Source: a virus (Duplodnaviria; Caudoviricetes). From it: DNA of 54,733 nucleotides. Below, piece after piece: positions 1 through 54,733 of the stretch (positions are counted from its first letter, which is position 1; the number at the start of each line of letters is the position of its first letter). A program made the position numbers and the translations under genes. The DNA is taken from positions 1 through 54,733 of IMG/VR virus record IMGVR_UViG_3300032170_000010; one strand, 5' to 3'. The notes under the pieces were generated by a model. That model was not told the origin of the DNA. It saw only the letters and a program-made list of their open reading frames with translations, and did no database searches.

Positions 1-2
1 CT

Positions 3-779
3 TGGACCATTAACGCCTGGGCCAACTACCACGTTAGGATCACTCACGGCACTGGGATAGGCCAACATCGGTTGATTTCATCAAACACCGCAACTAAATT
101 AGTAGTCTCGGCAAATTGGTCCACCAACCCCGACTCCACTTCCGAGTACCAGATCTTCATCGACGAAATAGATGACTACGTCCAAGCGGCGGTCAAACGC
201 TATTCGCGCCACCAACCCCAAAGCCTGGTCGACGAGTTCCAAGGCAACGGAGGCTATGATTATTCTCTGCCCGACGACTGGATCCAGGGTTTTTCTCGCA
301 TCACCCAGGTAGAATATCCCTATGATCAGCAGCGACCAAACGCCATTCCGAAAGAAGAATGGATGCTCTTTCTCAAGCTCATGAACTCAACTCAAACTCT
401 AGTTTTGAGATTTTTAGCGATTCAGCCCGTGGCGGGGGAATACGTTCGCATTACTTACACAACCCCACACCAGGTCAACGATTCCTCCTCCACGGTTTTT
501 GATAATGACTTCGAGGCAGTCTCCTGCCTGGCCGCTTCTTACTGTTGCGGAGCTCTTTCACGAAAATACTCCCAGACCTCGGATCCCACGATAGCCGCCG
601 ACGTTGTAAACTATGCTGCCAAGGCCTCATCCTACGCCTCCAGGGCAAAGGAGCTCTTTCAATCTTACTTAGACCAGCTCGGTTTAACCGAAGTCCCGGC
701 CAGCGTAGGCACCAAAGAATTCGACACTGGCTTCGTCTGGGGAGAGGAATACCTTTCTCATAAAAGCTGGCATAGGTGA
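3..779 (+). CDS. Head-tail adaptor/connector-like protein, 5' truncated by the window
   Basis: Frame is open from nt 3 (WTINAWANYHVRITHGTGIGQHRLI...); helical C-terminus (AVSCLAASYCC, DVVNY, YASRAKELF); first gene of the head-tail cluster. Confidence 0.6.
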   Translation, partial: WTINAWANYHVRITHGTGIGQHRLISSNTATKLVVSANWSTNPDSTSEYQIFIDEIDDYVQAAVKRYSRHQPQSLVDEFQGNGGYDYSLPDDWIQGFSRITQVEYPYDQQRPNAIPKEEWMLFLKLMNSTQTLVLRFLAIQPVAGEYVRITYTTPHQVNDSSSTVFDNDFEAVSCLAASYCCGALSRKYSQTSDPTIAADVVNYAAKASSYASRAKELFQSYLDQLGLTEVPASVGTKEFDTGFVWGEEYLSHKSWHR

Positions 780-782
780 TCG

Positions 783-1397
783 ATGGTAAACATTGAACTC
801 AAATTTAAGGGCAAGATCCTGGTAGATACCTGGGATGCTTTACGAATTTTCCGAGAGGAGTATCTCAAGGGTTTCAAGAAAAGTCTTGTGACGCTCAGAG
901 ACATGGTAAGAGAGAGAACGCCCATCGGAGCGTCAGCTAGACTCTATCACTCAATCACTTACGTGGCAAAGGACCTAACACCCACGAGTCCATTCGGATT
1001 CCCCACAGCACCACCCGAATTCGAAGGTATGGTCTACGCACGCTCGGAAACTGAAGTCACCTATGGGATATTCGCCACTCCTTACTCCTGGGTCTGCAAG
1101 TATGCTGCCCCAGTCGAGTTCGGCAGCAAACCTCATTTCCCACCGGTCTACGGACCGGAGTCAATTCACGGTTGGGTAACCCATGTTCTGCCGATGATGC
1201 CGAAGTTCGAGGCTATTCTTGTTGCCTGGAAGATCGCTCTCAAGATCTCCAAAATTGGCACCCGGGGGAGATTCATGTTCAGAGACGCTCGGCAGGCATT
1301 CATGTCCCAGGGTATCTTTGAAAAGAATATGCAAGAAGCAGCGGACTTAGCTACCAAGAAAGCCACGGTGGAAACACCGTGGTGGGCTGCGTTTTGA
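783..1397 (+). CDS. HK97 gp10-like tail completion protein
   Basis: RERTPIG..RLYHSI, YAAPVEFGSKPH, IALKISKIGTRGRFMF motifs typical of this family; position in cluster. Confidence 0.75.
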   Translation: MVNIELKFKGKILVDTWDALRIFREEYLKGFKKSLVTLRDMVRERTPIGASARLYHSITYVAKDLTPTSPFGFPTAPPEFEGMVYARSETEVTYGIFATPYSWVCKYAAPVEFGSKPHFPPVYGPESIHGWVTHVLPMMPKFEAILVAWKIALKISKIGTRGRFMFRDARQAFMSQGIFEKNMQEAADLATKKATVETPWWAAF

Positions 1398-1490
1398 CGA
1401 TAACTCTCATTCGCATAGGGGTTTTCATCATCTTATATTTTAAGTCTTTGATTTGCCCCTGCTACGGGCTAAAAACGATAGGAGTTTCCA

Positions 1491-1940
1491 TTGAGTCTCA
1501 GTCTTATAAGAGGTCAAATTAAAACCATCCTCCTGGGAGTCGAAGGAGTTAGCACCAAGGTTCACGATTATGAGCGCTACGCCAAAACCTGGGAGGCTTA
1601 CCTCGCATTTTTCAAGAGCAATGGACTGATCAAGGGCTGGACAATCACTCGCTCTTCAACCCCTGAGGTAGAATCAACCACAACGACGAACATGAGGACC
1701 CACACTTTCCTGATCCGAGGCTACTACTCGCTAGACGATTCCGCTGGCACAGAGAAGACATTCCAGGACATCATCGAAAACATCGCAGCAGCATTCAGGG
1801 GCAACAAAACGCTCAACGGTCAGGCTTTCGATTCAGGCCCTCTCCAAGTCGATATGGTTGGCAATGTTCTGTTTGGCTCAGTCCTTTGTCACTTTTGCGA
1901 GCTTAGATTACTCGTGCAGGAGGAAGAACAATGGCGCTAA
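1491..1940 (+). CDS. Tail terminator-like protein
   Basis: 149 aa between gp10-like gene and tail tube; IENIAAAFRGNKTLNG motif. Confidence 0.65.
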   Translation: MSLSLIRGQIKTILLGVEGVSTKVHDYERYAKTWEAYLAFFKSNGLIKGWTITRSSTPEVESTTTTNMRTHTFLIRGYYSLDDSAGTEKTFQDIIENIAAAFRGNKTLNGQAFDSGPLQVDMVGNVLFGSVLCHFCELRLLVQEEEQWR

Positions 1941-2095
1941 TAAAAATAGTCTGGGGTAACGAGCCCCGAGAAGTTCCCGGTCTTGGTCTTATTGCAGCGA
2001 ACCAAGAAATCTTAGTGAAGGAAAAACTAGCTAAACAACTCATCAGACAGGGTTTCGCTAAAGCCAAAAAGAAACCCAGGAAAAAACAGAAATGA
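1931..2095 (+). CDS. Small basic virion-associated protein (54 aa)
   Basis: Read manually: MALIKIVWGNEPREVPGLGLIAANQEILVKEKLAKQLIRQGFAKAKKKPRKKQK; overlaps both neighbours. Confidence 0.55.
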   Translation: MALIKIVWGNEPREVPGLGLIAANQEILVKEKLAKQLIRQGFAKAKKKPRKKQK

Positions 2096-2262
2096 AGAAG
2101 AACACCAAAGATTGGTTAGGCATCACAGGTCAATGGCTCGGGGTAGGTTTATTCGCTTTTGTTATCTTAAAATACATCCAAGTCTCAGCGCCCTGGCAAT
2201 TCACGGTGCCACTCATTGCGGGCTGGTGTTTTGCCATCGCCACTAAAATTAGGAGGAAATAA
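2092..2262 (+). CDS. Small two-TM membrane protein (56 aa)
   Basis: MKKNTKDWLGITGQWLGVGLFAFVILKYIQVSAPWQFTVPLIAGWCFAIATKIRRK; ATGA and TAATG coupling with neighbours. Confidence 0.55.
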   Translation: MKKNTKDWLGITGQWLGVGLFAFVILKYIQVSAPWQFTVPLIAGWCFAIATKIRRK

Positions 2263-3692
2263 TGAGTCCACTAGGTCAAGGTACACACATTGGTTTAGGT
2301 AAACAAACCATCTGGGATACTCCCGTTGGGGCCTCTGATTATATCAAATTTTCATCTGAGACTCTGACTCTTGCTATCGAAGAACTCATCTCAACATCCT
2401 TAGCTGTCAAGAGAGACGAGCCAGACAGCTTCGAGGGATTAGGCACCATCGCTGGTGATACCCTCCATGAAGTTCACCCCAATGCTCTGGGCTATCTCCT
2501 GCGTGGCTGGTTCGGCAAGATTCTATCTTCGGAGCTCGTCGCAGAGGCAGCTTACAAGCACATCTTCACTCCAGGCAAAGACAAGGAAGCAAAAGGCACG
2601 GCTGACTCCGGATCCGAGACTACTTTAGTCGATGCAGATCTAGTTACCACTGACGACGAATTCAACGGCTGCTGGGTTCACATCATTGCCGGCACCAACG
2701 CAGGCGAATGGGCACTCATCACGGACTCCGAGGCAACAACTAACACCATCACCTTTGCCGCTATGCCTCTAGCCATTGACGACACCAGCGTTTACGAAAT
2801 CAGGAACGGTCCCGAGCACTGCATTCTTCCTCCATATACCTTAGAGATTCACCGAGATCTGCCTGAAAAAGCCTTTCAATTTGCCGGCTGCGTTCCTAAC
2901 ACTCTGGCCTTCTCTTTTGGAGTGGCGGCAAAGGTCCTCTCCCTCACAGCATCCTGGCTAGGTAAAGACGTTGCCCCCATCGACCCCACAATCCCCAGCT
3001 TTGAACCCACCGAGCCTTTCCGGTGGAACCAGGCAATACTCTTGGTCGGCATCTTCGACTCTGGCACATCCACCAATGGAACTCTCAACACTACTACCCT
3101 TCTCAACGACACCGGCAAAACCTGGGTAGAGGATGCCTTAATCGGCAAGTACATCAGAATGACTTCTGGCGACTGCCAGGATCAAATTCGAAAGATCACC
3201 GATAACGACGCAACCTCAGTTACATTCGCTCCGGCCATGTCCGCAGCTCCAGCAGAAGACAAGTATGAAATCTGGAACGAGGACAATCTTATCGAAACGC
3301 TCTCATTCACCCTCTCAAACGGTCTCATCGGCGTTCCACTACTCAACAATACCAAGCGCATCGCTAAGATTGTCGGTGATGCTTTCAGGTCCGGCACCAT
3401 TGCTCCCACTCTTCACGTTGAAGACAAGACAAACTGGGAAACCTACTTTAAGGGCTGGACGACGAGACCCTGGTTGGTTCTCTTCCGAGGAGTAGCCCTT
3501 ACTGGAGCAACAGGATACTACAATGAACTCCAGTTTCATTTGCCCAAGGTTCTCTTCACGGCCTACCCTCTGAGTGTAGCAGGTCCAGGTAGATTAACAG
3601 TCGGTGCCACGGGCAAGATTAAGTATGATTCAACGGCTGCCCATCAATATTTAGCTAAAGTCGTTCTTTTCAATACCAAAGTTAGTTACTGA
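2262..3692 (+). CDS. Phage tail tube protein with two inserted ~70-aa modules
   Basis: N-terminal G.G.HIGLGKQT.W.TPV, YKHIFTP, YTLEIHR, F.GC....L.FSF; AGGAGG RBS; followed by a terminator. Confidence 0.75.
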   Translation: MSPLGQGTHIGLGKQTIWDTPVGASDYIKFSSETLTLAIEELISTSLAVKRDEPDSFEGLGTIAGDTLHEVHPNALGYLLRGWFGKILSSELVAEAAYKHIFTPGKDKEAKGTADSGSETTLVDADLVTTDDEFNGCWVHIIAGTNAGEWALITDSEATTNTITFAAMPLAIDDTSVYEIRNGPEHCILPPYTLEIHRDLPEKAFQFAGCVPNTLAFSFGVAAKVLSLTASWLGKDVAPIDPTIPSFEPTEPFRWNQAILLVGIFDSGTSTNGTLNTTTLLNDTGKTWVEDALIGKYIRMTSGDCQDQIRKITDNDATSVTFAPAMSAAPAEDKYEIWNEDNLIETLSFTLSNGLIGVPLLNNTKRIAKIVGDAFRSGTIAPTLHVEDKTNWETYFKGWTTRPWLVLFRGVALTGATGYYNELQFHLPKVLFTAYPLSVAGPGRLTVGATGKIKYDSTAAHQYLAKVVLFNTKVSY

Positions 3693-3718
3693 AACTAGCT
3701 TCTAGTTCCGAAATCCAA

Positions 3719-3781
3719 AGCGGGGAAGGAAGGCGAGGCAAGAAGCCTCTCGCTAATGATCCTTCTTCGCTATTTTTTTTT
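3719..3781 (+). terminator. Intrinsic terminator after the tail tube gene
   Basis: AGCGGGGAAGGA/TCCTTCTTCGCT stem with an inner hairpin, then a T9 run. Confidence 0.7.
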
Positions 3782-3797
3782 ATTCTAGGAGGCAAAA

Positions 3798-4883
3798 TTG
3801 CCAGAACTATCAATCATCATGTCCCTAAAAGACATGATCACCACTAAAATCAAAGAAATCATCGAGCTTTTCAACCAGCTCACCGGCCACACGGAAGAAG
3901 CGGCTAAGAAACAGGCAGAGCTCACCGAAAAAGTCAAAGTAGACTGGGAAGAACACGAGGAATATCGAAAAGATCGCGAAGAGATGGCAAAGGCAGAAGC
4001 AGAAGAATACGAGCGAGAAGCTGAACTTATGGAGTTTGAGCGAGAAGAGCGAGCGAAAATCCATGAAGAAGAAGTGAAAATGGCTGAAGAAGAAGCCAAG
4101 CTCATGGAGTTTGAAGCAGATCTCCGCAGGGATCTGGCCGAAGAAGAAGAGCTAATGGCCGCTCGTGAACTCGAGGACATGGAAAAAGTTTACGGAGCTC
4201 GAAAGACACTCCAGGAAACGGCCGAGGAGTATGGCAGAACTCAGACCGACATCCTTGAATCGGTGGCAATCCTCGAGGAAGAAACTACTGAAAAGACAGA
4301 AGAGCACAAGAAAGCAATCGAGGTCCTCACCGACATAGCCGGCGAATACGGAACACGCCAAACAGATATTTGTGAGACCATCGCCAAAGCAGAAGAAGGA
4401 CTAATTTCCCTCACCGAAGACCGCCAAACCAAAATCAAGAACCTAGAGGACCAAGCGGAAGAATACGGTCGAACGCAGACAGATATTCTCGAATCGGTAG
4501 CCACGCTGGAGGAAACAGCCAAGGAAAAGACGGAAGAACACCAAAGAGCAATAGCGATCCTCACTGGTATAGCGGAGGATTACGGAGCGCGGCAAACGGA
4601 CATTTTGGAAGACGTTGCTCGCTTGGAAGAAGAGGCGGCCAAGGAAACAAAGGAGCACAAAGAAGAGGTCTCAAAGTTATCGGGCGAACTCCCAAGTCTC
4701 TCCAGAGAACTCGATGGAGTCCGCGACTCGGTCAACTCATTAGCAAACTGTTTCGACGACCTAGAGACCCAAGCTCGCGAAGCAAAAGAGGAAGTGAAGG
4801 CTCTCCACAGAGAGATTGACGCACTCCACGACAAAGAAATCACCATAACCGTCAACTACGTTTACACGGAGGAGTGGAAATGA
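3798..4883 (+). CDS. Short, highly acidic tape-measure-like coiled-coil protein
   Basis: TMP-like N-terminus (ELSIIMSLKD) and C-terminus (IDALHDKEITITVNY); four 39-aa repeats; lies between tube and Dit-like gene. Confidence 0.6.
   Translation: MPELSIIMSLKDMITTKIKEIIELFNQLTGHTEEAAKKQAELTEKVKVDWEEHEEYRKDREEMAKAEAEEYEREAELMEFEREERAKIHEEEVKMAEEEAKLMEFEADLRRDLAEEEELMAARELEDMEKVYGARKTLQETAEEYGRTQTDILESVAILEEETTEKTEEHKKAIEVLTDIAGEYGTRQTDICETIAKAEEGLISLTEDRQTKIKNLEDQAEEYGRTQTDILESVATLEETAKEKTEEHQRAIAILTGIAEDYGARQTDILEDVARLEEEAAKETKEHKEEVSKLSGELPSLSRELDGVRDSVNSLANCFDDLETQAREAKEEVKALHREIDALHDKEITITVNYVYTEEWK
4224..4691 (+). repeat. Four 117-nt (39-aa) coding repeats, (E/G)EYGxxQTDI
   Basis: Units begin at 4224, 4341, 4458 and 4575. 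Confidence 0.85.
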
Positions 4884-5119
4884 ATAAAAACATGAGTCCT
4901 CAAATGCCTTTACCCGCAGCGATTCAGCACCTCGAACTTCTTCGTGAGAAAATAGAGGCTCTTCGTGACCGAACCGTCACCACTCACATCACTCGCCCCA
5001 CTCCTTCTTTAACTCCACCACTCGCTTCCCTTCCCGATGACCCGACTTTCTACGACCGACTCTGGCGAGAGCACCTAAAGGCAGCTTACGAGAGAGATCA
5101 AGCCAGGAGGACACCATAA
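4880..5119 (+). CDS. Small protein resembling a TMP C-terminus
   Basis: IEALRDRTVTTHIT echoes IDALHDKEITITVN of the upstream ORF; ATGA overlap. Confidence 0.5.
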   Translation: MNKNMSPQMPLPAAIQHLELLREKIEALRDRTVTTHITRPTPSLTPPLASLPDDPTFYDRLWREHLKAAYERDQARRTP

Positions 5120-5517
5120 TGGCACTAAAACCGAAATTGGGTCCCGAAGGTTCAGAGTATCTCATCCCCGTCGATGACATAGAAAAAGCCGACTACTGGT
5201 TCGAGGAGGTCAAGGTAACGCATGAGCTGCATAGTGGATCAAAAAAGTTCTACCACAAAGGCTACAAGTTCAGGGCCAGACTCACACTCAACAGGATGCC
5301 CCAGACTACTTACGATAACCTAAGAGCTGAATACAATCGACATACTGAACTTAACTTTATTCCTAACTTCGAGGATTATCCGTCCACGAACTTCCAGGTC
5401 AGGTGGATCAACGACTTCAACTTCGTCTACTGCTATCCCTACGACTTTACGTATTGGAGAGGCTCGATCGAGCTAGAAGGGACGGAAATACTTTCCTCAG
5501 TCCCAGGCTGGATATAA
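5119..5517 (+). CDS. Distal tail (Dit)-like protein
   Basis: 132 aa after the TMP, beta-rich, ending YWRGSIELEG. Confidence 0.55.
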   Translation: MALKPKLGPEGSEYLIPVDDIEKADYWFEEVKVTHELHSGSKKFYHKGYKFRARLTLNRMPQTTYDNLRAEYNRHTELNFIPNFEDYPSTNFQVRWINDFNFVYCYPYDFTYWRGSIELEGTEILSSVPGWI

Positions 5518-5519
5518 CT

Positions 5520-5822
5520 ATGAACAAAAATTTAATCGAAATCAGGGAACTCAGGACAAAGGAGCACCGGCTCCTAGGAGAAGTCTCCAGTATCCGCAAG
5601 CGAAGAGAAAAGCTCAAGAAGCAATACTTCGGCGCCGATGAGGAGAAGGATTTTACCTTTGAGCTTCTGGAAGCAGTTTTGACTGATTATCTCACCAAGA
5701 AGCAAATCAAGGAGGTAGTCAAGAACTTCGAGGTCTCCTTTGAACGGTTAGAGACAGTTTTGGCAGGCCATCTCACGGAAGAGCAGATTAAGGAAGTTAT
5801 AGACAAGCTGAAGGAGGTTTAG
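5520..5822 (+). CDS. Hypothetical protein with a short internal duplication
   Basis: FELLEAVLTDYLTKKQIKEV / FERLETVLAGHLTEEQIKEV. Confidence 0.5.
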   Translation: MNKNLIEIRELRTKEHRLLGEVSSIRKRREKLKKQYFGADEEKDFTFELLEAVLTDYLTKKQIKEVVKNFEVSFERLETVLAGHLTEEQIKEVIDKLKEV

Positions 5823-6101
5823 ATGCCTTTAAGCGACGAGGAGTTTGAGCAGATAAAGAAGCTCTGGGCCGAGGCTTATCTCAAGCTGACCGAGATAGGC
5901 CAGATTATAGGCAGGCACGCAAAAACCTTCGAGGAGAAGATAGGAATGGGGCAAACGGAGGCAACGGCCATCATACAGCGAAAGGACGGAAGCATCAGGA
6001 GGATCCAAGAATATAAATTTAAGATAAGAAAAAATAAAGAGGGAAAGCCGATTATGGAATTAAAAGATAGAGCAATTAAGGACTTTCCCAAGGAGGGATA
6101 A
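5823..6101 (+). CDS. Hypothetical protein
   Basis: GGAGG RBS, tightly packed in the operon. Confidence 0.55.
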   Translation: MPLSDEEFEQIKKLWAEAYLKLTEIGQIIGRHAKTFEEKIGMGQTEATAIIQRKDGSIRRIQEYKFKIRKNKEGKPIMELKDRAIKDFPKEG

Positions 6102-6104
6102 GAA

Positions 6105-6494
6105 ATGGCTAAAGTGAGTTCGGCAATCTTGAATGATGCCAAGGCGAACGTCGCGAAGCAAATCCCCAACGTGGCAACCTGCCACTCCTACGCCGGCATG
6201 GGCGCAGGGGAGAACGCCGATGGAGCGGTGGCTACTGACACCGACCTGAAAGGCTCGGATCTCCACTACAATGACGTGACAGGTACCTACGAGGCCGACT
6301 ACAAGTCGGTCTGGCAGAGCACCTTCCTCTACGCGGACTTCACCGGGCACATCATAAGGGAGCTGGTGATATGCGAATCCGCAGCAAGCCATGCAAATAA
6401 GTCACTCCTGCGAATGACGATTGATGCGGTCACGCTCGCCCTGGACGAGCAGGTGACCTTTATCATTAAGAATGCAGTTCAGCAAGGAGCATAG
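6105..6494 (+). CDS. Phage tail structural protein
   Basis: GMGAG..A...TDTDL...I.E.......LLR...DAVTL pattern common in tail-associated proteins. Confidence 0.55.
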   Translation: MAKVSSAILNDAKANVAKQIPNVATCHSYAGMGAGENADGAVATDTDLKGSDLHYNDVTGTYEADYKSVWQSTFLYADFTGHIIRELVICESAASHANKSLLRMTIDAVTLALDEQVTFIIKNAVQQGA

Positions 6495-6510
6495 GAACTT
6501 CTCAAAAAAA

Positions 6511-9500
6511 ATGAACCTAATCGATAGAGTCATCCTCACGCATCCATTTTTCCATAGCATTGACGCATACCTTGGAAAACCCAAGCCCATTCACTTATGC
6601 TGGCTCTTTGAAAAATTGGGCCTTCCAGTACCCCGCTACTTTGTGGGTTGGACTGATACTGGAGGCGGAGACCACGGGGGGGCTGACTGGGAACCAGCTA
6701 ATGGTCTTAACATTGCTGGAAATCATACCAACATTGGAGCTTTTAATGTTCTAGGTGGAAGAACCGTTTACGTTCAACCTTGGAACGGAGCATCTTACGG
6801 AACTGTTGAAATCCACGCTAATACCATATCTATTGTTGGAACTCTAACCGCTTCTGGAAAAGGATTCTTAGGAGGTAATGGAGGAGCTGGAGGAAATGGG
6901 GGAGCTTCCTCTTCTGGAGGCGCAAATGGTATTCAGGGCAGTGTGGGAAATGGTTTATATGGAGGGGCTGGTGGAGCGAAAGGAAATGGAGGCTCTTTTC
7001 CAGGAAGTTGTAGTTTTGAAAGACGCCACGGTGGTGTAGGAGCTGGGGGGAGTATAGGTGGATATGCTGCTTCTGGGGGCCAAGGTGATGCTTCCACTGA
7101 TGAATCTTTATTAAAAGGCTCTGGTGGAGGAGGAGCTGGCGGTGGTGGAGGAGGAAGTGCAGTATTCTGCTCGGGAGAATGGTGCACCACTGGTGCAGGT
7201 GGTGGAGGAGCTGGAGCTGGTGATAGAGGCGGGGGATGGATAAAACTTTATGCTACCACTTCAATAAATATATCCGGTAATGTTTTTGCTAAAGGATTAG
7301 ATAATTCGGCTGGTAATGGAGCAAATGGAGGAAATGGGACTGCTGGTGGCTCCTGCTCTGTTTTTGGACCTGGCGGTTCAGGTGGAAATGCAAGTGCATC
7401 TGGAAATTCTAATGGTGGCGCAGGTGGAACGGCTAATTTCGCTATTTCAGCAGGAAATGGTGGAGCTGGCGGAGAAGGTAGCTGGGGAGCGGGCGGAGGA
7501 ATACTTCTAAAGTGCACCGCGGCAGACGCTATTTCTCTTTCCGGCTCGACATTTGACAATAGAGGTGGAAATAACGCCACAACCAATGGTGGGACCATCA
7601 AGATCTTCTGGGGTGGAGAGCCAAACGGTCCTCCAACTGGTGGTGCCACTTTGCATTATGGAAGATTATATACTAAAAACGTTAATCCAGTGATAACCCT
7701 CTTGGAAACTCTAGCTCTCAAAGAGTCTTTACCATTAATTCATCGGAAACCCCCCGCCTTGGAAGAAAGTATTGCACTAAAGGATGTGTCCAATATACCT
7801 CTCGGTCCCGATATTGTTTTCATGGAGGCAATTGCACTCAAAGATGTATCTAACGTACCCCTTGGACCTGACCTTATCTTAGAGGAGACCATTGGACTCG
7901 CAGAATCCTTGACCGAAATAAGCAGAGCGCTCCTTCTGGAAGAAGCCATAGCACTCAAGGAAACCCTGCCGGTCATTCGCCGGGAGCCTCCGGCCTTGGA
8001 GGAGGCGATCGCTCTCCTGGAGTCCCTGCCGGTAATTCACCGGGAGTTGCCGCCTCTCGAAGAAGCCCTGGCGCTCGCTGAATCCTTTGTTGCCTCCGAG
8101 CAGACCATCGTTCGAGCTACGGCAACCGCCGAGTTCCTCGCCGAGCAGGCCAAACGAACCAACCAACCCGCCAAGCGAATCTGGCTCTACATCAACAGCA
8201 GCCTTTACGACATCACGGACAAATTCATGTCAATGGGGCCGATCGACAGGAAGATGACCTACGAGCCGGGAAAAACGAAGCTCTTGACTATTTCAGACCA
8301 GAATTTGGTGATGTCCAATGCCGACAGGTACTTCAGCGACCTCAACCCTGACTCGCCTTTTTACGACCGGGACTATGCCGGGGCAGACCAGATTAAGGTC
8401 TATGCCGGTTTTATCATTCCCTCGACTGGCTATGCCGAGGTTTTGGAAAAAGCCGATACGAAGCTGATTTCCATTGAGTTGGCGACCAAAGAGGCAAAGG
8501 CTTTTCTGACCTGCCAAGATTCCTTCCGAGAGGTTGCTGATATTTATGTGGGGATGCCGGATGCAGATGGCACTCCCAACCCCCTGACCTATACGAGCAA
8601 ATCGTTCAAATACATCATGGACGATCTTCTGATTAATAAAGCAGGAATTTCCTCCGCTAAAGTTGATATAGAGGATGTATCTTTGACCTTTTCCTCAATT
8701 TCCTTTGAGAAGAAGAAGATTAGGGACTGCGTGCAGAAGCTCTCAGAAGTGGCAAGAGGCACCATCGTGGTTCTGGGAGACGGGACGGTTCAGTTCAGAA
8801 GATTTGTCTCAGAACCTACAGAAGTAGATTTGATCATGAGGTCGGGGGAGAACTACTCCAGGCTCAGATACACAGGCCAGGATTTCCTTTTGAAAGTGAA
8901 TAAAGTCGTAGTGATTGGTGCGACCGGGGTCTATGCTGAAGCAGAAATTTCGGGTGAGACGGGGGTCACTCTGAAATATGAGAACGATGCAATTCTAACC
9001 GATGCGGTAGCGGCTGATGTGGCAGCCGAGTCTCTAGGAAGGTTTGCTGTCCACCCGATGAAGGTGGAGGTAACAGGCGAATACCTTCCAAGCCTGGATT
9101 TGAAATCAGTAGTCCAGGTCTATGAACCCAGTTCGATGATGGCACCCAAAGTCTTTCAGGTCAGGGAATTGGCCCTGGACATTGTGGCTCATTCAACTCG
9201 AATGCTTCTGGCTGCCCCTGGCGCCGCTGGAAGGGCAAAGACGTGGACGACGACAGCCGACTGGGAAAGCGGAACTTTGGTGAACCTGATAGTCCCAGAG
9301 GACGATGACAGACTGGAATTAAAGAGAGCAAACCTATTAGGGACAGGCACGTTTATTTTTGACGCAGGGGAGGGTCTGACGGCAAACTGGATCTACTTCA
9401 ACTCCTCCAAGCCAAACCAGAACATCTATTATAGGGATGACTTCCGGGATAATAGCTTGGAAGCCTGGACAATAGTAGGAGGCACCTGGCAGGGTGTTAA

Positions 9501-10185
9501 TTACTATATGAGAGGAACGGGCAGCACTTCTTGGCAGACCAACAGAGCCAGATGCAATTCAGTCAACTGGGAAGGATTTGATGTTCTCCTGAAAGCTTAT
9601 TGTTCGGCTGGATCAGACGGTCATCGGTTCTTCATGCGAGCAGACCATGCGGGGTACAATGTCCACAGTTACGGCATGTCCACCTCAGGTTTCTGGAGAG
9701 TAGGCGATGGTTCAGTCCTGGAGGGTCACGATACCTACCCTCCAGAAGTGCCAAAAGGTGCTTGGTATTGGATAAGACTCCAAATCTATACCTCAGGAGG
9801 TAATGTGATAGAGAGATGTAAATGGTGGCTGCCTGGTGATGACGAGCCAGGGAGCTGGCAGCAATCTTGGACTTGGTCTGGAGTTTGGAGAAGTTCGGGC
9901 TGCTTTAGTGTAGGAAGGCACACTGCCGATCCGGGAGAGCAGAACTGCTATGATAACATTCTCATCTCCCGCAAGGAAGGTATTCCTGATCCCCCGAACT
10001 GTTCTGTGACTTTCCGGTTCGCCACGTCTGACAATGGAACAGATTGGAGTGCTTGGACAAATGACATTACTGATTGCGCCGATTCAAGATACATCAAGGT
10101 TGAGGTAACCTTGGTGCGGGATGACCTAATATCAGCCATGCCGACGGTCGAGGACATGACGGTGGGATATTTCTTGAAAGGATAA
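6511..10185 (+). CDS. Large multidomain tail tip/fibre protein (Gly-rich region, ~19-aa repeats, hub-like middle, lectin-like C-terminal beta-sandwich)
   Basis: GGxGG tract; LEE(A/T)IAL(K/L)E repeats; FRDNSLEAWTIVGGTW...WYWIRLQI...CYDNILI; start codon uncertain (6472 or 6511). Confidence 0.7.
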   Translation: MNLIDRVILTHPFFHSIDAYLGKPKPIHLCWLFEKLGLPVPRYFVGWTDTGGGDHGGADWEPANGLNIAGNHTNIGAFNVLGGRTVYVQPWNGASYGTVEIHANTISIVGTLTASGKGFLGGNGGAGGNGGASSSGGANGIQGSVGNGLYGGAGGAKGNGGSFPGSCSFERRHGGVGAGGSIGGYAASGGQGDASTDESLLKGSGGGGAGGGGGGSAVFCSGEWCTTGAGGGGAGAGDRGGGWIKLYATTSINISGNVFAKGLDNSAGNGANGGNGTAGGSCSVFGPGGSGGNASASGNSNGGAGGTANFAISAGNGGAGGEGSWGAGGGILLKCTAADAISLSGSTFDNRGGNNATTNGGTIKIFWGGEPNGPPTGGATLHYGRLYTKNVNPVITLLETLALKESLPLIHRKPPALEESIALKDVSNIPLGPDIVFMEAIALKDVSNVPLGPDLILEETIGLAESLTEISRALLLEEAIALKETLPVIRREPPALEEAIALLESLPVIHRELPPLEEALALAESFVASEQTIVRATATAEFLAEQAKRTNQPAKRIWLYINSSLYDITDKFMSMGPIDRKMTYEPGKTKLLTISDQNLVMSNADRYFSDLNPDSPFYDRDYAGADQIKVYAGFIIPSTGYAEVLEKADTKLISIELATKEAKAFLTCQDSFREVADIYVGMPDADGTPNPLTYTSKSFKYIMDDLLINKAGISSAKVDIEDVSLTFSSISFEKKKIRDCVQKLSEVARGTIVVLGDGTVQFRRFVSEPTEVDLIMRSGENYSRLRYTGQDFLLKVNKVVVIGATGVYAEAEISGETGVTLKYENDAILTDAVAADVAAESLGRFAVHPMKVEVTGEYLPSLDLKSVVQVYEPSSMMAPKVFQVRELALDIVAHSTRMLLAAPGAAGRAKTWTTTADWESGTLVNLIVPEDDDRLELKRANLLGTGTFIFDAGEGLTANWIYFNSSKPNQNIYYRDDFRDNSLEAWTIVGGTWQGVNYYMRGTGSTSWQTNRARCNSVNWEGFDVLLKAYCSAGSDGHRFFMRADHAGYNVHSYGMSTSGFWRVGDGSVLEGHDTYPPEVPKGAWYWIRLQIYTSGGNVIERCKWWLPGDDEPGSWQQSWTWSGVWRSSGCFSVGRHTADPGEQNCYDNILISRKEGIPDPPNCSVTFRFATSDNGTDWSAWTNDITDCADSRYIKVEVTLVRDDLISAMPTVEDMTVGYFLKG

Positions 10186-10190
10186 AAAGA

Positions 10191-10337
10191 ATGATTTGGT
10201 TTTTCCTGGTAGTTTGCATTATTGGTGCAGTCGCTTGCATAGGACTGTTAAGCGTTGATTTCAGCAAGGCTTGGGGACTAGCCCAGTCCTTGAGACGAGC
10301 CGGAAATCGAAACCGGCCTCGCTCTATTAAGAAGTGA
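10191..10337 (+). CDS. Small single-TM peptide, homolog of 52906-53025
   Basis: MIWFFLVVCIIGAVACIGLLSVDFSKAWGLAQSL... vs MIWIALVFCIIGAVICFRLLFVDINKAWDLAELL. Confidence 0.65.
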   Translation: MIWFFLVVCIIGAVACIGLLSVDFSKAWGLAQSLRRAGNRNRPRSIKK

Positions 10338-10348
10338 CTTACTTAATC

Positions 10349-10362
10349 AGCTCTTTGAAAAT
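10349..10362 (+). promoter_or_regulatory. boxA-like antitermination site
   Basis: AGCTCTTTGAAAAT, identical at 53024-53037; resembles rrn boxA G(C/T)TCTTTGAAAA. Confidence 0.5.
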
Positions 10363-11001
10363 TCAGCCGCCGAACCTGTAGCCCATTCCTATGGCGACAA
10401 AGACACCAGACCAGTCGGTAGAACAGGACTCAATGCACCTATAGGTTGGATACTTGGCTTTTGCCGAAAGATACTTGGCCTCACCAGAAAAAAACAATCC
10501 ATCTTTGAGCCTATATTCTGCTCCTGCAAGCAACTGAAAACCAGTAGGAGAGTCTTTTTCCTGCATTCCCTTGTAGATGTTGGATGTTATTTTGAGTTCA
10601 GAGGAGAAGCTCCCTACGCCTACCCCAAGATAGGGATGAAGCTGGCCTTCTGTGGGAACCCGATAAACAAGACTTAGAAGAATAGGTGAGGTAGAGGTCT
10701 CAAATGAGTATACCTTTCTATGCTGACGATAGTCTGCTATTCCCTTGAAACTGAAGGTATCGAGCACTAGACTCCAATTCCCAAAGTCATATCCCACTGC
10801 AAAAGCTCCTCCAGTGCCAGATTTTAATACCTTTGGGGTTTCATAGTAGGGCTTAACCTTATCTAGTCCCTCTCCGAGATCCCCGTAGTTTGGCGAGTAG
10901 TAAAATCCCATCCCTTTTATCCAGAGGGATGCCTGAATTACTGAGCATAAACTCAGAAGCAATATTACAGTTAGCACCAGCGATGCGAGAATTTTAAGCA
11001 T
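10363..11001 (-). CDS. OmpW/OmpA-like outer-membrane beta-barrel protein (moron), copy 1
   Basis: Signal peptide, PYLGVGVG, GFQLLAGAEY, GEAKY, C-terminal GMGYRF beta-signal; own promoter and RBS. Confidence 0.8.
   Translation of the reverse strand: MLKILASLVLTVILLLSLCSVIQASLWIKGMGFYYSPNYGDLGEGLDKVKPYYETPKVLKSGTGGAFAVGYDFGNWSLVLDTFSFKGIADYRQHRKVYSFETSTSPILLSLVYRVPTEGQLHPYLGVGVGSFSSELKITSNIYKGMQEKDSPTGFQLLAGAEYRLKDGLFFSGEAKYLSAKAKYPTYRCIESCSTDWSGVFVAIGMGYRFGG
10405..10850. repeat. 446-bp perfect direct repeat, left copy (right copy 53101-53546)
   Basis: Base-by-base identical by eye at an offset of 42,696; similarity decays on both sides. Confidence 0.95.
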
Positions 11002-11029
11002 TTTTTACCTCCTTTTATTATTAGAGGAC

Positions 11030-11057
11030 ACTATAGCATATTTTCAGCATTTGTCAA
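11030..11057 (-). promoter_or_regulatory. Sigma70-type promoter of OMP copy 1
   Basis: TTGACA-16-TATAGT with extended -10 TG. Confidence 0.8.
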
Positions 11058-11070
11058 GGAGAAAATAATT

Positions 11071-12804
11071 ATGAATTGGCCCAGTTATAGACAAGCATTG
11101 TTTCGAGGAGTAAATGAACAAGTAGATGATTTTCTTATTGCTAACGAGGAATCATCGTCTTGTAAAAATTGTCGTTTAGACGAAACTGGCTCTTTGAGGT
11201 CAAGGAATGGTAGAGCAACGAGAAATACTGTTGCTATCATTGGCACCCCGAATGTCCTAGCTCTACATAGATTTCGTATGAGTGGTGGCACTAACAAATT
11301 CTTAGCCTATGCAGGTATGAATATTTGGCTGGGGGATGAAGATTCCCCTTATAATTTTACCTCAATTAAATCTGGGTTAACTAACAATACTAAATGGAGA
11401 TTTCTAACTTTCAAGGATAAGGTCTTTGGTGTAAACGGAAGCAATACCAACTTCAAATACGATGGAACCAATGAACTTGATATGGGAGTAGAGACACCAG
11501 GTAAACCCACTGTTGCACTGGGGAGTGGTGATGGTCTGGATGGTGATTACTACTATAAAATAAGTTATCAGGTCGATAGTTATTCAGAGGGTAATGCGTC
11601 AGTAGCATCTGATTTAATACAACCAGAGACTCAGGCAGTTACCGTTTCTCGTCCTGCTGGCTACGAGGAAGATGTGACTCACTGGATTATCTATCGCACC
11701 AAAGCGAGTGGCTCAATCTATTACAAAGTAGCTACGGTAGCCATAGGCACAGCGACTTATTCAGACACAATAGCTGACGACTCACTGGACACAGGAACAA
11801 TCGCACCAACGGATAATGGAGCGCCAGCAGTAAATGCTGATTTCATTGCTCTTCATCATCGCTATATATTTTTGGTTGATAAAGATACCTCAAGACTATA
11901 TTTTTCTGTGCAGGATTACCCTGAAAAGTTCCCAGCAGCATACTATTTTGATGTAAATCCTAAAGATGGTGAGAATATCAATGGGATTATGCCAGTCCTG
12001 GGAGGTCTTTGGATATTCAAGAAAAATGCAATCTACTTTTTGGGTGGCAACGATGATACCGATTTTGGGATACCTTCTAATAAGTTCAGTAATTATGGTT
12101 GTTATGCTCCAGATACTCTGGTTAATTGCTCGTTGGCTGGCAAGCACGTGATACTTTATCTTCATAAAACTGGAATAAGGGGCTGGGATGGAACAAATTC
12201 TGATTTAATATCAGCTAAAATTCAGCCGACAATTGATACTATACTGGATGATTATATTGATAAAGCGTGTGCTTGTTTGAAGGGTGAGGAATACTGGATT
12301 AGTTTTTGCACCTCTGGAACTTCAAACAATGAAACCTGGATATTTAACTTGAGGACTGGGGACTGGAGAAAGTATGATTATGGTATGAATGCTATGTGTG
12401 TCTGGCCAGACGCTAGACTATTCTCAGGACAAAATAGTGGTTGGGTTTATCAAGAAGATACAGGAACGCAGGATATTACCAGTGATATCTCCTGGGAATA
12501 CTATACCAAGAATTATAGTTTTCCTCACGAGATGGGCAATCTCAATAGATACAGGGAGATGATTTTGTGGACATCTCTAGCTACTGATGATTTATCAATT
12601 CAATTTACCGTAGATAATGATGCCACTAATAAACGATGGACAAAGACACTCTCGTCCATAGGTTCAACCTTAGTTAAAAAAAGATTTTCTTTACCGCAAT
12701 ATCTAGCTGGAGAACTTATGAAAATAAAGTTTTCTTCCAGTGGAAAAAATCAGGCTGAAATTAGACAGCTTGAACTAAGAAGACAGCCAATACTAAGGAG
12801 GTAA
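11071..12804 (+). CDS. Podovirus tail nozzle / tubular protein B-like
   Basis: F.GVN, NCRLDETGSLRSRNG, RLYFS..DYPEKF, DGENING, LWIFKKNAIY, YGCYAP beta-propeller pattern. Confidence 0.75.
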   Translation: MNWPSYRQALFRGVNEQVDDFLIANEESSSCKNCRLDETGSLRSRNGRATRNTVAIIGTPNVLALHRFRMSGGTNKFLAYAGMNIWLGDEDSPYNFTSIKSGLTNNTKWRFLTFKDKVFGVNGSNTNFKYDGTNELDMGVETPGKPTVALGSGDGLDGDYYYKISYQVDSYSEGNASVASDLIQPETQAVTVSRPAGYEEDVTHWIIYRTKASGSIYYKVATVAIGTATYSDTIADDSLDTGTIAPTDNGAPAVNADFIALHHRYIFLVDKDTSRLYFSVQDYPEKFPAAYYFDVNPKDGENINGIMPVLGGLWIFKKNAIYFLGGNDDTDFGIPSNKFSNYGCYAPDTLVNCSLAGKHVILYLHKTGIRGWDGTNSDLISAKIQPTIDTILDDYIDKACACLKGEEYWISFCTSGTSNNETWIFNLRTGDWRKYDYGMNAMCVWPDARLFSGQNSGWVYQEDTGTQDITSDISWEYYTKNYSFPHEMGNLNRYREMILWTSLATDDLSIQFTVDNDATNKRWTKTLSSIGSTLVKKRFSLPQYLAGELMKIKFSSSGKNQAEIRQLELRRQPILRR

Positions 12805-12806
12805 AA

Positions 12807-13700
12807 ATGGCTCTAGTAGATATAATAAAGCAAGCGTTTGAGGAAGCTGGACAGCCACTTCCTCCACCACCAGAACCATCCGGTGGTTTGGTTGACATTA
12901 TAAAAGGCTGGGAAGTTCCGAAAATGATGCCTCCTCCATCCCTTAAAGAACTTGGACCGTATGTTCAAGAACTTATAACACAGCCAGAGGCGACACAACC
13001 TTTCCTTATGCCCGCAGAAGGCGGGGGATATACCGTTAATGTTCCTTCCCCATATCAGCCGTTGACTCCCGAAGAGAGAATTCCAACAGAAATAGAGATG
13101 GGAGAGTTTCCACTTTATACTGCTTACGAAAGCCCTCTTTTAGCACAAACGGGTGAGGAAATTATGAAGATGCTACGAGGGGAAGGAGTGGGAATACCAG
13201 AGGAGGCATTACAATGGCAAAAGGCTATGGGAAGAATCACCGAGGCTGGAAGGGGTGCTCAAGAAGCAGTAACCAAACTGGCTTCAAGACAGGGCAGAAT
13301 GGATTCAGGTTTATATGCTACCCAGCAAATTCAGGTAGTCGAAGAGGTCTTACAACAGCGGGTAGCCACAGCGGAAGCCTTTGCTATTAGAACTAGCGAG
13401 ATGGAACAAGAAGCGAAGAGAGACGCTATTGGTGCCGCTATGGGTTACGTTGGCTTTGAGGCAGGCGAGGCTTTCAAGGTTCAACAAGTAGCCTATCAAA
13501 AATGGTCAGCGGCTTTAGGATTAAAGGTGAGGGCTAGTGACCAAGCCTATGATTGGAAAAAGACTCAGGCTCTCTGGGAACAACAGCTTGAACAAATTAA
13601 AGCTGGTGCAGAGGCAGCAGCCCCAGGATTCTGGGATTACTTTACCAGCATTGTAGGCAACTTTATGGGTGGATTAGCCGAAGGTCTTTTTCCAGATTAA
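12807..13700 (+). CDS. Putative internal virion (ejection) protein
   Basis: LASRQGRMDSG motif, helical, Gly-rich hydrophobic C-terminus; follows the nozzle. Confidence 0.55.
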   Translation: MALVDIIKQAFEEAGQPLPPPPEPSGGLVDIIKGWEVPKMMPPPSLKELGPYVQELITQPEATQPFLMPAEGGGYTVNVPSPYQPLTPEERIPTEIEMGEFPLYTAYESPLLAQTGEEIMKMLRGEGVGIPEEALQWQKAMGRITEAGRGAQEAVTKLASRQGRMDSGLYATQQIQVVEEVLQQRVATAEAFAIRTSEMEQEAKRDAIGAAMGYVGFEAGEAFKVQQVAYQKWSAALGLKVRASDQAYDWKKTQALWEQQLEQIKAGAEAAAPGFWDYFTSIVGNFMGGLAEGLFPD

Positions 13701-13727
13701 CAAATAAAAAATTAAGGAGGTAATTAA

Positions 13728-14924
13728 ATGCCTAATGGAACAAGAAGAGGATGGATGGGAGTAGAGGCTTTAGGAGGATTAGGAGGAGTATTAGGAGGAC
13801 TTGCTGGTCAGAGATGGGGAATGGGTGGACAACCATCAACACAAGGCCAACAACTAGCTAAGGCAGCTAAAAGCGAGGGAACGGAAACTAGAGTAACTAA
13901 ATGGTTTGAAGAAGTTATGTTTCTTTCTCCAGAGGAAAGAATGGCCAGACTCGAAATGGATCCCTCGATTAAGAACTGGCCTCGTGGATATGCCTACGCA
14001 CAGTGGTTAGCTCAGAATATGCCAGTGCAGCAATTAGGGGCAGCGGTTGAGCAGATGAGAACTATACCCGGGGGAGGCCCAGCCTTGGAAAGTCTTACTG
14101 AGATTCTGGGAGGTAAGGGTGCAGGCGTTCTTCCTATGGGAAAAATGACTCCAGAGGCAGGCAGACCATTCTATGAAAAGGCAACACGGCCAATTACCAC
14201 AAGATTTGGGCGTGTGGGAGAACAAGCTGCTGAAGAGTTATATAAGGGATACCCAAGAGAAAAGCCCTTAACAATGGAGGAAATCTGGAAAGGAGAAGCA
14301 GAAGAAGCAAAAGAATTGCCTGGTGCGGCAAGATGGTGGAGAGAAACGAGACCAGAGCGAATGATGACGTTAGTAAGAAATGAGGCTTTTGCATCGGCAA
14401 AAGATGAATTAGGCGAATTCGGTTCACAGTGGATTGAGGCTAGAATAAAGAAGTTAGGAGTTCCAGAGTGGATACAGGGTTTAACTGATGAGGAAAAACA
14501 AGGTTGGGGTTTAGTGGAAGATCCAAAGACTGGGACTTATAGTTTTACAGATGTAGGCGTATCACCTGATATTCAAGCAGCATTCCACGATATGATGGTT
14601 ATGGATGCTCCTACATTAGATGAATTTACTGAAGCTCAGCGTAGAGAGATAAGAGTAGTTGCACAGGGGAAGCGGGCTTTAACTGCAATGGCAGGGCCTG
14701 AAACTGTCCCCGAATGGTTACAGCCCTTTATAGAAAGACCTATGGCTAATATGACTAAAACTGAACAGATGATTTATGCAGTAGCTCTTCTTCATGATAT
14801 GCCCAAGAGACAAGTGCGGATGATAATAGATTTGATTTCTCGTCCAACGCTACAAAAGATAACTGAATTAGCAGAAGAACAAAGAGTTAAGCCGACTGGA
14901 ATTAAATGGCCTTGGTCAAAATAA
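13728..14924 (+). CDS. Putative internal virion (ejection) protein
   Basis: Gly-rich N-terminus LGGLGGVLGGLAG; synteny. Confidence 0.5.
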   Translation: MPNGTRRGWMGVEALGGLGGVLGGLAGQRWGMGGQPSTQGQQLAKAAKSEGTETRVTKWFEEVMFLSPEERMARLEMDPSIKNWPRGYAYAQWLAQNMPVQQLGAAVEQMRTIPGGGPALESLTEILGGKGAGVLPMGKMTPEAGRPFYEKATRPITTRFGRVGEQAAEELYKGYPREKPLTMEEIWKGEAEEAKELPGAARWWRETRPERMMTLVRNEAFASAKDELGEFGSQWIEARIKKLGVPEWIQGLTDEEKQGWGLVEDPKTGTYSFTDVGVSPDIQAAFHDMMVMDAPTLDEFTEAQRREIRVVAQGKRALTAMAGPETVPEWLQPFIERPMANMTKTEQMIYAVALLHDMPKRQVRMIIDLISRPTLQKITELAEEQRVKPTGIKWPWSK

Positions 14925-14939
14925 AAGCAGGAGTTCGAT

Positions 14940-17900
14940 GTGATTGATGAAATCGAGGATATATTAGCTAAGAAAACGGAATATCCCAAGTTTGGTTTAC
15001 CACAGGATTTATTACAGGATATGGATAGAATATTGGGTGGTAAGGAACCTCCAAGAGAAAAGAAACCTAGTTGGTGGGAAAGAATTAAAGCTCATTGGCC
15101 CACACCAGAAGAAACACAACGACTAAGAGAAGAGACGCTTTATCCTGGTCAAAGATTTGAGCATCTAGCTGGAGAGATAGAGCTAGGACATCCCATACCT
15201 CAAGATGATATTGATTATATAGACCGTTATTTAGCTCGACAAAATCTTCGTCCTCCAGGTTTCACCCTAGAACAGTGGCTTCAACAGCCAGAGTCTATAC
15301 GAAGGGGTTATAACTACGCTGTAATGGGAATGATTATTTTTGGTGTGCTATCTCCCATTCTTGCCCATTCTAGTTTTGGGCCAATGGCAAAACGAGCCCT
15401 TCTTAAAGTTTATCGTGGGAAGTTACCCGAAAGAATTCCGTCTCCTAAGCCCCGTATGGTAAAAGAACCCGCCTTGGTAAAGCCTCCCGTAAGAATAACA
15501 GCTCCTACCAAAATTGTTGAGACCGCCATTGAACAATTAAAACAAAGCGTTGCCCAGGTGAAAATTGTTAAGACGGAACCATTTAGAGGAAAACTAGAGG
15601 GGGCTATTTATAAAGCAATAGAACGAGCGGTGCCTGGTATAAAAAAAGCTAGAGTAGAAGCGGGGATTCGAGCCTTGATTGACAGGCATCTTATAGGTGC
15701 TCCTATTGAAGTTAGTCCTCGATTTGCCAAAGCGACAATAGATTCTGTATTTAATGATTTTCCTCGTATGCTTGAGCAGGCTAGAGTTTATGGGGAAATA
15801 TCACCTGCTCTATTTAGAAGAGAAGTGGTTACTCCAGAAGAAGAAATTGTAGAAAGGGAGATGGCGAAGCCGCTTGTTCCATTAGAGGAATATATTGGTC
15901 CTGAAGTAGCACCGAAAGTACCAGCGGAAGCAGTAGAGGGTGAACTTCAAGGAATGTTCAGCGAACTTATAGAAGCTGAACCCGGTAAAAGGATAAGAAC
16001 TGAAACTGGAGAATGGATGGCACAACCATCCACTTATCCTCAATGGATGAGAGACTATAAAATAAGTAAGAAAGATGCTCTTGAAGCCTATAGGACAAAG
16101 AAAGGAATAACGTGGCAGCGAATACAGGATGTGGCAAGAGACAGAGTTGAGTATGGCTATGTATCACCTGCATTAGGTAGAATTCCTCCTTATATGGAAC
16201 AAGAAATAAATATGGGTGGTGGACCAGCTTTAGGAATGGGAATTGAATTAACCAAGAAAGAGTTGTTCACTGAACCCAAAGAAAAGAATCCTCTCGGTAA
16301 AGCTGTAGATAGAGTAACAGGTTGGTTCTCTGTTTATTCCAGAGTAAAAAAGGAAAATCCTGAAGCCTATGTGATGTTCAGGCATTTTAAGGGTGGACAG
16401 GAAGTAGCTTGGATAAATGCTAATCAGGTAAATAGGGGGATATGGGGAAAAATAAGTTTAAAAGATGCTACTGCTATACAGAGATACAGGCAAATTGAGG
16501 AAGTAACACTAGAATCTCTACCAGAAAGACTTAGACCCATAGCTTTAAGATTGGATGCGGAGATAGAGAGTCGGAAAGAAGCACTTATCGCTAGGCGTAA
16601 GATGGAGGTTGGCTGGCCCGAATCTTACATAAATCAATTAAACAGAGAAAGAGAAAAACTTACCAACGAAATTCCCCTCCTTAAATTAAAGAAAGCAATT
16701 GTGAAGAGACAGGATAGAATTGAGGAAATTGATGAATTGGTGGAAGTGCTGCAACATCGTAGATTTTTCCCTGGTATGTATCAACAAACATCCGAGACGC
16801 AACCACAAATAATCAAACTCTTACCAGAGGGAAGGTGGCGAAGTTCTCAGCTAAGAAGTAAATGGAGAAAAGGAAAATTCATTCCTGACATAGACACTGC
16901 TGTTAAATGGGGACTACATCCTGCCGATCCCAGAGCTGCTATGCTTGATTATCTTTACTGGGATGAGCTAGAGAAAAATAAATGGGTACTCTTCCAGGGA
17001 ATAAAAGATGACGCTAACTTAGCTCTTCTGGAAAGAAACGCTCCTGAGTGGTGGAATACAGTTGCTATCAAAGAACTCAAGGGATACAAAGTTAATCCAT
17101 TAATTACTGAGATACTAGAAGAGTTTGCTGCTTCAGGGACAATAAGTCCTATGAACCTACCCAATGCTTATATGAAGCTCGCCAGATATGGAAAGATAGC
17201 TTCCTTTTATAATCCCATAATTATGGGTGGAATCTATGACCCACAGCAAGGTTACTTAGCGGCTGGCATACCTGTATTAAATCCAATTCGCTACACAAAA
17301 GCATTAATAGGCAATTTAAAGCAGGATGAATTTTACAAGCAGTGTGCAGCGGCAGACCTTTATCCCAAACCTGTTGATTTGGGACCCCAAAGAAATATGG
17401 ATGATTTGGTTCTTTCTGCTGCTAAACAGATGGATGAATCTTGTTCTGATTTTACGAGATTCGTTGAAAAAGCGACTGATGGAAAGTGGAATTTTAAAGG
17501 TGGAGAGAATACTAAGAATATGATTAAAGCACTAAGTGGCTTATATAGTGCTGAATGGAATATGACCTGGACACTTGATGCTACTTCTCGCAGAGTTACA
17601 GTTGAAGTGCTTATGGCAAGAGGTTGGAAATTTGAGGATGCAGTTGAGAGAGCTAGATTTTATCACGCAGATTATGGTGATATTCCCAGTGCAACTAGGC
17701 GATTCTTAAATCAGGCTATGTGGACGCCATCTTATCAAATATCTATGGCTAAGGTCTATGGTAATCTTGCTCGTCATCCCATTAAAGAGAAAGGCCCCTT
17801 GACTCGACTTATTGCTTTCTGGCTATTAGCAGGAACTGGAGCAGCTATTCTAGGTTATAGATGGCAAGAAGGCTATAGATTTGTTAAGGAAACAGAGAGA

Positions 17901-18440
17901 GGCGAAGAGGTTATAACTGGTAGTGGCCCGTTATTCTTCTTACATAAATACTTAGCTAGAAATCCTGTGCAGAGTGCATATTATCAGTCTGCCATTCCTA
18001 TTCATATTGTCTGGTCCCTTGCTCGAAATAGAGACTGGAAGGGTGACAGAATTTATGAGGAAACAGATAGTAAAGAAATGCAACTCGCCAAGGGAGCAGG
18101 TTACATTATTCGCACTTACTTTAGACCACTGGAAGCTATGGCTAGAATGACTAATCAGGATGAGGATTTGCTAAATAGACTGTTAGCTATACCTGCTGTT
18201 TCTAAATACACGAGACTACCAAGAAGGGAATATATGAAATACTTACTTGGTGAAGAAACAGCAGAATACCGAAGTTGGGTCAGAAGACATCCTGAAGCAC
18301 CACCATACGAAAGAGAAAAACGAGCAAAGGTAATGAGAAGAGAAATGGATAAAATATTAGCTGGGCCAAAACAGGAAATCTGGCAGAAGATGCCCGTTGA
18401 TATTATTAACTGGGTTCTAGGACGAGTGCATAGTAAATAA
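14940..18440 (+). CDS. Large internal virion/ejection protein (1166 aa)
   Basis: Size, position, A..FHADYG..P motif and late hydrophobic segment typical of large podovirus ejection proteins. Confidence 0.55.
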   Translation: MIDEIEDILAKKTEYPKFGLPQDLLQDMDRILGGKEPPREKKPSWWERIKAHWPTPEETQRLREETLYPGQRFEHLAGEIELGHPIPQDDIDYIDRYLARQNLRPPGFTLEQWLQQPESIRRGYNYAVMGMIIFGVLSPILAHSSFGPMAKRALLKVYRGKLPERIPSPKPRMVKEPALVKPPVRITAPTKIVETAIEQLKQSVAQVKIVKTEPFRGKLEGAIYKAIERAVPGIKKARVEAGIRALIDRHLIGAPIEVSPRFAKATIDSVFNDFPRMLEQARVYGEISPALFRREVVTPEEEIVEREMAKPLVPLEEYIGPEVAPKVPAEAVEGELQGMFSELIEAEPGKRIRTETGEWMAQPSTYPQWMRDYKISKKDALEAYRTKKGITWQRIQDVARDRVEYGYVSPALGRIPPYMEQEINMGGGPALGMGIELTKKELFTEPKEKNPLGKAVDRVTGWFSVYSRVKKENPEAYVMFRHFKGGQEVAWINANQVNRGIWGKISLKDATAIQRYRQIEEVTLESLPERLRPIALRLDAEIESRKEALIARRKMEVGWPESYINQLNREREKLTNEIPLLKLKKAIVKRQDRIEEIDELVEVLQHRRFFPGMYQQTSETQPQIIKLLPEGRWRSSQLRSKWRKGKFIPDIDTAVKWGLHPADPRAAMLDYLYWDELEKNKWVLFQGIKDDANLALLERNAPEWWNTVAIKELKGYKVNPLITEILEEFAASGTISPMNLPNAYMKLARYGKIASFYNPIIMGGIYDPQQGYLAAGIPVLNPIRYTKALIGNLKQDEFYKQCAAADLYPKPVDLGPQRNMDDLVLSAAKQMDESCSDFTRFVEKATDGKWNFKGGENTKNMIKALSGLYSAEWNMTWTLDATSRRVTVEVLMARGWKFEDAVERARFYHADYGDIPSATRRFLNQAMWTPSYQISMAKVYGNLARHPIKEKGPLTRLIAFWLLAGTGAAILGYRWQEGYRFVKETERGEEVITGSGPLFFLHKYLARNPVQSAYYQSAIPIHIVWSLARNRDWKGDRIYEETDSKEMQLAKGAGYIIRTYFRPLEAMARMTNQDEDLLNRLLAIPAVSKYTRLPRREYMKYLLGEETAEYRSWVRRHPEAPPYEREKRAKVMRREMDKILAGPKQEIWQKMPVDIINWVLGRVHSK

Positions 18441-18441
18441 A

Positions 18442-18648
18442 TTACTTTAGTAGGGGAAGAGTAATTTTTAAATCCTTGAACGCTTCCTTGAATTTTCGAT
18501 AATACTGTTGTGCGGCCTCTTGTTCTCTACGCTGTTCAGCTTGTTTAATCAAAGGAACAATGAGAATGGGTTTAAGGAACGATAAGACCAGAACGCTAGC
18601 GATAATACTGAGAACCACTTTAATATAAAGGTCTATACTTAGTGACAT
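18442..18648 (-). CDS. Small single-TM moron protein
   Basis: MSLSIDLYIKVVLSIIASVLVLSFLKP...; AGGAGG RBS and own promoter. Confidence 0.6.
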   Translation of the reverse strand: MSLSIDLYIKVVLSIIASVLVLSFLKPILIVPLIKQAEQRREQEAAQQYYRKFKEAFKDLKITLPLLK

Positions 18649-18671
18649 TTTTTTCCTCCTTTCGGTGAAAG

Positions 18672-18699
18672 TGTATAGCATAATTTCAGAATTTGTCAA
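18672..18699 (-). promoter_or_regulatory. Sigma70-type promoter
   Basis: TTGACA-16-TATACA, same TATGCTATA context as the OMP promoter. Confidence 0.75.
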
Positions 18700-18711
18700 G
18701 GGGTAAATTAA

Positions 18712-18909
18712 ATGAATAAGTTCAAAGATCCAGAGCATAACTTACTGTGGGCGGAAATTCATTGGGTCAAGGAATCCATAAAGAATCACATTACCACCAG
18801 ACTTGATAGGATTGATGCTCGTATGTGGAAGGGGTTCTGTATTATTCTTACAATTTTCGGTACTTTGAGCGTGGCTCTGATATTAGCTTTATTCAAGATA
18901 ATTCCATAG
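18712..18909 (+). CDS. Small coiled-coil plus C-terminal TM protein (XhlA/holin-accessory-like)
   Basis: NHITTRLDRIDARMW followed by a hydrophobic helix. Confidence 0.55.
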   Translation: MNKFKDPEHNLLWAEIHWVKESIKNHITTRLDRIDARMWKGFCIILTIFGTLSVALILALFKIIP

Positions 18910-18912
18910 GGG

Positions 18913-18940
18913 TTGCAATTTGCAAAGTTTAGTATATAAT
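18913..18940 (+). promoter_or_regulatory. Sigma70-type promoter
   Basis: TTGCAA-16-TATAAT. Confidence 0.6.
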
Positions 18941-19067
18941 AATAGAAAGTATCGAGTGAGTAAATCGAAGTCCAAAAAAAGGGTATCTCCGTGCTTCTTT
19001 TACCTCAGAGATTTCTTGGATAGCGATGTAATTCTAGCTTTGGAGCGGTTGAGACGTGAGGGGTAAA

Positions 19068-19739
19068 GTGAAACTTGATGTAATCTACAATGAGGATTGC
19101 TTGGAGGGGATGAGCGGATTGCCCGATAGAAGTATAGATATGATTATAACTGATCCTCCTTATTCTACCCCAGTGATAACAGCATTTGGGAGAAAGAAAG
19201 AAAAGAATTACGGCGATTTAAGCATCCAAAAAAATTTCTTCAATCAGGTAAAGGAAGGTTTCGAGAGAATACTAAAGAGTCAAGCCCCAGTATTTATATT
19301 TTGCGATGCTAAATATTATCCTGTTTTGTTTGAGGTTTTTTATACTTGGAACACTAATCAATTATTAGTGTGGGATAAAAGACGAATAGGATTAGGAAGT
19401 CCATTTAGAAAACAATATGAATTAATCTATTTTATTTCGCCCGACTCTGCCTTGCATTTCAAAAACGACAAGAGTTATTCAGATATTTTGCAATATAAGC
19501 CAGTTCAATCCCAGTATAGATTGATTGGTTCACAGAAACCGATTGAGTTAATAGAAGAGTTGGTTAATGCGTTTACAGATGTAGGCAATTTAGTTCTTGA
19601 CCCTTTTATGGGTTCGGGAACAACTGCTGTTGCTTGCAAGCAACTAAATAGACATTATATAGGTTTTGAGATAAATCCCGAGTATTGTGAGATAGCGAGA
19701 AAAAGATTAGCTGAAGTTCAGTTAGAATTACTAAATTAA
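19068..19739 (+). CDS. Beta-class N6-adenine/N4-cytosine DNA methyltransferase
   Basis: DPPY then QKP and LDPFMGSGTT; likely GTG start at 19068. Confidence 0.9.
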   Translation: MKLDVIYNEDCLEGMSGLPDRSIDMIITDPPYSTPVITAFGRKKEKNYGDLSIQKNFFNQVKEGFERILKSQAPVFIFCDAKYYPVLFEVFYTWNTNQLLVWDKRRIGLGSPFRKQYELIYFISPDSALHFKNDKSYSDILQYKPVQSQYRLIGSQKPIELIEELVNAFTDVGNLVLDPFMGSGTTAVACKQLNRHYIGFEINPEYCEIARKRLAEVQLELLN

Positions 19740-19749
19740 GGAGTGAGAA

Positions 19750-20724
19750 ATGAGACAAAAAGATGGGTTTCATCTGCCACCTTTCAAGGTGGAGAAAGTC
19801 CCAATGGCCCTTGCTGATGAGGAGCTTTCTAATTGGGGTATGAGGCGTATGAGAATTCCCGAAATATGGGAAAAGGGAATTGAAGGTAAGGATGTCAAGG
19901 TGGCTATTTTAGACACTGGGCTGCCTCGCCATCCAGATATTGTGGTGGAGAAGTTTATTAACTTTACCGACGATGCCTTTGAAGATGAAAATGGTCACAG
20001 CACTTGGGTAACAGGATGCATTGGTGCTAACGGTAGATTTAAGGGAATTGCACCGAAATGTAAACTCTACATTGCCAAGATTCTAGGGGATGATGGAAGT
20101 GGAGATTGGACTTGGCTGGAGAAAGGATTGTTATGGGCTGAACAGGAAGAGTGTGAGGTGATTAACATTAGCGCAGGGGGGGATTATATAGGTACGAGAA
20201 TCCAACCTATACTGAAGAGGTTAGCCGATAAAGGAATCATAGTTGTTGCTGCTGCTGGAAACGAGAACGATGCTTTGATATTTCCGGCTAATGATAAGCA
20301 CACTGTCGCTGTCGGTGCCATTAATAAGCTGGGTGAAAAAGCACCTTTCAGTAATTTCGGGCCGAGATTAGTTATTATGGGACCCGGGGTAGGGTTGCTT
20401 GGCTGTTGGCTAGATAGTGGATATGTGAAGGTCACTGGAACAAGCATGGCTTCACCTATGGTATCAGGAGTATTGACGCTGGAAGAGCAAAAACACGCAT
20501 TGAGCTTGACTGAGGCTATATTCCGCTTTGTATTGACATCCGAAGATATTGGAACGGTTGGATGGGGACCTGGTTCTGGTTGGGGCACAATTGCTGCTCA
20601 TAAGTTTATGTTGTTGGAAAAAGTCAGCAAGAAATTAGATATGGATTGGATAATGAGTCTGGCTATGTTTGTAGCTGCTTATTATATTGGTGATGAGCAA
20701 TACGAAGTTACGGGAGGTAGCTAG
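19750..20724 (+). CDS. S8 (subtilisin-like) serine peptidase
   Basis: Catalytic motifs ILDTG, NGHSTWVTG, AAAGN, GTSMASP. Confidence 0.92.
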   Translation: MRQKDGFHLPPFKVEKVPMALADEELSNWGMRRMRIPEIWEKGIEGKDVKVAILDTGLPRHPDIVVEKFINFTDDAFEDENGHSTWVTGCIGANGRFKGIAPKCKLYIAKILGDDGSGDWTWLEKGLLWAEQEECEVINISAGGDYIGTRIQPILKRLADKGIIVVAAAGNENDALIFPANDKHTVAVGAINKLGEKAPFSNFGPRLVIMGPGVGLLGCWLDSGYVKVTGTSMASPMVSGVLTLEEQKHALSLTEAIFRFVLTSEDIGTVGWGPGSGWGTIAAHKFMLLEKVSKKLDMDWIMSLAMFVAAYYIGDEQYEVTGGS

Positions 20725-21162
20725 ATGAGGAAATGGGCAGCCATAGCAGTGCTAATGGCCTGCGTGTTTGGATTTACTAGCGCGGCGCTAGCAGGAGAGC
20801 TTTCAGAGAAAATTAAGAAACAACCAGTAAACGTACTTGACTATACTTATGAGGGAATAGACTATGGCTTGACCGTTCTAATGCAATTGCTCAAAACTGG
20901 GAAGCCTACTGTAATGTGGAATAAAGAAAATCAGAATGGTTCGGGAGGATTTGGACTGACATTAATAGAAGGTTTTCTTCATAAAAGAGTAAACCTTGTT
21001 GGTGGAGCAAGACTTGTGAACGATAAACCACGTTATGCGTTTTGGGGCGTGGAGATCCAGATACCTGGGAAACTCTTAGAGCGATTTCCCCTGGGGTTTT
21101 ACTGGTCAGAAGATGAGTGGTTTGTTGGTGTATCGTTAACATTAAGAAAAATGAAAATATAA
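20725..21162 (+). CDS. Secreted/outer-membrane beta-rich protein
   Basis: Signal peptide (AALA) and amphipathic beta-strands ending WFVGVSLTL. Confidence 0.55.
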   Translation: MRKWAAIAVLMACVFGFTSAALAGELSEKIKKQPVNVLDYTYEGIDYGLTVLMQLLKTGKPTVMWNKENQNGSGGFGLTLIEGFLHKRVNLVGGARLVNDKPRYAFWGVEIQIPGKLLERFPLGFYWSEDEWFVGVSLTLRKMKI

Positions 21163-21201
21163 AAGGAGGCTAGAAAATGACAAAGGAAAAGGGGTACTAA
21201 A

Positions 21202-21441
21202 ATGGATTATAAAAAAGAGAATGAAAGACTCAAGAATAAGATTATTGAGTTGCAAGCGGAGATAATACGACTGAAAAATGGAGTTATTCCACGGGCAAAA
21301 GAAATCAAAATCATCGAGCGAGAAATTATCCGAGAAAAGGATTGGGAACCGTGGAAATATCCCACTAATACTTTCCCTAGATATATGCCACCCACTACTG
21401 GCGATCCAATGCCAATGGATGAGTATATAACAATATGTTAA
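21202..21441 (+). CDS. Hypothetical protein
   Basis: ORF with coiled-coil start, packed in the operon. Confidence 0.45.
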   Translation: MDYKKENERLKNKIIELQAEIIRLKNGVIPRAKEIKIIEREIIREKDWEPWKYPTNTFPRYMPPTTGDPMPMDEYITIC

Positions 21442-21453
21442 GGAGGTATAAAA

Positions 21454-21675
21454 ATGGATTACCTTAGCACAATAGCAATCGTGGTGACTGCGTTTGCAGC
21501 TATCTTTGCTGGAACTTATTTCAGTAAATTTAAGCTGCTGGTTAAGGAGCTGAAAGAAGCCTTCTTTGCACTTGATGAAGTACTCCAAGATGACGAAGTT
21601 ACGGTTGAGGAACTGAAGCGAGTCGTCAAGGAATTCAAGGATGTGCTTCTTGTATTCGTGAAACCGGAAAAGTAA
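21454..21675 (+). CDS. Holin-like single-TM protein
   Basis: N-terminal TM then KELKEA...DDEVTVEE; homologous pattern at 54555; AGGAGG RBS. Confidence 0.55.
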   Translation: MDYLSTIAIVVTAFAAIFAGTYFSKFKLLVKELKEAFFALDEVLQDDEVTVEELKRVVKEFKDVLLVFVKPEK

Positions 21676-22077
21676 AAATGAGGGTAATGAGATGGCTTCT
21701 CGTTACCCTAGCCATAGTTTATTGTCTATTGTATTAGACAATAGTCTAATATATTGGACACATACCCAAAACTTTGAAAATAAAAATTAACCTATTAAAG
21801 ATAATCAGAAAAATCAGATATGAGGGTAGAAGAGAACAGGTGTTTATTGACAAGAGAGCTTACGACCGTCAAAGGGATAAAAAGGAATGGGAGAAATAAG
21901 TGTAGCGTCAACCATATCTGGTTGTCTAGCACTTTGTCAACCATAGCAGGTTTCTATTAGCATAAGTCTTATCAAAGGATTTAGCGGTAAAGTGAAATAA
22001 GGAATGTGGTTATTAACGAAAATGATAACAATGGGTAGAGGTAATAATAACAGAAAAAAACGAAGGAGGAAACGCAG

Positions 22078-22410
22078 GTGGGCAAGCCAAAAGGCTCAAC
22101 ACAGAAGAAAATGAAATATCCGCAGCTACTCAATAAATTGGTAGCTTGTAGATTCATTGATATTACTTCATACGAGGTAAGTAATTTAGACAATTTTATT
22201 GCAAGTAAGGAATATGCTCATCAATCGTATGTCTTTACTATTTTTGGTAAGTTCGTGGGAGAGGATGATATAGTTGTGGTGATTAGCCCCAGTTTTGCTG
22301 AGAAAAATGCTTACATTAAGGAGCGAAAGGCTAGTATATATGCTATTCCCAAGGAGTGCATTCTGGGAATGGAGGAGCTAGATTTCGTTGGTGATATGGT
22401 AACGGATTAG
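22078..22410 (+). CDS. Hypothetical protein
   Basis: AGGAGG RBS; C-terminal AIPKECI motif seen in small phage proteins. Confidence 0.5.
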   Translation: MGKPKGSTQKKMKYPQLLNKLVACRFIDITSYEVSNLDNFIASKEYAHQSYVFTIFGKFVGEDDIVVVISPSFAEKNAYIKERKASIYAIPKECILGMEELDFVGDMVTD

Positions 22411-22621
22411 ACTGCATCTGCTGCACCTATTGCGTCCGCTTTCTTTATCTTCTTTTTCTTCATCCATTTCTTATGAGCTTCAACTTTCCCCTTAAAGTAA
22501 TCCCTTCCCTTTTGGTTCAATATCCTACCATTCCTCATTATTTGCACCCCATTAATCCAAACGTTAGCTCTCATATAATTGCGTCTGATGTATTTTTTTA
22601 TATCGTCAGTGTTAATCTGTT

Positions 22622-23047
22622 TTATTTTACCCACTCCTTACCATCCCAAGTTTTGTTATATTTTTCTTCCATTACAAAGGCAAGCCAAAGTTGTTCCATT
22701 GACGGGAAATTATGGTATTGTGATAGATAAAAATTATGTTTGAATGTCTCACCCCAAAGCCAGTATATGAAAGCATCCATCTTTGCCTCGAATCTGGCAT
22801 CATCGGAATGTTCCTCTGGATGTTTCATCCATATCTCCTGCAACTGGTCTTGTCGGGGGAGCCAGATACTACCTTGAACTGTAATATCCCAAGTATTTAA
22901 TTTCATAGACACTACATGAATGTTACCGCCACAAACAAGATGATGATACCAGTCTCCCTTGTCCCAATCCTTAGCTTTTTTTCTTAGTTGCTGTATTTCC
23001 CCTGCCTTCTCGCACATCTCAATATATTTCTCACTTGTATCCATCAA
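22622..23047 (-). CDS. Conserved hypothetical phage protein
   Basis: MDTSEKYIEMCEKA...WLPRQDQLQ...SMEQLWLAFVM. Confidence 0.6.
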   Translation of the reverse strand: MMDTSEKYIEMCEKAGEIQQLRKKAKDWDKGDWYHHLVCGGNIHVVSMKLNTWDITVQGSIWLPRQDQLQEIWMKHPEEHSDDARFEAKMDAFIYWLWGETFKHNFYLSQYHNFPSMEQLWLAFVMEEKYNKTWDGKEWVK

Positions 23048-23409
23048 TTAACCTCCTCAATCATAATCTGCGTCCTCGGAACCTTCCTGTCATACAGCAA
23101 TTCCCAGTCTAAATCAATCCTATCGTTAGAATCATCAACAATAACCCGTCCTTTCAAGCAATCCATTATTACCTTTGGAGTATAGTTGTCCTTGTCTCTT
23201 TTGTGTTTTGTCCTGAAAAAATACTTAATCCTAATTTTCGCCTTGTCGAACAACTTAACCAATCGAGCACCTTCCCCTATTCTGGCTAGAGCTATCACCA
23301 TCTGCATATCCCAATCATCCTGTATTCCCATTCTTTTAGCCCAATGGGTTCTCATAAACGCATTGAGACTGCAAGGGGTAAGGGGAATAGTTAAGTTTAG
23401 TTTTCTCAT
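23044..23409 (-). CDS. RusA-like Holliday junction resolvase
   Basis: PCSLN, RDKDNYTPKVIMDCL, IVDD, PRTQI. Confidence 0.75.
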   Translation of the reverse strand: MRKLNLTIPLTPCSLNAFMRTHWAKRMGIQDDWDMQMVIALARIGEGARLVKLFDKAKIRIKYFFRTKHKRDKDNYTPKVIMDCLKGRVIVDDSNDRIDLDWELLYDRKVPRTQIMIEEVN

Positions 23410-23759
23410 TTTTCATCTCCTTTTGGCGAGTGCTTTTCATGCTCTTCAATCCATTTATTTACTTTGTCAACCCATTTAGTCATTAGATCCCACTCTTCTT
23501 TTAATTCTTCGTCTCTTTCATTAATCCAGTCTATAATATCATTAACAGCATATCCTATGGGTCTAGCCCATCGTTCAAGCTCACCTATTGTTATCTTCTC
23601 CATCTTCATCTCCTTTCAAGGCAGCCCCGCTATCCAAGAAATAGCCAGAGCGTTGTGTTCGAGTGACACCTCTAGCTCAATTTCTTTTTTGCGAGGCTGA
23701 CCAATTTTTTTGTCTCATTTAACATAGGATTATATACCTAAGTATTCCAACAGGAAAAA

Positions 23760-23957
23760 TTACCCACGCAACAGGGCAGTTTTTTTATGTTTCGTTATGT
23801 TTTCGATTCTTCCCTGCCCTTTTTTGTGAGGATTCTTTCCAAAGCGATAGAGATATAAAGAGCAATCTATAAGCGGACAAAGTTTAACTTCCTTAAAACT
23901 TCCCGCACTACAATCGAGACATTTTTTCCTTATAGCCTTTAGTGGAGTTAGGTTCAA
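23760..23957 (-). CDS. Small Cys-rich zinc-binding protein
   Basis: TPLKAIRKKCLDCSAGSFKEVKLCPLIDCSLYLYRFGKNP. Confidence 0.65.
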   Translation of the reverse strand: MNLTPLKAIRKKCLDCSAGSFKEVKLCPLIDCSLYLYRFGKNPHKKGQGRIENITKHKKTALLRG

Positions 23958-24540
23958 TTTTATCTCTCCTATGATTTAATCGTTGCTTTATAGACCTTTC
24001 ATTCATCAATACCGTTGTATTCTTGCCTTCATTACAATCTTCGCAAGCCGTAATAAGATTATCCATATCATCTGTTCCTCCTCTGGAATGAGGATATATG
24101 TGGTCAACGTGCAACTTCACATGATTATCTATTGGATTTCTGCCACAATATTGGCAAGCAAAGTTATCTCTTTGTAACACACGAAATCGAATTGTTTTCC
24201 AGCTATCAGTATAAGGAAAATCCTTTCTAATGTGTGTCTTAGACATCCTCAATACATCATGCACAAGTTCTTTATCTCGTTCGGTCAATGTTTCTGCGTG
24301 CTGAGCTACTTCGATTTTTTGTTTTTGGACCATATCTTCCCTGAAACGAGAGGAGATAAATCTCACACTGAACTTTGATATTTCCAATGTTCGGTAGGAA
24401 TGTAATGGACAATCCTCAAGTGGACATTGCCTGGTTTCTTCTGGATCGCCTCCACTACACTCTAGGCAATGTTTTTGAATTGCTTTTAGTGGTTCTCCGC
24501 AGATTGAGCACGTGAGGATTTTCAAATCTTTCTCTATCAT
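23908..24540 (-). CDS. HNH endonuclease with N-terminal Cys-rich domain
   Basis: RFRVLQRDNFACQYCG, LHVDHIYPHSRGG, NLITACEDCNEGK; start approximate. Confidence 0.85.
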   Translation of the reverse strand: MIEKDLKILTCSICGEPLKAIQKHCLECSGGDPEETRQCPLEDCPLHSYRTLEISKFSVRFISSRFREDMVQKQKIEVAQHAETLTERDKELVHDVLRMSKTHIRKDFPYTDSWKTIRFRVLQRDNFACQYCGRNPIDNHVKLHVDHIYPHSRGGTDDMDNLITACEDCNEGKNTTVLMNERSIKQRLNHRRDKIEPNSTKGYKEKMSRL

Positions 24541-24921
24541 AACTTTACCTTTCCTTCTTCTTATCATATACCCACTCCAAGAATCCCTCTATTTCTTTTT
24601 TCCTTAATTCTATTGTTCTCATTTTTTGTCTGGCTTGTTCCATTGTTTCTTTTACCCGTTGTAGCTCAGCTCGCCAATATCTCAATGCTCGCTCTGCGTC
24701 TTCTCGTTGATATGCTTTTTCTTTACTTTGATTTCTTAACATTATCTCTTCCCACATATTCTATATATTTCTTGTTAATGTCTTACATTCGCAAACTGGG
24801 CATATACGTATGACATCTACGGTTACTATATCCGAACCCACTGGCGTAGATATAGTAACCAATGAAAAACAGTTCATACATAGCTTTCTATGTTTTTGCG
24901 GTTTAGTGTTTTCCATTTTTA

Positions 24922-26298
24922 TCACCTCCTCCTAAACAATGGGTCTATTTTCTCTAGTTCTGTCTTGGCCATATCAGCATATTCCTTTTTCAATTCATAC
25001 CCCACATAGTGCCTTCCCAGTTTCTTTACCATAATCAGAGCTGTTCCTCTACCAGCAAAAGGGTCAAGTAATACCCCACTATCCCAACCAGCATTGCAGC
25101 CACAGTCAGTCCAGCCGATGGTTTTCGCTGGTGGAATTGGGTTATCATGTGGTAAACCAGCTGCCCTTCCCGCCTTCACCATCATTTGCAGTCTCTTATG
25201 AGAATAATTTTTGTCCTTATTTTTATGTTTGCTTCCCTCATAGACATCACTTCTTGGAATTTGTTCTCTTTTCGTTATCCTCACTCTCGCCTTCCCGCAT
25301 TTTTTGCAAACTTGAGCAGGGCAGGTTGCAATGATTGGCTTAATACATAACTTGTCAGGAAACGTGGCAAAGTGAGCTTCGGGTCGGGGTTGAGTGGGGA
25401 TAGTCCAGGCATCGCCAGGATTTTTGCCACACATATTTATATGTCTTTCAGGGTCTCTTGTTTTATAATTTATTTTTTTAATATGACGACTAACAAAACT
25501 TCCCTTTTGAAATGGTTTTACGCCAGCTTCTTTGTCCTGTCTCATTCTCCGAATAACATCTTCAGGATATTTTTGCGCTTCCCTTATCGCATCCAAATCG
25601 AAGTAATACTTTTTAGCCTTAACTAAATGAAACAAAAACTCATAGCTGTTACTGCATCTATCCTTTACGCTGGAAGGCATTGCATTGGGCTTGTGCCAGA
25701 TAATTGCATTGCGTAGAATCCAGCCCTGCTCGTCAATGAGACGAAGGACTAGACGCCAGGGGATACCAAGGAGGCATTTGGCTTGTAATCTTAATTGTGG
25801 ATTCGGCTTATCGGTGTATAATTCTGGTTTAGAAATGCTGGTTACTTCTCTATAGTCTCCTTTGCCACATCCTGAGCCTCCATATGTATCCCCCATATTC
25901 AACCAGAATGAGCCTGTCTTTTTGAGCACTCGCTTTATCTCAGCACAGACTATCATCATATGGTCAAGGTAGAGCTGGAAGGTGGGTTCGAGGCCAAGAG
26001 CACCAAACCAAGCTCCACATTTCTGGCAAAAAGCTCTCTTTTGAGTACCCTCTTGAACTGTTTTTCGTTGTTCAGGGTCATAAACTCCGCCAGTATTCCA
26101 ATGAGTTATTTTAACATATCTATTGTGGTCAATCCATTTATGCTCACAATCTGGATTTCCTCCCCAAATTTCCCTTACATCTTCTCCATAATCTCGCAGT
26201 CCCCAGTAGGGTGGGGAAGTCATACCCATATCAATACACTCATCGGGAAGCTCGTCCATTCGCTGACAGGATTTGTTATAGATTACATCAAGTTTCAT
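24922..26298 (-). CDS. Beta-class DNA methyltransferase (SPPY) with Cys-rich insertions
   Basis: TSPPYWGLRDY, IIWHKPNAMP, HFATFP, LDPFAGRGT. Confidence 0.9.
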   Translation of the reverse strand: MKLDVIYNKSCQRMDELPDECIDMGMTSPPYWGLRDYGEDVREIWGGNPDCEHKWIDHNRYVKITHWNTGGVYDPEQRKTVQEGTQKRAFCQKCGAWFGALGLEPTFQLYLDHMMIVCAEIKRVLKKTGSFWLNMGDTYGGSGCGKGDYREVTSISKPELYTDKPNPQLRLQAKCLLGIPWRLVLRLIDEQGWILRNAIIWHKPNAMPSSVKDRCSNSYEFLFHLVKAKKYYFDLDAIREAQKYPEDVIRRMRQDKEAGVKPFQKGSFVSRHIKKINYKTRDPERHINMCGKNPGDAWTIPTQPRPEAHFATFPDKLCIKPIIATCPAQVCKKCGKARVRITKREQIPRSDVYEGSKHKNKDKNYSHKRLQMMVKAGRAAGLPHDNPIPPAKTIGWTDCGCNAGWDSGVLLDPFAGRGTALIMVKKLGRHYVGYELKKEYADMAKTELEKIDPLFRRR

Positions 26299-27140
26299 TT
26301 CGCATCCCTTATATTGATGAACCGTGCTCCCCTATTATCCAAGTGAAAATACCAGGCTTTATTTATCGGATCTACTTCACTCCTCGCCCTTTCCCTAGCC
26401 TTAATTATTTTCAATTTTCCTTCATCCATACTAAGATACACTGAGGCACCTTTACGAGAAAAGTCTGCTCCATATCCTAGCTCTCTCCCCTTGGGCTTTT
26501 GTATTGCTACAATAGCCACGCCATCGTTTAGTTTAGCCAGTATCTTTTTTAATTCATAGCCGACCATATAAAATTCAGTATCCAAATCCAGGTAGTCAAT
26601 TATGTTAATAGCATCGGGCTCAACGACATCAGAGAAATTATCCTCTCTGTATCTAGTGCGGAACGGAGCAGGACTCGGAATATCAGGGTCAATGGCATAG
26701 AATCTTTCGTTAATTTGCTGGTCTCCCATTTCACTATTGACGAGAAGCTCAATCGAGAAATCATACATATTAAGACAGACTATGTTATAGAGCAGGGCAG
26801 TCTTACCTGCTCCCACTGAGCCTGCTACAACTATTAAACTCTTGGGCAAAATTCTGACATATTTTTCCAACTCGAAAGGAAACTTTAGTGATACGCCTCC
26901 TCTATCCGCTGACTGCCAATTTACCTCTGGTGCCTCATTTTCAACCAGCCGATACAATCCATCCCTTTTGCCCAGGGCTACGAGCGTGCCTTTTTCAACA
27001 AGGCGACGCATTATTACCCGCAGATAATGCTTACTTTCAGGGGCAAGTATGCGAAGCTCGCTGTATATATTTCCCAAGCTAAATATCCCAGTAGTTGATT
27101 TAACCCATTCTTCTATGGTTGTTTGAGTTGGTTTTTCCAT
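26295..27140 (-). CDS. RecA/DnaB-fold helicase-like ATPase with N-terminal winged-helix-like domain
   Basis: Walker A GSVGAGKT, NSEMG, IIDYL, VAIQK. Confidence 0.7.
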   Translation of the reverse strand: MEKPTQTTIEEWVKSTTGIFSLGNIYSELRILAPESKHYLRVIMRRLVEKGTLVALGKRDGLYRLVENEAPEVNWQSADRGGVSLKFPFELEKYVRILPKSLIVVAGSVGAGKTALLYNIVCLNMYDFSIELLVNSEMGDQQINERFYAIDPDIPSPAPFRTRYREDNFSDVVEPDAINIIDYLDLDTEFYMVGYELKKILAKLNDGVAIVAIQKPKGRELGYGADFSRKGASVYLSMDEGKLKIIKARERARSEVDPINKAWYFHLDNRGARFINIRDAK

Positions 27141-27375
27141 ACTTTAACTTTTAAGTTATCCAAACATCAGGTCTTTTTGTGTTTTGGTCTGCCTCCCTTT
27201 GGCAAGCTGGGCATGCAGATTGGTCTCCAACTTGAAAAGGATGCACTCTATATAACTTTTTACATAATGGACACCTGACTATTTTCCCATTCATTTTCTT
27301 CACCTCCTTAGTGCATCTTACGCATCATTAGCATCATTTATGATGCGGGATGATGCTAAATGATACAACCGCTAT

Positions 27376-27795
27376 TCAAGCACCCTTCAGCAGTTCTGGA
27401 TTCTCATAGATGTTGCCGATTATCTCAAATTTATCTTCTGCAAATTCTGGATGATGTCCTCCATAAATTCCTTCTAATATTATCCACTTAACTCGAAAAC
27501 CTGCTTCCATATTATCCCATCTAAAAATTCCTCTATAGTGCCATTTTCCTACTATTCCATGCCCTTTTTGTTCTACTATATACCCCCCATAAATCTCCTT
27601 CCCGTTTTTGTCGGAAAGGCCAGTGAACTGCATTAGAACAAGACGATTAACTCTTAATGTATATTCTTCTGTCCCAAATTTCGACCAATCTTGGATAGTA
27701 ACATCCTTGACCCCCAATCTAGAAAAAGACATTCCATTTACAGAATACATTTTTTTCTCTTTTTTATTCCACGCTTTAAACTTCGTTTCTTTCAT
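27376..27795 (-). CDS. YopX-family protein
   Basis: KFKAW, LMQFTGLSDKNGKEIY, EIIGNIYENPELL. Confidence 0.9.
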   Translation of the reverse strand: MKETKFKAWNKKEKKMYSVNGMSFSRLGVKDVTIQDWSKFGTEEYTLRVNRLVLMQFTGLSDKNGKEIYGGYIVEQKGHGIVGKWHYRGIFRWDNMEAGFRVKWIILEGIYGGHHPEFAEDKFEIIGNIYENPELLKGA

Positions 27796-28861
27796 TTGTT
27801 TCTCCTACGAACCTCATTACAGAAATCCCTTATATCCTCAGGGCTCCTCTTCTTTATCGTTTGCTCTGTTGGTTGCTCCCTTTCCTTTTTCGGGAGACAA
27901 TCCCTGAGAAATTTAAGTAACTTAAACACTTGTCTCTCCTTTCATTTTATTACTCCAATGGTATCGTGTGTCCCAATACCCTAACTCTAGCGGGGACTTT
28001 TTTTCGAGCCTTTTTGTCTGCCAATTCCACTTCACCATAGCTATATGCTGTCTTCACTATTGCCTTAACATTCCAACCACGTTCACGAGCTTTCTCTAGC
28101 TCCATTTTAAACCTTGTCGCAGCTTCTGCTTCCGTGCGATAAGTAGTGATGAATTCCCTGCCTTGCACCGATAGCATTCGGTGGTTGCCCGCTTTAGAAA
28201 TAATATACTCCATTTAATATTCCTCCTTCCTTTATAAACCTGCATCTTCAACTGCGGAAAAGGCATCTAAAACAAGAGCTGCATCTTGTAATCTCTCATA
28301 AGCTCTTTTCCATTTGACATCAATATAACCTGTCTCTGCCAGCTTTTTGGCTCTCGCTGCTATTGCTTGTAATTCTTTACGGCTAAAATCTTCTTTCATA
28401 ACTATCTCCCTTATAACTTTATTTTCCCTCTTTTCTTGATTGACTCAACTGGGCTATTCGCCATAAACTCATATATTTCATAAGCTAGTTCGTGAGCCTT
28501 TGAGGTGGGCATGACAATAGTAAGGTTTTCCTCTGGGCGTTTATTCTGGAACTCTATGGCTATAGTGTGGCTTCCCTCATTGCTGTAAACCTTGATGTTG
28601 TCGTCTAGGTCTATACGTAGTTTCATTTATTTCCTCTTTATCCATTTTTTGTAATAATTCCATTGCAAAAATACGATGGGGAATCTTAGTAGCTACGGCG
28701 CTATTAAATGTAAGCTCCAAATAATCTTTTAATAGCGCCGATAACTTTTTGAGTTCATAATTATTTAATTTCATTTAACACCCCCCTAATAGTCTTTTTC
28801 AATGGGCTTATAAAAGGGAATCCACTCAAACTTCATCCTGGCTAAGTTATTTTTTCTCCCC

Positions 28862-29779
28862 CTATGCACTGAACAATTTTCCTTGAAATAAGAATTTGTG
28901 CTTAATCACAGGAATCTGTTCCAGATGAAACAAATCCTTTTTAGTGAAATAGGCTATGCTCCAGCCCTGAATCCAATCAGCGAAATCAAGATACTCCGGC
29001 TTAAGGTTACACATACACATATTCTCATACCAACCACAAACTTCCGCAACGGTCCTCTTGAGGAAGTTTCCTCCTCTGTGAGAATGTCCTATTATTCCGC
29101 AACCCCCATACTTTTCATAATGTCCTTTTGCAGTCCAACCAGAATATTTTCTTACCAAGCTACCATGATGAATTTGTAGTCCATGATATTTAACCGGGGG
29201 ACTCAGATAATCGTGATAACGAATGTCTCTCTCATTTAAACCCAGGAGAGAAGAAACTCGAAGTGCATCTAAACTATAAAGTTCTGGGTGTTTTCTCAAG
29301 TATCTTATCATTCTGTTTTCGTGATTCCCGGCTAAGAATTCAATTTTGGGAACCATTGCACATAGTGCATCCAAAAGCTTCTTTCCTAAGTTCAGGTCTT
29401 CTTGGAATTTTAGTAACCGCCGGGGGTCTTTATCAAAATCACTTATCTGATACCAGTCAATAAAATCACCTAGTATCCAGAGCTTATCTGGCTTAAAGTA
29501 TTTAAGGAAAACCAAGAGAAGAGCAAAGAGCTTCTCATCGTGAAATGGAATATGCGGGCAAGTAATGAAGGCAGCTTTCTCGAATTCCTCGTGCTCTACT
29601 ATTTTTCTCTTTTTCCATCCCTTGTCTCGCCTTAACTGTCTAATCTTTTCGGATTCTATCAAGATTCCAAAACCTCTCTCGGTTTCTCGGCTCAACTTGG
29701 AATCTTTTGCTGCTGTGTAATTCTTCTCAATGTATCTATAGATGTCGGGATGCTGTTCCCAGAACTCTTCATTTAGCAT
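28862..29779 (-). CDS. Calcineurin-like metallophosphoesterase
   Basis: CPH (variant of DxH), GDFID, GNHE, HG, GHSH. Confidence 0.85.
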   Translation of the reverse strand: MLNEEFWEQHPDIYRYIEKNYTAAKDSKLSRETERGFGILIESEKIRQLRRDKGWKKRKIVEHEEFEKAAFITCPHIPFHDEKLFALLLVFLKYFKPDKLWILGDFIDWYQISDFDKDPRRLLKFQEDLNLGKKLLDALCAMVPKIEFLAGNHENRMIRYLRKHPELYSLDALRVSSLLGLNERDIRYHDYLSPPVKYHGLQIHHGSLVRKYSGWTAKGHYEKYGGCGIIGHSHRGGNFLKRTVAEVCGWYENMCMCNLKPEYLDFADWIQGWSIAYFTKKDLFHLEQIPVIKHKFLFQGKLFSA

Positions 29780-30406
29780 TTACTTTTCCTTCTCCCTTTC
29801 AGCCATTTTATCTATCTGACTTGCATAATCATCAATATATCGTTGTTCGGCCTGTTTATATATTTTATCTTGTGTAGCATCGGGTAAATCATAAAAATCC
29901 TTTCCATACTGCCCCCAAGCAATGTCGTCAGCGTGTGCTTGGATGGCTTCTTTGTAGCTCATTTTTATCTCCTTAGACACCATTCGCTCATATTATTAGC
30001 TATGCACTTATCACACCGTGCTTTACACTTAGTCCGCCCCGACGGATAAATCCCATCGCAAATCGTACAAGCTTTATCCTTGATTCTTCGTCGCATTAGA
30101 TTCATTCTTTATCTCCTTTTCTTTTAAATTCATCACAATCAAATACATTAATTACAAACGAGGTGATTCCTTGTGTGATTTCAGTGTAATTATATACATT
30201 GGCTAGAGGAACGCATCTGCGTCCATAACTAGAACCACCATATATGCAATATTGACATATATGACCTTTGCCATATAAAAACTGTTTATCTTCTTTTTTC
30301 ATTTATTTCTCCTCCCCGCTCTGCCCCGGCGGCTACCGGTTTATCCGTCTTGTGCCCGGAGACCATAACGGCATCAGCCATCAGAGCGGGGATTATTTAT
30401 GTAGAT

Positions 30407-31411
30407 TTAGGTTACATTCTCCAAGGATTCAGGGATCTCATCCTTTTCTATCTCATTGCTCAGCGGATACTTCTCTAGCTCTTTTACAATGGCTTGCAAG
30501 CGCAGTGGTGGAAGCAGTAGCTTATCCCATCCCTTAATGTTATGCTTCGCCATAAATGCAGTTTGCTCTTCTGGTGTCATCACTCTCTTGTGTCGCATTA
30601 CGTTAATGGTCAAGATAAGCTCTTTCATCTCCTCAAACTGACTCTTCCCGTCCTTATAATCCTGCTCAGTTTTGTAGATATGAAGCGCAGGATTCTTGTA
30701 TCCAACTTCCTTGGCGAGCTTTTTAAGTCCTGCGAGGTGTTCAGCTTTGATTTTTTCATCGGGAGCAGGCTTCCGTTCTGATTTCTTTACAGGTTTTGGC
30801 TTCTCCTCCTCAAATACTGCATTTTCAACACTCTGCTTTTCTCTCTTTTTAACTGGTTTTTCGCTTAACTTATCCATTTCTATAGGCATCTCTTCTGGTG
30901 CGTAAAGTCCCTCAAAATCCTCAGGGAATGCTTCTCTTAATGCTTGAGCCAAAGCTACTTTTCTAATCATGGTTTTGGGTTTTTCTCTCCAGAAACGATT
31001 TGGTTGGCCGGTTTTGGTGTATTGAACATATTCCTTAAAATCAACAACTACTCTCACTGGCACTTTATAATCCTCTACATACACTTCAGCCCAAGCACCA
31101 ATCAAATTCCCATCTTTATCCTCTATTGCCTCTGCTTGATGTCCTCTAAACTTCGGGTTATGACAAGCTCTTTTGAAAAAGACATCCTTACCAGTAACCA
31201 GAGAAGCGGGCTGGTCTTTGGAATACTTAATTATATACGCTTCTCTTAGCCAAGGGTTGAGCTTCTGATAGTAGCACATGTTCATAAAGGCCATTACCTC
31301 TACATCGGTAACATATTCTTTTCTGCCGCTCACAAGGTAATCCAAGACGTCTTTTTTTGAGAGCTTGACCACTCCCTTGTTGGTCTTATACTCTACCAAT
31401 TCACCGCTCAT
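30407..31411 (-). CDS. bet: Bet/RecT single-strand annealing recombinase
   Basis: FMNMCYYQKLNPWLREAYIIKY, GAWAEVY, W..KPKTMIRKVALAQALREAFP, GLYAPEEM. Confidence 0.9.
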   Translation of the reverse strand: MSGELVEYKTNKGVVKLSKKDVLDYLVSGRKEYVTDVEVMAFMNMCYYQKLNPWLREAYIIKYSKDQPASLVTGKDVFFKRACHNPKFRGHQAEAIEDKDGNLIGAWAEVYVEDYKVPVRVVVDFKEYVQYTKTGQPNRFWREKPKTMIRKVALAQALREAFPEDFEGLYAPEEMPIEMDKLSEKPVKKREKQSVENAVFEEEKPKPVKKSERKPAPDEKIKAEHLAGLKKLAKEVGYKNPALHIYKTEQDYKDGKSQFEEMKELILTINVMRHKRVMTPEEQTAFMAKHNIKGWDKLLLPPLRLQAIVKELEKYPLSNEIEKDEIPESLENVT

Positions 31412-34400
31412 TTTTTATCCTCCTCATATATTATTTCTTCTGTCTTTGCCAATACTATAACTGCGTCACCAAAAGACTTTACTGCTTGCTTTGCTTCTTT
31501 TAGGGTTTCACAGGTATCTAAAACCAAAGCACGATCTCTATCGAAGTGATAGCGACCATCAAAAATCAAGTAATTAATCGGGGGAAATTTACTGTTCATC
31601 GTCTTTATCCTCCTCTAGTGCTTGAGTGCACCATTGAATAAGAATATCACGAATCCACACAGTGTTTCCCGTTGACTTATCGTGATGGGAGTGGTCAAAA
31701 TATGGGCTTCCACACCCAGCACAACTATTTTTCATCTTGTTTGTCCTCCTCTTTGCTTCAATTCCTTGAACCAACTTTCCTCTTTCTCTTTTTTGTCAAT
31801 GTATTCAATCATTTCTTGTGCCTGAAGAGCAAAAACATAGGCTTGCTCATAATTAATTTCCTTCATCTTATTTATCCTCCTCTTTTATTTCTCTCACCTC
31901 ATCAAATCCTTGCGGAATAACAATTTCACCGTTTAACCAAGCCCTATAAGTTCCGCAAGAGCCTTGACAAGTTTCTACTTTCTTTTCAGCATCCCAATTT
32001 TTCCACCCATCCTCACAATAAGCACAAGGATAAGGTCGTTCTTCCGTTATCTCAACCACTATTTTTTTGATTAGTTCGTAAGGCATCTTGTAACCTCCAT
32101 TTTTGTTCTTCGTTATAAATAAACATTGCCTTACTGTGTCGCTCACAAAGCCCTCCTGTGCGAGTGGGCTTACCGCACACACTGCATTGTGTCAGTTTCA
32201 TTCTCTTTTTCCCCGAATTTTCTTATTTAGCTCCTGCAACAATAAAGTAATAAACTGTCCCACAATTAGACCTACAATTATCCCCCCAAAAAACACTTTC
32301 GTTACATCTACACCTTCTAACCAAACTGTTATCATCTAGCTCTCCTTTCAATCTTTATGCTTAACAATGAATTCCTCGTCTATTTCTATCCTTTTAGCCT
32401 TACGCTTCCGCTTATCTTTCCCCCTTTTTTGCTCCACGATAACCACTTTGTTTTCGTCAACCAATATCATTGCTGTCTCCTTACCTATCAGTCCGCAGAT
32501 AATCTTCTTTCTCCTGGACATATTGCTTCAGTGCATTCTCTATTACATCATTCAACGCTCGCTTCTCGTTCTCGGCTATTTCGTTGAGCTTTTTGTAAAG
32601 TTTATCACTGATGAAAATTTGACTCATTTCCTCGCCCTTCCTTTTTATAGTTTATCCTCAGTTCTAGTGAAGTTTAACTGCACTTTTCGTCCCCTTTTTC
32701 CAACAGGCATAAACCAGTATCAAAGTCGTGCAATGCATTTTTTACCCACTGGGAGTGCCTACCGCCACAACTACAACTCTTCAAAACGCAACAATCATCT
32801 ATATACTCTATGCAATGCTGTAATGTTTTTCGTATTTTTTGAACTAATTCATCTTTAATAACAAACCCTTTTGCCATATCAAACATCCAATCACAAACTA
32901 CGTGCTTACATCCAGGACACTGGGGGTTTTCGTCACTCCAGTAGCCAAGATAGTCTCCGCACAAAGGACATTCTTCATATACTTTTTCTTTTTTATATTC
33001 CTTTGCATCTGCATCAGCCTCTTGTTCTTGCCAGCTTCCAGCACGAAAGTATTTCTCTTCATCGGCCTGTGGTCTCATTTATCCCTCCTTCTTCATAATC
33101 TAGGTGTTTCCTCCATTCGCTTTTATTTAATGATAGTTTGCATTCCTTACAACGTATTCTATCTGCAACCGCACCAGATAAAAGAATACCATCACATACC
33201 ATACAACTTCTATCCTTGGTTCCTGCTTGAATTATTTTCCTTAGTGCACATTGTATATCAAGAGGTAATCCTCGCTTTACCCTCATTTCTTTTTCCTTAT
33301 TAACTCATAATGCTCTTCACATAGCCCATATTTCCAGCCTCTTTCTCGGATTATAATGCTAGTTGCCTTTTCACACTCCTTGTCATAGCAAACATTAAAC
33401 AGACACCTCATCTCCCCCTCCTTTTGATCTCCAATCCCGTTCCCAACCTTATTGGTGGGAAGTATTCCTGGACCGTGCCATTACGAAAATGACGGTATCG
33501 AGCTAGATGCTTTAGCTTTTTAGTCTCACGCCCTTTTTGTCGTTGAATCCTAAATAAATCTCTTTGACCCTTTAACGAAAGTATTCTGGCCGTTCCAACA
33601 GGAATCTTTGATATGAATCTATACTCATCTAATTTCATCATTGTCCCCTTTCATAACGAGCCTCGAAGAACCGTCTGGCCCGATAGCGAAACCAAATTCC
33701 TTGTCTTCCCCGAACTTCCTCTTGGCCTTGCGGATAATATCATCCACGCTGTCAAAGAAGGTTACTTTGAGTGTTTTCATTTCTTTCCTCCTCGGAATAT
33801 AAAACTTGTCATTTATCGCTAACTTGTGACATTTTTTATCTCCAAATCCAATATACTTTTGGCTTTGGTTTATATCTCACTATAACTTCTCGTAATAGCC
33901 CAATATCAAACAATCTCGAACCAATCCAGTATTTTATTCGCCACATTTTTTCTCCTCCTTACCTCCCAATTCCTCAAGTTATTTTTTCTTGAGAACAACT
34001 TTTGCACCTTTAAGTGACCAATCAAATTCCCAGTCTCTCTCTTTCCAGAGTGGACTATGCCCTCGGTCAAATTGAAGTCCAGCTTTGCCCAACTCATCTT
34101 CTGCCTTCAAAAGATGTTCAAGCTGTTCGCTGAATAAATTACGAAACTCAATTGTTACTTCAACCATTTTTTCACCTATTTCCCCCGGTCATGCTTGATT
34201 TATCAAAGCATTGACTTCAAAACAATTTTTACATAAATACACTGCGACTGCACATGCATCGTGAAGCCAATACTTACCTTTTCCCTCATTTTTATGTAAT
34301 TTACAAATACATTTCTCCTCTGATGCACTCTCAAATGCAACAAACATTATTCTAGCTATTGCTTTGCATTTGTGGCATTCAATGGTTTTAGGAAAAGGAA

Positions 34401-34446
34401 CCTGCCAACTGTAATTCACTCCTGCTTCGCCTAAATATATATCCAT

Positions 34447-35058
34447 TTACTTCTCACCTCCTTTAACTTTACTCCCTAAGATATCAAAGTAATCTACATT
34501 ACGAGCATTTACCTTGCTTCTATTCCCGTTGTGTCCAGTTTTAAGATAAAACTCAGGAACGGAAAGGGACGGCTCGGTTGCAACTTCACCCGTTAAAGTG
34601 CGACCGCTGACAAAATAAACCTTGATGAACATTGAGATTGACTCCTCGTGGATATCTATTTTTTCTAGCTTTAACACATCTATGAACTCACGGGGGCTGT
34701 CGTAATGTCGCTTGCGTTTGCAATCCCCACAAGTGGTAACAAGATTATCTTTGTAGGTCTGTCCACCCGCTTGCTTCTGGATGAGATGCGATACGTCGTG
34801 TTCCTCCCCTTTGCCACACCACACGCACTTGTAGTTGTCTCTTTTGAGCACCCCACGACGAGTTTTCACCGGAATATAGCTCGGCTCTAAACTCAAAGCT
34901 CTACTTCTCATTATCTTCCTCACCACATCCACCCCAAGCGTATCCCTCACCTTTTGCATAAACACCGAATCCCTTGTAAACAGGAAAACCCCGACCCCTG
35001 CCAGCAGTATAACTTGGCAGATAGTTCGACTCCATTGCAAAAATACGACTTCCTCCAT
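34447..35058 (-). CDS. HNH-like protein with N-terminal TM segment
   Basis: LKRDNYKCVWCG...SHLIQKQAGG...NLVTTCGDC; N-terminal VILLAGVGVFLF; GGAGG RBS. Confidence 0.7.
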   Translation of the reverse strand: MEEVVFLQWSRTICQVILLAGVGVFLFTRDSVFMQKVRDTLGVDVVRKIMRSRALSLEPSYIPVKTRRGVLKRDNYKCVWCGKGEEHDVSHLIQKQAGGQTYKDNLVTTCGDCKRKRHYDSPREFIDVLKLEKIDIHEESISMFIKVYFVSGRTLTGEVATEPSLSVPEFYLKTGHNGNRSKVNARNVDYFDILGSKVKGGEK

Positions 35059-35255
35059 CTTGCCACCCTCCTTTAAGTTTTTTTATACCTAAAGGATAGC
35101 AGAATGTGGAGAAAATAGGGGAAAATGGGGACTGGAAGGAAGTGGAAATCAGGGAAGGAATTAAACTAGGGTTATCTCTGTTAAAGAAGAAACTTAAATT
35201 TGAGGTAAAAGTAGGGCGAGGTTGTGAGGCTTGTAGCCTGAATAACAGGAATTTA

Positions 35256-35283
35256 TGTTCCGATAAGATATATTTTAGCACCC
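35256..35283 (+). other. Degenerate dif-like site (XerC-type arm intact)
   Basis: TGTTCCGATAA-GATATA-TTTTAGCACCC; left arm identical to that of the 38205-38232 site. Confidence 0.4.
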
Positions 35284-35357
35284 TAATTTTTTGGGCGAAA
35301 GATGCTATTGGTGAGCTTTTGGATGGATTGGGGGGTGAGTTACATAAACTAAAAGAT

Positions 35358-35489
35358 TGACCTGCTCTGGCAGGATTCCCCACCCTGCTCCAGTCAAATA
35401 GTATTCTACTGGTCGCTATTTGATGGGTAGCTTGCGTTAAAGGCTCCCCAACACACTTACCTAGCGCCAGAACGCCACAGAGCAGGTCA
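35358..35489 (-). ncRNA. tRNA-like cloverleaf RNA, copy 1
   Basis: 12-bp closing stem UGACCUGCUCUG/CAGAGCAGGUCA; arm UGGCG-UUCUGG-CGCUA; two middle arms; T-like arm GCAGG-GUGGGGAAU-CCUGC. Confidence 0.7.
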
Positions 35490-35638
35490 TGGAAACCACA
35501 ATTAAAAATACGCCCCGAAATCTTGAAGGAGGATCCCGGGGCCCGAGGAGCAAAAGAGAGATGAGGATATATCCTCACGCTCTCTGAGAGCACCTTAATT
35601 TGTCTGACGATGGAATACATTTTTACTCCTCGGTTACA

Positions 35639-35666
35639 AGTATAGCATAATTTGCGTAAATGTCAA
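35639..35666 (-). promoter_or_regulatory. Sigma70-type promoter of the early leftward operon
   Basis: TTGACA-16-TATACT with extended -10. Confidence 0.8.
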
Positions 35667-36092
35667 GCGTTCGCCTTTTCTTTTTCTTTCTTTCGCTTGT
35701 AGCAATTTAACTCATATACTTCTCTCTGTCGTTCCATTTGTGCTATTGTCTTCTTATAATCATCAGACCACGCAGACACCTCAGCCACTTTAATAAGTAA
35801 TTTCTCAATTACAATCAGTTTTTCTACCACCACAAGTTTCCATTGCTTTTCAGTTAAGTCACCATGTTGAGTTTTTATTTTACTCATCTCAAGTCCTCCT
35901 TAACTATGGTTCTCTATAAAGTAATGTGCTTTGAGAATCTTTATTATTAGTCTGCTTCTGCTCATATCAAACTGCTTACTATCTCGCTCAATAAGATTTA
36001 ATAACCATTTTTCCCTAAATGGTATCTTGAAACTCACCATTACACCTGCATCTTTGGACATACATTTTCCCTTATTGATAAGTGTTACTACT

Positions 36093-36120
36093 ATTATATA
36101 CTATTTTCCTCAAGTGTCAA
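36093..36120 (-). promoter_or_regulatory. Sigma70-type promoter
   Basis: TTGACA-16-TATAAT. Confidence 0.75.
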
Positions 36121-36519
36121 GCCCCTGTGTTCGTTAAGTGCTCTTCTTTGGATCAATTAAATTTCTTAGCGCATCTATATATCCTGTCCAATATCCCACT
36201 TCTCTCATATCATATATATCACTTGCTTGTTTAATGGCTTTTGTTTTCTTTGGTTCTATCTCTTCAATTTTACTCCAGATTTGTCTATGGAAGTCAGTTT
36301 TGCTTATCATTTCCTTCTCCTTTTCAAGCTCTGATAACATTCGCATTTATTATCTTTTATTGTTAATACTCCTGGATGGGTGCATCCGGGTCTATGATCC
36401 ATTCTATATTCTCCTGGACGATCCCTGAAGATACAATCTTCTTTACACCACACTGGATTCATCTCCTCCTCCTCCTTTTCAAGTTTGCTCCTACTATAGC
36501 ATGAGAAAGAATAAACTTC

Positions 36520-36614
36520 CCACTCTGGCAGGATTCCCAACCGTGCGTTGAATTGTGTTTACAATTGCGCACCTGCCTGACGTGTAGGTGTCTTGTGGCT
36601 AACCCACAGAGTGG
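36520..36614 (-). ncRNA. tRNA-like cloverleaf RNA, copy 3, immediately downstream of tRNA-Ala
   Basis: CCACUCUG/CAGAGUGG stem; UGG-GUUAG-CCA; CACCU/AGGUG arm; AAUUGU/ACAAUU arm; GCACGG-UUGGGAAU-CCUGC. Confidence 0.6.
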
Positions 36615-36633
36615 AGTTACTTAAAATAAATAG

Positions 36634-36707
36634 TGGAAGGGACGAGAATCGAACTCGCAACATCTAGCGTGCAAAGCTAGTGCTCTCCCTGGTTGAGCTA
36701 CCCTCCC
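36634..36707 (-). tRNA. tRNA-Ala(TGC)
   Basis: GGGAGGG/CCCTTCC-A acceptor with G3:U70, anticodon arm CTAGC-TTTGCAC-GCTAG, GTTCGATTC T-loop; CCA not encoded. Confidence 0.92.
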
Positions 36708-36966
36708 AGTTATTTTGTGTATTAATAACTACTAATCAGGTTTTTAAATAGTTTATATGATATCTGAGTATCTAGGTAATGGAACAATCCTACATCATTA
36801 AGTTGGTAAGTTTTGTTGTATAAGTCGACCAGTCTTCCCTTGTAGTGATGTTTTTTACAATAATCTCTAATATGATCCCTTAAAAATTCAGTTGTTGTGT
36901 CTGCTTGAAGTAATTGATACTTCATACTGCTTCGCATGGTACACCTCCATTTTCAAAGATGCCACC

Positions 36967-36994
36967 ACTATAGCATATTTTGGGAGTTTGTCAA
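36967..36994 (-). promoter_or_regulatory. Sigma70-type promoter of the tRNA transcript, followed by boxA-like ATCTTTGAAAAT (36949-36960)
   Basis: TTGACA-16-TATAGT with extended -10. Confidence 0.75.
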
Positions 36995-37191
36995 GTCTAA
37001 TCTTGCTTGAGCACACCCTTTCGGATGTGCTCCTTGCAAAACCAGATTATTTCCTCCCAAACTCTTTTTTTCTTTCCTCATATCTCTTGCCAAACTCATC
37101 TAAGATCTCCCCCATTTTTCCCGACTCACACGCTTTCTTCCAATCTTCTTTGAAGCTAGCCATTTTACTCCTCCTTATCAAAGATACCGCT

Positions 37192-37220
37192 ATCATAGCA
37201 TAAAATAGTGGTTTTGTCAA
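37192..37220 (-). promoter_or_regulatory. Sigma70-type promoter
   Basis: TTGACA-17-TATGAT with extended -10. Confidence 0.7.
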
Positions 37221-37305
37221 GCCCTTTAGAATCCCCTGCTAGAGTAGTTGTAACAAAACGGGGAGAGCGTAAAGCTCACTACGTCTCGGTCTGCAAGGTA
37301 GGGGG

Positions 37306-37334
37306 TTGACGATTGGTCAAAAATGTTGTATACT
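37306..37334 (+). promoter_or_regulatory. Divergent sigma70-type promoter
   Basis: TTGACG-17-TATACT. Confidence 0.6.
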
Positions 37335-37703
37335 TGTGAAAAAACAAGTGCTTTCACAATAAGTGCTTGTTTTTGTCCGTAGTCTGTCTCCGAGCGCTTC
37401 GCTTCTCAGGAAAGAAGCTCGCTTACCTGTAAACCAATAGCTTTCTCTCACCCTTCATTATGACTCAACCCATAGTTCTGCCAAGTAATCCAATTTATCA
37501 GGAGATACTCTGCTCAAAAGAAAAGGAATAAAGCATTAATAAGTAGATAGGGGGGAGTTACAATAACGAAAAAGGACCGAAAAGAGGGCATATTCGTTAT
37601 GATAAGGATGATTTTCGTAATATAATACTACGAAAAAGATGGCGGCAATATGGCGGCAATTGACTACAATATGTATGTGAGGAGGTTGGCAATAAACTTG
37701 CCC

Positions 37704-37731
37704 TTGACAATAAAAATATATGGTATAGAAT
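37704..37731 (+). promoter_or_regulatory. Promoter of the terS-like gene
   Basis: TTGACA-16-TAGAAT. Confidence 0.65.
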
Positions 37732-37737
37732 GGGAAT

Positions 37738-38202
37738 ATGAAGAAAGTAGATGAAAGGAAGATAAAAGCCATTGGATTATATTATTGTGTAGGTTCTAGC
37801 ACATACGGAAAGAAGATAGAAAGTTGTAAGGAAGCAGGTTATAGTCCATCTCACAGCGAACAGAGATGTAGAGAGATACTCGATATAGATAAGTTTCAAG
37901 ATAGAATGACCCTGGAATGGAAAAAATTCGAGGGTAATCTTGTTTACCTTAATGAAATGGTTCGCAATTGGCTCCTGAAGCATAAGGATGAGCCTGACAC
38001 CAAGGAAATTAGGGAAGCATTTAAGGGAATCCGAGCGATCGGTGAGAGTTTGGGTAAGTTTATCAGACGTGAAGAGAAAATTGAACATAAAATAGAGGAG
38101 AAGCGAGCTGTTTTGGTATTTAAGACGAAAGATGACGAAATTAAGTATTGGCTTGACATAGAGAGGTTAGCGAAGGCTAGACAGAGGGAAATTGAGGTGT
38201 AA
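37738..38202 (+). CDS. Terminase small subunit-like protein
   Basis: SCKEAGYS HTH-like motif and IGESLGKF motif; upstream of terL. Confidence 0.6.
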   Translation: MKKVDERKIKAIGLYYCVGSSTYGKKIESCKEAGYSPSHSEQRCREILDIDKFQDRMTLEWKKFEGNLVYLNEMVRNWLLKHKDEPDTKEIREAFKGIRAIGESLGKFIRREEKIEHKIEEKRAVLVFKTKDDEIKYWLDIERLAKARQREIEV

Positions 38203-38204
38203 GT

Positions 38205-38232
38205 GGTTTACATAATTATTATTATCGGAACA
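38205..38232 (-). other. dif-like XerC/XerD site (11-6-11)
   Basis: TGTTCCGATAA-TAATAA-TTATGTAAACC vs E. coli dif GGTGCGCATAA-TGTATA-TTATGTTAAAT; intergenic. Confidence 0.65.
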
Positions 38233-38322
38233 TGGCAACACGGAAGGGGGGAGGGGGAGCTGGCGATGAGGTGATACCACTATATAGATACTTCAAATCT
38301 AGTATAGGTATAAAAATCAAAT

Positions 38323-38817
38323 ATGGAGGTTAAAATGAAGGGTAAAAATTGTTTAGTCGCTTTTTTGTTAGCCGTAGGTTTTTGTTTTGTGCCTGCTTTG
38401 GGGTATGGGGAAGTTAAGCAACAGCCAGAAGTCTCAGTTATGGACCTATATCTCTTAAAGGAGTTTGATCTCTTAAGGGCCAGAGTTGATTATATGATGT
38501 GCAACCCGACTAATTTTTTGAATGTTAATTTTTATTATGACCCAGAGGGGACTCATAGAAAGATTTTCGAACTTCCTGAAGGTGTCGATACCAAGGGTAA
38601 GATTTTTGTAAAGGTTCAAGACAATAGAGATATATTCTCCTATGAATCTGGAACGGCTTTGTTAGACCAGTTTAAGGGGAAATTGGAGACTATATATTCG
38701 TTTTTGACCTTACCGACTATGGGTGATATGAATGCTGATATTGTGGCTATGTTTTGCAACAGGGAAGGAATTCCTTTGGGCTATTTCTATCAAGGAGAAT
38801 ACCAGAGGCTTAAATGA
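38323..38817 (+). CDS. Secreted hypothetical protein (moron between terS and terL)
   Basis: Signal peptide LVAFLLAVGFCFVPALG. Confidence 0.6.
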   Translation: MEVKMKGKNCLVAFLLAVGFCFVPALGYGEVKQQPEVSVMDLYLLKEFDLLRARVDYMMCNPTNFLNVNFYYDPEGTHRKIFELPEGVDTKGKIFVKVQDNRDIFSYESGTALLDQFKGKLETIYSFLTLPTMGDMNADIVAMFCNREGIPLGYFYQGEYQRLK

Positions 38818-39268
38818 TCCATACTCTTATCCCTGAACAAAACCTGGATTGCTATAAACAGCACGAACTTGCTCCTCGTTGCTTTTACTTTATTATGACC
38901 TGCGATGCAGTCAGCGGGCATTATCTTATAGATACTCGTTTCTGGCCTATCAGACCATATTTTACTTATCTGGGGGTGCTTAATTGACTGAGTTCAAGGC
39001 TGTTCACGATGATACTTCCAGGGTTGTAGCTCTGAAGAAGCGATTTAATAAAACCATTGATGAACTACGGTGGGCACTCTGGAAGAAGTCTGAGAGAATT
39101 GCTAAACTAGAGCGGAAGATAAGGAAGTTGGAGGCCAAAGATGAAAAGGTGGTCTAGGGAGTGGGTAGAGTCAGCAATACAGATACTTAATGACCCCTAT
39201 GGTGATTATGACAGAATGAGAGAAAAATTAAAGAACGGAACATTCTGGAAGGAAATAAAAAGGGGGAC

Positions 39269-39296
39269 TTGACAGCCAGAAAAAATAATATATAAT
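39269..39296 (+). promoter_or_regulatory. Consensus sigma70 promoter upstream of the late operon
   Basis: TTGACA-16-TATAAT. Confidence 0.8.
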
Positions 39297-39327
39297 GTCT
39301 AATAATGGTGTAGTCAAAAAGAATTTA

Positions 39328-39456
39328 ATGGAGCAAGTCACCGAAGCCGTGAGTATTGTTTTAGATGCGGGCTTTGGCAGAATTGAAGTAATCATAGATG
39401 AGGAGAAGGGCATTTATGATGTTATTCCCTCTCCCCGGATTAGAGTGAAGCATTGA
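39328..39456 (+). CDS. DUF2292/YezD-like small protein (42 aa)
   Basis: MEQVTEAVSIVLDAGFGRIEVIIDEEKGIYDVIPSPRIRVKH: helix, FG, beta-hairpin pattern; family call by recall only. Confidence 0.45.
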   Translation: MEQVTEAVSIVLDAGFGRIEVIIDEEKGIYDVIPSPRIRVKH

Positions 39457-39459
39457 CAA

Positions 39460-39571
39460 TGTGATCCTGTAATGTTCTGGCATTAGGTTGGGTGTTTGTG
39501 ACATGAATGAAATGTGAACAGCCCAGATTTTGTCTGTTCGGTGCGGGGTGGGGAATCCTGCCAGGGTCATA
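39460..39571 (+). ncRNA. tRNA-like cloverleaf RNA, copy 2
   Basis: UGUGAUCCUG/CAGGGUCAUA stem; UAAUG-UUCUGG-CAUUA; long middle arm; GCGGG-GUGGGGAAU-CCUGC. Confidence 0.7.
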
Positions 39572-39610
39572 ATTTGACAATCTAATATAGTCTGACCTAC
39601 TCTGAACTTG

Positions 39611-39662
39611 AGCGGTCAATCTTAGCGTTTTGAAAGAAGCGTTAAGGTTGGCCGCTTTTTTT
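39611..39662 (+). terminator. Strong intrinsic terminator upstream of terL
   Basis: AGCGGTCAATCTTAGCGTTTT-GAAA-GAAGCGTTAAGGTTGGCCGCT hairpin ending in a T7 run. Confidence 0.8.
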
Positions 39663-39805
39663 ATTGAAATATTTCGGTGAGGGTGGTTTAGGGGCTGGTT
39701 CAGGAGGAATACAACCTCGCTAGAAGGATACTGCACCTGGCACTACAGTATGATCTAGTAGGTAGCCTTTGACGAAAGGTTATGTAACCGAAACGATGCA
39801 ATCAA

Positions 39806-41350
39806 ATGTCAGTTAAAATAAACAAGGAAATTGCTCTTTCTAATCTTTTCTATTTTGCCAAGTATGTCTGTGGTAAAGCTCGAATGCAGTATGATCCTCA
39901 CTATTGGTTATCTCGATTCATTCAGGATTGGGGACCGAATAGAAAAAAGATCAAGCCCGATCTTACTCACTATAACTATCAATTTCATTTTTCAAAAGAA
40001 GATCGGGTAAGAAATAAATTGGTTTTACTACCACGAAAAGGCTTCAAATCTACGGATGGTGCGGTCTGTTTTCCACTTTGGATGTTAGTGCAACCCGAAG
40101 AATCCCCTTATACACTTGAGCATTTGCGTGGTAAGGGTGGAAACAGGAATATGAGAATACTTCTGGACAGTGAAGTCAGGAACAAAATCTCACTGAGGAA
40201 TCTTAATGACATAAAAGGCATTCTACAAAAACCACTTTTCGTTAAAATGTTTGGCAAGATGAGACCGGAGGTCGGCTGGAAAGAAGACCAAATTATAATT
40301 TCTCTTCGTCAACCAGGCATATTTGGTGAGCCAAGTATTATAATCGGAGGGGTAGACATTGAAGAAACTGGTATGGCGTTTGATTTGATTGTGCCCGATG
40401 ACCTGTGTGGTAGAACCAATGTTAATACTCAAGACCAACTAGAAAAGGTAGTAAGGCACTTTCAAGACTATGGTAGTTTGTTAGATAAGGGGGGACTGCT
40501 TCTTTGTCTGGGCACATTTTGGCATCATCAGGATTATTATCATTACATTTTAGAGAATCCAGAAATTTTAGCTCAGTTTGATGTTATTCGATGGCCAGCC
40601 AAAGACGAGCAGGGAAAATTTCTATTTCCACAAGAACTTAATGAGAAGAAATTAGCAGAAGAAAAAGCTAAACAAGGTTCTCATTTTTATCCTCAGTATA
40701 TGCTCGAAGTTACCGCTGGTGAAGATGCAATCATTGACAAGGCTGATTTGCGTTATTTTAAGGTCGTGGACGGGGAAATATGGATCCAACAAGAAGGCGC
40801 CTATAGACCAAAGGGTCTAAAAATCAGCGACCTTACTATAACGCTGACCTGTGATGAGGCACATACGAAGGCCAAGTATGCTGACTATATGGGAATTAAT
40901 GTAAAAGGTGAGGACAAGGAAGGGAACTGGTATATCTTGATTTCTCGGCGGGGAAGGTGGTCTGAGAGTGAAGGTCTAAATGAGATTGAGATTAGTTATC
41001 AGACTTATCCTATTAATCAGGGTGGCTTAGAGAGTGATCGATATGAACTTTTGGCGGAGCAACTTTCTCGGCGGGGAATTTACATTAAGGAACTTAAACA
41101 TCGGCTGAGGTCAAAGTATTCTCGTTTTAGGGCTTTAGAACCCCGATTTGCTCGGCACAAGATTTATATACAGAAGAGTCAGGGAAATCTGGAGTATGAG
41201 ATTTTATGCTGGATGTCAACTGGATTCAGGGGAACACACGATGATGAATCTGATGCCTTGGCATATCAAGCCGATTTGGGAACCTTTACTGTCCAGAAGG
41301 AGAAGAGGATTAGTTGGGTTAATTACAGCGATCCCATGACTGGATACTAG
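39806..41350 (+). CDS. terL: Terminase large subunit
   Basis: LPRKGFKST, TGMAFDLIVPDD, GTFWHHQD, QYM, HDDESDALAY. Confidence 0.9.
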   Translation: MSVKINKEIALSNLFYFAKYVCGKARMQYDPHYWLSRFIQDWGPNRKKIKPDLTHYNYQFHFSKEDRVRNKLVLLPRKGFKSTDGAVCFPLWMLVQPEESPYTLEHLRGKGGNRNMRILLDSEVRNKISLRNLNDIKGILQKPLFVKMFGKMRPEVGWKEDQIIISLRQPGIFGEPSIIIGGVDIEETGMAFDLIVPDDLCGRTNVNTQDQLEKVVRHFQDYGSLLDKGGLLLCLGTFWHHQDYYHYILENPEILAQFDVIRWPAKDEQGKFLFPQELNEKKLAEEKAKQGSHFYPQYMLEVTAGEDAIIDKADLRYFKVVDGEIWIQQEGAYRPKGLKISDLTITLTCDEAHTKAKYADYMGINVKGEDKEGNWYILISRRGRWSESEGLNEIEISYQTYPINQGGLESDRYELLAEQLSRRGIYIKELKHRLRSKYSRFRALEPRFARHKIYIQKSQGNLEYEILCWMSTGFRGTHDDESDALAYQADLGTFTVQKEKRISWVNYSDPMTGY

Positions 41351-41364
41351 AGGAGGAAAAAACA

Positions 41365-41538
41365 ATGCCACCTAAAAGTAAAGCACAAGCTCGATTTATG
41401 GGTGCAGTAATCGCAGGTAAAGCGAGAAAAAAGGGTCCATCGAAAAAAGTAGCTAGGGAGTTTTTGAGGGGCCATAAGATTAAGGGATTACCGAAGAGAA
41501 AGAAAAGCAAAAGGAAAAAGAGCAAGAGGAAGAGATAA
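41365..41538 (+). CDS. Very basic small protein (57 aa), MPxKSKAQ type
   Basis: MPPKSKAQARFMGAVIAG...GLPKRKKSKRKKSKRKR; GAGGAGG RBS. Confidence 0.7.
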   Translation: MPPKSKAQARFMGAVIAGKARKKGPSKKVAREFLRGHKIKGLPKRKKSKRKKSKRKR

Positions 41539-43259
41539 TGATTAAAGCTGATGAGATTCTCGAAAGAAAACAACTAGCTGAAGATGAACGAGACGAATGG
41601 GAATGGGAGACCAGATGGGAAAAGTGGAGAAGAGTTGCTGAGTGTGTGATTGATCCCAAATATGAGAGAGGCAAGAGGAAATATAAGCGTTCAGCTTTAG
41701 ACGATAAATTTTTGTGGTCTTTGGTTCAATTCGTTGTAGCCCAGGAAGGTTCGGCTCTCCTGGTTCCCGATCCCTTCGCTACCATTGTAGCGGCGGAGTC
41801 TGGTGATATTGAACGAGCAGCGGATATGAAACACTTAATCCGCTACCAGATGTATGTAGAAAGTTTTCCTTACACGGGATTATGCTGGAATACTGGGGCA
41901 GCAATTTATGGGACATCGGTTCTTAAAGTTACCTGGAATTTTGAAAGCAATAATCCTCGCTTTGAGCATATCCCCATAGAGTGCTTTTATCCTTCTCCTG
42001 ATTCGATGTCTCCCTTAAATAAGGATGTTCCTTGGGCTATTCACGAATCCTGGCACAGACTTGATGAGCTAAAGAAAGAAGTGGATAGTGATAAGAAACC
42101 TCTCTATATAAATTTAGATAAGGTAGAGAAGGCTCTTGCTTCGACTACTCATCAAAAGAGTACGGCCAAGGGAACCTCTTATGAACGCTATACTGCTGCT
42201 GAAGCTAAAACAATTGTTCACGTCCTGGACTACTGGGAAGATGACTTTAATATGGCTGTGGCAGAAATCAGGGAAGGAAGCAAAGCTAGTGCTATTCCCA
42301 TAATTGAGGGTAGGGATAATCCGTTTGACCACAAGAGAAAGCCATTTGTTGCCATTATAGATGCTTTACGTCTACATAGTTTTTACGGAATTGGGATTAT
42401 TGAAAGTGGATATGACTCCTATAGAGAAATGGTCACTCGCAAGAACCAAAGAATAGATGCTATTTCTCAAGCTATCAATGCTGGTTTTGCTATAGATAGA
42501 ACGGCTGGTGTGGAAGAAGATGCTCTTATTAACTGGGACAAAGGAAGTATTGTCAGGGGTAACGGTCCTCCCCGTCAATGGATTGAGGCTTTGAGACCGC
42601 CTGAACCATCGGCAGCAGCATACAAAGAACACGAGGAGAGAAGGCGTGAGTTAATGGATGTTACGGCAGGCTATACTTATGCTAGGGGAGAAGCACCAAG
42701 GAGAGCGGAAACGGCTACTGGTATCGCCTCTCTAATCTCTGGGGCGAATATTCGTTACCGGATTAAGGTATTTGCTAAGTCTTGCACGGGCTATGTGCCT
42801 TTGCTTGCTTTAGTAGCTGACCTTAATCAGCAATATCTTCCCGAAAAAAAGCAGATTATGATTTTAGGGAAAGAACCTCAACCCAAAACTATAAAAAAAG
42901 AGGAAATTAAGGGACGTTATGATTTCTTTGCTAAGACAGCGGCTATGGATCCTGAGACTATGAAGGAAATAAAATTGCAAAAACTTATCAATATATTCCA
43001 GATAGCTGCCTCAGCCGAGGTTATTGGTTTCGATATAACTAAATTTTTGGAAATTATTCTTAAAACTGCTGATATGCCTGAAATTGATGCTTGTTTCCCT
43101 GAAAAGCGGCGGGAAGAGCAGATGTATCGGGGTTCTCCTATGCTGATGCAACAGATGATGGGAGGCACTCGTTCAAGTCTTCCTGCTCCTGGGGGACCAG
43201 AAGAAGGAACGATGGGGACAGAACTCAAAGGAATGACGGGAGAGGCTTTGAGGAGATGA
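41538..43259 (+). CDS. Portal protein (P22-like)
   Basis: AIYGTSVLKVTW, NPFDHKRKPFV, FYGIG, ETATG; follows terL. Confidence 0.88.
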   Translation: MIKADEILERKQLAEDERDEWEWETRWEKWRRVAECVIDPKYERGKRKYKRSALDDKFLWSLVQFVVAQEGSALLVPDPFATIVAAESGDIERAADMKHLIRYQMYVESFPYTGLCWNTGAAIYGTSVLKVTWNFESNNPRFEHIPIECFYPSPDSMSPLNKDVPWAIHESWHRLDELKKEVDSDKKPLYINLDKVEKALASTTHQKSTAKGTSYERYTAAEAKTIVHVLDYWEDDFNMAVAEIREGSKASAIPIIEGRDNPFDHKRKPFVAIIDALRLHSFYGIGIIESGYDSYREMVTRKNQRIDAISQAINAGFAIDRTAGVEEDALINWDKGSIVRGNGPPRQWIEALRPPEPSAAAYKEHEERRRELMDVTAGYTYARGEAPRRAETATGIASLISGANIRYRIKVFAKSCTGYVPLLALVADLNQQYLPEKKQIMILGKEPQPKTIKKEEIKGRYDFFAKTAAMDPETMKEIKLQKLINIFQIAASAEVIGFDITKFLEIILKTADMPEIDACFPEKRREEQMYRGSPMLMQQMMGGTRSSLPAPGGPEEGTMGTELKGMTGEALRR

Positions 43260-43546
43260 CAGATAACGAGAAATATAACCTTGGCATAGCGGCTGCTAAA
43301 TTCTTACAAAGTGATTTGTGGACTAAGACTATAAAATTATTCTTTGAAACGCAAAAAAGAGATGCTTCTCATAAGCACATGTTCTGTCCAGAGAAAGAAC
43401 AGGAGAAATGGAAGGCTAGATATGTAGCTTGCGATATGGTGGAGACGGTTTTAAAGGAAGCTATTATGGATGGAAAAAATGCTAAGGAAAATTTAGAAGA
43501 AAAAGCTGCTGAAAGGCAGGAGAAATTAAGAAGGAGAAAGAAATGA
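43256..43546 (+). CDS. Small protein between portal and scaffold
   Basis: Synteny; FLQSDLW motif. Confidence 0.6.
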   Translation: MTDNEKYNLGIAAAKFLQSDLWTKTIKLFFETQKRDASHKHMFCPEKEQEKWKARYVACDMVETVLKEAIMDGKNAKENLEEKAAERQEKLRRRKK

Positions 43547-44313
43547 TTTTAGAAGAACAAAATTCTGAGGAACTCAATACCTCCAAAGGAGACTCCTCCA
43601 AAGAGGAACACCTCACCGAAGAGACTGAGACCAAAGAAACTCTTGAGGAAGGGACTGAGGAAGATAAAACTCAACACCCCTCGCCTGAAGAGAAAGACGA
43701 GAAGGTTGACTGGGAAGCGAAACACAAAGATTTACAGCAAAAGTTTACCCCGATGGCTCAGGAATTGGCTGAACTAAAGACAAAGTCAGCCGAAAAAGAA
43801 AAACAGTTCGCTCAGCCCTCAGCCGAAGAATTAGAGAAAAAAGAGATTGCAGAGTTGAGTCAACTTATGGAGCAGCACAAAGATAACGCTGCTCAAGGTT
43901 TGACAACCTGGATCAGAAAAAGAGAGGGTGAAATAAACTCTCGGATGCAAGCATCTTTATCTCCAATCTATGCTCAAATACAATATCTGGGGTGGAGACA
44001 GAAACAGCTAGCGGAAGGGACAACTTTAGATGACCTAACTGAAAAAGAGAAAAAGATGCAGGAAGTAATAAAAAAGAATCCAGCTATTTTGCAATTTCCC
44101 AACGCACTCGAACAGGCAGAAGCACTGGTAATAGGAGCTAAGGACATGAATCAAATGAAAAAAGAAATACTTAAAGCGGAAGAGCAACGACAGAAACAGA
44201 GAGGAGGACATACTGTGGGTGCTTCTAAGTCTAAGGGGAAGGGTAAGAAAACTGAAGCTCAGAGAGCTTCTGAGTTTTATGGGATGAAATTTGCTGAACC
44301 TAAAGAAAGATAA
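43543..44313 (+). CDS. Capsid scaffolding protein
   Basis: Acidic N-terminus, DWEAKHKDLQQKFT coiled coil; directly before the major capsid gene. Confidence 0.75.
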   Translation: MILEEQNSEELNTSKGDSSKEEHLTEETETKETLEEGTEEDKTQHPSPEEKDEKVDWEAKHKDLQQKFTPMAQELAELKTKSAEKEKQFAQPSAEELEKKEIAELSQLMEQHKDNAAQGLTTWIRKREGEINSRMQASLSPIYAQIQYLGWRQKQLAEGTTLDDLTEKEKKMQEVIKKNPAILQFPNALEQAEALVIGAKDMNQMKKEILKAEEQRQKQRGGHTVGASKSKGKGKKTEAQRASEFYGMKFAEPKER

Positions 44314-44331
44314 GGCGAGGTGAGATAATAA

Positions 44332-45498
44332 ATGACTTACGTATATCCTGAAGAATATAGTGATTTAGCTACTTCACAACTTAAACTTGATGTGACTCCA
44401 GAATTAAAGGAATTAGAAAAGGATGTTACTATATTTACTACTTTTCTAATGAATTTAGGTCCTGGTAGCAAAGCTGGAGGAACTTCATATAAGCACGAAT
44501 GGGAAGAACAGAATCCCGAAGATCTTGATGACACTCTAAACGGTTCATACACTACTACTGATACTGGATTTACTGTGCACAATGGCTCTTACTTTAATGC
44601 AGGGGATACCATTAAGGATACTGATACGGGTGATGTGTTTGTCATCACAAGCATATCTACCAATGTCTTAACCGTTGTTGATATTGGAGCAGCAGCAGCC
44701 GTTGGTGGAGGAGTCGCTGGAGATAATATCAAGATTATCGGTTCTGCCTTTGGAATCGGAACTGAGAAGCCTACTCCCAAACAGAAAGCTGTAACTCACG
44801 CATATAACCATATGCAGATCTTCAAGGAGTCATTCCAGGTAGCGGGATCTGTTGATGCAGCCACAATGAACATTAACGTGACCGAGAGAAACAGATTAAG
44901 AAAACTGCGGCTGGCGACTCATAAAAAGAAGATTGAGAGGGCACTCTGGTTTCAGGAATTAAAAAGCGTTGCTGGGGGAACGACAACCAACTACACCTAT
45001 TTCCTCAAGGGAGCTATTGCTTGGGCTGCTCAGAATGCTGGTTCACCAGGAACCGTGTTGACTGAATCCGAGTTCGATACGTGGCTCAGTGATGTCTTCT
45101 ATTATGGAGGCTCAAGGCGTATCCTGTTTGCCGATGCCATCTTGAACAGGGGTATCAATCATTGGAAGAAGGGCAAGGTTGACTTGACTCCCAAAGATGA
45201 GAATTACGGTCTTCCTCAGATGAAGAGATACTTATGTTCAGAGGGTGTTCTGGATATAGTCTATAACCGCCTAATGAAAGATGACTTCGCTGGCTACTCC
45301 TACGCATTTGATCCAGATTGTATTCGGGTTATTGCCATGGATCCTGATAGTAATGGAACAAGATACAATCGTTATTGGACTAATGTTCAGGAGGAAGGGT
45401 CGGATAAATTTGAGGATCAATTCTTAACAGAGTTGACTCTTGAGTTTTCCAATCCTTATCGTCACGGTTACATCAGCGGATACACTTCTGTTGGATAA
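44332..45498 (+). CDS. Major capsid protein (DUF5309/SU10-like)
   Basis: KHEWEE, YNHMQIFKESF.V.GS, HKKKIERALWF, DQFLTELTLEF.NP..HG. Confidence 0.85.
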   Translation: MTYVYPEEYSDLATSQLKLDVTPELKELEKDVTIFTTFLMNLGPGSKAGGTSYKHEWEEQNPEDLDDTLNGSYTTTDTGFTVHNGSYFNAGDTIKDTDTGDVFVITSISTNVLTVVDIGAAAAVGGGVAGDNIKIIGSAFGIGTEKPTPKQKAVTHAYNHMQIFKESFQVAGSVDAATMNINVTERNRLRKLRLATHKKKIERALWFQELKSVAGGTTTNYTYFLKGAIAWAAQNAGSPGTVLTESEFDTWLSDVFYYGGSRRILFADAILNRGINHWKKGKVDLTPKDENYGLPQMKRYLCSEGVLDIVYNRLMKDDFAGYSYAFDPDCIRVIAMDPDSNGTRYNRYWTNVQEEGSDKFEDQFLTELTLEFSNPYRHGYISGYTSVG

Positions 45499-45499
45499 C

Positions 45500-45552
45500 A
45501 AGGAGAGTTTGCTCTCCTTATAATTGTGGAGGGGGTCATTCTTGGCCCCCTC
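45500..45552 (+). terminator. Two hairpins after the major capsid gene (attenuator or mRNA stabiliser)
   Basis: AAGGAGAG-TTTG-CTCTCCTT and GAGGGGGTCA-TTCT-TGGCCCCCTC; no clear U-tract. Confidence 0.45.
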
Positions 45553-45570
45553 TGCGCAGGGGGAAAAAGA

Positions 45571-46047
45571 ATGGCTAAGACAAAACGAGTTTGGTTTCGC
45601 TCAAGACACGCTGCTTCTTGGTACATAGTGCTTGACCCGTCTGAGTATGTGGTAGAAAAAGTTGGAATGACTGAAAAGAGAACATTCCACGAAGGACTAC
45701 GAGTAACATTCCAAAACTATATGTATTCCACTACGGACAAGCAGATAATAGAGATGCTCAGGGCTAAGTTAAGCGAGAAGGGGCCTCGTGGCAGAGTAAT
45801 TGGGCCACGAAAATATCAGTTTGATGAAGTTCCATCTCCGCAAGATGAAGCAAGGAAAGCATTAGCAGGATTACAGGATAAGGTCAAGCGACTAGATGAA
45901 GAAGCTGAAAAAGAAGCCGAGGATTTACAGGTTTACGATTACTGCGATGAGCCTAGTTGTGATTACAGGGTTTCAAAAGATTTAAGTCCTAAGCAGAAAA
46001 AGGACGCTATGCGATTACACAAAGCTATGGCTCATGGCAAAAAATAA
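45571..46047 (+). CDS. Hypothetical virion-associated protein with C-terminal CxxxxC...H...H motif
   Basis: Start at MAKTKRV (upstream GTG lies at the start of a hairpin). Confidence 0.55.
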   Translation: MAKTKRVWFRSRHAASWYIVLDPSEYVVEKVGMTEKRTFHEGLRVTFQNYMYSTTDKQIIEMLRAKLSEKGPRGRVIGPRKYQFDEVPSPQDEARKALAGLQDKVKRLDEEAEKEAEDLQVYDYCDEPSCDYRVSKDLSPKQKKDAMRLHKAMAHGKK

Positions 46048-46075
46048 ATGAAACATAGCAATACAGGAGAAAAAA

Positions 46076-46513
46076 ATGGCTTACACAACTAAAGAAACAA
46101 GTGCTGCTCAGGAACAATGCACCGTCAAGGGTTTACACTGGATTAAGAACATGGTTAAGACTTGGCTTCACTATGCTTTTTGGGCCAAGGACGGTGTAGA
46201 GGAACAAGAAATTACAGATACCTCAGAAACTCAAGTTATTAGCATGGGTGGAGTGGCAACGCTTAACAATGTGGCGAGTTTAACCTGCACACTAGCTGAT
46301 CCAGAGGCAGTAGGAGCTTTGATGGTTATTAGCCAGATAGATGCTGGAACTGCTGGACATACGGTAACTTGTGAAACCGCTAATGCCTTAGATGGAACCC
46401 ACGATGTAGCTACCTTTACTTCTCAGTATGACACTCTAGTTTTGCTGAGTGTAGCAACTGACAGATGGATTATTGTAGAGAATATAGGTGATGTGGGATT
46501 AACAACTGCATAA
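46076..46513 (+). CDS. Capsid decoration-like beta protein
   Basis: TLADP...G....I....TAGHTVT...ATF...D pattern. Confidence 0.55.
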   Translation: MAYTTKETSAAQEQCTVKGLHWIKNMVKTWLHYAFWAKDGVEEQEITDTSETQVISMGGVATLNNVASLTCTLADPEAVGALMVISQIDAGTAGHTVTCETANALDGTHDVATFTSQYDTLVLLSVATDRWIIVENIGDVGLTTA

Positions 46514-46992
46514 TGAAATTACACTTGGGCTGTGGCGGTATCCGTCTTAACGGCTATATAAATGTTGATTGTCGGAAGAGTAGTGCGGTTGATGTTATTG
46601 CTGATGCAAGGAATTTACCATTTAAGGACAACTCGGCGACTCTAATAGAATCTTATCATTTGATTGAACATATACCACGCAGGAATGTAATGGATACATT
46701 GAGAAGCTGGTATCGTCTTTTGAGACCCGCTGGTAAGCTCGTGATTGAATGTCCTGATTTCGACAAAAATTGTGAAGATTATGTTAGAGGAATCAATCAA
46801 AATATGCAACTTCGATACATATATAGTATGGGTAGATGGCCCAAAGATGTTCATTTTTATGGTTACAATTTTGAGAGATTAAAATTGTTTTTGGAAAAAG
46901 CTAATTTTACAAATATCCAAAGACAAATCTCACATGATTATCACACACAACAAGCTGCTTGTCTAAGAGTTGAGTGTCAAAAACATGGTTGA
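46513..46992 (+). CDS. Class I SAM-dependent methyltransferase
   Basis: LHLGCG, GYINVD, LPF, HLIEH, LLRPAG.LVIECPD. Confidence 0.88.
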   Translation: MKLHLGCGGIRLNGYINVDCRKSSAVDVIADARNLPFKDNSATLIESYHLIEHIPRRNVMDTLRSWYRLLRPAGKLVIECPDFDKNCEDYVRGINQNMQLRYIYSMGRWPKDVHFYGYNFERLKLFLEKANFTNIQRQISHDYHTQQAACLRVECQKHG

Positions 46993-47665
46993 AAATTTAG
47001 TGAGTATTCTCATTCCCACTAGGGGAAGAGCGAAACAGTTAAAGAAGCATATAAGGCTCATTAGAAAAAATACTTTCTATGAGCCTTACGAGCTTCTCCT
47101 GATGGTTGACGAGGATGACGAGGCTACTATAAAAGTTTGCAGGGAACTTGAGCTAAGACATTTTATTCATTCTGTCTCAGAAGATGGAAGAGACTTCTTT
47201 GTAGCTAAAATCAATCGAGGATTCAAGGAATCGGAGGCTGAGTATTTTATCTACTTCTCCGATGATGTAAGAGTTGAATCCGGCTGGCTTAAGGCAACTA
47301 TTTCTCACTTTAAGAATGAATTTCCCGATGAGATTGGCTTAGTTGCTTTTGATGATGGATTCTATCACGAAAGATTAGCTCCACACGGACTTGTATCTCG
47401 AAAGTGGATTGACAAATTGCAGTTTGGCGGGTGGCTTCTCTGGCCTGACTATCTTCATTATCACGGCGACCAAGAAATAACTCAAGTAGCCAAGAAAGTG
47501 GGAAGATTCTCCTATTGTGAAAAGGCTAAAGCTATTCATATTAGACCGAAGAATCCTGAAAAAAGGGATTCAATCTGGAAGGAAATGCACGAATATTGCT
47601 GGCCAATAGACACTAATCTTTTCTACGAAAGAAGAAGGGTAGGATTTCCTGGATATGGGGCTTAA
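46985..47665 (+). CDS. GT2-family glycosyltransferase
   Basis: VSILIPTRGR, VDEDD, INRG, FSDD, HYHGD. Confidence 0.85.
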   Translation: MVENLVSILIPTRGRAKQLKKHIRLIRKNTFYEPYELLLMVDEDDEATIKVCRELELRHFIHSVSEDGRDFFVAKINRGFKESEAEYFIYFSDDVRVESGWLKATISHFKNEFPDEIGLVAFDDGFYHERLAPHGLVSRKWIDKLQFGGWLLWPDYLHYHGDQEITQVAKKVGRFSYCEKAKAIHIRPKNPEKRDSIWKEMHEYCWPIDTNLFYERRRVGFPGYGA

Positions 47666-48446
47666 AAAATTAAAAAAACACAGGATATTTATACAACTGC
47701 CTATCTATGATGATATGCCAGGTAGAGCGGTAGCGGCTTTAGCGACTTTGATAACTAGATGCAGGCACATCTTGAGTCCGGGGTTCTGTTTTGCTACCAG
47801 GATTGATAAAGCACGAGTTCAATTGGCTCAGATGTTTCTCAATACTAACTGCGATTTAATGCTCTGTATAGATGCAGACAGCTTATATAGGCCAGGACTC
47901 GTGGATAAATTGATTTCTCATAACAAAGATATAGTGAGTGGTCTCTATTTCTCCAGAAGAGCACCCTGTAAGCCTATTATGTATAAGCAGAAGGAGTTTA
48001 ATACTCGTTTTGCTCCTATAACCGAGTGGGAAGAGGGAAAGCTCATTGAAGTAGATGGCGTGGGTATGGGGTTTTGTCTGATAAAAAGAGAAGTGGTAGA
48101 GAAAATAGGGGCAAAATCCTTTAATTCTATCCTACTTAAAGACCTATTTGATGAGCAACTCCTAGATGTAGAAGACGTCTCTCCTATGGGTGGAGACTTA
48201 GCTTTTTGTCAACAGGCTCGTAGGAATGGGTTCAAGGTTTGGGTGGATACAAGTGTAGAGGTGGGGCATCTAGGTGAGCGAGCTTACGAGAGAGACGACT
48301 TTGAGATGTATAAATTACGTGCTGCATTGAAAGATGTAGATAGGGATAAGTTAAGTGAAACTCTACAAAGGCAGAAAGAGCAACTTTTAGGTTTGAACAA
48401 TAAACAAAAGATTATAAAACCAAAATTAATTATTCCAGGAGGATAG
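47655..48446 (+). CDS. GT-A fold glycosyltransferase
   Basis: IDAD, DIVSGLY, EVDGVGMGFCLIKREV, GGDLAFC, GFKVWVD..V.VGH. Confidence 0.85.
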   Translation: MGLKKLKKHRIFIQLPIYDDMPGRAVAALATLITRCRHILSPGFCFATRIDKARVQLAQMFLNTNCDLMLCIDADSLYRPGLVDKLISHNKDIVSGLYFSRRAPCKPIMYKQKEFNTRFAPITEWEEGKLIEVDGVGMGFCLIKREVVEKIGAKSFNSILLKDLFDEQLLDVEDVSPMGGDLAFCQQARRNGFKVWVDTSVEVGHLGERAYERDDFEMYKLRAALKDVDRDKLSETLQRQKEQLLGLNNKQKIIKPKLIIPGG

Positions 48447-48447
48447 G

Positions 48448-48717
48448 ATGTCAACCATAAAGAGTGGACAAAAAACAGTAACAGCAGCGGCAAGTATAGT
48501 TTATACCACTGATACGCAGCAAATGCTCTGGGTAAACGTAAGGTCTTTAGCGAGCAACGCTGAGATGGCTCTCGGTACCAGTGGAGTTACTTTAGCCAAT
48601 GGTTATTTACTCTTACCAGGAGAGGCTCATAGACTTGGTGCGTGTGATATGGCTCAACTCTATGTTATAGGAACAGCAGGGGACAACCTCTCTTGGGTGG
48701 GTTGTTATACTGAATAA
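48448..48717 (+). CDS. Small structural beta protein
   Basis: GTSGVTLANGYLLLPGE motif. Confidence 0.55.
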   Translation: MSTIKSGQKTVTAAASIVYTTDTQQMLWVNVRSLASNAEMALGTSGVTLANGYLLLPGEAHRLGACDMAQLYVIGTAGDNLSWVGCYTE

Positions 48718-48729
48718 CAGGAGTTAATT

Positions 48730-49467
48730 ATGGGAATGCAATTAGATGAAATGAGGAAGCGACTCAGGTTTATTATAACTGAACCTGCTGCTGATAGATT
48801 TCCTGATAGTGATGATGCCACAAAAGGCTTAGGCTTGGATTCACTTCTCAACGATGGGCTAAAAGCCTACTTTGCTGATACTCGCTGGGCTACTTCGGTT
48901 TGGTATATCAGCGTCACGGGAAGTGATACTTATAGCAATGACAATCGCATATATTCTCTTCCCTCCGATTGTCTTGAGGTAGATAAGGATGATGTTTCCT
49001 TTGATAAGGTAAAGATATTTGAGACTACGAAAAAGGAACTCTGGGCTGAGGATAAGTTTAGCGGAGTAGATGGGGAGTCTGAGGATTCTGACAAGTGGCC
49101 TGAAGGAGTGGGGACACCCAAACATTTCTACTTTGAAAAGGAAGATGTGATAGGGCTTCATCCTACTCCTAACGCAGTAGCCAATGGCAAGACGTTAAAA
49201 TTCAGTGGAGTAGAAGCACCCGATACTTTATCTGCTGATGAATCTGTAGCACCGCTTCCTTATGATTTATGCAAAGGAGCTATTCACTGGGCTGCTAGGG
49301 AAGTTTTTATTAATGATGGGGAAGATGTTAAAGCAACTAACCAGGAAAGTCTTTATAATAAATATGTAGCTAGGGGAAGGGAAAGAAAGAGAACCAGACA
49401 AAGAGAAAAACCCATAGCAATAGCACAGAGTGGTCATTATTATGTTGACTCAGGAGATATTCATTAA
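48730..49467 (+). CDS. Head-tail adaptor / tubular protein A-like
   Basis: LLNDG, YSLPSDCL, GTPKHFY, IGLHPTP, AIHWAA. Confidence 0.75.
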   Translation: MGMQLDEMRKRLRFIITEPAADRFPDSDDATKGLGLDSLLNDGLKAYFADTRWATSVWYISVTGSDTYSNDNRIYSLPSDCLEVDKDDVSFDKVKIFETTKKELWAEDKFSGVDGESEDSDKWPEGVGTPKHFYFEKEDVIGLHPTPNAVANGKTLKFSGVEAPDTLSADESVAPLPYDLCKGAIHWAAREVFINDGEDVKATNQESLYNKYVARGRERKRTRQREKPIAIAQSGHYYVDSGDIH

Positions 49468-49640
49468 TGGCTTTCATAGAAGAATCTGATCCTACAACTA
49501 ATTTTACAGAACAATTAACTTTTCCTTTCTTTCTTTGTAATAATACTTCTATTATGTGTAATAACACGAGGTTTCTTTGCAATGGTCGTCTAGCATATAC
49601 AGAAGAATCTAATCCATCAACTTCGTGGAGTGAGGAATAA
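49467..49640 (+). CDS. 57-aa peptide with CNN repeats
   Basis: MAFIEESDPTTNFTEQLTFPFFLCNNTSIMCNNTRFLCNGRLAYTEESNPSTSWSEE; TAATG coupling at both ends. Confidence 0.65.
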   Translation: MAFIEESDPTTNFTEQLTFPFFLCNNTSIMCNNTRFLCNGRLAYTEESNPSTSWSEE

Positions 49641-50641
49641 TGGCTATAGAACAAGTTAATAGAGCAAATAAAAATATAAATCAAGGTTGGGGTATTTATA
49701 ATGCTTTAGTAACAGCCTTACTTGCTCAACACGATAGCACTGGTGCTCATAAAGCTGCGGCAGATGTAATCCTGAAAGCCCTCTTTGATGCTAATACTAT
49801 TTTGGCAGCGAATAGCGATAATGCTCCGGCAGCTTTGACTATTGCTGAACAAAGACTAATTGGTCGCATAACTGGGGGAAACATTGCTGCTTTAACCGCT
49901 ACACAGATAAGAGCATTGCTTAATGTAGAAAACGGAGCAGCGGCAGACCAAAATGCCTCTGAGGTTTCCATTGCTGACGCTGGAGGAATTATTACTGCTA
50001 CTCAAGTTGAGGCAGCATTACAGGAGATACAGACTGACCTTAACGCTGCTGAGGCAGAAATCGTTAGTGCCAGAGGTTCAAAGAGTTCTGTTGATGCAAG
50101 GTTAGACATTTCTCTCAATGACGATGGAACGCTTAAAGGAAGATATGTCGAATTTAACTTCCCCGCTGGTTGTTGGAATTATCCTACTTCTAATCCTGCA
50201 CCACTTGACAGAGATGTGGGCACTAATGGGGGAATGTTCAGACACCTTTTTGATGATACAACTGAGGAATTTATTCTCTTGGAGCCTGTATTTGAGATAC
50301 CTGATAACTTAGATACTGCTGGCACAGTCTATTTTAGCTTGACTGGCTACGCTAAAGTTGCAGATGGAAATGAAGTTCAGTTTAGAGCATCCCTTTCTGC
50401 ACGGGCTAAGGGCGAAAGTTGGGACAATGCTTATACGACAAAGGATAGTGGAGACTATGTAACAGATGCACAACAAGATGAGCTAGACCAGATTGAGTGG
50501 AGTGAGACTGTAGCTAGCTTAGGCTTGGCTGCCAAGGATTTGCTTCGACTTATGGTCTCTCGCATAGCAATAGCTGACGGAACTCCTGTAAGTGGGGATT
50601 ATTGTTTCCTGAATCTTAAAATAAGAATACCCGTGACATAG
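49640..50641 (+). CDS. Tail fibre/spike-like protein
   Basis: TQVEAALQEI and EIVSARG motifs; C-terminal beta-sandwich FDDTTEE. Confidence 0.65.
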   Translation: MAIEQVNRANKNINQGWGIYNALVTALLAQHDSTGAHKAAADVILKALFDANTILAANSDNAPAALTIAEQRLIGRITGGNIAALTATQIRALLNVENGAAADQNASEVSIADAGGIITATQVEAALQEIQTDLNAAEAEIVSARGSKSSVDARLDISLNDDGTLKGRYVEFNFPAGCWNYPTSNPAPLDRDVGTNGGMFRHLFDDTTEEFILLEPVFEIPDNLDTAGTVYFSLTGYAKVADGNEVQFRASLSARAKGESWDNAYTTKDSGDYVTDAQQDELDQIEWSETVASLGLAAKDLLRLMVSRIAIADGTPVSGDYCFLNLKIRIPVT

Positions 50642-50649
50642 GTGATTAG

Positions 50650-51372
50650 ATGGCATTGGACTTTGACCGTGCTTTAACTCAAACTTTTACGGTTCCGTCT
50701 GGAGGCACCCTCAATGTGAGGGGTAATTTCACCCTTACAGCTTGGGGCTATTTCCATACGATGTCTAATGTTGACCAGTGGGTGACAGCTAACGAATTCT
50801 ATCGGCGGTGGCTAGTGGCAGGGGATAACCGTCAATACATTATGGGTTTGCTTAACCCCGATGCTAACGGTCAACCAGCCGACTGTGTAGCAGTTACATT
50901 CGCTGGTGCTGATGGGATTTATGATGATAGTTGGTACTGGAATTCAGCCTTGTCGATAAACACTCTGTATCATTTCGCCTGGGTTCACAGTGGCACTAAT
51001 TTTCTGATATATGTTAATGCAGACCCGAAGACTCTTGCTAAACGAAACAGTATTAACCCACCCGCTACCTTTAAGGATTCAGCACAGGACACAATCTTTG
51101 CTACCGATATGGACGGCGAGACATTCGATGAGAGGATGTATGATCGTGTTCTCTCTGCTGCCGAAATCCAGACTATCTACCATGCTCGTGGTGCCGATAA
51201 CATCGTAGATAATCTTGTTGCTCGCTGGCTGATGAACGAGAAGCCAGACGGGGGTACTGCAACGGTAGCAAGTTCTGTGATTGACATAAGTGGGAACGGG
51301 AATCACGGGACGCCTGCCAACTCCCCAGTTTATCGGGCGGCACCCGTAAGGTTAGTAAAGCTAATAAAATAA
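50650..51372 (+). CDS. LamG/concanavalin-like domain protein
   Basis: FTLTAW, YHFAWV, YDRVLSAAEI, LVARWLMNE, DISGNGNHGT. Confidence 0.85.
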   Translation: MALDFDRALTQTFTVPSGGTLNVRGNFTLTAWGYFHTMSNVDQWVTANEFYRRWLVAGDNRQYIMGLLNPDANGQPADCVAVTFAGADGIYDDSWYWNSALSINTLYHFAWVHSGTNFLIYVNADPKTLAKRNSINPPATFKDSAQDTIFATDMDGETFDERMYDRVLSAAEIQTIYHARGADNIVDNLVARWLMNEKPDGGTATVASSVIDISGNGNHGTPANSPVYRAAPVRLVKLIK

Positions 51373-51384
51373 GGAAAAATAAAT

Positions 51385-52497
51385 ATGGCTGAAAGATTTT
51401 ATTCGCCTCCAATTCAGGGAACTTGGGAACAGGCTAGAAGTCCGCTAAACGACAGGCTTCGGGCTATTGAGAGGATGTTAAACGATATATCTACTGGAGC
51501 GGGAATACCAGGAAGTCGCATAGCGGTTGAGGCTGTTACCGCAGAGAAAATTGCGGCTGGTGCCGTAACAGCAGCCAAGATGACTATTACTGACCTCATA
51601 GATATTGCTAATAAATTAACCCTTGCTTCAGGCAGAGTCATTATTGACAAAGATGCCTTTGGCACTGACCTTGAAGGTATAATTATCAATGATGAAACCT
51701 ACGATCGGGTAGAGATTGGGGAGCTTACATCGGGTGACTATGGGATGAAGGTTAGGGATTCAAGTGGAAACGTAACTGTGGATATGGGAAAGTTAGCAGC
51801 AGAATCAGATAAGAAAAATCTTGTAGTAAAAGTAAATGCTACAAATCCGACATACCAAATTGATGTAGATGCAGACCATCTGAAACTCGATGATTCTACC
51901 CAGCTTCTTGCGAATATAAATCTTACAATAGACATCACGGCCTCTGGAGCAAACGGTCTTGATACAGGAAGCGAGGCAGCCAATACGTGGTATAGCATCT
52001 GGGTTATACATAATCCTACAACTGACACAGTAGCAGGGCTTCTTTCCACCTCAACTCTCACTCCCACTATGCCTTCAGGCTACACTAGAAAGAGAAGAGT
52101 TGGCTGGGTGAGAAATGATGGTTCTAGTAACTTTCTCAAGTTTCATAAAATGGGTGACTGGTGGTATTTTGCAACTCGTCAAGAGATTATTGACACCTAC
52201 TCTCCCGCTTCTTCTTTTACTGACTTGGATTGCAGCAGTGCCGCTCCGCCTACAGCGGGAATACTTTCGCACTATATCTTTTTGGGCGACGACGCAGAGA
52301 CTTATGCCCGTGTCTGGCTTCGCAGAAATGGTGACAGTGGCGACTGGATAATAGTGGGTGAGACCGAGGCTACAGCTCGCATGGTGCATTGCACTGCCTT
52401 TTGTCTTTGTGACACCAACCAGATAATTGAATATCACTGTGACGCTGACTGCGATAGGATAGTGCTTTGGGTTACAGGTTATTATGACCCAATTTAG
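51385..52497 (+). CDS. Tail fibre protein
   Basis: AVTAEKIAAGAVTAAK, GANGLDTGSEAANTWY, PTMPSGYT..RRVG. Confidence 0.75.
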   Translation: MAERFYSPPIQGTWEQARSPLNDRLRAIERMLNDISTGAGIPGSRIAVEAVTAEKIAAGAVTAAKMTITDLIDIANKLTLASGRVIIDKDAFGTDLEGIIINDETYDRVEIGELTSGDYGMKVRDSSGNVTVDMGKLAAESDKKNLVVKVNATNPTYQIDVDADHLKLDDSTQLLANINLTIDITASGANGLDTGSEAANTWYSIWVIHNPTTDTVAGLLSTSTLTPTMPSGYTRKRRVGWVRNDGSSNFLKFHKMGDWWYFATRQEIIDTYSPASSFTDLDCSSAAPPTAGILSHYIFLGDDAETYARVWLRRNGDSGDWIIVGETEATARMVHCTAFCLCDTNQIIEYHCDADCDRIVLWVTGYYDPI

Positions 52498-52506
52498 GGG
52501 GAGAAG

Positions 52507-52905
52507 ATGAGAAGATTAGCTATAAGGAAGTCCGATAAGGTGATAGTAAGTTTTGGCTACGAGGATATGGCTCGCTTTGGTCCAGACGAATTTGATATTA
52601 TAGATACGGTTCTTGAAGTATTGCCCGATGATATGAGGTTCTGCTTCTACAAGCAGGGCAAGGTGGTAGTGGATCAAGCCCTGAAAGATGAAACCCTCCA
52701 AAAAGAGACCAAGGCAAGGCAGGAAAGAGAGGAGGCAAGGGGACATCTCACTTTAGAGGATTTAGCTGGACTCACCAACGCCCAGATTAACAACTGGGTG
52801 GATAGCAATGTCACAGATTTGGTAGGCGGTAGGCTGGCTATCAAGAAGCTGGCAAAGTGGTGCCGAGCTTTAACTAGAATAGCAATGCTCAGGCAGGATA
52901 ATTAA
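52507..52905 (+). CDS. Tail-fibre-associated protein
   Basis: Directly follows the fibre gene; size typical of fibre chaperones. Confidence 0.45.
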   Translation: MRRLAIRKSDKVIVSFGYEDMARFGPDEFDIIDTVLEVLPDDMRFCFYKQGKVVVDQALKDETLQKETKARQEREEARGHLTLEDLAGLTNAQINNWVDSNVTDLVGGRLAIKKLAKWCRALTRIAMLRQDN

Positions 52906-53025
52906 ATGATTTGGATAGCTTTAGTATTTTGCATAATTGGTGCTGTAATTTGCTTTAGACTTTTATTTGTTGATATAAACAAAGCCTGGGACTTAGCTGA
53001 ATTATTAAATAGGAAGAAGTTTTAG
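52906..53025 (+). CDS. Small single-TM peptide, homolog of 10191-10337
   Basis: MIWIALVFCIIGAVICFRLLFVDINKAWDLAELLNRKKF. Confidence 0.65.
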   Translation: MIWIALVFCIIGAVICFRLLFVDINKAWDLAELLNRKKF

Positions 53026-53037
53026 CTCTTTGAAAAT
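53024..53037 (+). promoter_or_regulatory. boxA-like antitermination site
   Basis: AGCTCTTTGAAAAT abutting the OMP stop codon, as at 10349-10362. Confidence 0.5.
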
Positions 53038-53706
53038 CTAGAGTTCATACTCTACTTTGGGAGAATTAAATTTATATCCGATACCTATGCTGAAGAAGAT
53101 ACCAGACCAGTCGGTAGAACAGGACTCAATGCACCTATAGGTTGGATACTTGGCTTTTGCCGAAAGATACTTGGCCTCACCAGAAAAAAACAATCCATCT
53201 TTGAGCCTATATTCTGCTCCTGCAAGCAACTGAAAACCAGTAGGAGAGTCTTTTTCCTGCATTCCCTTGTAGATGTTGGATGTTATTTTGAGTTCAGAGG
53301 AGAAGCTCCCTACGCCTACCCCAAGATAGGGATGAAGCTGGCCTTCTGTGGGAACCCGATAAACAAGACTTAGAAGAATAGGTGAGGTAGAGGTCTCAAA
53401 TGAGTATACCTTTCTATGCTGACGATAGTCTGCTATTCCCTTGAAACTGAAGGTATCGAGCACTAGACTCCAATTCCCAAAGTCATATCCCACTGCAAAA
53501 GCTCCTCCAGTGCCAGATTTTAATACCTTTGGGGTTTCATAGTAGGACTTAGCCTTATCCAGACCCTCTCCGAGATCCCCATAGTCTGGCGAGTAGTGAA
53601 ATCCCGTCCCTTTTAGCCAGAAGGATGCCAGAACTGGTGAGGCTAAAAGAGATATTGCTACCGCGATTACCAGGATTGAGAGCATTACTTTGAATTTTTT
53701 ACTCAC
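53038..53706 (-). CDS. OmpW/OmpA-like outer-membrane beta-barrel protein (moron), copy 2
   Basis: Core identical to copy 1; different signal peptide and C-terminal extension. Confidence 0.8.
   Translation of the reverse strand: MSKKFKVMLSILVIAVAISLLASPVLASFWLKGTGFHYSPDYGDLGEGLDKAKSYYETPKVLKSGTGGAFAVGYDFGNWSLVLDTFSFKGIADYRQHRKVYSFETSTSPILLSLVYRVPTEGQLHPYLGVGVGSFSSELKITSNIYKGMQEKDSPTGFQLLAGAEYRLKDGLFFSGEAKYLSAKAKYPTYRCIESCSTDWSGIFFSIGIGYKFNSPKVEYEL
53101..53546. repeat. 446-bp perfect direct repeat, right copy
   Basis: Identical to 10405-10850. Confidence 0.95.
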
Positions 53707-53725
53707 TTTTTACCTCCTTGGTGGG

Positions 53726-53754
53726 GATATAGCATAATTTTTTGATTTTGTCAA
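53726..53754 (-). promoter_or_regulatory. Sigma70-type promoter of OMP copy 2
   Basis: TTGACA-17-TATATC with TATGCTATA context. Confidence 0.7.
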
Positions 53755-53795
53755 GCATAGCAAAAATAGTCAGATAAAAAATATGGAGAGGAAAA

Positions 53796-54536
53796 ATGAA
53801 AAAATACATTTTAGGCTATCGTCCTGAACCGCCAGATACTAGAGATTTGCTTATCCCTCTTCCCCAGTATGATCTGCCTAAGGAAGTGGACTGGACAGCG
53901 CAGCTTACTCAAATTAGAGACCAGGGAAATGAAGGAAGTTGCGTAGGTTTTGCCGTAACTGCATTAAAAGAGTTTCAGGAATGGAAGCAGTACGGCAGGC
54001 TGTTTGATCTTAGTGAGCGGTGGATCTACGAGTGGGCGAAGAGGCTGGATGAGTTTCCTGGGGAAGATTATGAAGGCACGAGCATCCGTGGAGCAATGAA
54101 AGCCCTCGCCAAACACGGAATTTGCGAGGAAAGATTCTGGCCGTATGTGCCAGGTAAAAAGGGTCAGCCAGATGAAAAGGCTGCCCTAGATGCGTATGAG
54201 TATAGAATCGAGAAATACCGCAGTCTAGTCATCCCAAAAAAGGATATCCGATTGATTAAACGAGGACTGCACGAGACAGGGCCAGTGGCAAGTGGCGTCG
54301 CAGTTCACGAGAGCTGGTTCGAAGTCGGCAAGGATGGAGTGATTCACGATCCTGGTCCCGGAGCGAGGATCCTCGGCTATCATGCGATTCTCACTGTGGC
54401 GTATTTTGACGACCAGAAATTCGTGAAAATCAAAAATAGCTGGGGCCCAGGCTGGGGAGCTCAAGGTTTTGCTTATCTTAGTTATGACTATTTTGTAAAA
54501 ATACTTCATAGCGCCTGGGCGTGCTATGACATGTAA
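53796..54536 (+). CDS. Papain-like cysteine peptidase (C1A)
   Basis: DQGNEGSCVGFA, LSERWIY, GYHAIL, KNSWG..WG..GF. Confidence 0.92.
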   Translation: MKKYILGYRPEPPDTRDLLIPLPQYDLPKEVDWTAQLTQIRDQGNEGSCVGFAVTALKEFQEWKQYGRLFDLSERWIYEWAKRLDEFPGEDYEGTSIRGAMKALAKHGICEERFWPYVPGKKGQPDEKAALDAYEYRIEKYRSLVIPKKDIRLIKRGLHETGPVASGVAVHESWFEVGKDGVIHDPGPGARILGYHAILTVAYFDDQKFVKIKNSWGPGWGAQGFAYLSYDYFVKILHSAWACYDM

Positions 54537-54554
54537 TCAAGGAGGTGAAAAAAG

Positions 54555-54733
54555 ATGGGACAGGTATTGACGTATCTCATTCCATTGGTAGTAGTTATAG
54601 TGGTAGGATTACTTGCAGGCAAGCGCATACAGTTTAGCGATTTCTGCAAGGAACTGGGAGAGGCTCTTTTGGAGACCAGCATCTACATCAAAATTGACAA
54701 TCCCACTCCAGAGGACACCGACCGCTTCAAGAA
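54555..54733 (+). CDS. Holin-like single-TM protein, 3' truncated
   Basis: MGQVLTYLIPLVVVIVVGLLAGKRIQFSDFCKELGEALL...DNPTPED; pattern shared with 21454-21675. Confidence 0.55.
   Translation, partial: MGQVLTYLIPLVVVIVVGLLAGKRIQFSDFCKELGEALLETSIYIKIDNPTPEDTDRFK

Follow-up and report, generated by a model that had tools for sequence, protein, structure and literature searches.

The 54,733-nt viral stretch analysed here (hereafter the window) is most probably a chimeric contig, in which the genomes of two separate phages were joined through a repeat that both of them carry. A first-pass annotation had regarded a cointegrate and an assembler join as equally possible. We favour the join, because the unmixed A-A form of the gene at the junction exists on a contig of its own, a separate assembly is unlinked at the repeat, and phage A is deeper than phage B and fragmented.

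The direct repeat and the two phages of the window

Positions 10405-10850 are identical to positions 53101-53546, which makes an exact direct repeat (R) of 446 nt at an offset of 42,696, with a GC content of 0.446 and an in-frame GC3 of 0.405. This computed match agrees with the perfect repeat described earlier within two outer-membrane-protein (OMP) genes. R was the only direct-repeat family of at least 40 nt in the window, and the same scan found no inverted repeats. An exact identity of this length within 54.7 kb cannot be due to chance. R divides the window into an 11.6-kb fragment of phage A, made of both flanks, and the phage B interval. GC3 was 0.47-0.71 in nine A genes vs. 0.30-0.43 in 11 B genes, and a blastp comparison of all A ORFs of at least 40 aa with all B ORFs gave no matches. 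The description of A and B as unrelated phages has to be qualified for two cassettes: one of a small transmembrane (TM) gene plus the OMP gene is common to both phages, and the S8-peptidase cassette of phage B is also present in the A family (relative L001). Megablast of the window against 50,697 phage records produced no match, both phages being very distant from isolates.

The left part of phage A (1-10185, plus strand; GC 0.494, GC3 0.47-0.71) carries tail genes, namely an adaptor-like ORF (72-779; the PHROGs match of this part is phrog_290), a tail tube protein (2262-3692; Pfam Phage_tube_2, 42.9 bits) and a variable tail/fibre region (~3900-10185) with a 1237-aa ORF at 6472-10185. The right part encodes, also on the plus strand, a papain-like peptidase C1 (53796-54536; Pfam Peptidase_C1, 76.5 bits; phrog_16701), which is 76% identical in amino acids to the product of L004 11564-12277, and a small TM protein that is cut by the window end (54555-54733). 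The latter has a hydrophobic N-terminus and 80% and 73% amino acid identity to 85-aa ORFs of L004 and L001, respectively, and it is possibly a holin. Of the earlier labels "peptidase and holin", the former was supported by Pfam while the latter is a suggestion from the sequence.

Comparison with the IMG/VR loci L001-L004 revealed 80-82% nucleotide identity to A-left up to about position 3915 and none beyond. In L004, the tail genes end with an ORF at 9481-11544, after which come the peptidase C1 homologue at 11564 and then the 85-aa TM ORF, with neither an OMP gene nor phage B between the tail genes and the peptidase. This order bears out the proposal that removal of the interval reconnects the A tail genes to their peptidase. 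In L003, head genes, including a 906-aa protease-MCP fusion, lie directly upstream of A-left-type genes, and in L004 the genes after A-right and those before A-left are not adjacent to each other. The A-family head genes and the L004 gene order indicate that part of a second, complete type of phage is present in the window; relatives of A were found on contigs of ~44-46 kb. The Phage_tube_2 protein of A and the protease-MCP fusion of its relative L003 are features shared with HK97-fold long-tailed phages.

Phage B amounts to exactly one circle of 42,696 bp with a full gene set (TerL, portal, MCP, SU10-type adaptor, fibre, recombination genes and a tRNA), as had been claimed for the circularised interval. 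Its late genes continue at 11071-21162 (plus strand; PHROGs) with a 577-aa hub-like protein (11071-12804), proteins of 297, 398 and 1166 aa, a 145-aa ORF, a DNA methyltransferase (19056-19739; PHROGs) and a subtilase S8 (19750-20724; Pfam Peptidase_S8, 124.9 bits). Leftward early genes occupy 21142-37000 (minus strand; PHROGs, Pfam and ARAGORN) and include a RusA-like gene (23044-23409; phrog_34, 9.7e-11), two HNH genes (23908-24567 and 34447-35058), a DNA methyltransferase (24922-26298), a weak DnaB-like match (26295-27140) and a metallophosphoesterase (28862-29779). The same block carries a RecT/Bet-like annealing protein (30407-31411; phrog_10056, 3e-50), in agreement with the previous statement that B encodes Bet, and a tRNA-Ala (36633-36707; ARAGORN). 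Head and tail genes follow at 37738-52905 (plus strand; PHROGs): TerL (39806-41350), portal (41538-43259), MCP (44332-45498), a methyltransferase with two glycosyltransferases (46513-48446), the SU10-type adaptor (48730-49467; Pfam SU10_adaptor, 52.7 bits) and a fibre-like ORF (51385-52497).

TerL of phage B was 22-26% identical to those of phage CVT22 and the Pf-WMP3 group, which we take to be podoviruses. With the SU10-type adaptor, this distant TerL likeness and the hub-like 577-aa protein, B resembles SU10-/P22-type podoviruses, so that the phage types proposed earlier, siphovirus for A (by Phage_tube_2) and podovirus for B, have some support. The label "nozzle" for 11071-12804 is tentative, as its tblastn matches, in phage records of 41.4 kb and of 42.8 kb, were weak (20-25% identity) and carried the names "phage stabilization protein" or hypothetical protein. 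Homologues of B late proteins occur on contigs of 44,584 and 88,009 nt, the former being a B-family contig which, like the phage records nearest to the B TerL (41.7-50.6 kb), is in line with the size of B. The 88,009-nt contig carries a protein 85% identical to the 577-aa protein of B; since no A-like tube protein lies on it among the 65 homologues listed, we do not regard it as a relative of A plus B.

The shared moron and its hybrid OMP genes

OMP copy 1 (10363-11001, minus strand, 212 aa) and copy 2 (53038-53706, minus strand, 222 aa) matched Pfam OMP_b-brl (PF13505) with 53.7 and 55.1 bits, respectively (cut-off 28.7), and copy 1 also matched Opacity (34.6 bits). The predicted structure of copy 1 is a small beta-barrel (pLDDT 89), for which Foldseek gave a probability of 1.00 to OmpA-TM, NspA, OprG, OmpW and Ail. 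A score above the gathering cut-off and a predicted barrel fold both place this protein among the OMP_b-brl small outer-membrane beta-barrels. The Pfam families reported at E <= 0.01 were OMP_b-brl, Opacity and OmpW, with Ail/Lom absent from them, and the likeness to Ail is one of fold only.

As had been anticipated, both copies are hybrids of A and B ends. Copy 1 consists of an A-type C-terminal strand, the repeat and a B-type N-terminus with signal peptide, and copy 2 of a B-type C-terminal strand and tail, the repeat and an A-type N-terminus, as deduced from the proteins P0002, P0003 and P0004. P0002, encoded on a separate 1,735-nt JGI/IMG contig, is the unmixed A-A form: its residues 1-184 are identical to copy 2, A185V follows, and its last 30 residues are those of copy 1. 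The A185V change corresponds to 10457 G>A, which was also present in a contig of run X2 that covers 9792-10595, from A-left into the repeat without a break. The C-tail of copy 2 is similar to P0003 and P0004; no B-B form was found in the protein collection searched, and a B-B junction was seen nowhere.

Next to the OMP genes lie small TM ORFs, a 48-aa version in A (10191-10337, plus strand; hydrophobic N-terminal segment), which is convergent with its OMP gene, and a 39-aa version in B (52906-53025, plus strand), which adjoins copy 2. They share 23 of ~39 residues, and 71% of the nucleotides over 97 nt. Upstream of copy 1, pattern matching detected a promoter-like site (11030-11057, minus strand) with TTGACA and TATAGT separated by 16 nt, a TG element and 11 of 12 consensus matches. 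The identity patch ends abruptly at 10405 but gradually past 10850, where homology of 85% extends across the next ~100 nt toward the OMP N-terminus; the last beta-strand of the OMP is conserved at the protein level only. A recent exchange of this patch within a moron common to two otherwise unrelated phages is real whichever way the contig arose. Such a patch inside a homologous moron implies that A and B have a host in common and that genes flow actively between them, and the exchange may plausibly have used the RecT-like annealing protein and the RusA-like resolvase of phage B.

Assembly of the window and alternative origins

The window was compared with a separate assembly, the Logan k=31 contigs of run X1, which is the likely source of the record and hence does not constitute independent data. 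The X1 contigs end 30 nt inside the repeat, at 10434, and resume at 10821, and R formed a 446-nt unitig of its own with a depth of 39.1. The six listed A contigs had depths of 20.7-24.5 (length-weighted mean 21.8; 22.5 for the repeat-adjacent one), all of them above the 19.1 of B; the resulting A:B ratio of ~1.14 is a small step for which GC bias or variant strains could account. While A was broken into these six pieces, the start of B was a single 19,552-nt contig, and eight of the 29 X1 contigs were only 95-99% alike, i.e. variants. The assembly branches at both repeat ends and its graph is a simple loop compatible with both orders, so the window contig by itself is no proof of A-B linkage. 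Among the contigs compared, none spanned an A-B junction beyond the repeat. Near-equal depth would be expected of a cointegrate accompanied by a minor free A strain, and in this respect speaks against a misjoin; for two independent phages it would be a coincidence, yet it also promotes such assembler joins.

According to the misjoin that we prefer, one marine-sediment sample would have contained the long-tailed phage A (partial) and the complete podovirus-like phage B as separate genomes, each with a small TM gene and a convergent OMP gene with a promoter-like site, whose central 446 bp were identical. In the graph, the shared segment would be one node with two entries and two exits, at which a linear path (A) touches a loop (B). 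A walk through A-left, repeat, B, repeat and A-right takes each edge once and would give the observed contig; the two molecules A-left/repeat/A-right and circular B would yield the identical graph. We infer that nothing available to the assembler spanned the repeat and that B exists free. The joins coincide with both ends of the exact repeat that the two genomes have in common, and the two sides differ in composition and gene content, as in chimeras. As for unjoined forms, A-A is present (P0002 and the L004 synteny), and B-B was not found in the collections searched, which counts against the misjoin. Two published reports state that repeats give rise to chimeric phage contigs (PMC10104058) and that such contigs abound in short-read viromes (PMC4247695).

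Less probable is a true Campbell-type cointegrate, in which circular B recombined with A in the 446-bp OMP segment and the product was the main molecule in the sample. Host RecA, or the RecT-like protein of B together with RusA, would form it, for instance as a replicating intermediate or as a nested, non-packageable prophage. Direct repeats of the common segment flank exactly one B circle, both candidate recombination functions are encoded in B, and De Paepe et al. (2014; PMC3945230) describe phage Rad52-like recombinases as efficient on short, diverged homologies. The X1 depths of A and B are within ~14% with the repeat depth near their sum, and the excess of A could be a minor free strain, as the variant contigs suggest. 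The CheckV completeness of the record (63%), which implies an expected length of ~87 kb, and the 88,009-nt contig with its B-like protein are both near the size of A plus B; these two sizes (against ~46 + 43 kb) are not explained by a misjoin. Against a cointegrate, no spanning molecule was seen among the contigs, two free genomes give the same graph, the A-A form exists alone, the 88,009-nt contig has no A-like tube protein among the 65 homologues listed, and composition bears no sign of a shared history. A 446-bp direct repeat beside active RecT/RusA would moreover be expected to resolve fast, and ~88 kb would, given headful limits, be too large for a capsid built for 43-46 kb. We consider it doubtful that an integrase-less B entered A by homologous recombination in the OMP moron and persists in the sediment as an ~88-kb phage-in-phage cointegrate, with the moron serving unrelated viruses as a portable attachment site.

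The window could also be a single natural phage genome of at least 55 kb with a duplicated OMP gene and the 11.6-kb A segment as a foreign tail module, given an unbroken contig in which every ORF is intact and neither OMP copy is truncated. This is very improbable, and close to refuted: relatives of A have their own head genes upstream of A-left (the L003 protease-MCP fusion), the L004 genes after A-right are not neighbours of those before A-left, GC3 is sharply split, and the A-A OMP form was found elsewhere. Slighter still is the chance of a site-specific integration of B at an attB inside the A OMP gene, with the repeat copies as attL and attR. The insert is flanked by direct repeats, but the identity spans 446 bp within a gene that is complete and promoter-bearing in both partners, rather than a short core. 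A PHROGs scan of 38 B ORFs detected neither an integrase nor a resolvase, and a six-frame search with PF00589 (tyrosine) and PF00239 (serine recombinase) gave no matches with positive controls, in accordance with the first-pass annotation; integrase-mediated prophage insertion was rejected on these grounds.

Relation to known systems and implications

The window resembles the repeat-induced chimeric contigs of viral metagenomes in that an exact repeat longer than the assembler word size occurs in two genomes of one sample, its ends are the sites of the joins and its depth is roughly doubled. It differs in that one partner is a whole circle, which mimics a clean integration with target duplication; a shared moron and a circular genome can thus imitate such an event. 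With Campbell-type homologous integration it has in common a shared segment, the direct repeats expected after a single crossover and a RecT/Bet-like protein in B. De Paepe et al. (2014; PMC3945230) describe how homologous recombination leaves traces where exchanged phage fragments end, and the perfect-identity patch flanked by diverged homology matches these; the mosaics described there arise by segment exchange between phages and prophage remnants, and not as a stable phage-in-phage cointegrate.

Should the nesting stem from the assembly, the public record is a mixed entry whose length, completeness, host and taxonomy calls would all be wrong. A real nesting would provide a rare case of one phage integrating into another through homology. 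In either case, the same cassette in two phages of very different composition, with 446 bp of perfect identity amid diverged homology, is direct evidence of a very recent recombination between distant phages, partners that would infect an uncultured sediment host, with B carrying RecT/RusA-type machinery able to perform the exchange.

The lom-type moron of lambda is a phage-borne gene for a small OMP beta-barrel in the tail region. The OMP gene of the window is likewise small, of barrel type, surrounded by tail genes and preceded by a promoter-like site of its own, but it runs antisense to the late operon, has a small TM gene as its partner and gave no Ail/Lom profile match. Distant relatives of this OMP family (50-64% identity) are located in bacterial polysaccharide loci.

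A perfect repeat within two outer-membrane-protein genes

The window is a single contig and a complete record of 54,733 bases, entered in IMG/VR as a linear virus with a CheckV completeness of 63%. We refer to the fragment of a long-tailed phage at the window ends (1-10404 plus 53547-54733) as A, and to the podovirus-like phage between them (10851-53100) as B. Only one family of direct repeats of at least 40 nt was found in the window, with a spacing of 42,696, and no inverted repeats were found. Base-by-base comparison showed that positions 10405-10850 and 53101-53546 are identical over 446 nt, confirming the perfect repeat (R) that the first-pass annotation had placed within two outer-membrane-protein (OMP) genes at an offset of 42,696. 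To the right of R, identity is 0.88 and then 0.80 in two 50-nt windows, with background beyond; to the left it falls immediately to 0.42 or less. The in-frame GC3 of R (0.405) is B-like. R was also considered as a terminal repeat of B, a reading that was rejected because R is part of a coding gene also present in A.

Both OMP genes, copy 1 (10363-11001, minus strand) and copy 2 (53038-53706, minus strand), matched the Pfam families OMP_b-brl and Opacity above the cut-offs, and their products are 86% identical (179/209). A model of copy 1 built from 37 homologues had a pLDDT of 89 and matched the OmpA transmembrane domain, NspA, OprG, OmpW and Ail with a Foldseek probability of 1.00. Each OMP gene adjoins, and is convergent with, a small ORF (10191-10337 and 52906-53025) that encodes a hydrophobic N-terminus, and these two ORFs share 71% nucleotide identity over 97 nt, with 23 of about 39 residues identical. 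The final beta-strand of the OMP is conserved in protein but not in DNA sequence, and a strong promoter-like site (11/12 matches) lies upstream of copy 1. Taken with the small transmembrane ORFs, these features extend the shared unit to roughly 0.9 kb, a moron cassette in which a perfectly identical core sits within diverged homology whose flanks differ by 15-40%. The small transmembrane ORF was rejected as a general partner of the OMP family, since it was not found beside the OMP gene in the IMG/VR loci carrying OMP relatives (L005-L024).

Both window copies are, judging from their relatives, A/B hybrids. The homologous protein P0002 (215 aa), encoded on a separate 1,735-nt JGI/IMG contig, equals copy 2 at residues 1-184, then carries A185V, and ends with 30 residues identical to those of copy 1, so that it represents the A-A gene, with both ends of A type. 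A185V corresponds to 10457 G>A, and the same difference occurs on a contig of sequencing run X2. In P0003 and P0004 (81-84% identical) a B-type N-terminus is joined to a B-type C-terminal strand, which indicates that B-type ends go together in relatives; the exact B-B form was not found in the protein collection. The hybrid nature proposed earlier for both copies was thus borne out by comparison with P0002.

A C-terminal stretch, Y-R-C-I-E-S-C-S-T-D-W-S-G, is strongly conserved in the family (about column 210 of alignment A1; window residues about 187-199), one of its two cysteines being invariant in 33/33 sequences and the other nearly so. The allele encoded by R lacks two residues after 'DYRQHRKV', which is unique in the family alignment.

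Gene content and relatives of A and B

A has a GC content of about 0.49 and GC3 values of 0.47-0.71 in 9 genes, and encodes a Phage_tube_2 tail tube protein, a weak adaptor match and a papain-like peptidase. Four IMG/VR loci (L001-L004) are close relatives, their tube proteins being 88-89% identical to that of A in amino acid sequence. Beyond the conserved genes, L004 carries about 5 kb of unrelated tail ORFs, directly followed by a peptidase C1 homologue (76%) and an 85-aa transmembrane ORF (80%), with neither OMP nor B between the tail ORFs and the peptidase; this order matches the claim that removing the interval rejoins the A tail genes to their peptidase. A protease-MCP fusion upstream in L003 indicates that the A family has its own one. 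Homologues of the tube protein lie on contigs of 44,153, 44,362, 45,999 and 46,128 nt, which suggests a size of about 44-46 kb for the A genome; the window includes no more than 11.6 kb of it. No match was obtained with the tube protein by tblastn against phage records, or with the 1237-aa protein of A in a sequence search of the PDB.

Relatives of A share 80-82% DNA identity up to about 3915; similarity is then lost until the peptidase, and different large ORFs occupy the interval, so that 3900-10185 is a putative tail or receptor-binding region of hypervariable sequence. ORFs 5119-5517 and 5403-5822, which precede the 1237-aa ORF, lie in different frames and share 115 nt; they could be frameshifted tail chaperones, which would make the 1237-aa protein the tape measure, and none of the three ORFs had a family match.

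B has a GC content of 0.41, with GC3 values of 0.30-0.43 in 11 genes. Its head and tail genes encode TerL, portal, MCP, an SU10-type adaptor and a fibre-like protein, and a 577-aa protein (11071-12804) weakly resembles a 'phage stabilization protein'. Further genes encode methyltransferases, HNH endonucleases, a RusA-like resolvase, a metallophosphoesterase, a subtilase and a RecT/Bet-like protein, the last being the Bet already noted at first pass. When closed on R, B forms a 42,696-bp circle in which rightward genes make up one block and leftward genes another and which carries TerL, portal, MCP, adaptor and fibre-like protein, in agreement with the complete circular genome proposed before. 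Its size agrees with the records nearest to its TerL (41.7-50.6 kb; 22-26% identity) and with a 44,584-nt contig of the B family, on which a homologue of the 577-aa protein (64%) is encoded. A tRNA-Ala gene (anticodon TGC; 36633-36707, minus strand) lies at the end of the B early region, and a methyltransferase-like and two glycosyltransferase-like ORFs (46513-48446) lie inside the head-tail operon between MCP and adaptor.

Searched by megablast, neither A (1-10400) nor B (10851-33000) matched any of 50,697 phage records, and hence no close relative was found. Viral contigs gave no match either in single-protein scans with the B MCP, 577-aa protein and TerL or in a profile scan, nor did the 577- and 1166-aa proteins in a sequence search of the PDB.

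Sequencing runs and the number of molecules

The stretch was found in one study of marine-sediment metagenomes, with 0.99 of the sampled words in run X1, which may be the source of the window, 0.38 in X2 and next to none in X3. The run data were Logan contigs (k=31) and not reads. In X1, the A contig adjoining R stops at 10434, a B contig of 19,552 nt (depth 19.1) begins at 10821, and R forms a separate 446-nt contig with a depth of 39.1; the depths of six listed A contigs range from 20.7 to 24.5, giving an A/B ratio of about 1.14. The breaks at R, together with its depth, imply that R is flanked by two neighbours at either end; its depth roughly equals those of A and B added together, and words of 31 nt are too short to pair left with right neighbours. 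In X2, one contig runs unbroken across the left edge of R (9792-10595). Contigs of X2 cover A-left, the part of A to the left of B, but not 11340-20000; since an uncovered part is no proof of absence, the absence of B from X2 was not counted as evidence. Eight of the 29 X1 contigs are only 95-99% alike. At 1-430, variant contigs occur in X1, with both forms of C>T at 43 and a loose end at 426, and strain variation in A may be the reason for the left end of the contig.

In the proposed graph, a linear A path would touch a B loop at the shared node R, which could be read either as A plus a circular B or as one nested molecule. The observed contig would be a walk that takes each edge a single time; that it exists should therefore not by itself count as evidence of linkage. 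The first-pass annotation had considered a cointegrate and an assembler join equally possible; we retain both readings but not their equal weight, the window being probably a chimeric contig of two molecules, while a true cointegrate, with B nested in A as a single molecule, seems unlikely. The A-A form exists (P0002), the depth of A is consistently above that of B, and A is fragmented by variants whereas B is not. Integrase and resolvase searches of the window were both empty, as the earlier remark that no integrase is visible had it, which also favours two molecules. Moreover, a 446-bp direct repeat beside RecT/RusA should resolve readily, and about 88 kb would be too large for a capsid built for 43-46 kb. 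According to excerpts of two reports, repeats yield chimeric phage contigs (PMC10104058) and short-read viromes frequently contain chimeric contigs (PMC4247695).

The closeness of the A and B depths and the recombination genes of B argue for a cointegrate, as do otherwise unexplained sizes: the CheckV completeness of 63% would correspond to a full length of about 87 kb, and P0043, an 85% identical homologue of the 577-aa protein, is encoded on an 88,009-nt contig. However, none of the 65 listed homologues of the tube protein lies on that contig, which may instead be a dimer, a larger phage or a further nested pair. Integration by attP x attB was rejected for lack of a recombinase, and one genome carrying a gene duplication was rejected on the basis of the L004 gene order, the L003 protease-MCP fusion and the GC3 split.

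Exchange between A and B and the OMP family

Outside the cassette, comparison of A with B ORFs (at least 40 aa; blastp, 1e-3) gave 0 hits. Between its tail ORFs and its 85-aa transmembrane ORF, the A relative L001 carries a subtilase S8 gene and an ORF of 154 aa (8262-9706), 69% and 47% identical to B 19750-20724 and 20725-21162, respectively; in the window and L004 this slot is occupied by a papain-like C1 peptidase. The slot looks like a swappable peptidase cassette common to both lineages. The perfect 446-bp patch within a diverged cassette, in two phages whose codon composition differs greatly, indicates that homologous exchange took place very recently, which would imply a shared host, and this exchange holds whether the contig is chimeric or true. 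Phage Rad52-like recombinases are described, in an excerpt of PMC3945230, as forming mosaics by homology while tolerating divergence, and a patch of identity within divergence fits such mosaics.

Nearly all known members of the OMP family come from metagenomes of sediment or the subsurface. Single-protein OMP scans of viral, metagenome and genome contigs gave no match, and a profile scan of genome contigs gave a single relative at 27% identity, for which reason no host is named; one homologue (59% identity) is labelled Ca. Aerophobetes by its source. OMP matches of 57-69% identity in L010, L015 and L023 sit near homologues of B genes. The sampled ORFs of L011, L014, L018, L022 and L024 (OMP about 53-72%) are polysaccharide genes, L024 being grouped here by an ORF layout shared with L022 and not by its own scan; they include Wzz (L014, L022) and glycosyltransferases (L011, L014), as well as asparagine synthase (L011) and DegT aminotransferase (L018). 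From both settings, the OMP gene looks host-derived and mobile among these phages. L005, which carries the closest B-type OMP, was rejected as a relative of B because outside the OMP it gave one weak match (49% over 35 aa). In L012, L016 and L017, two OMP copies lie in tandem.
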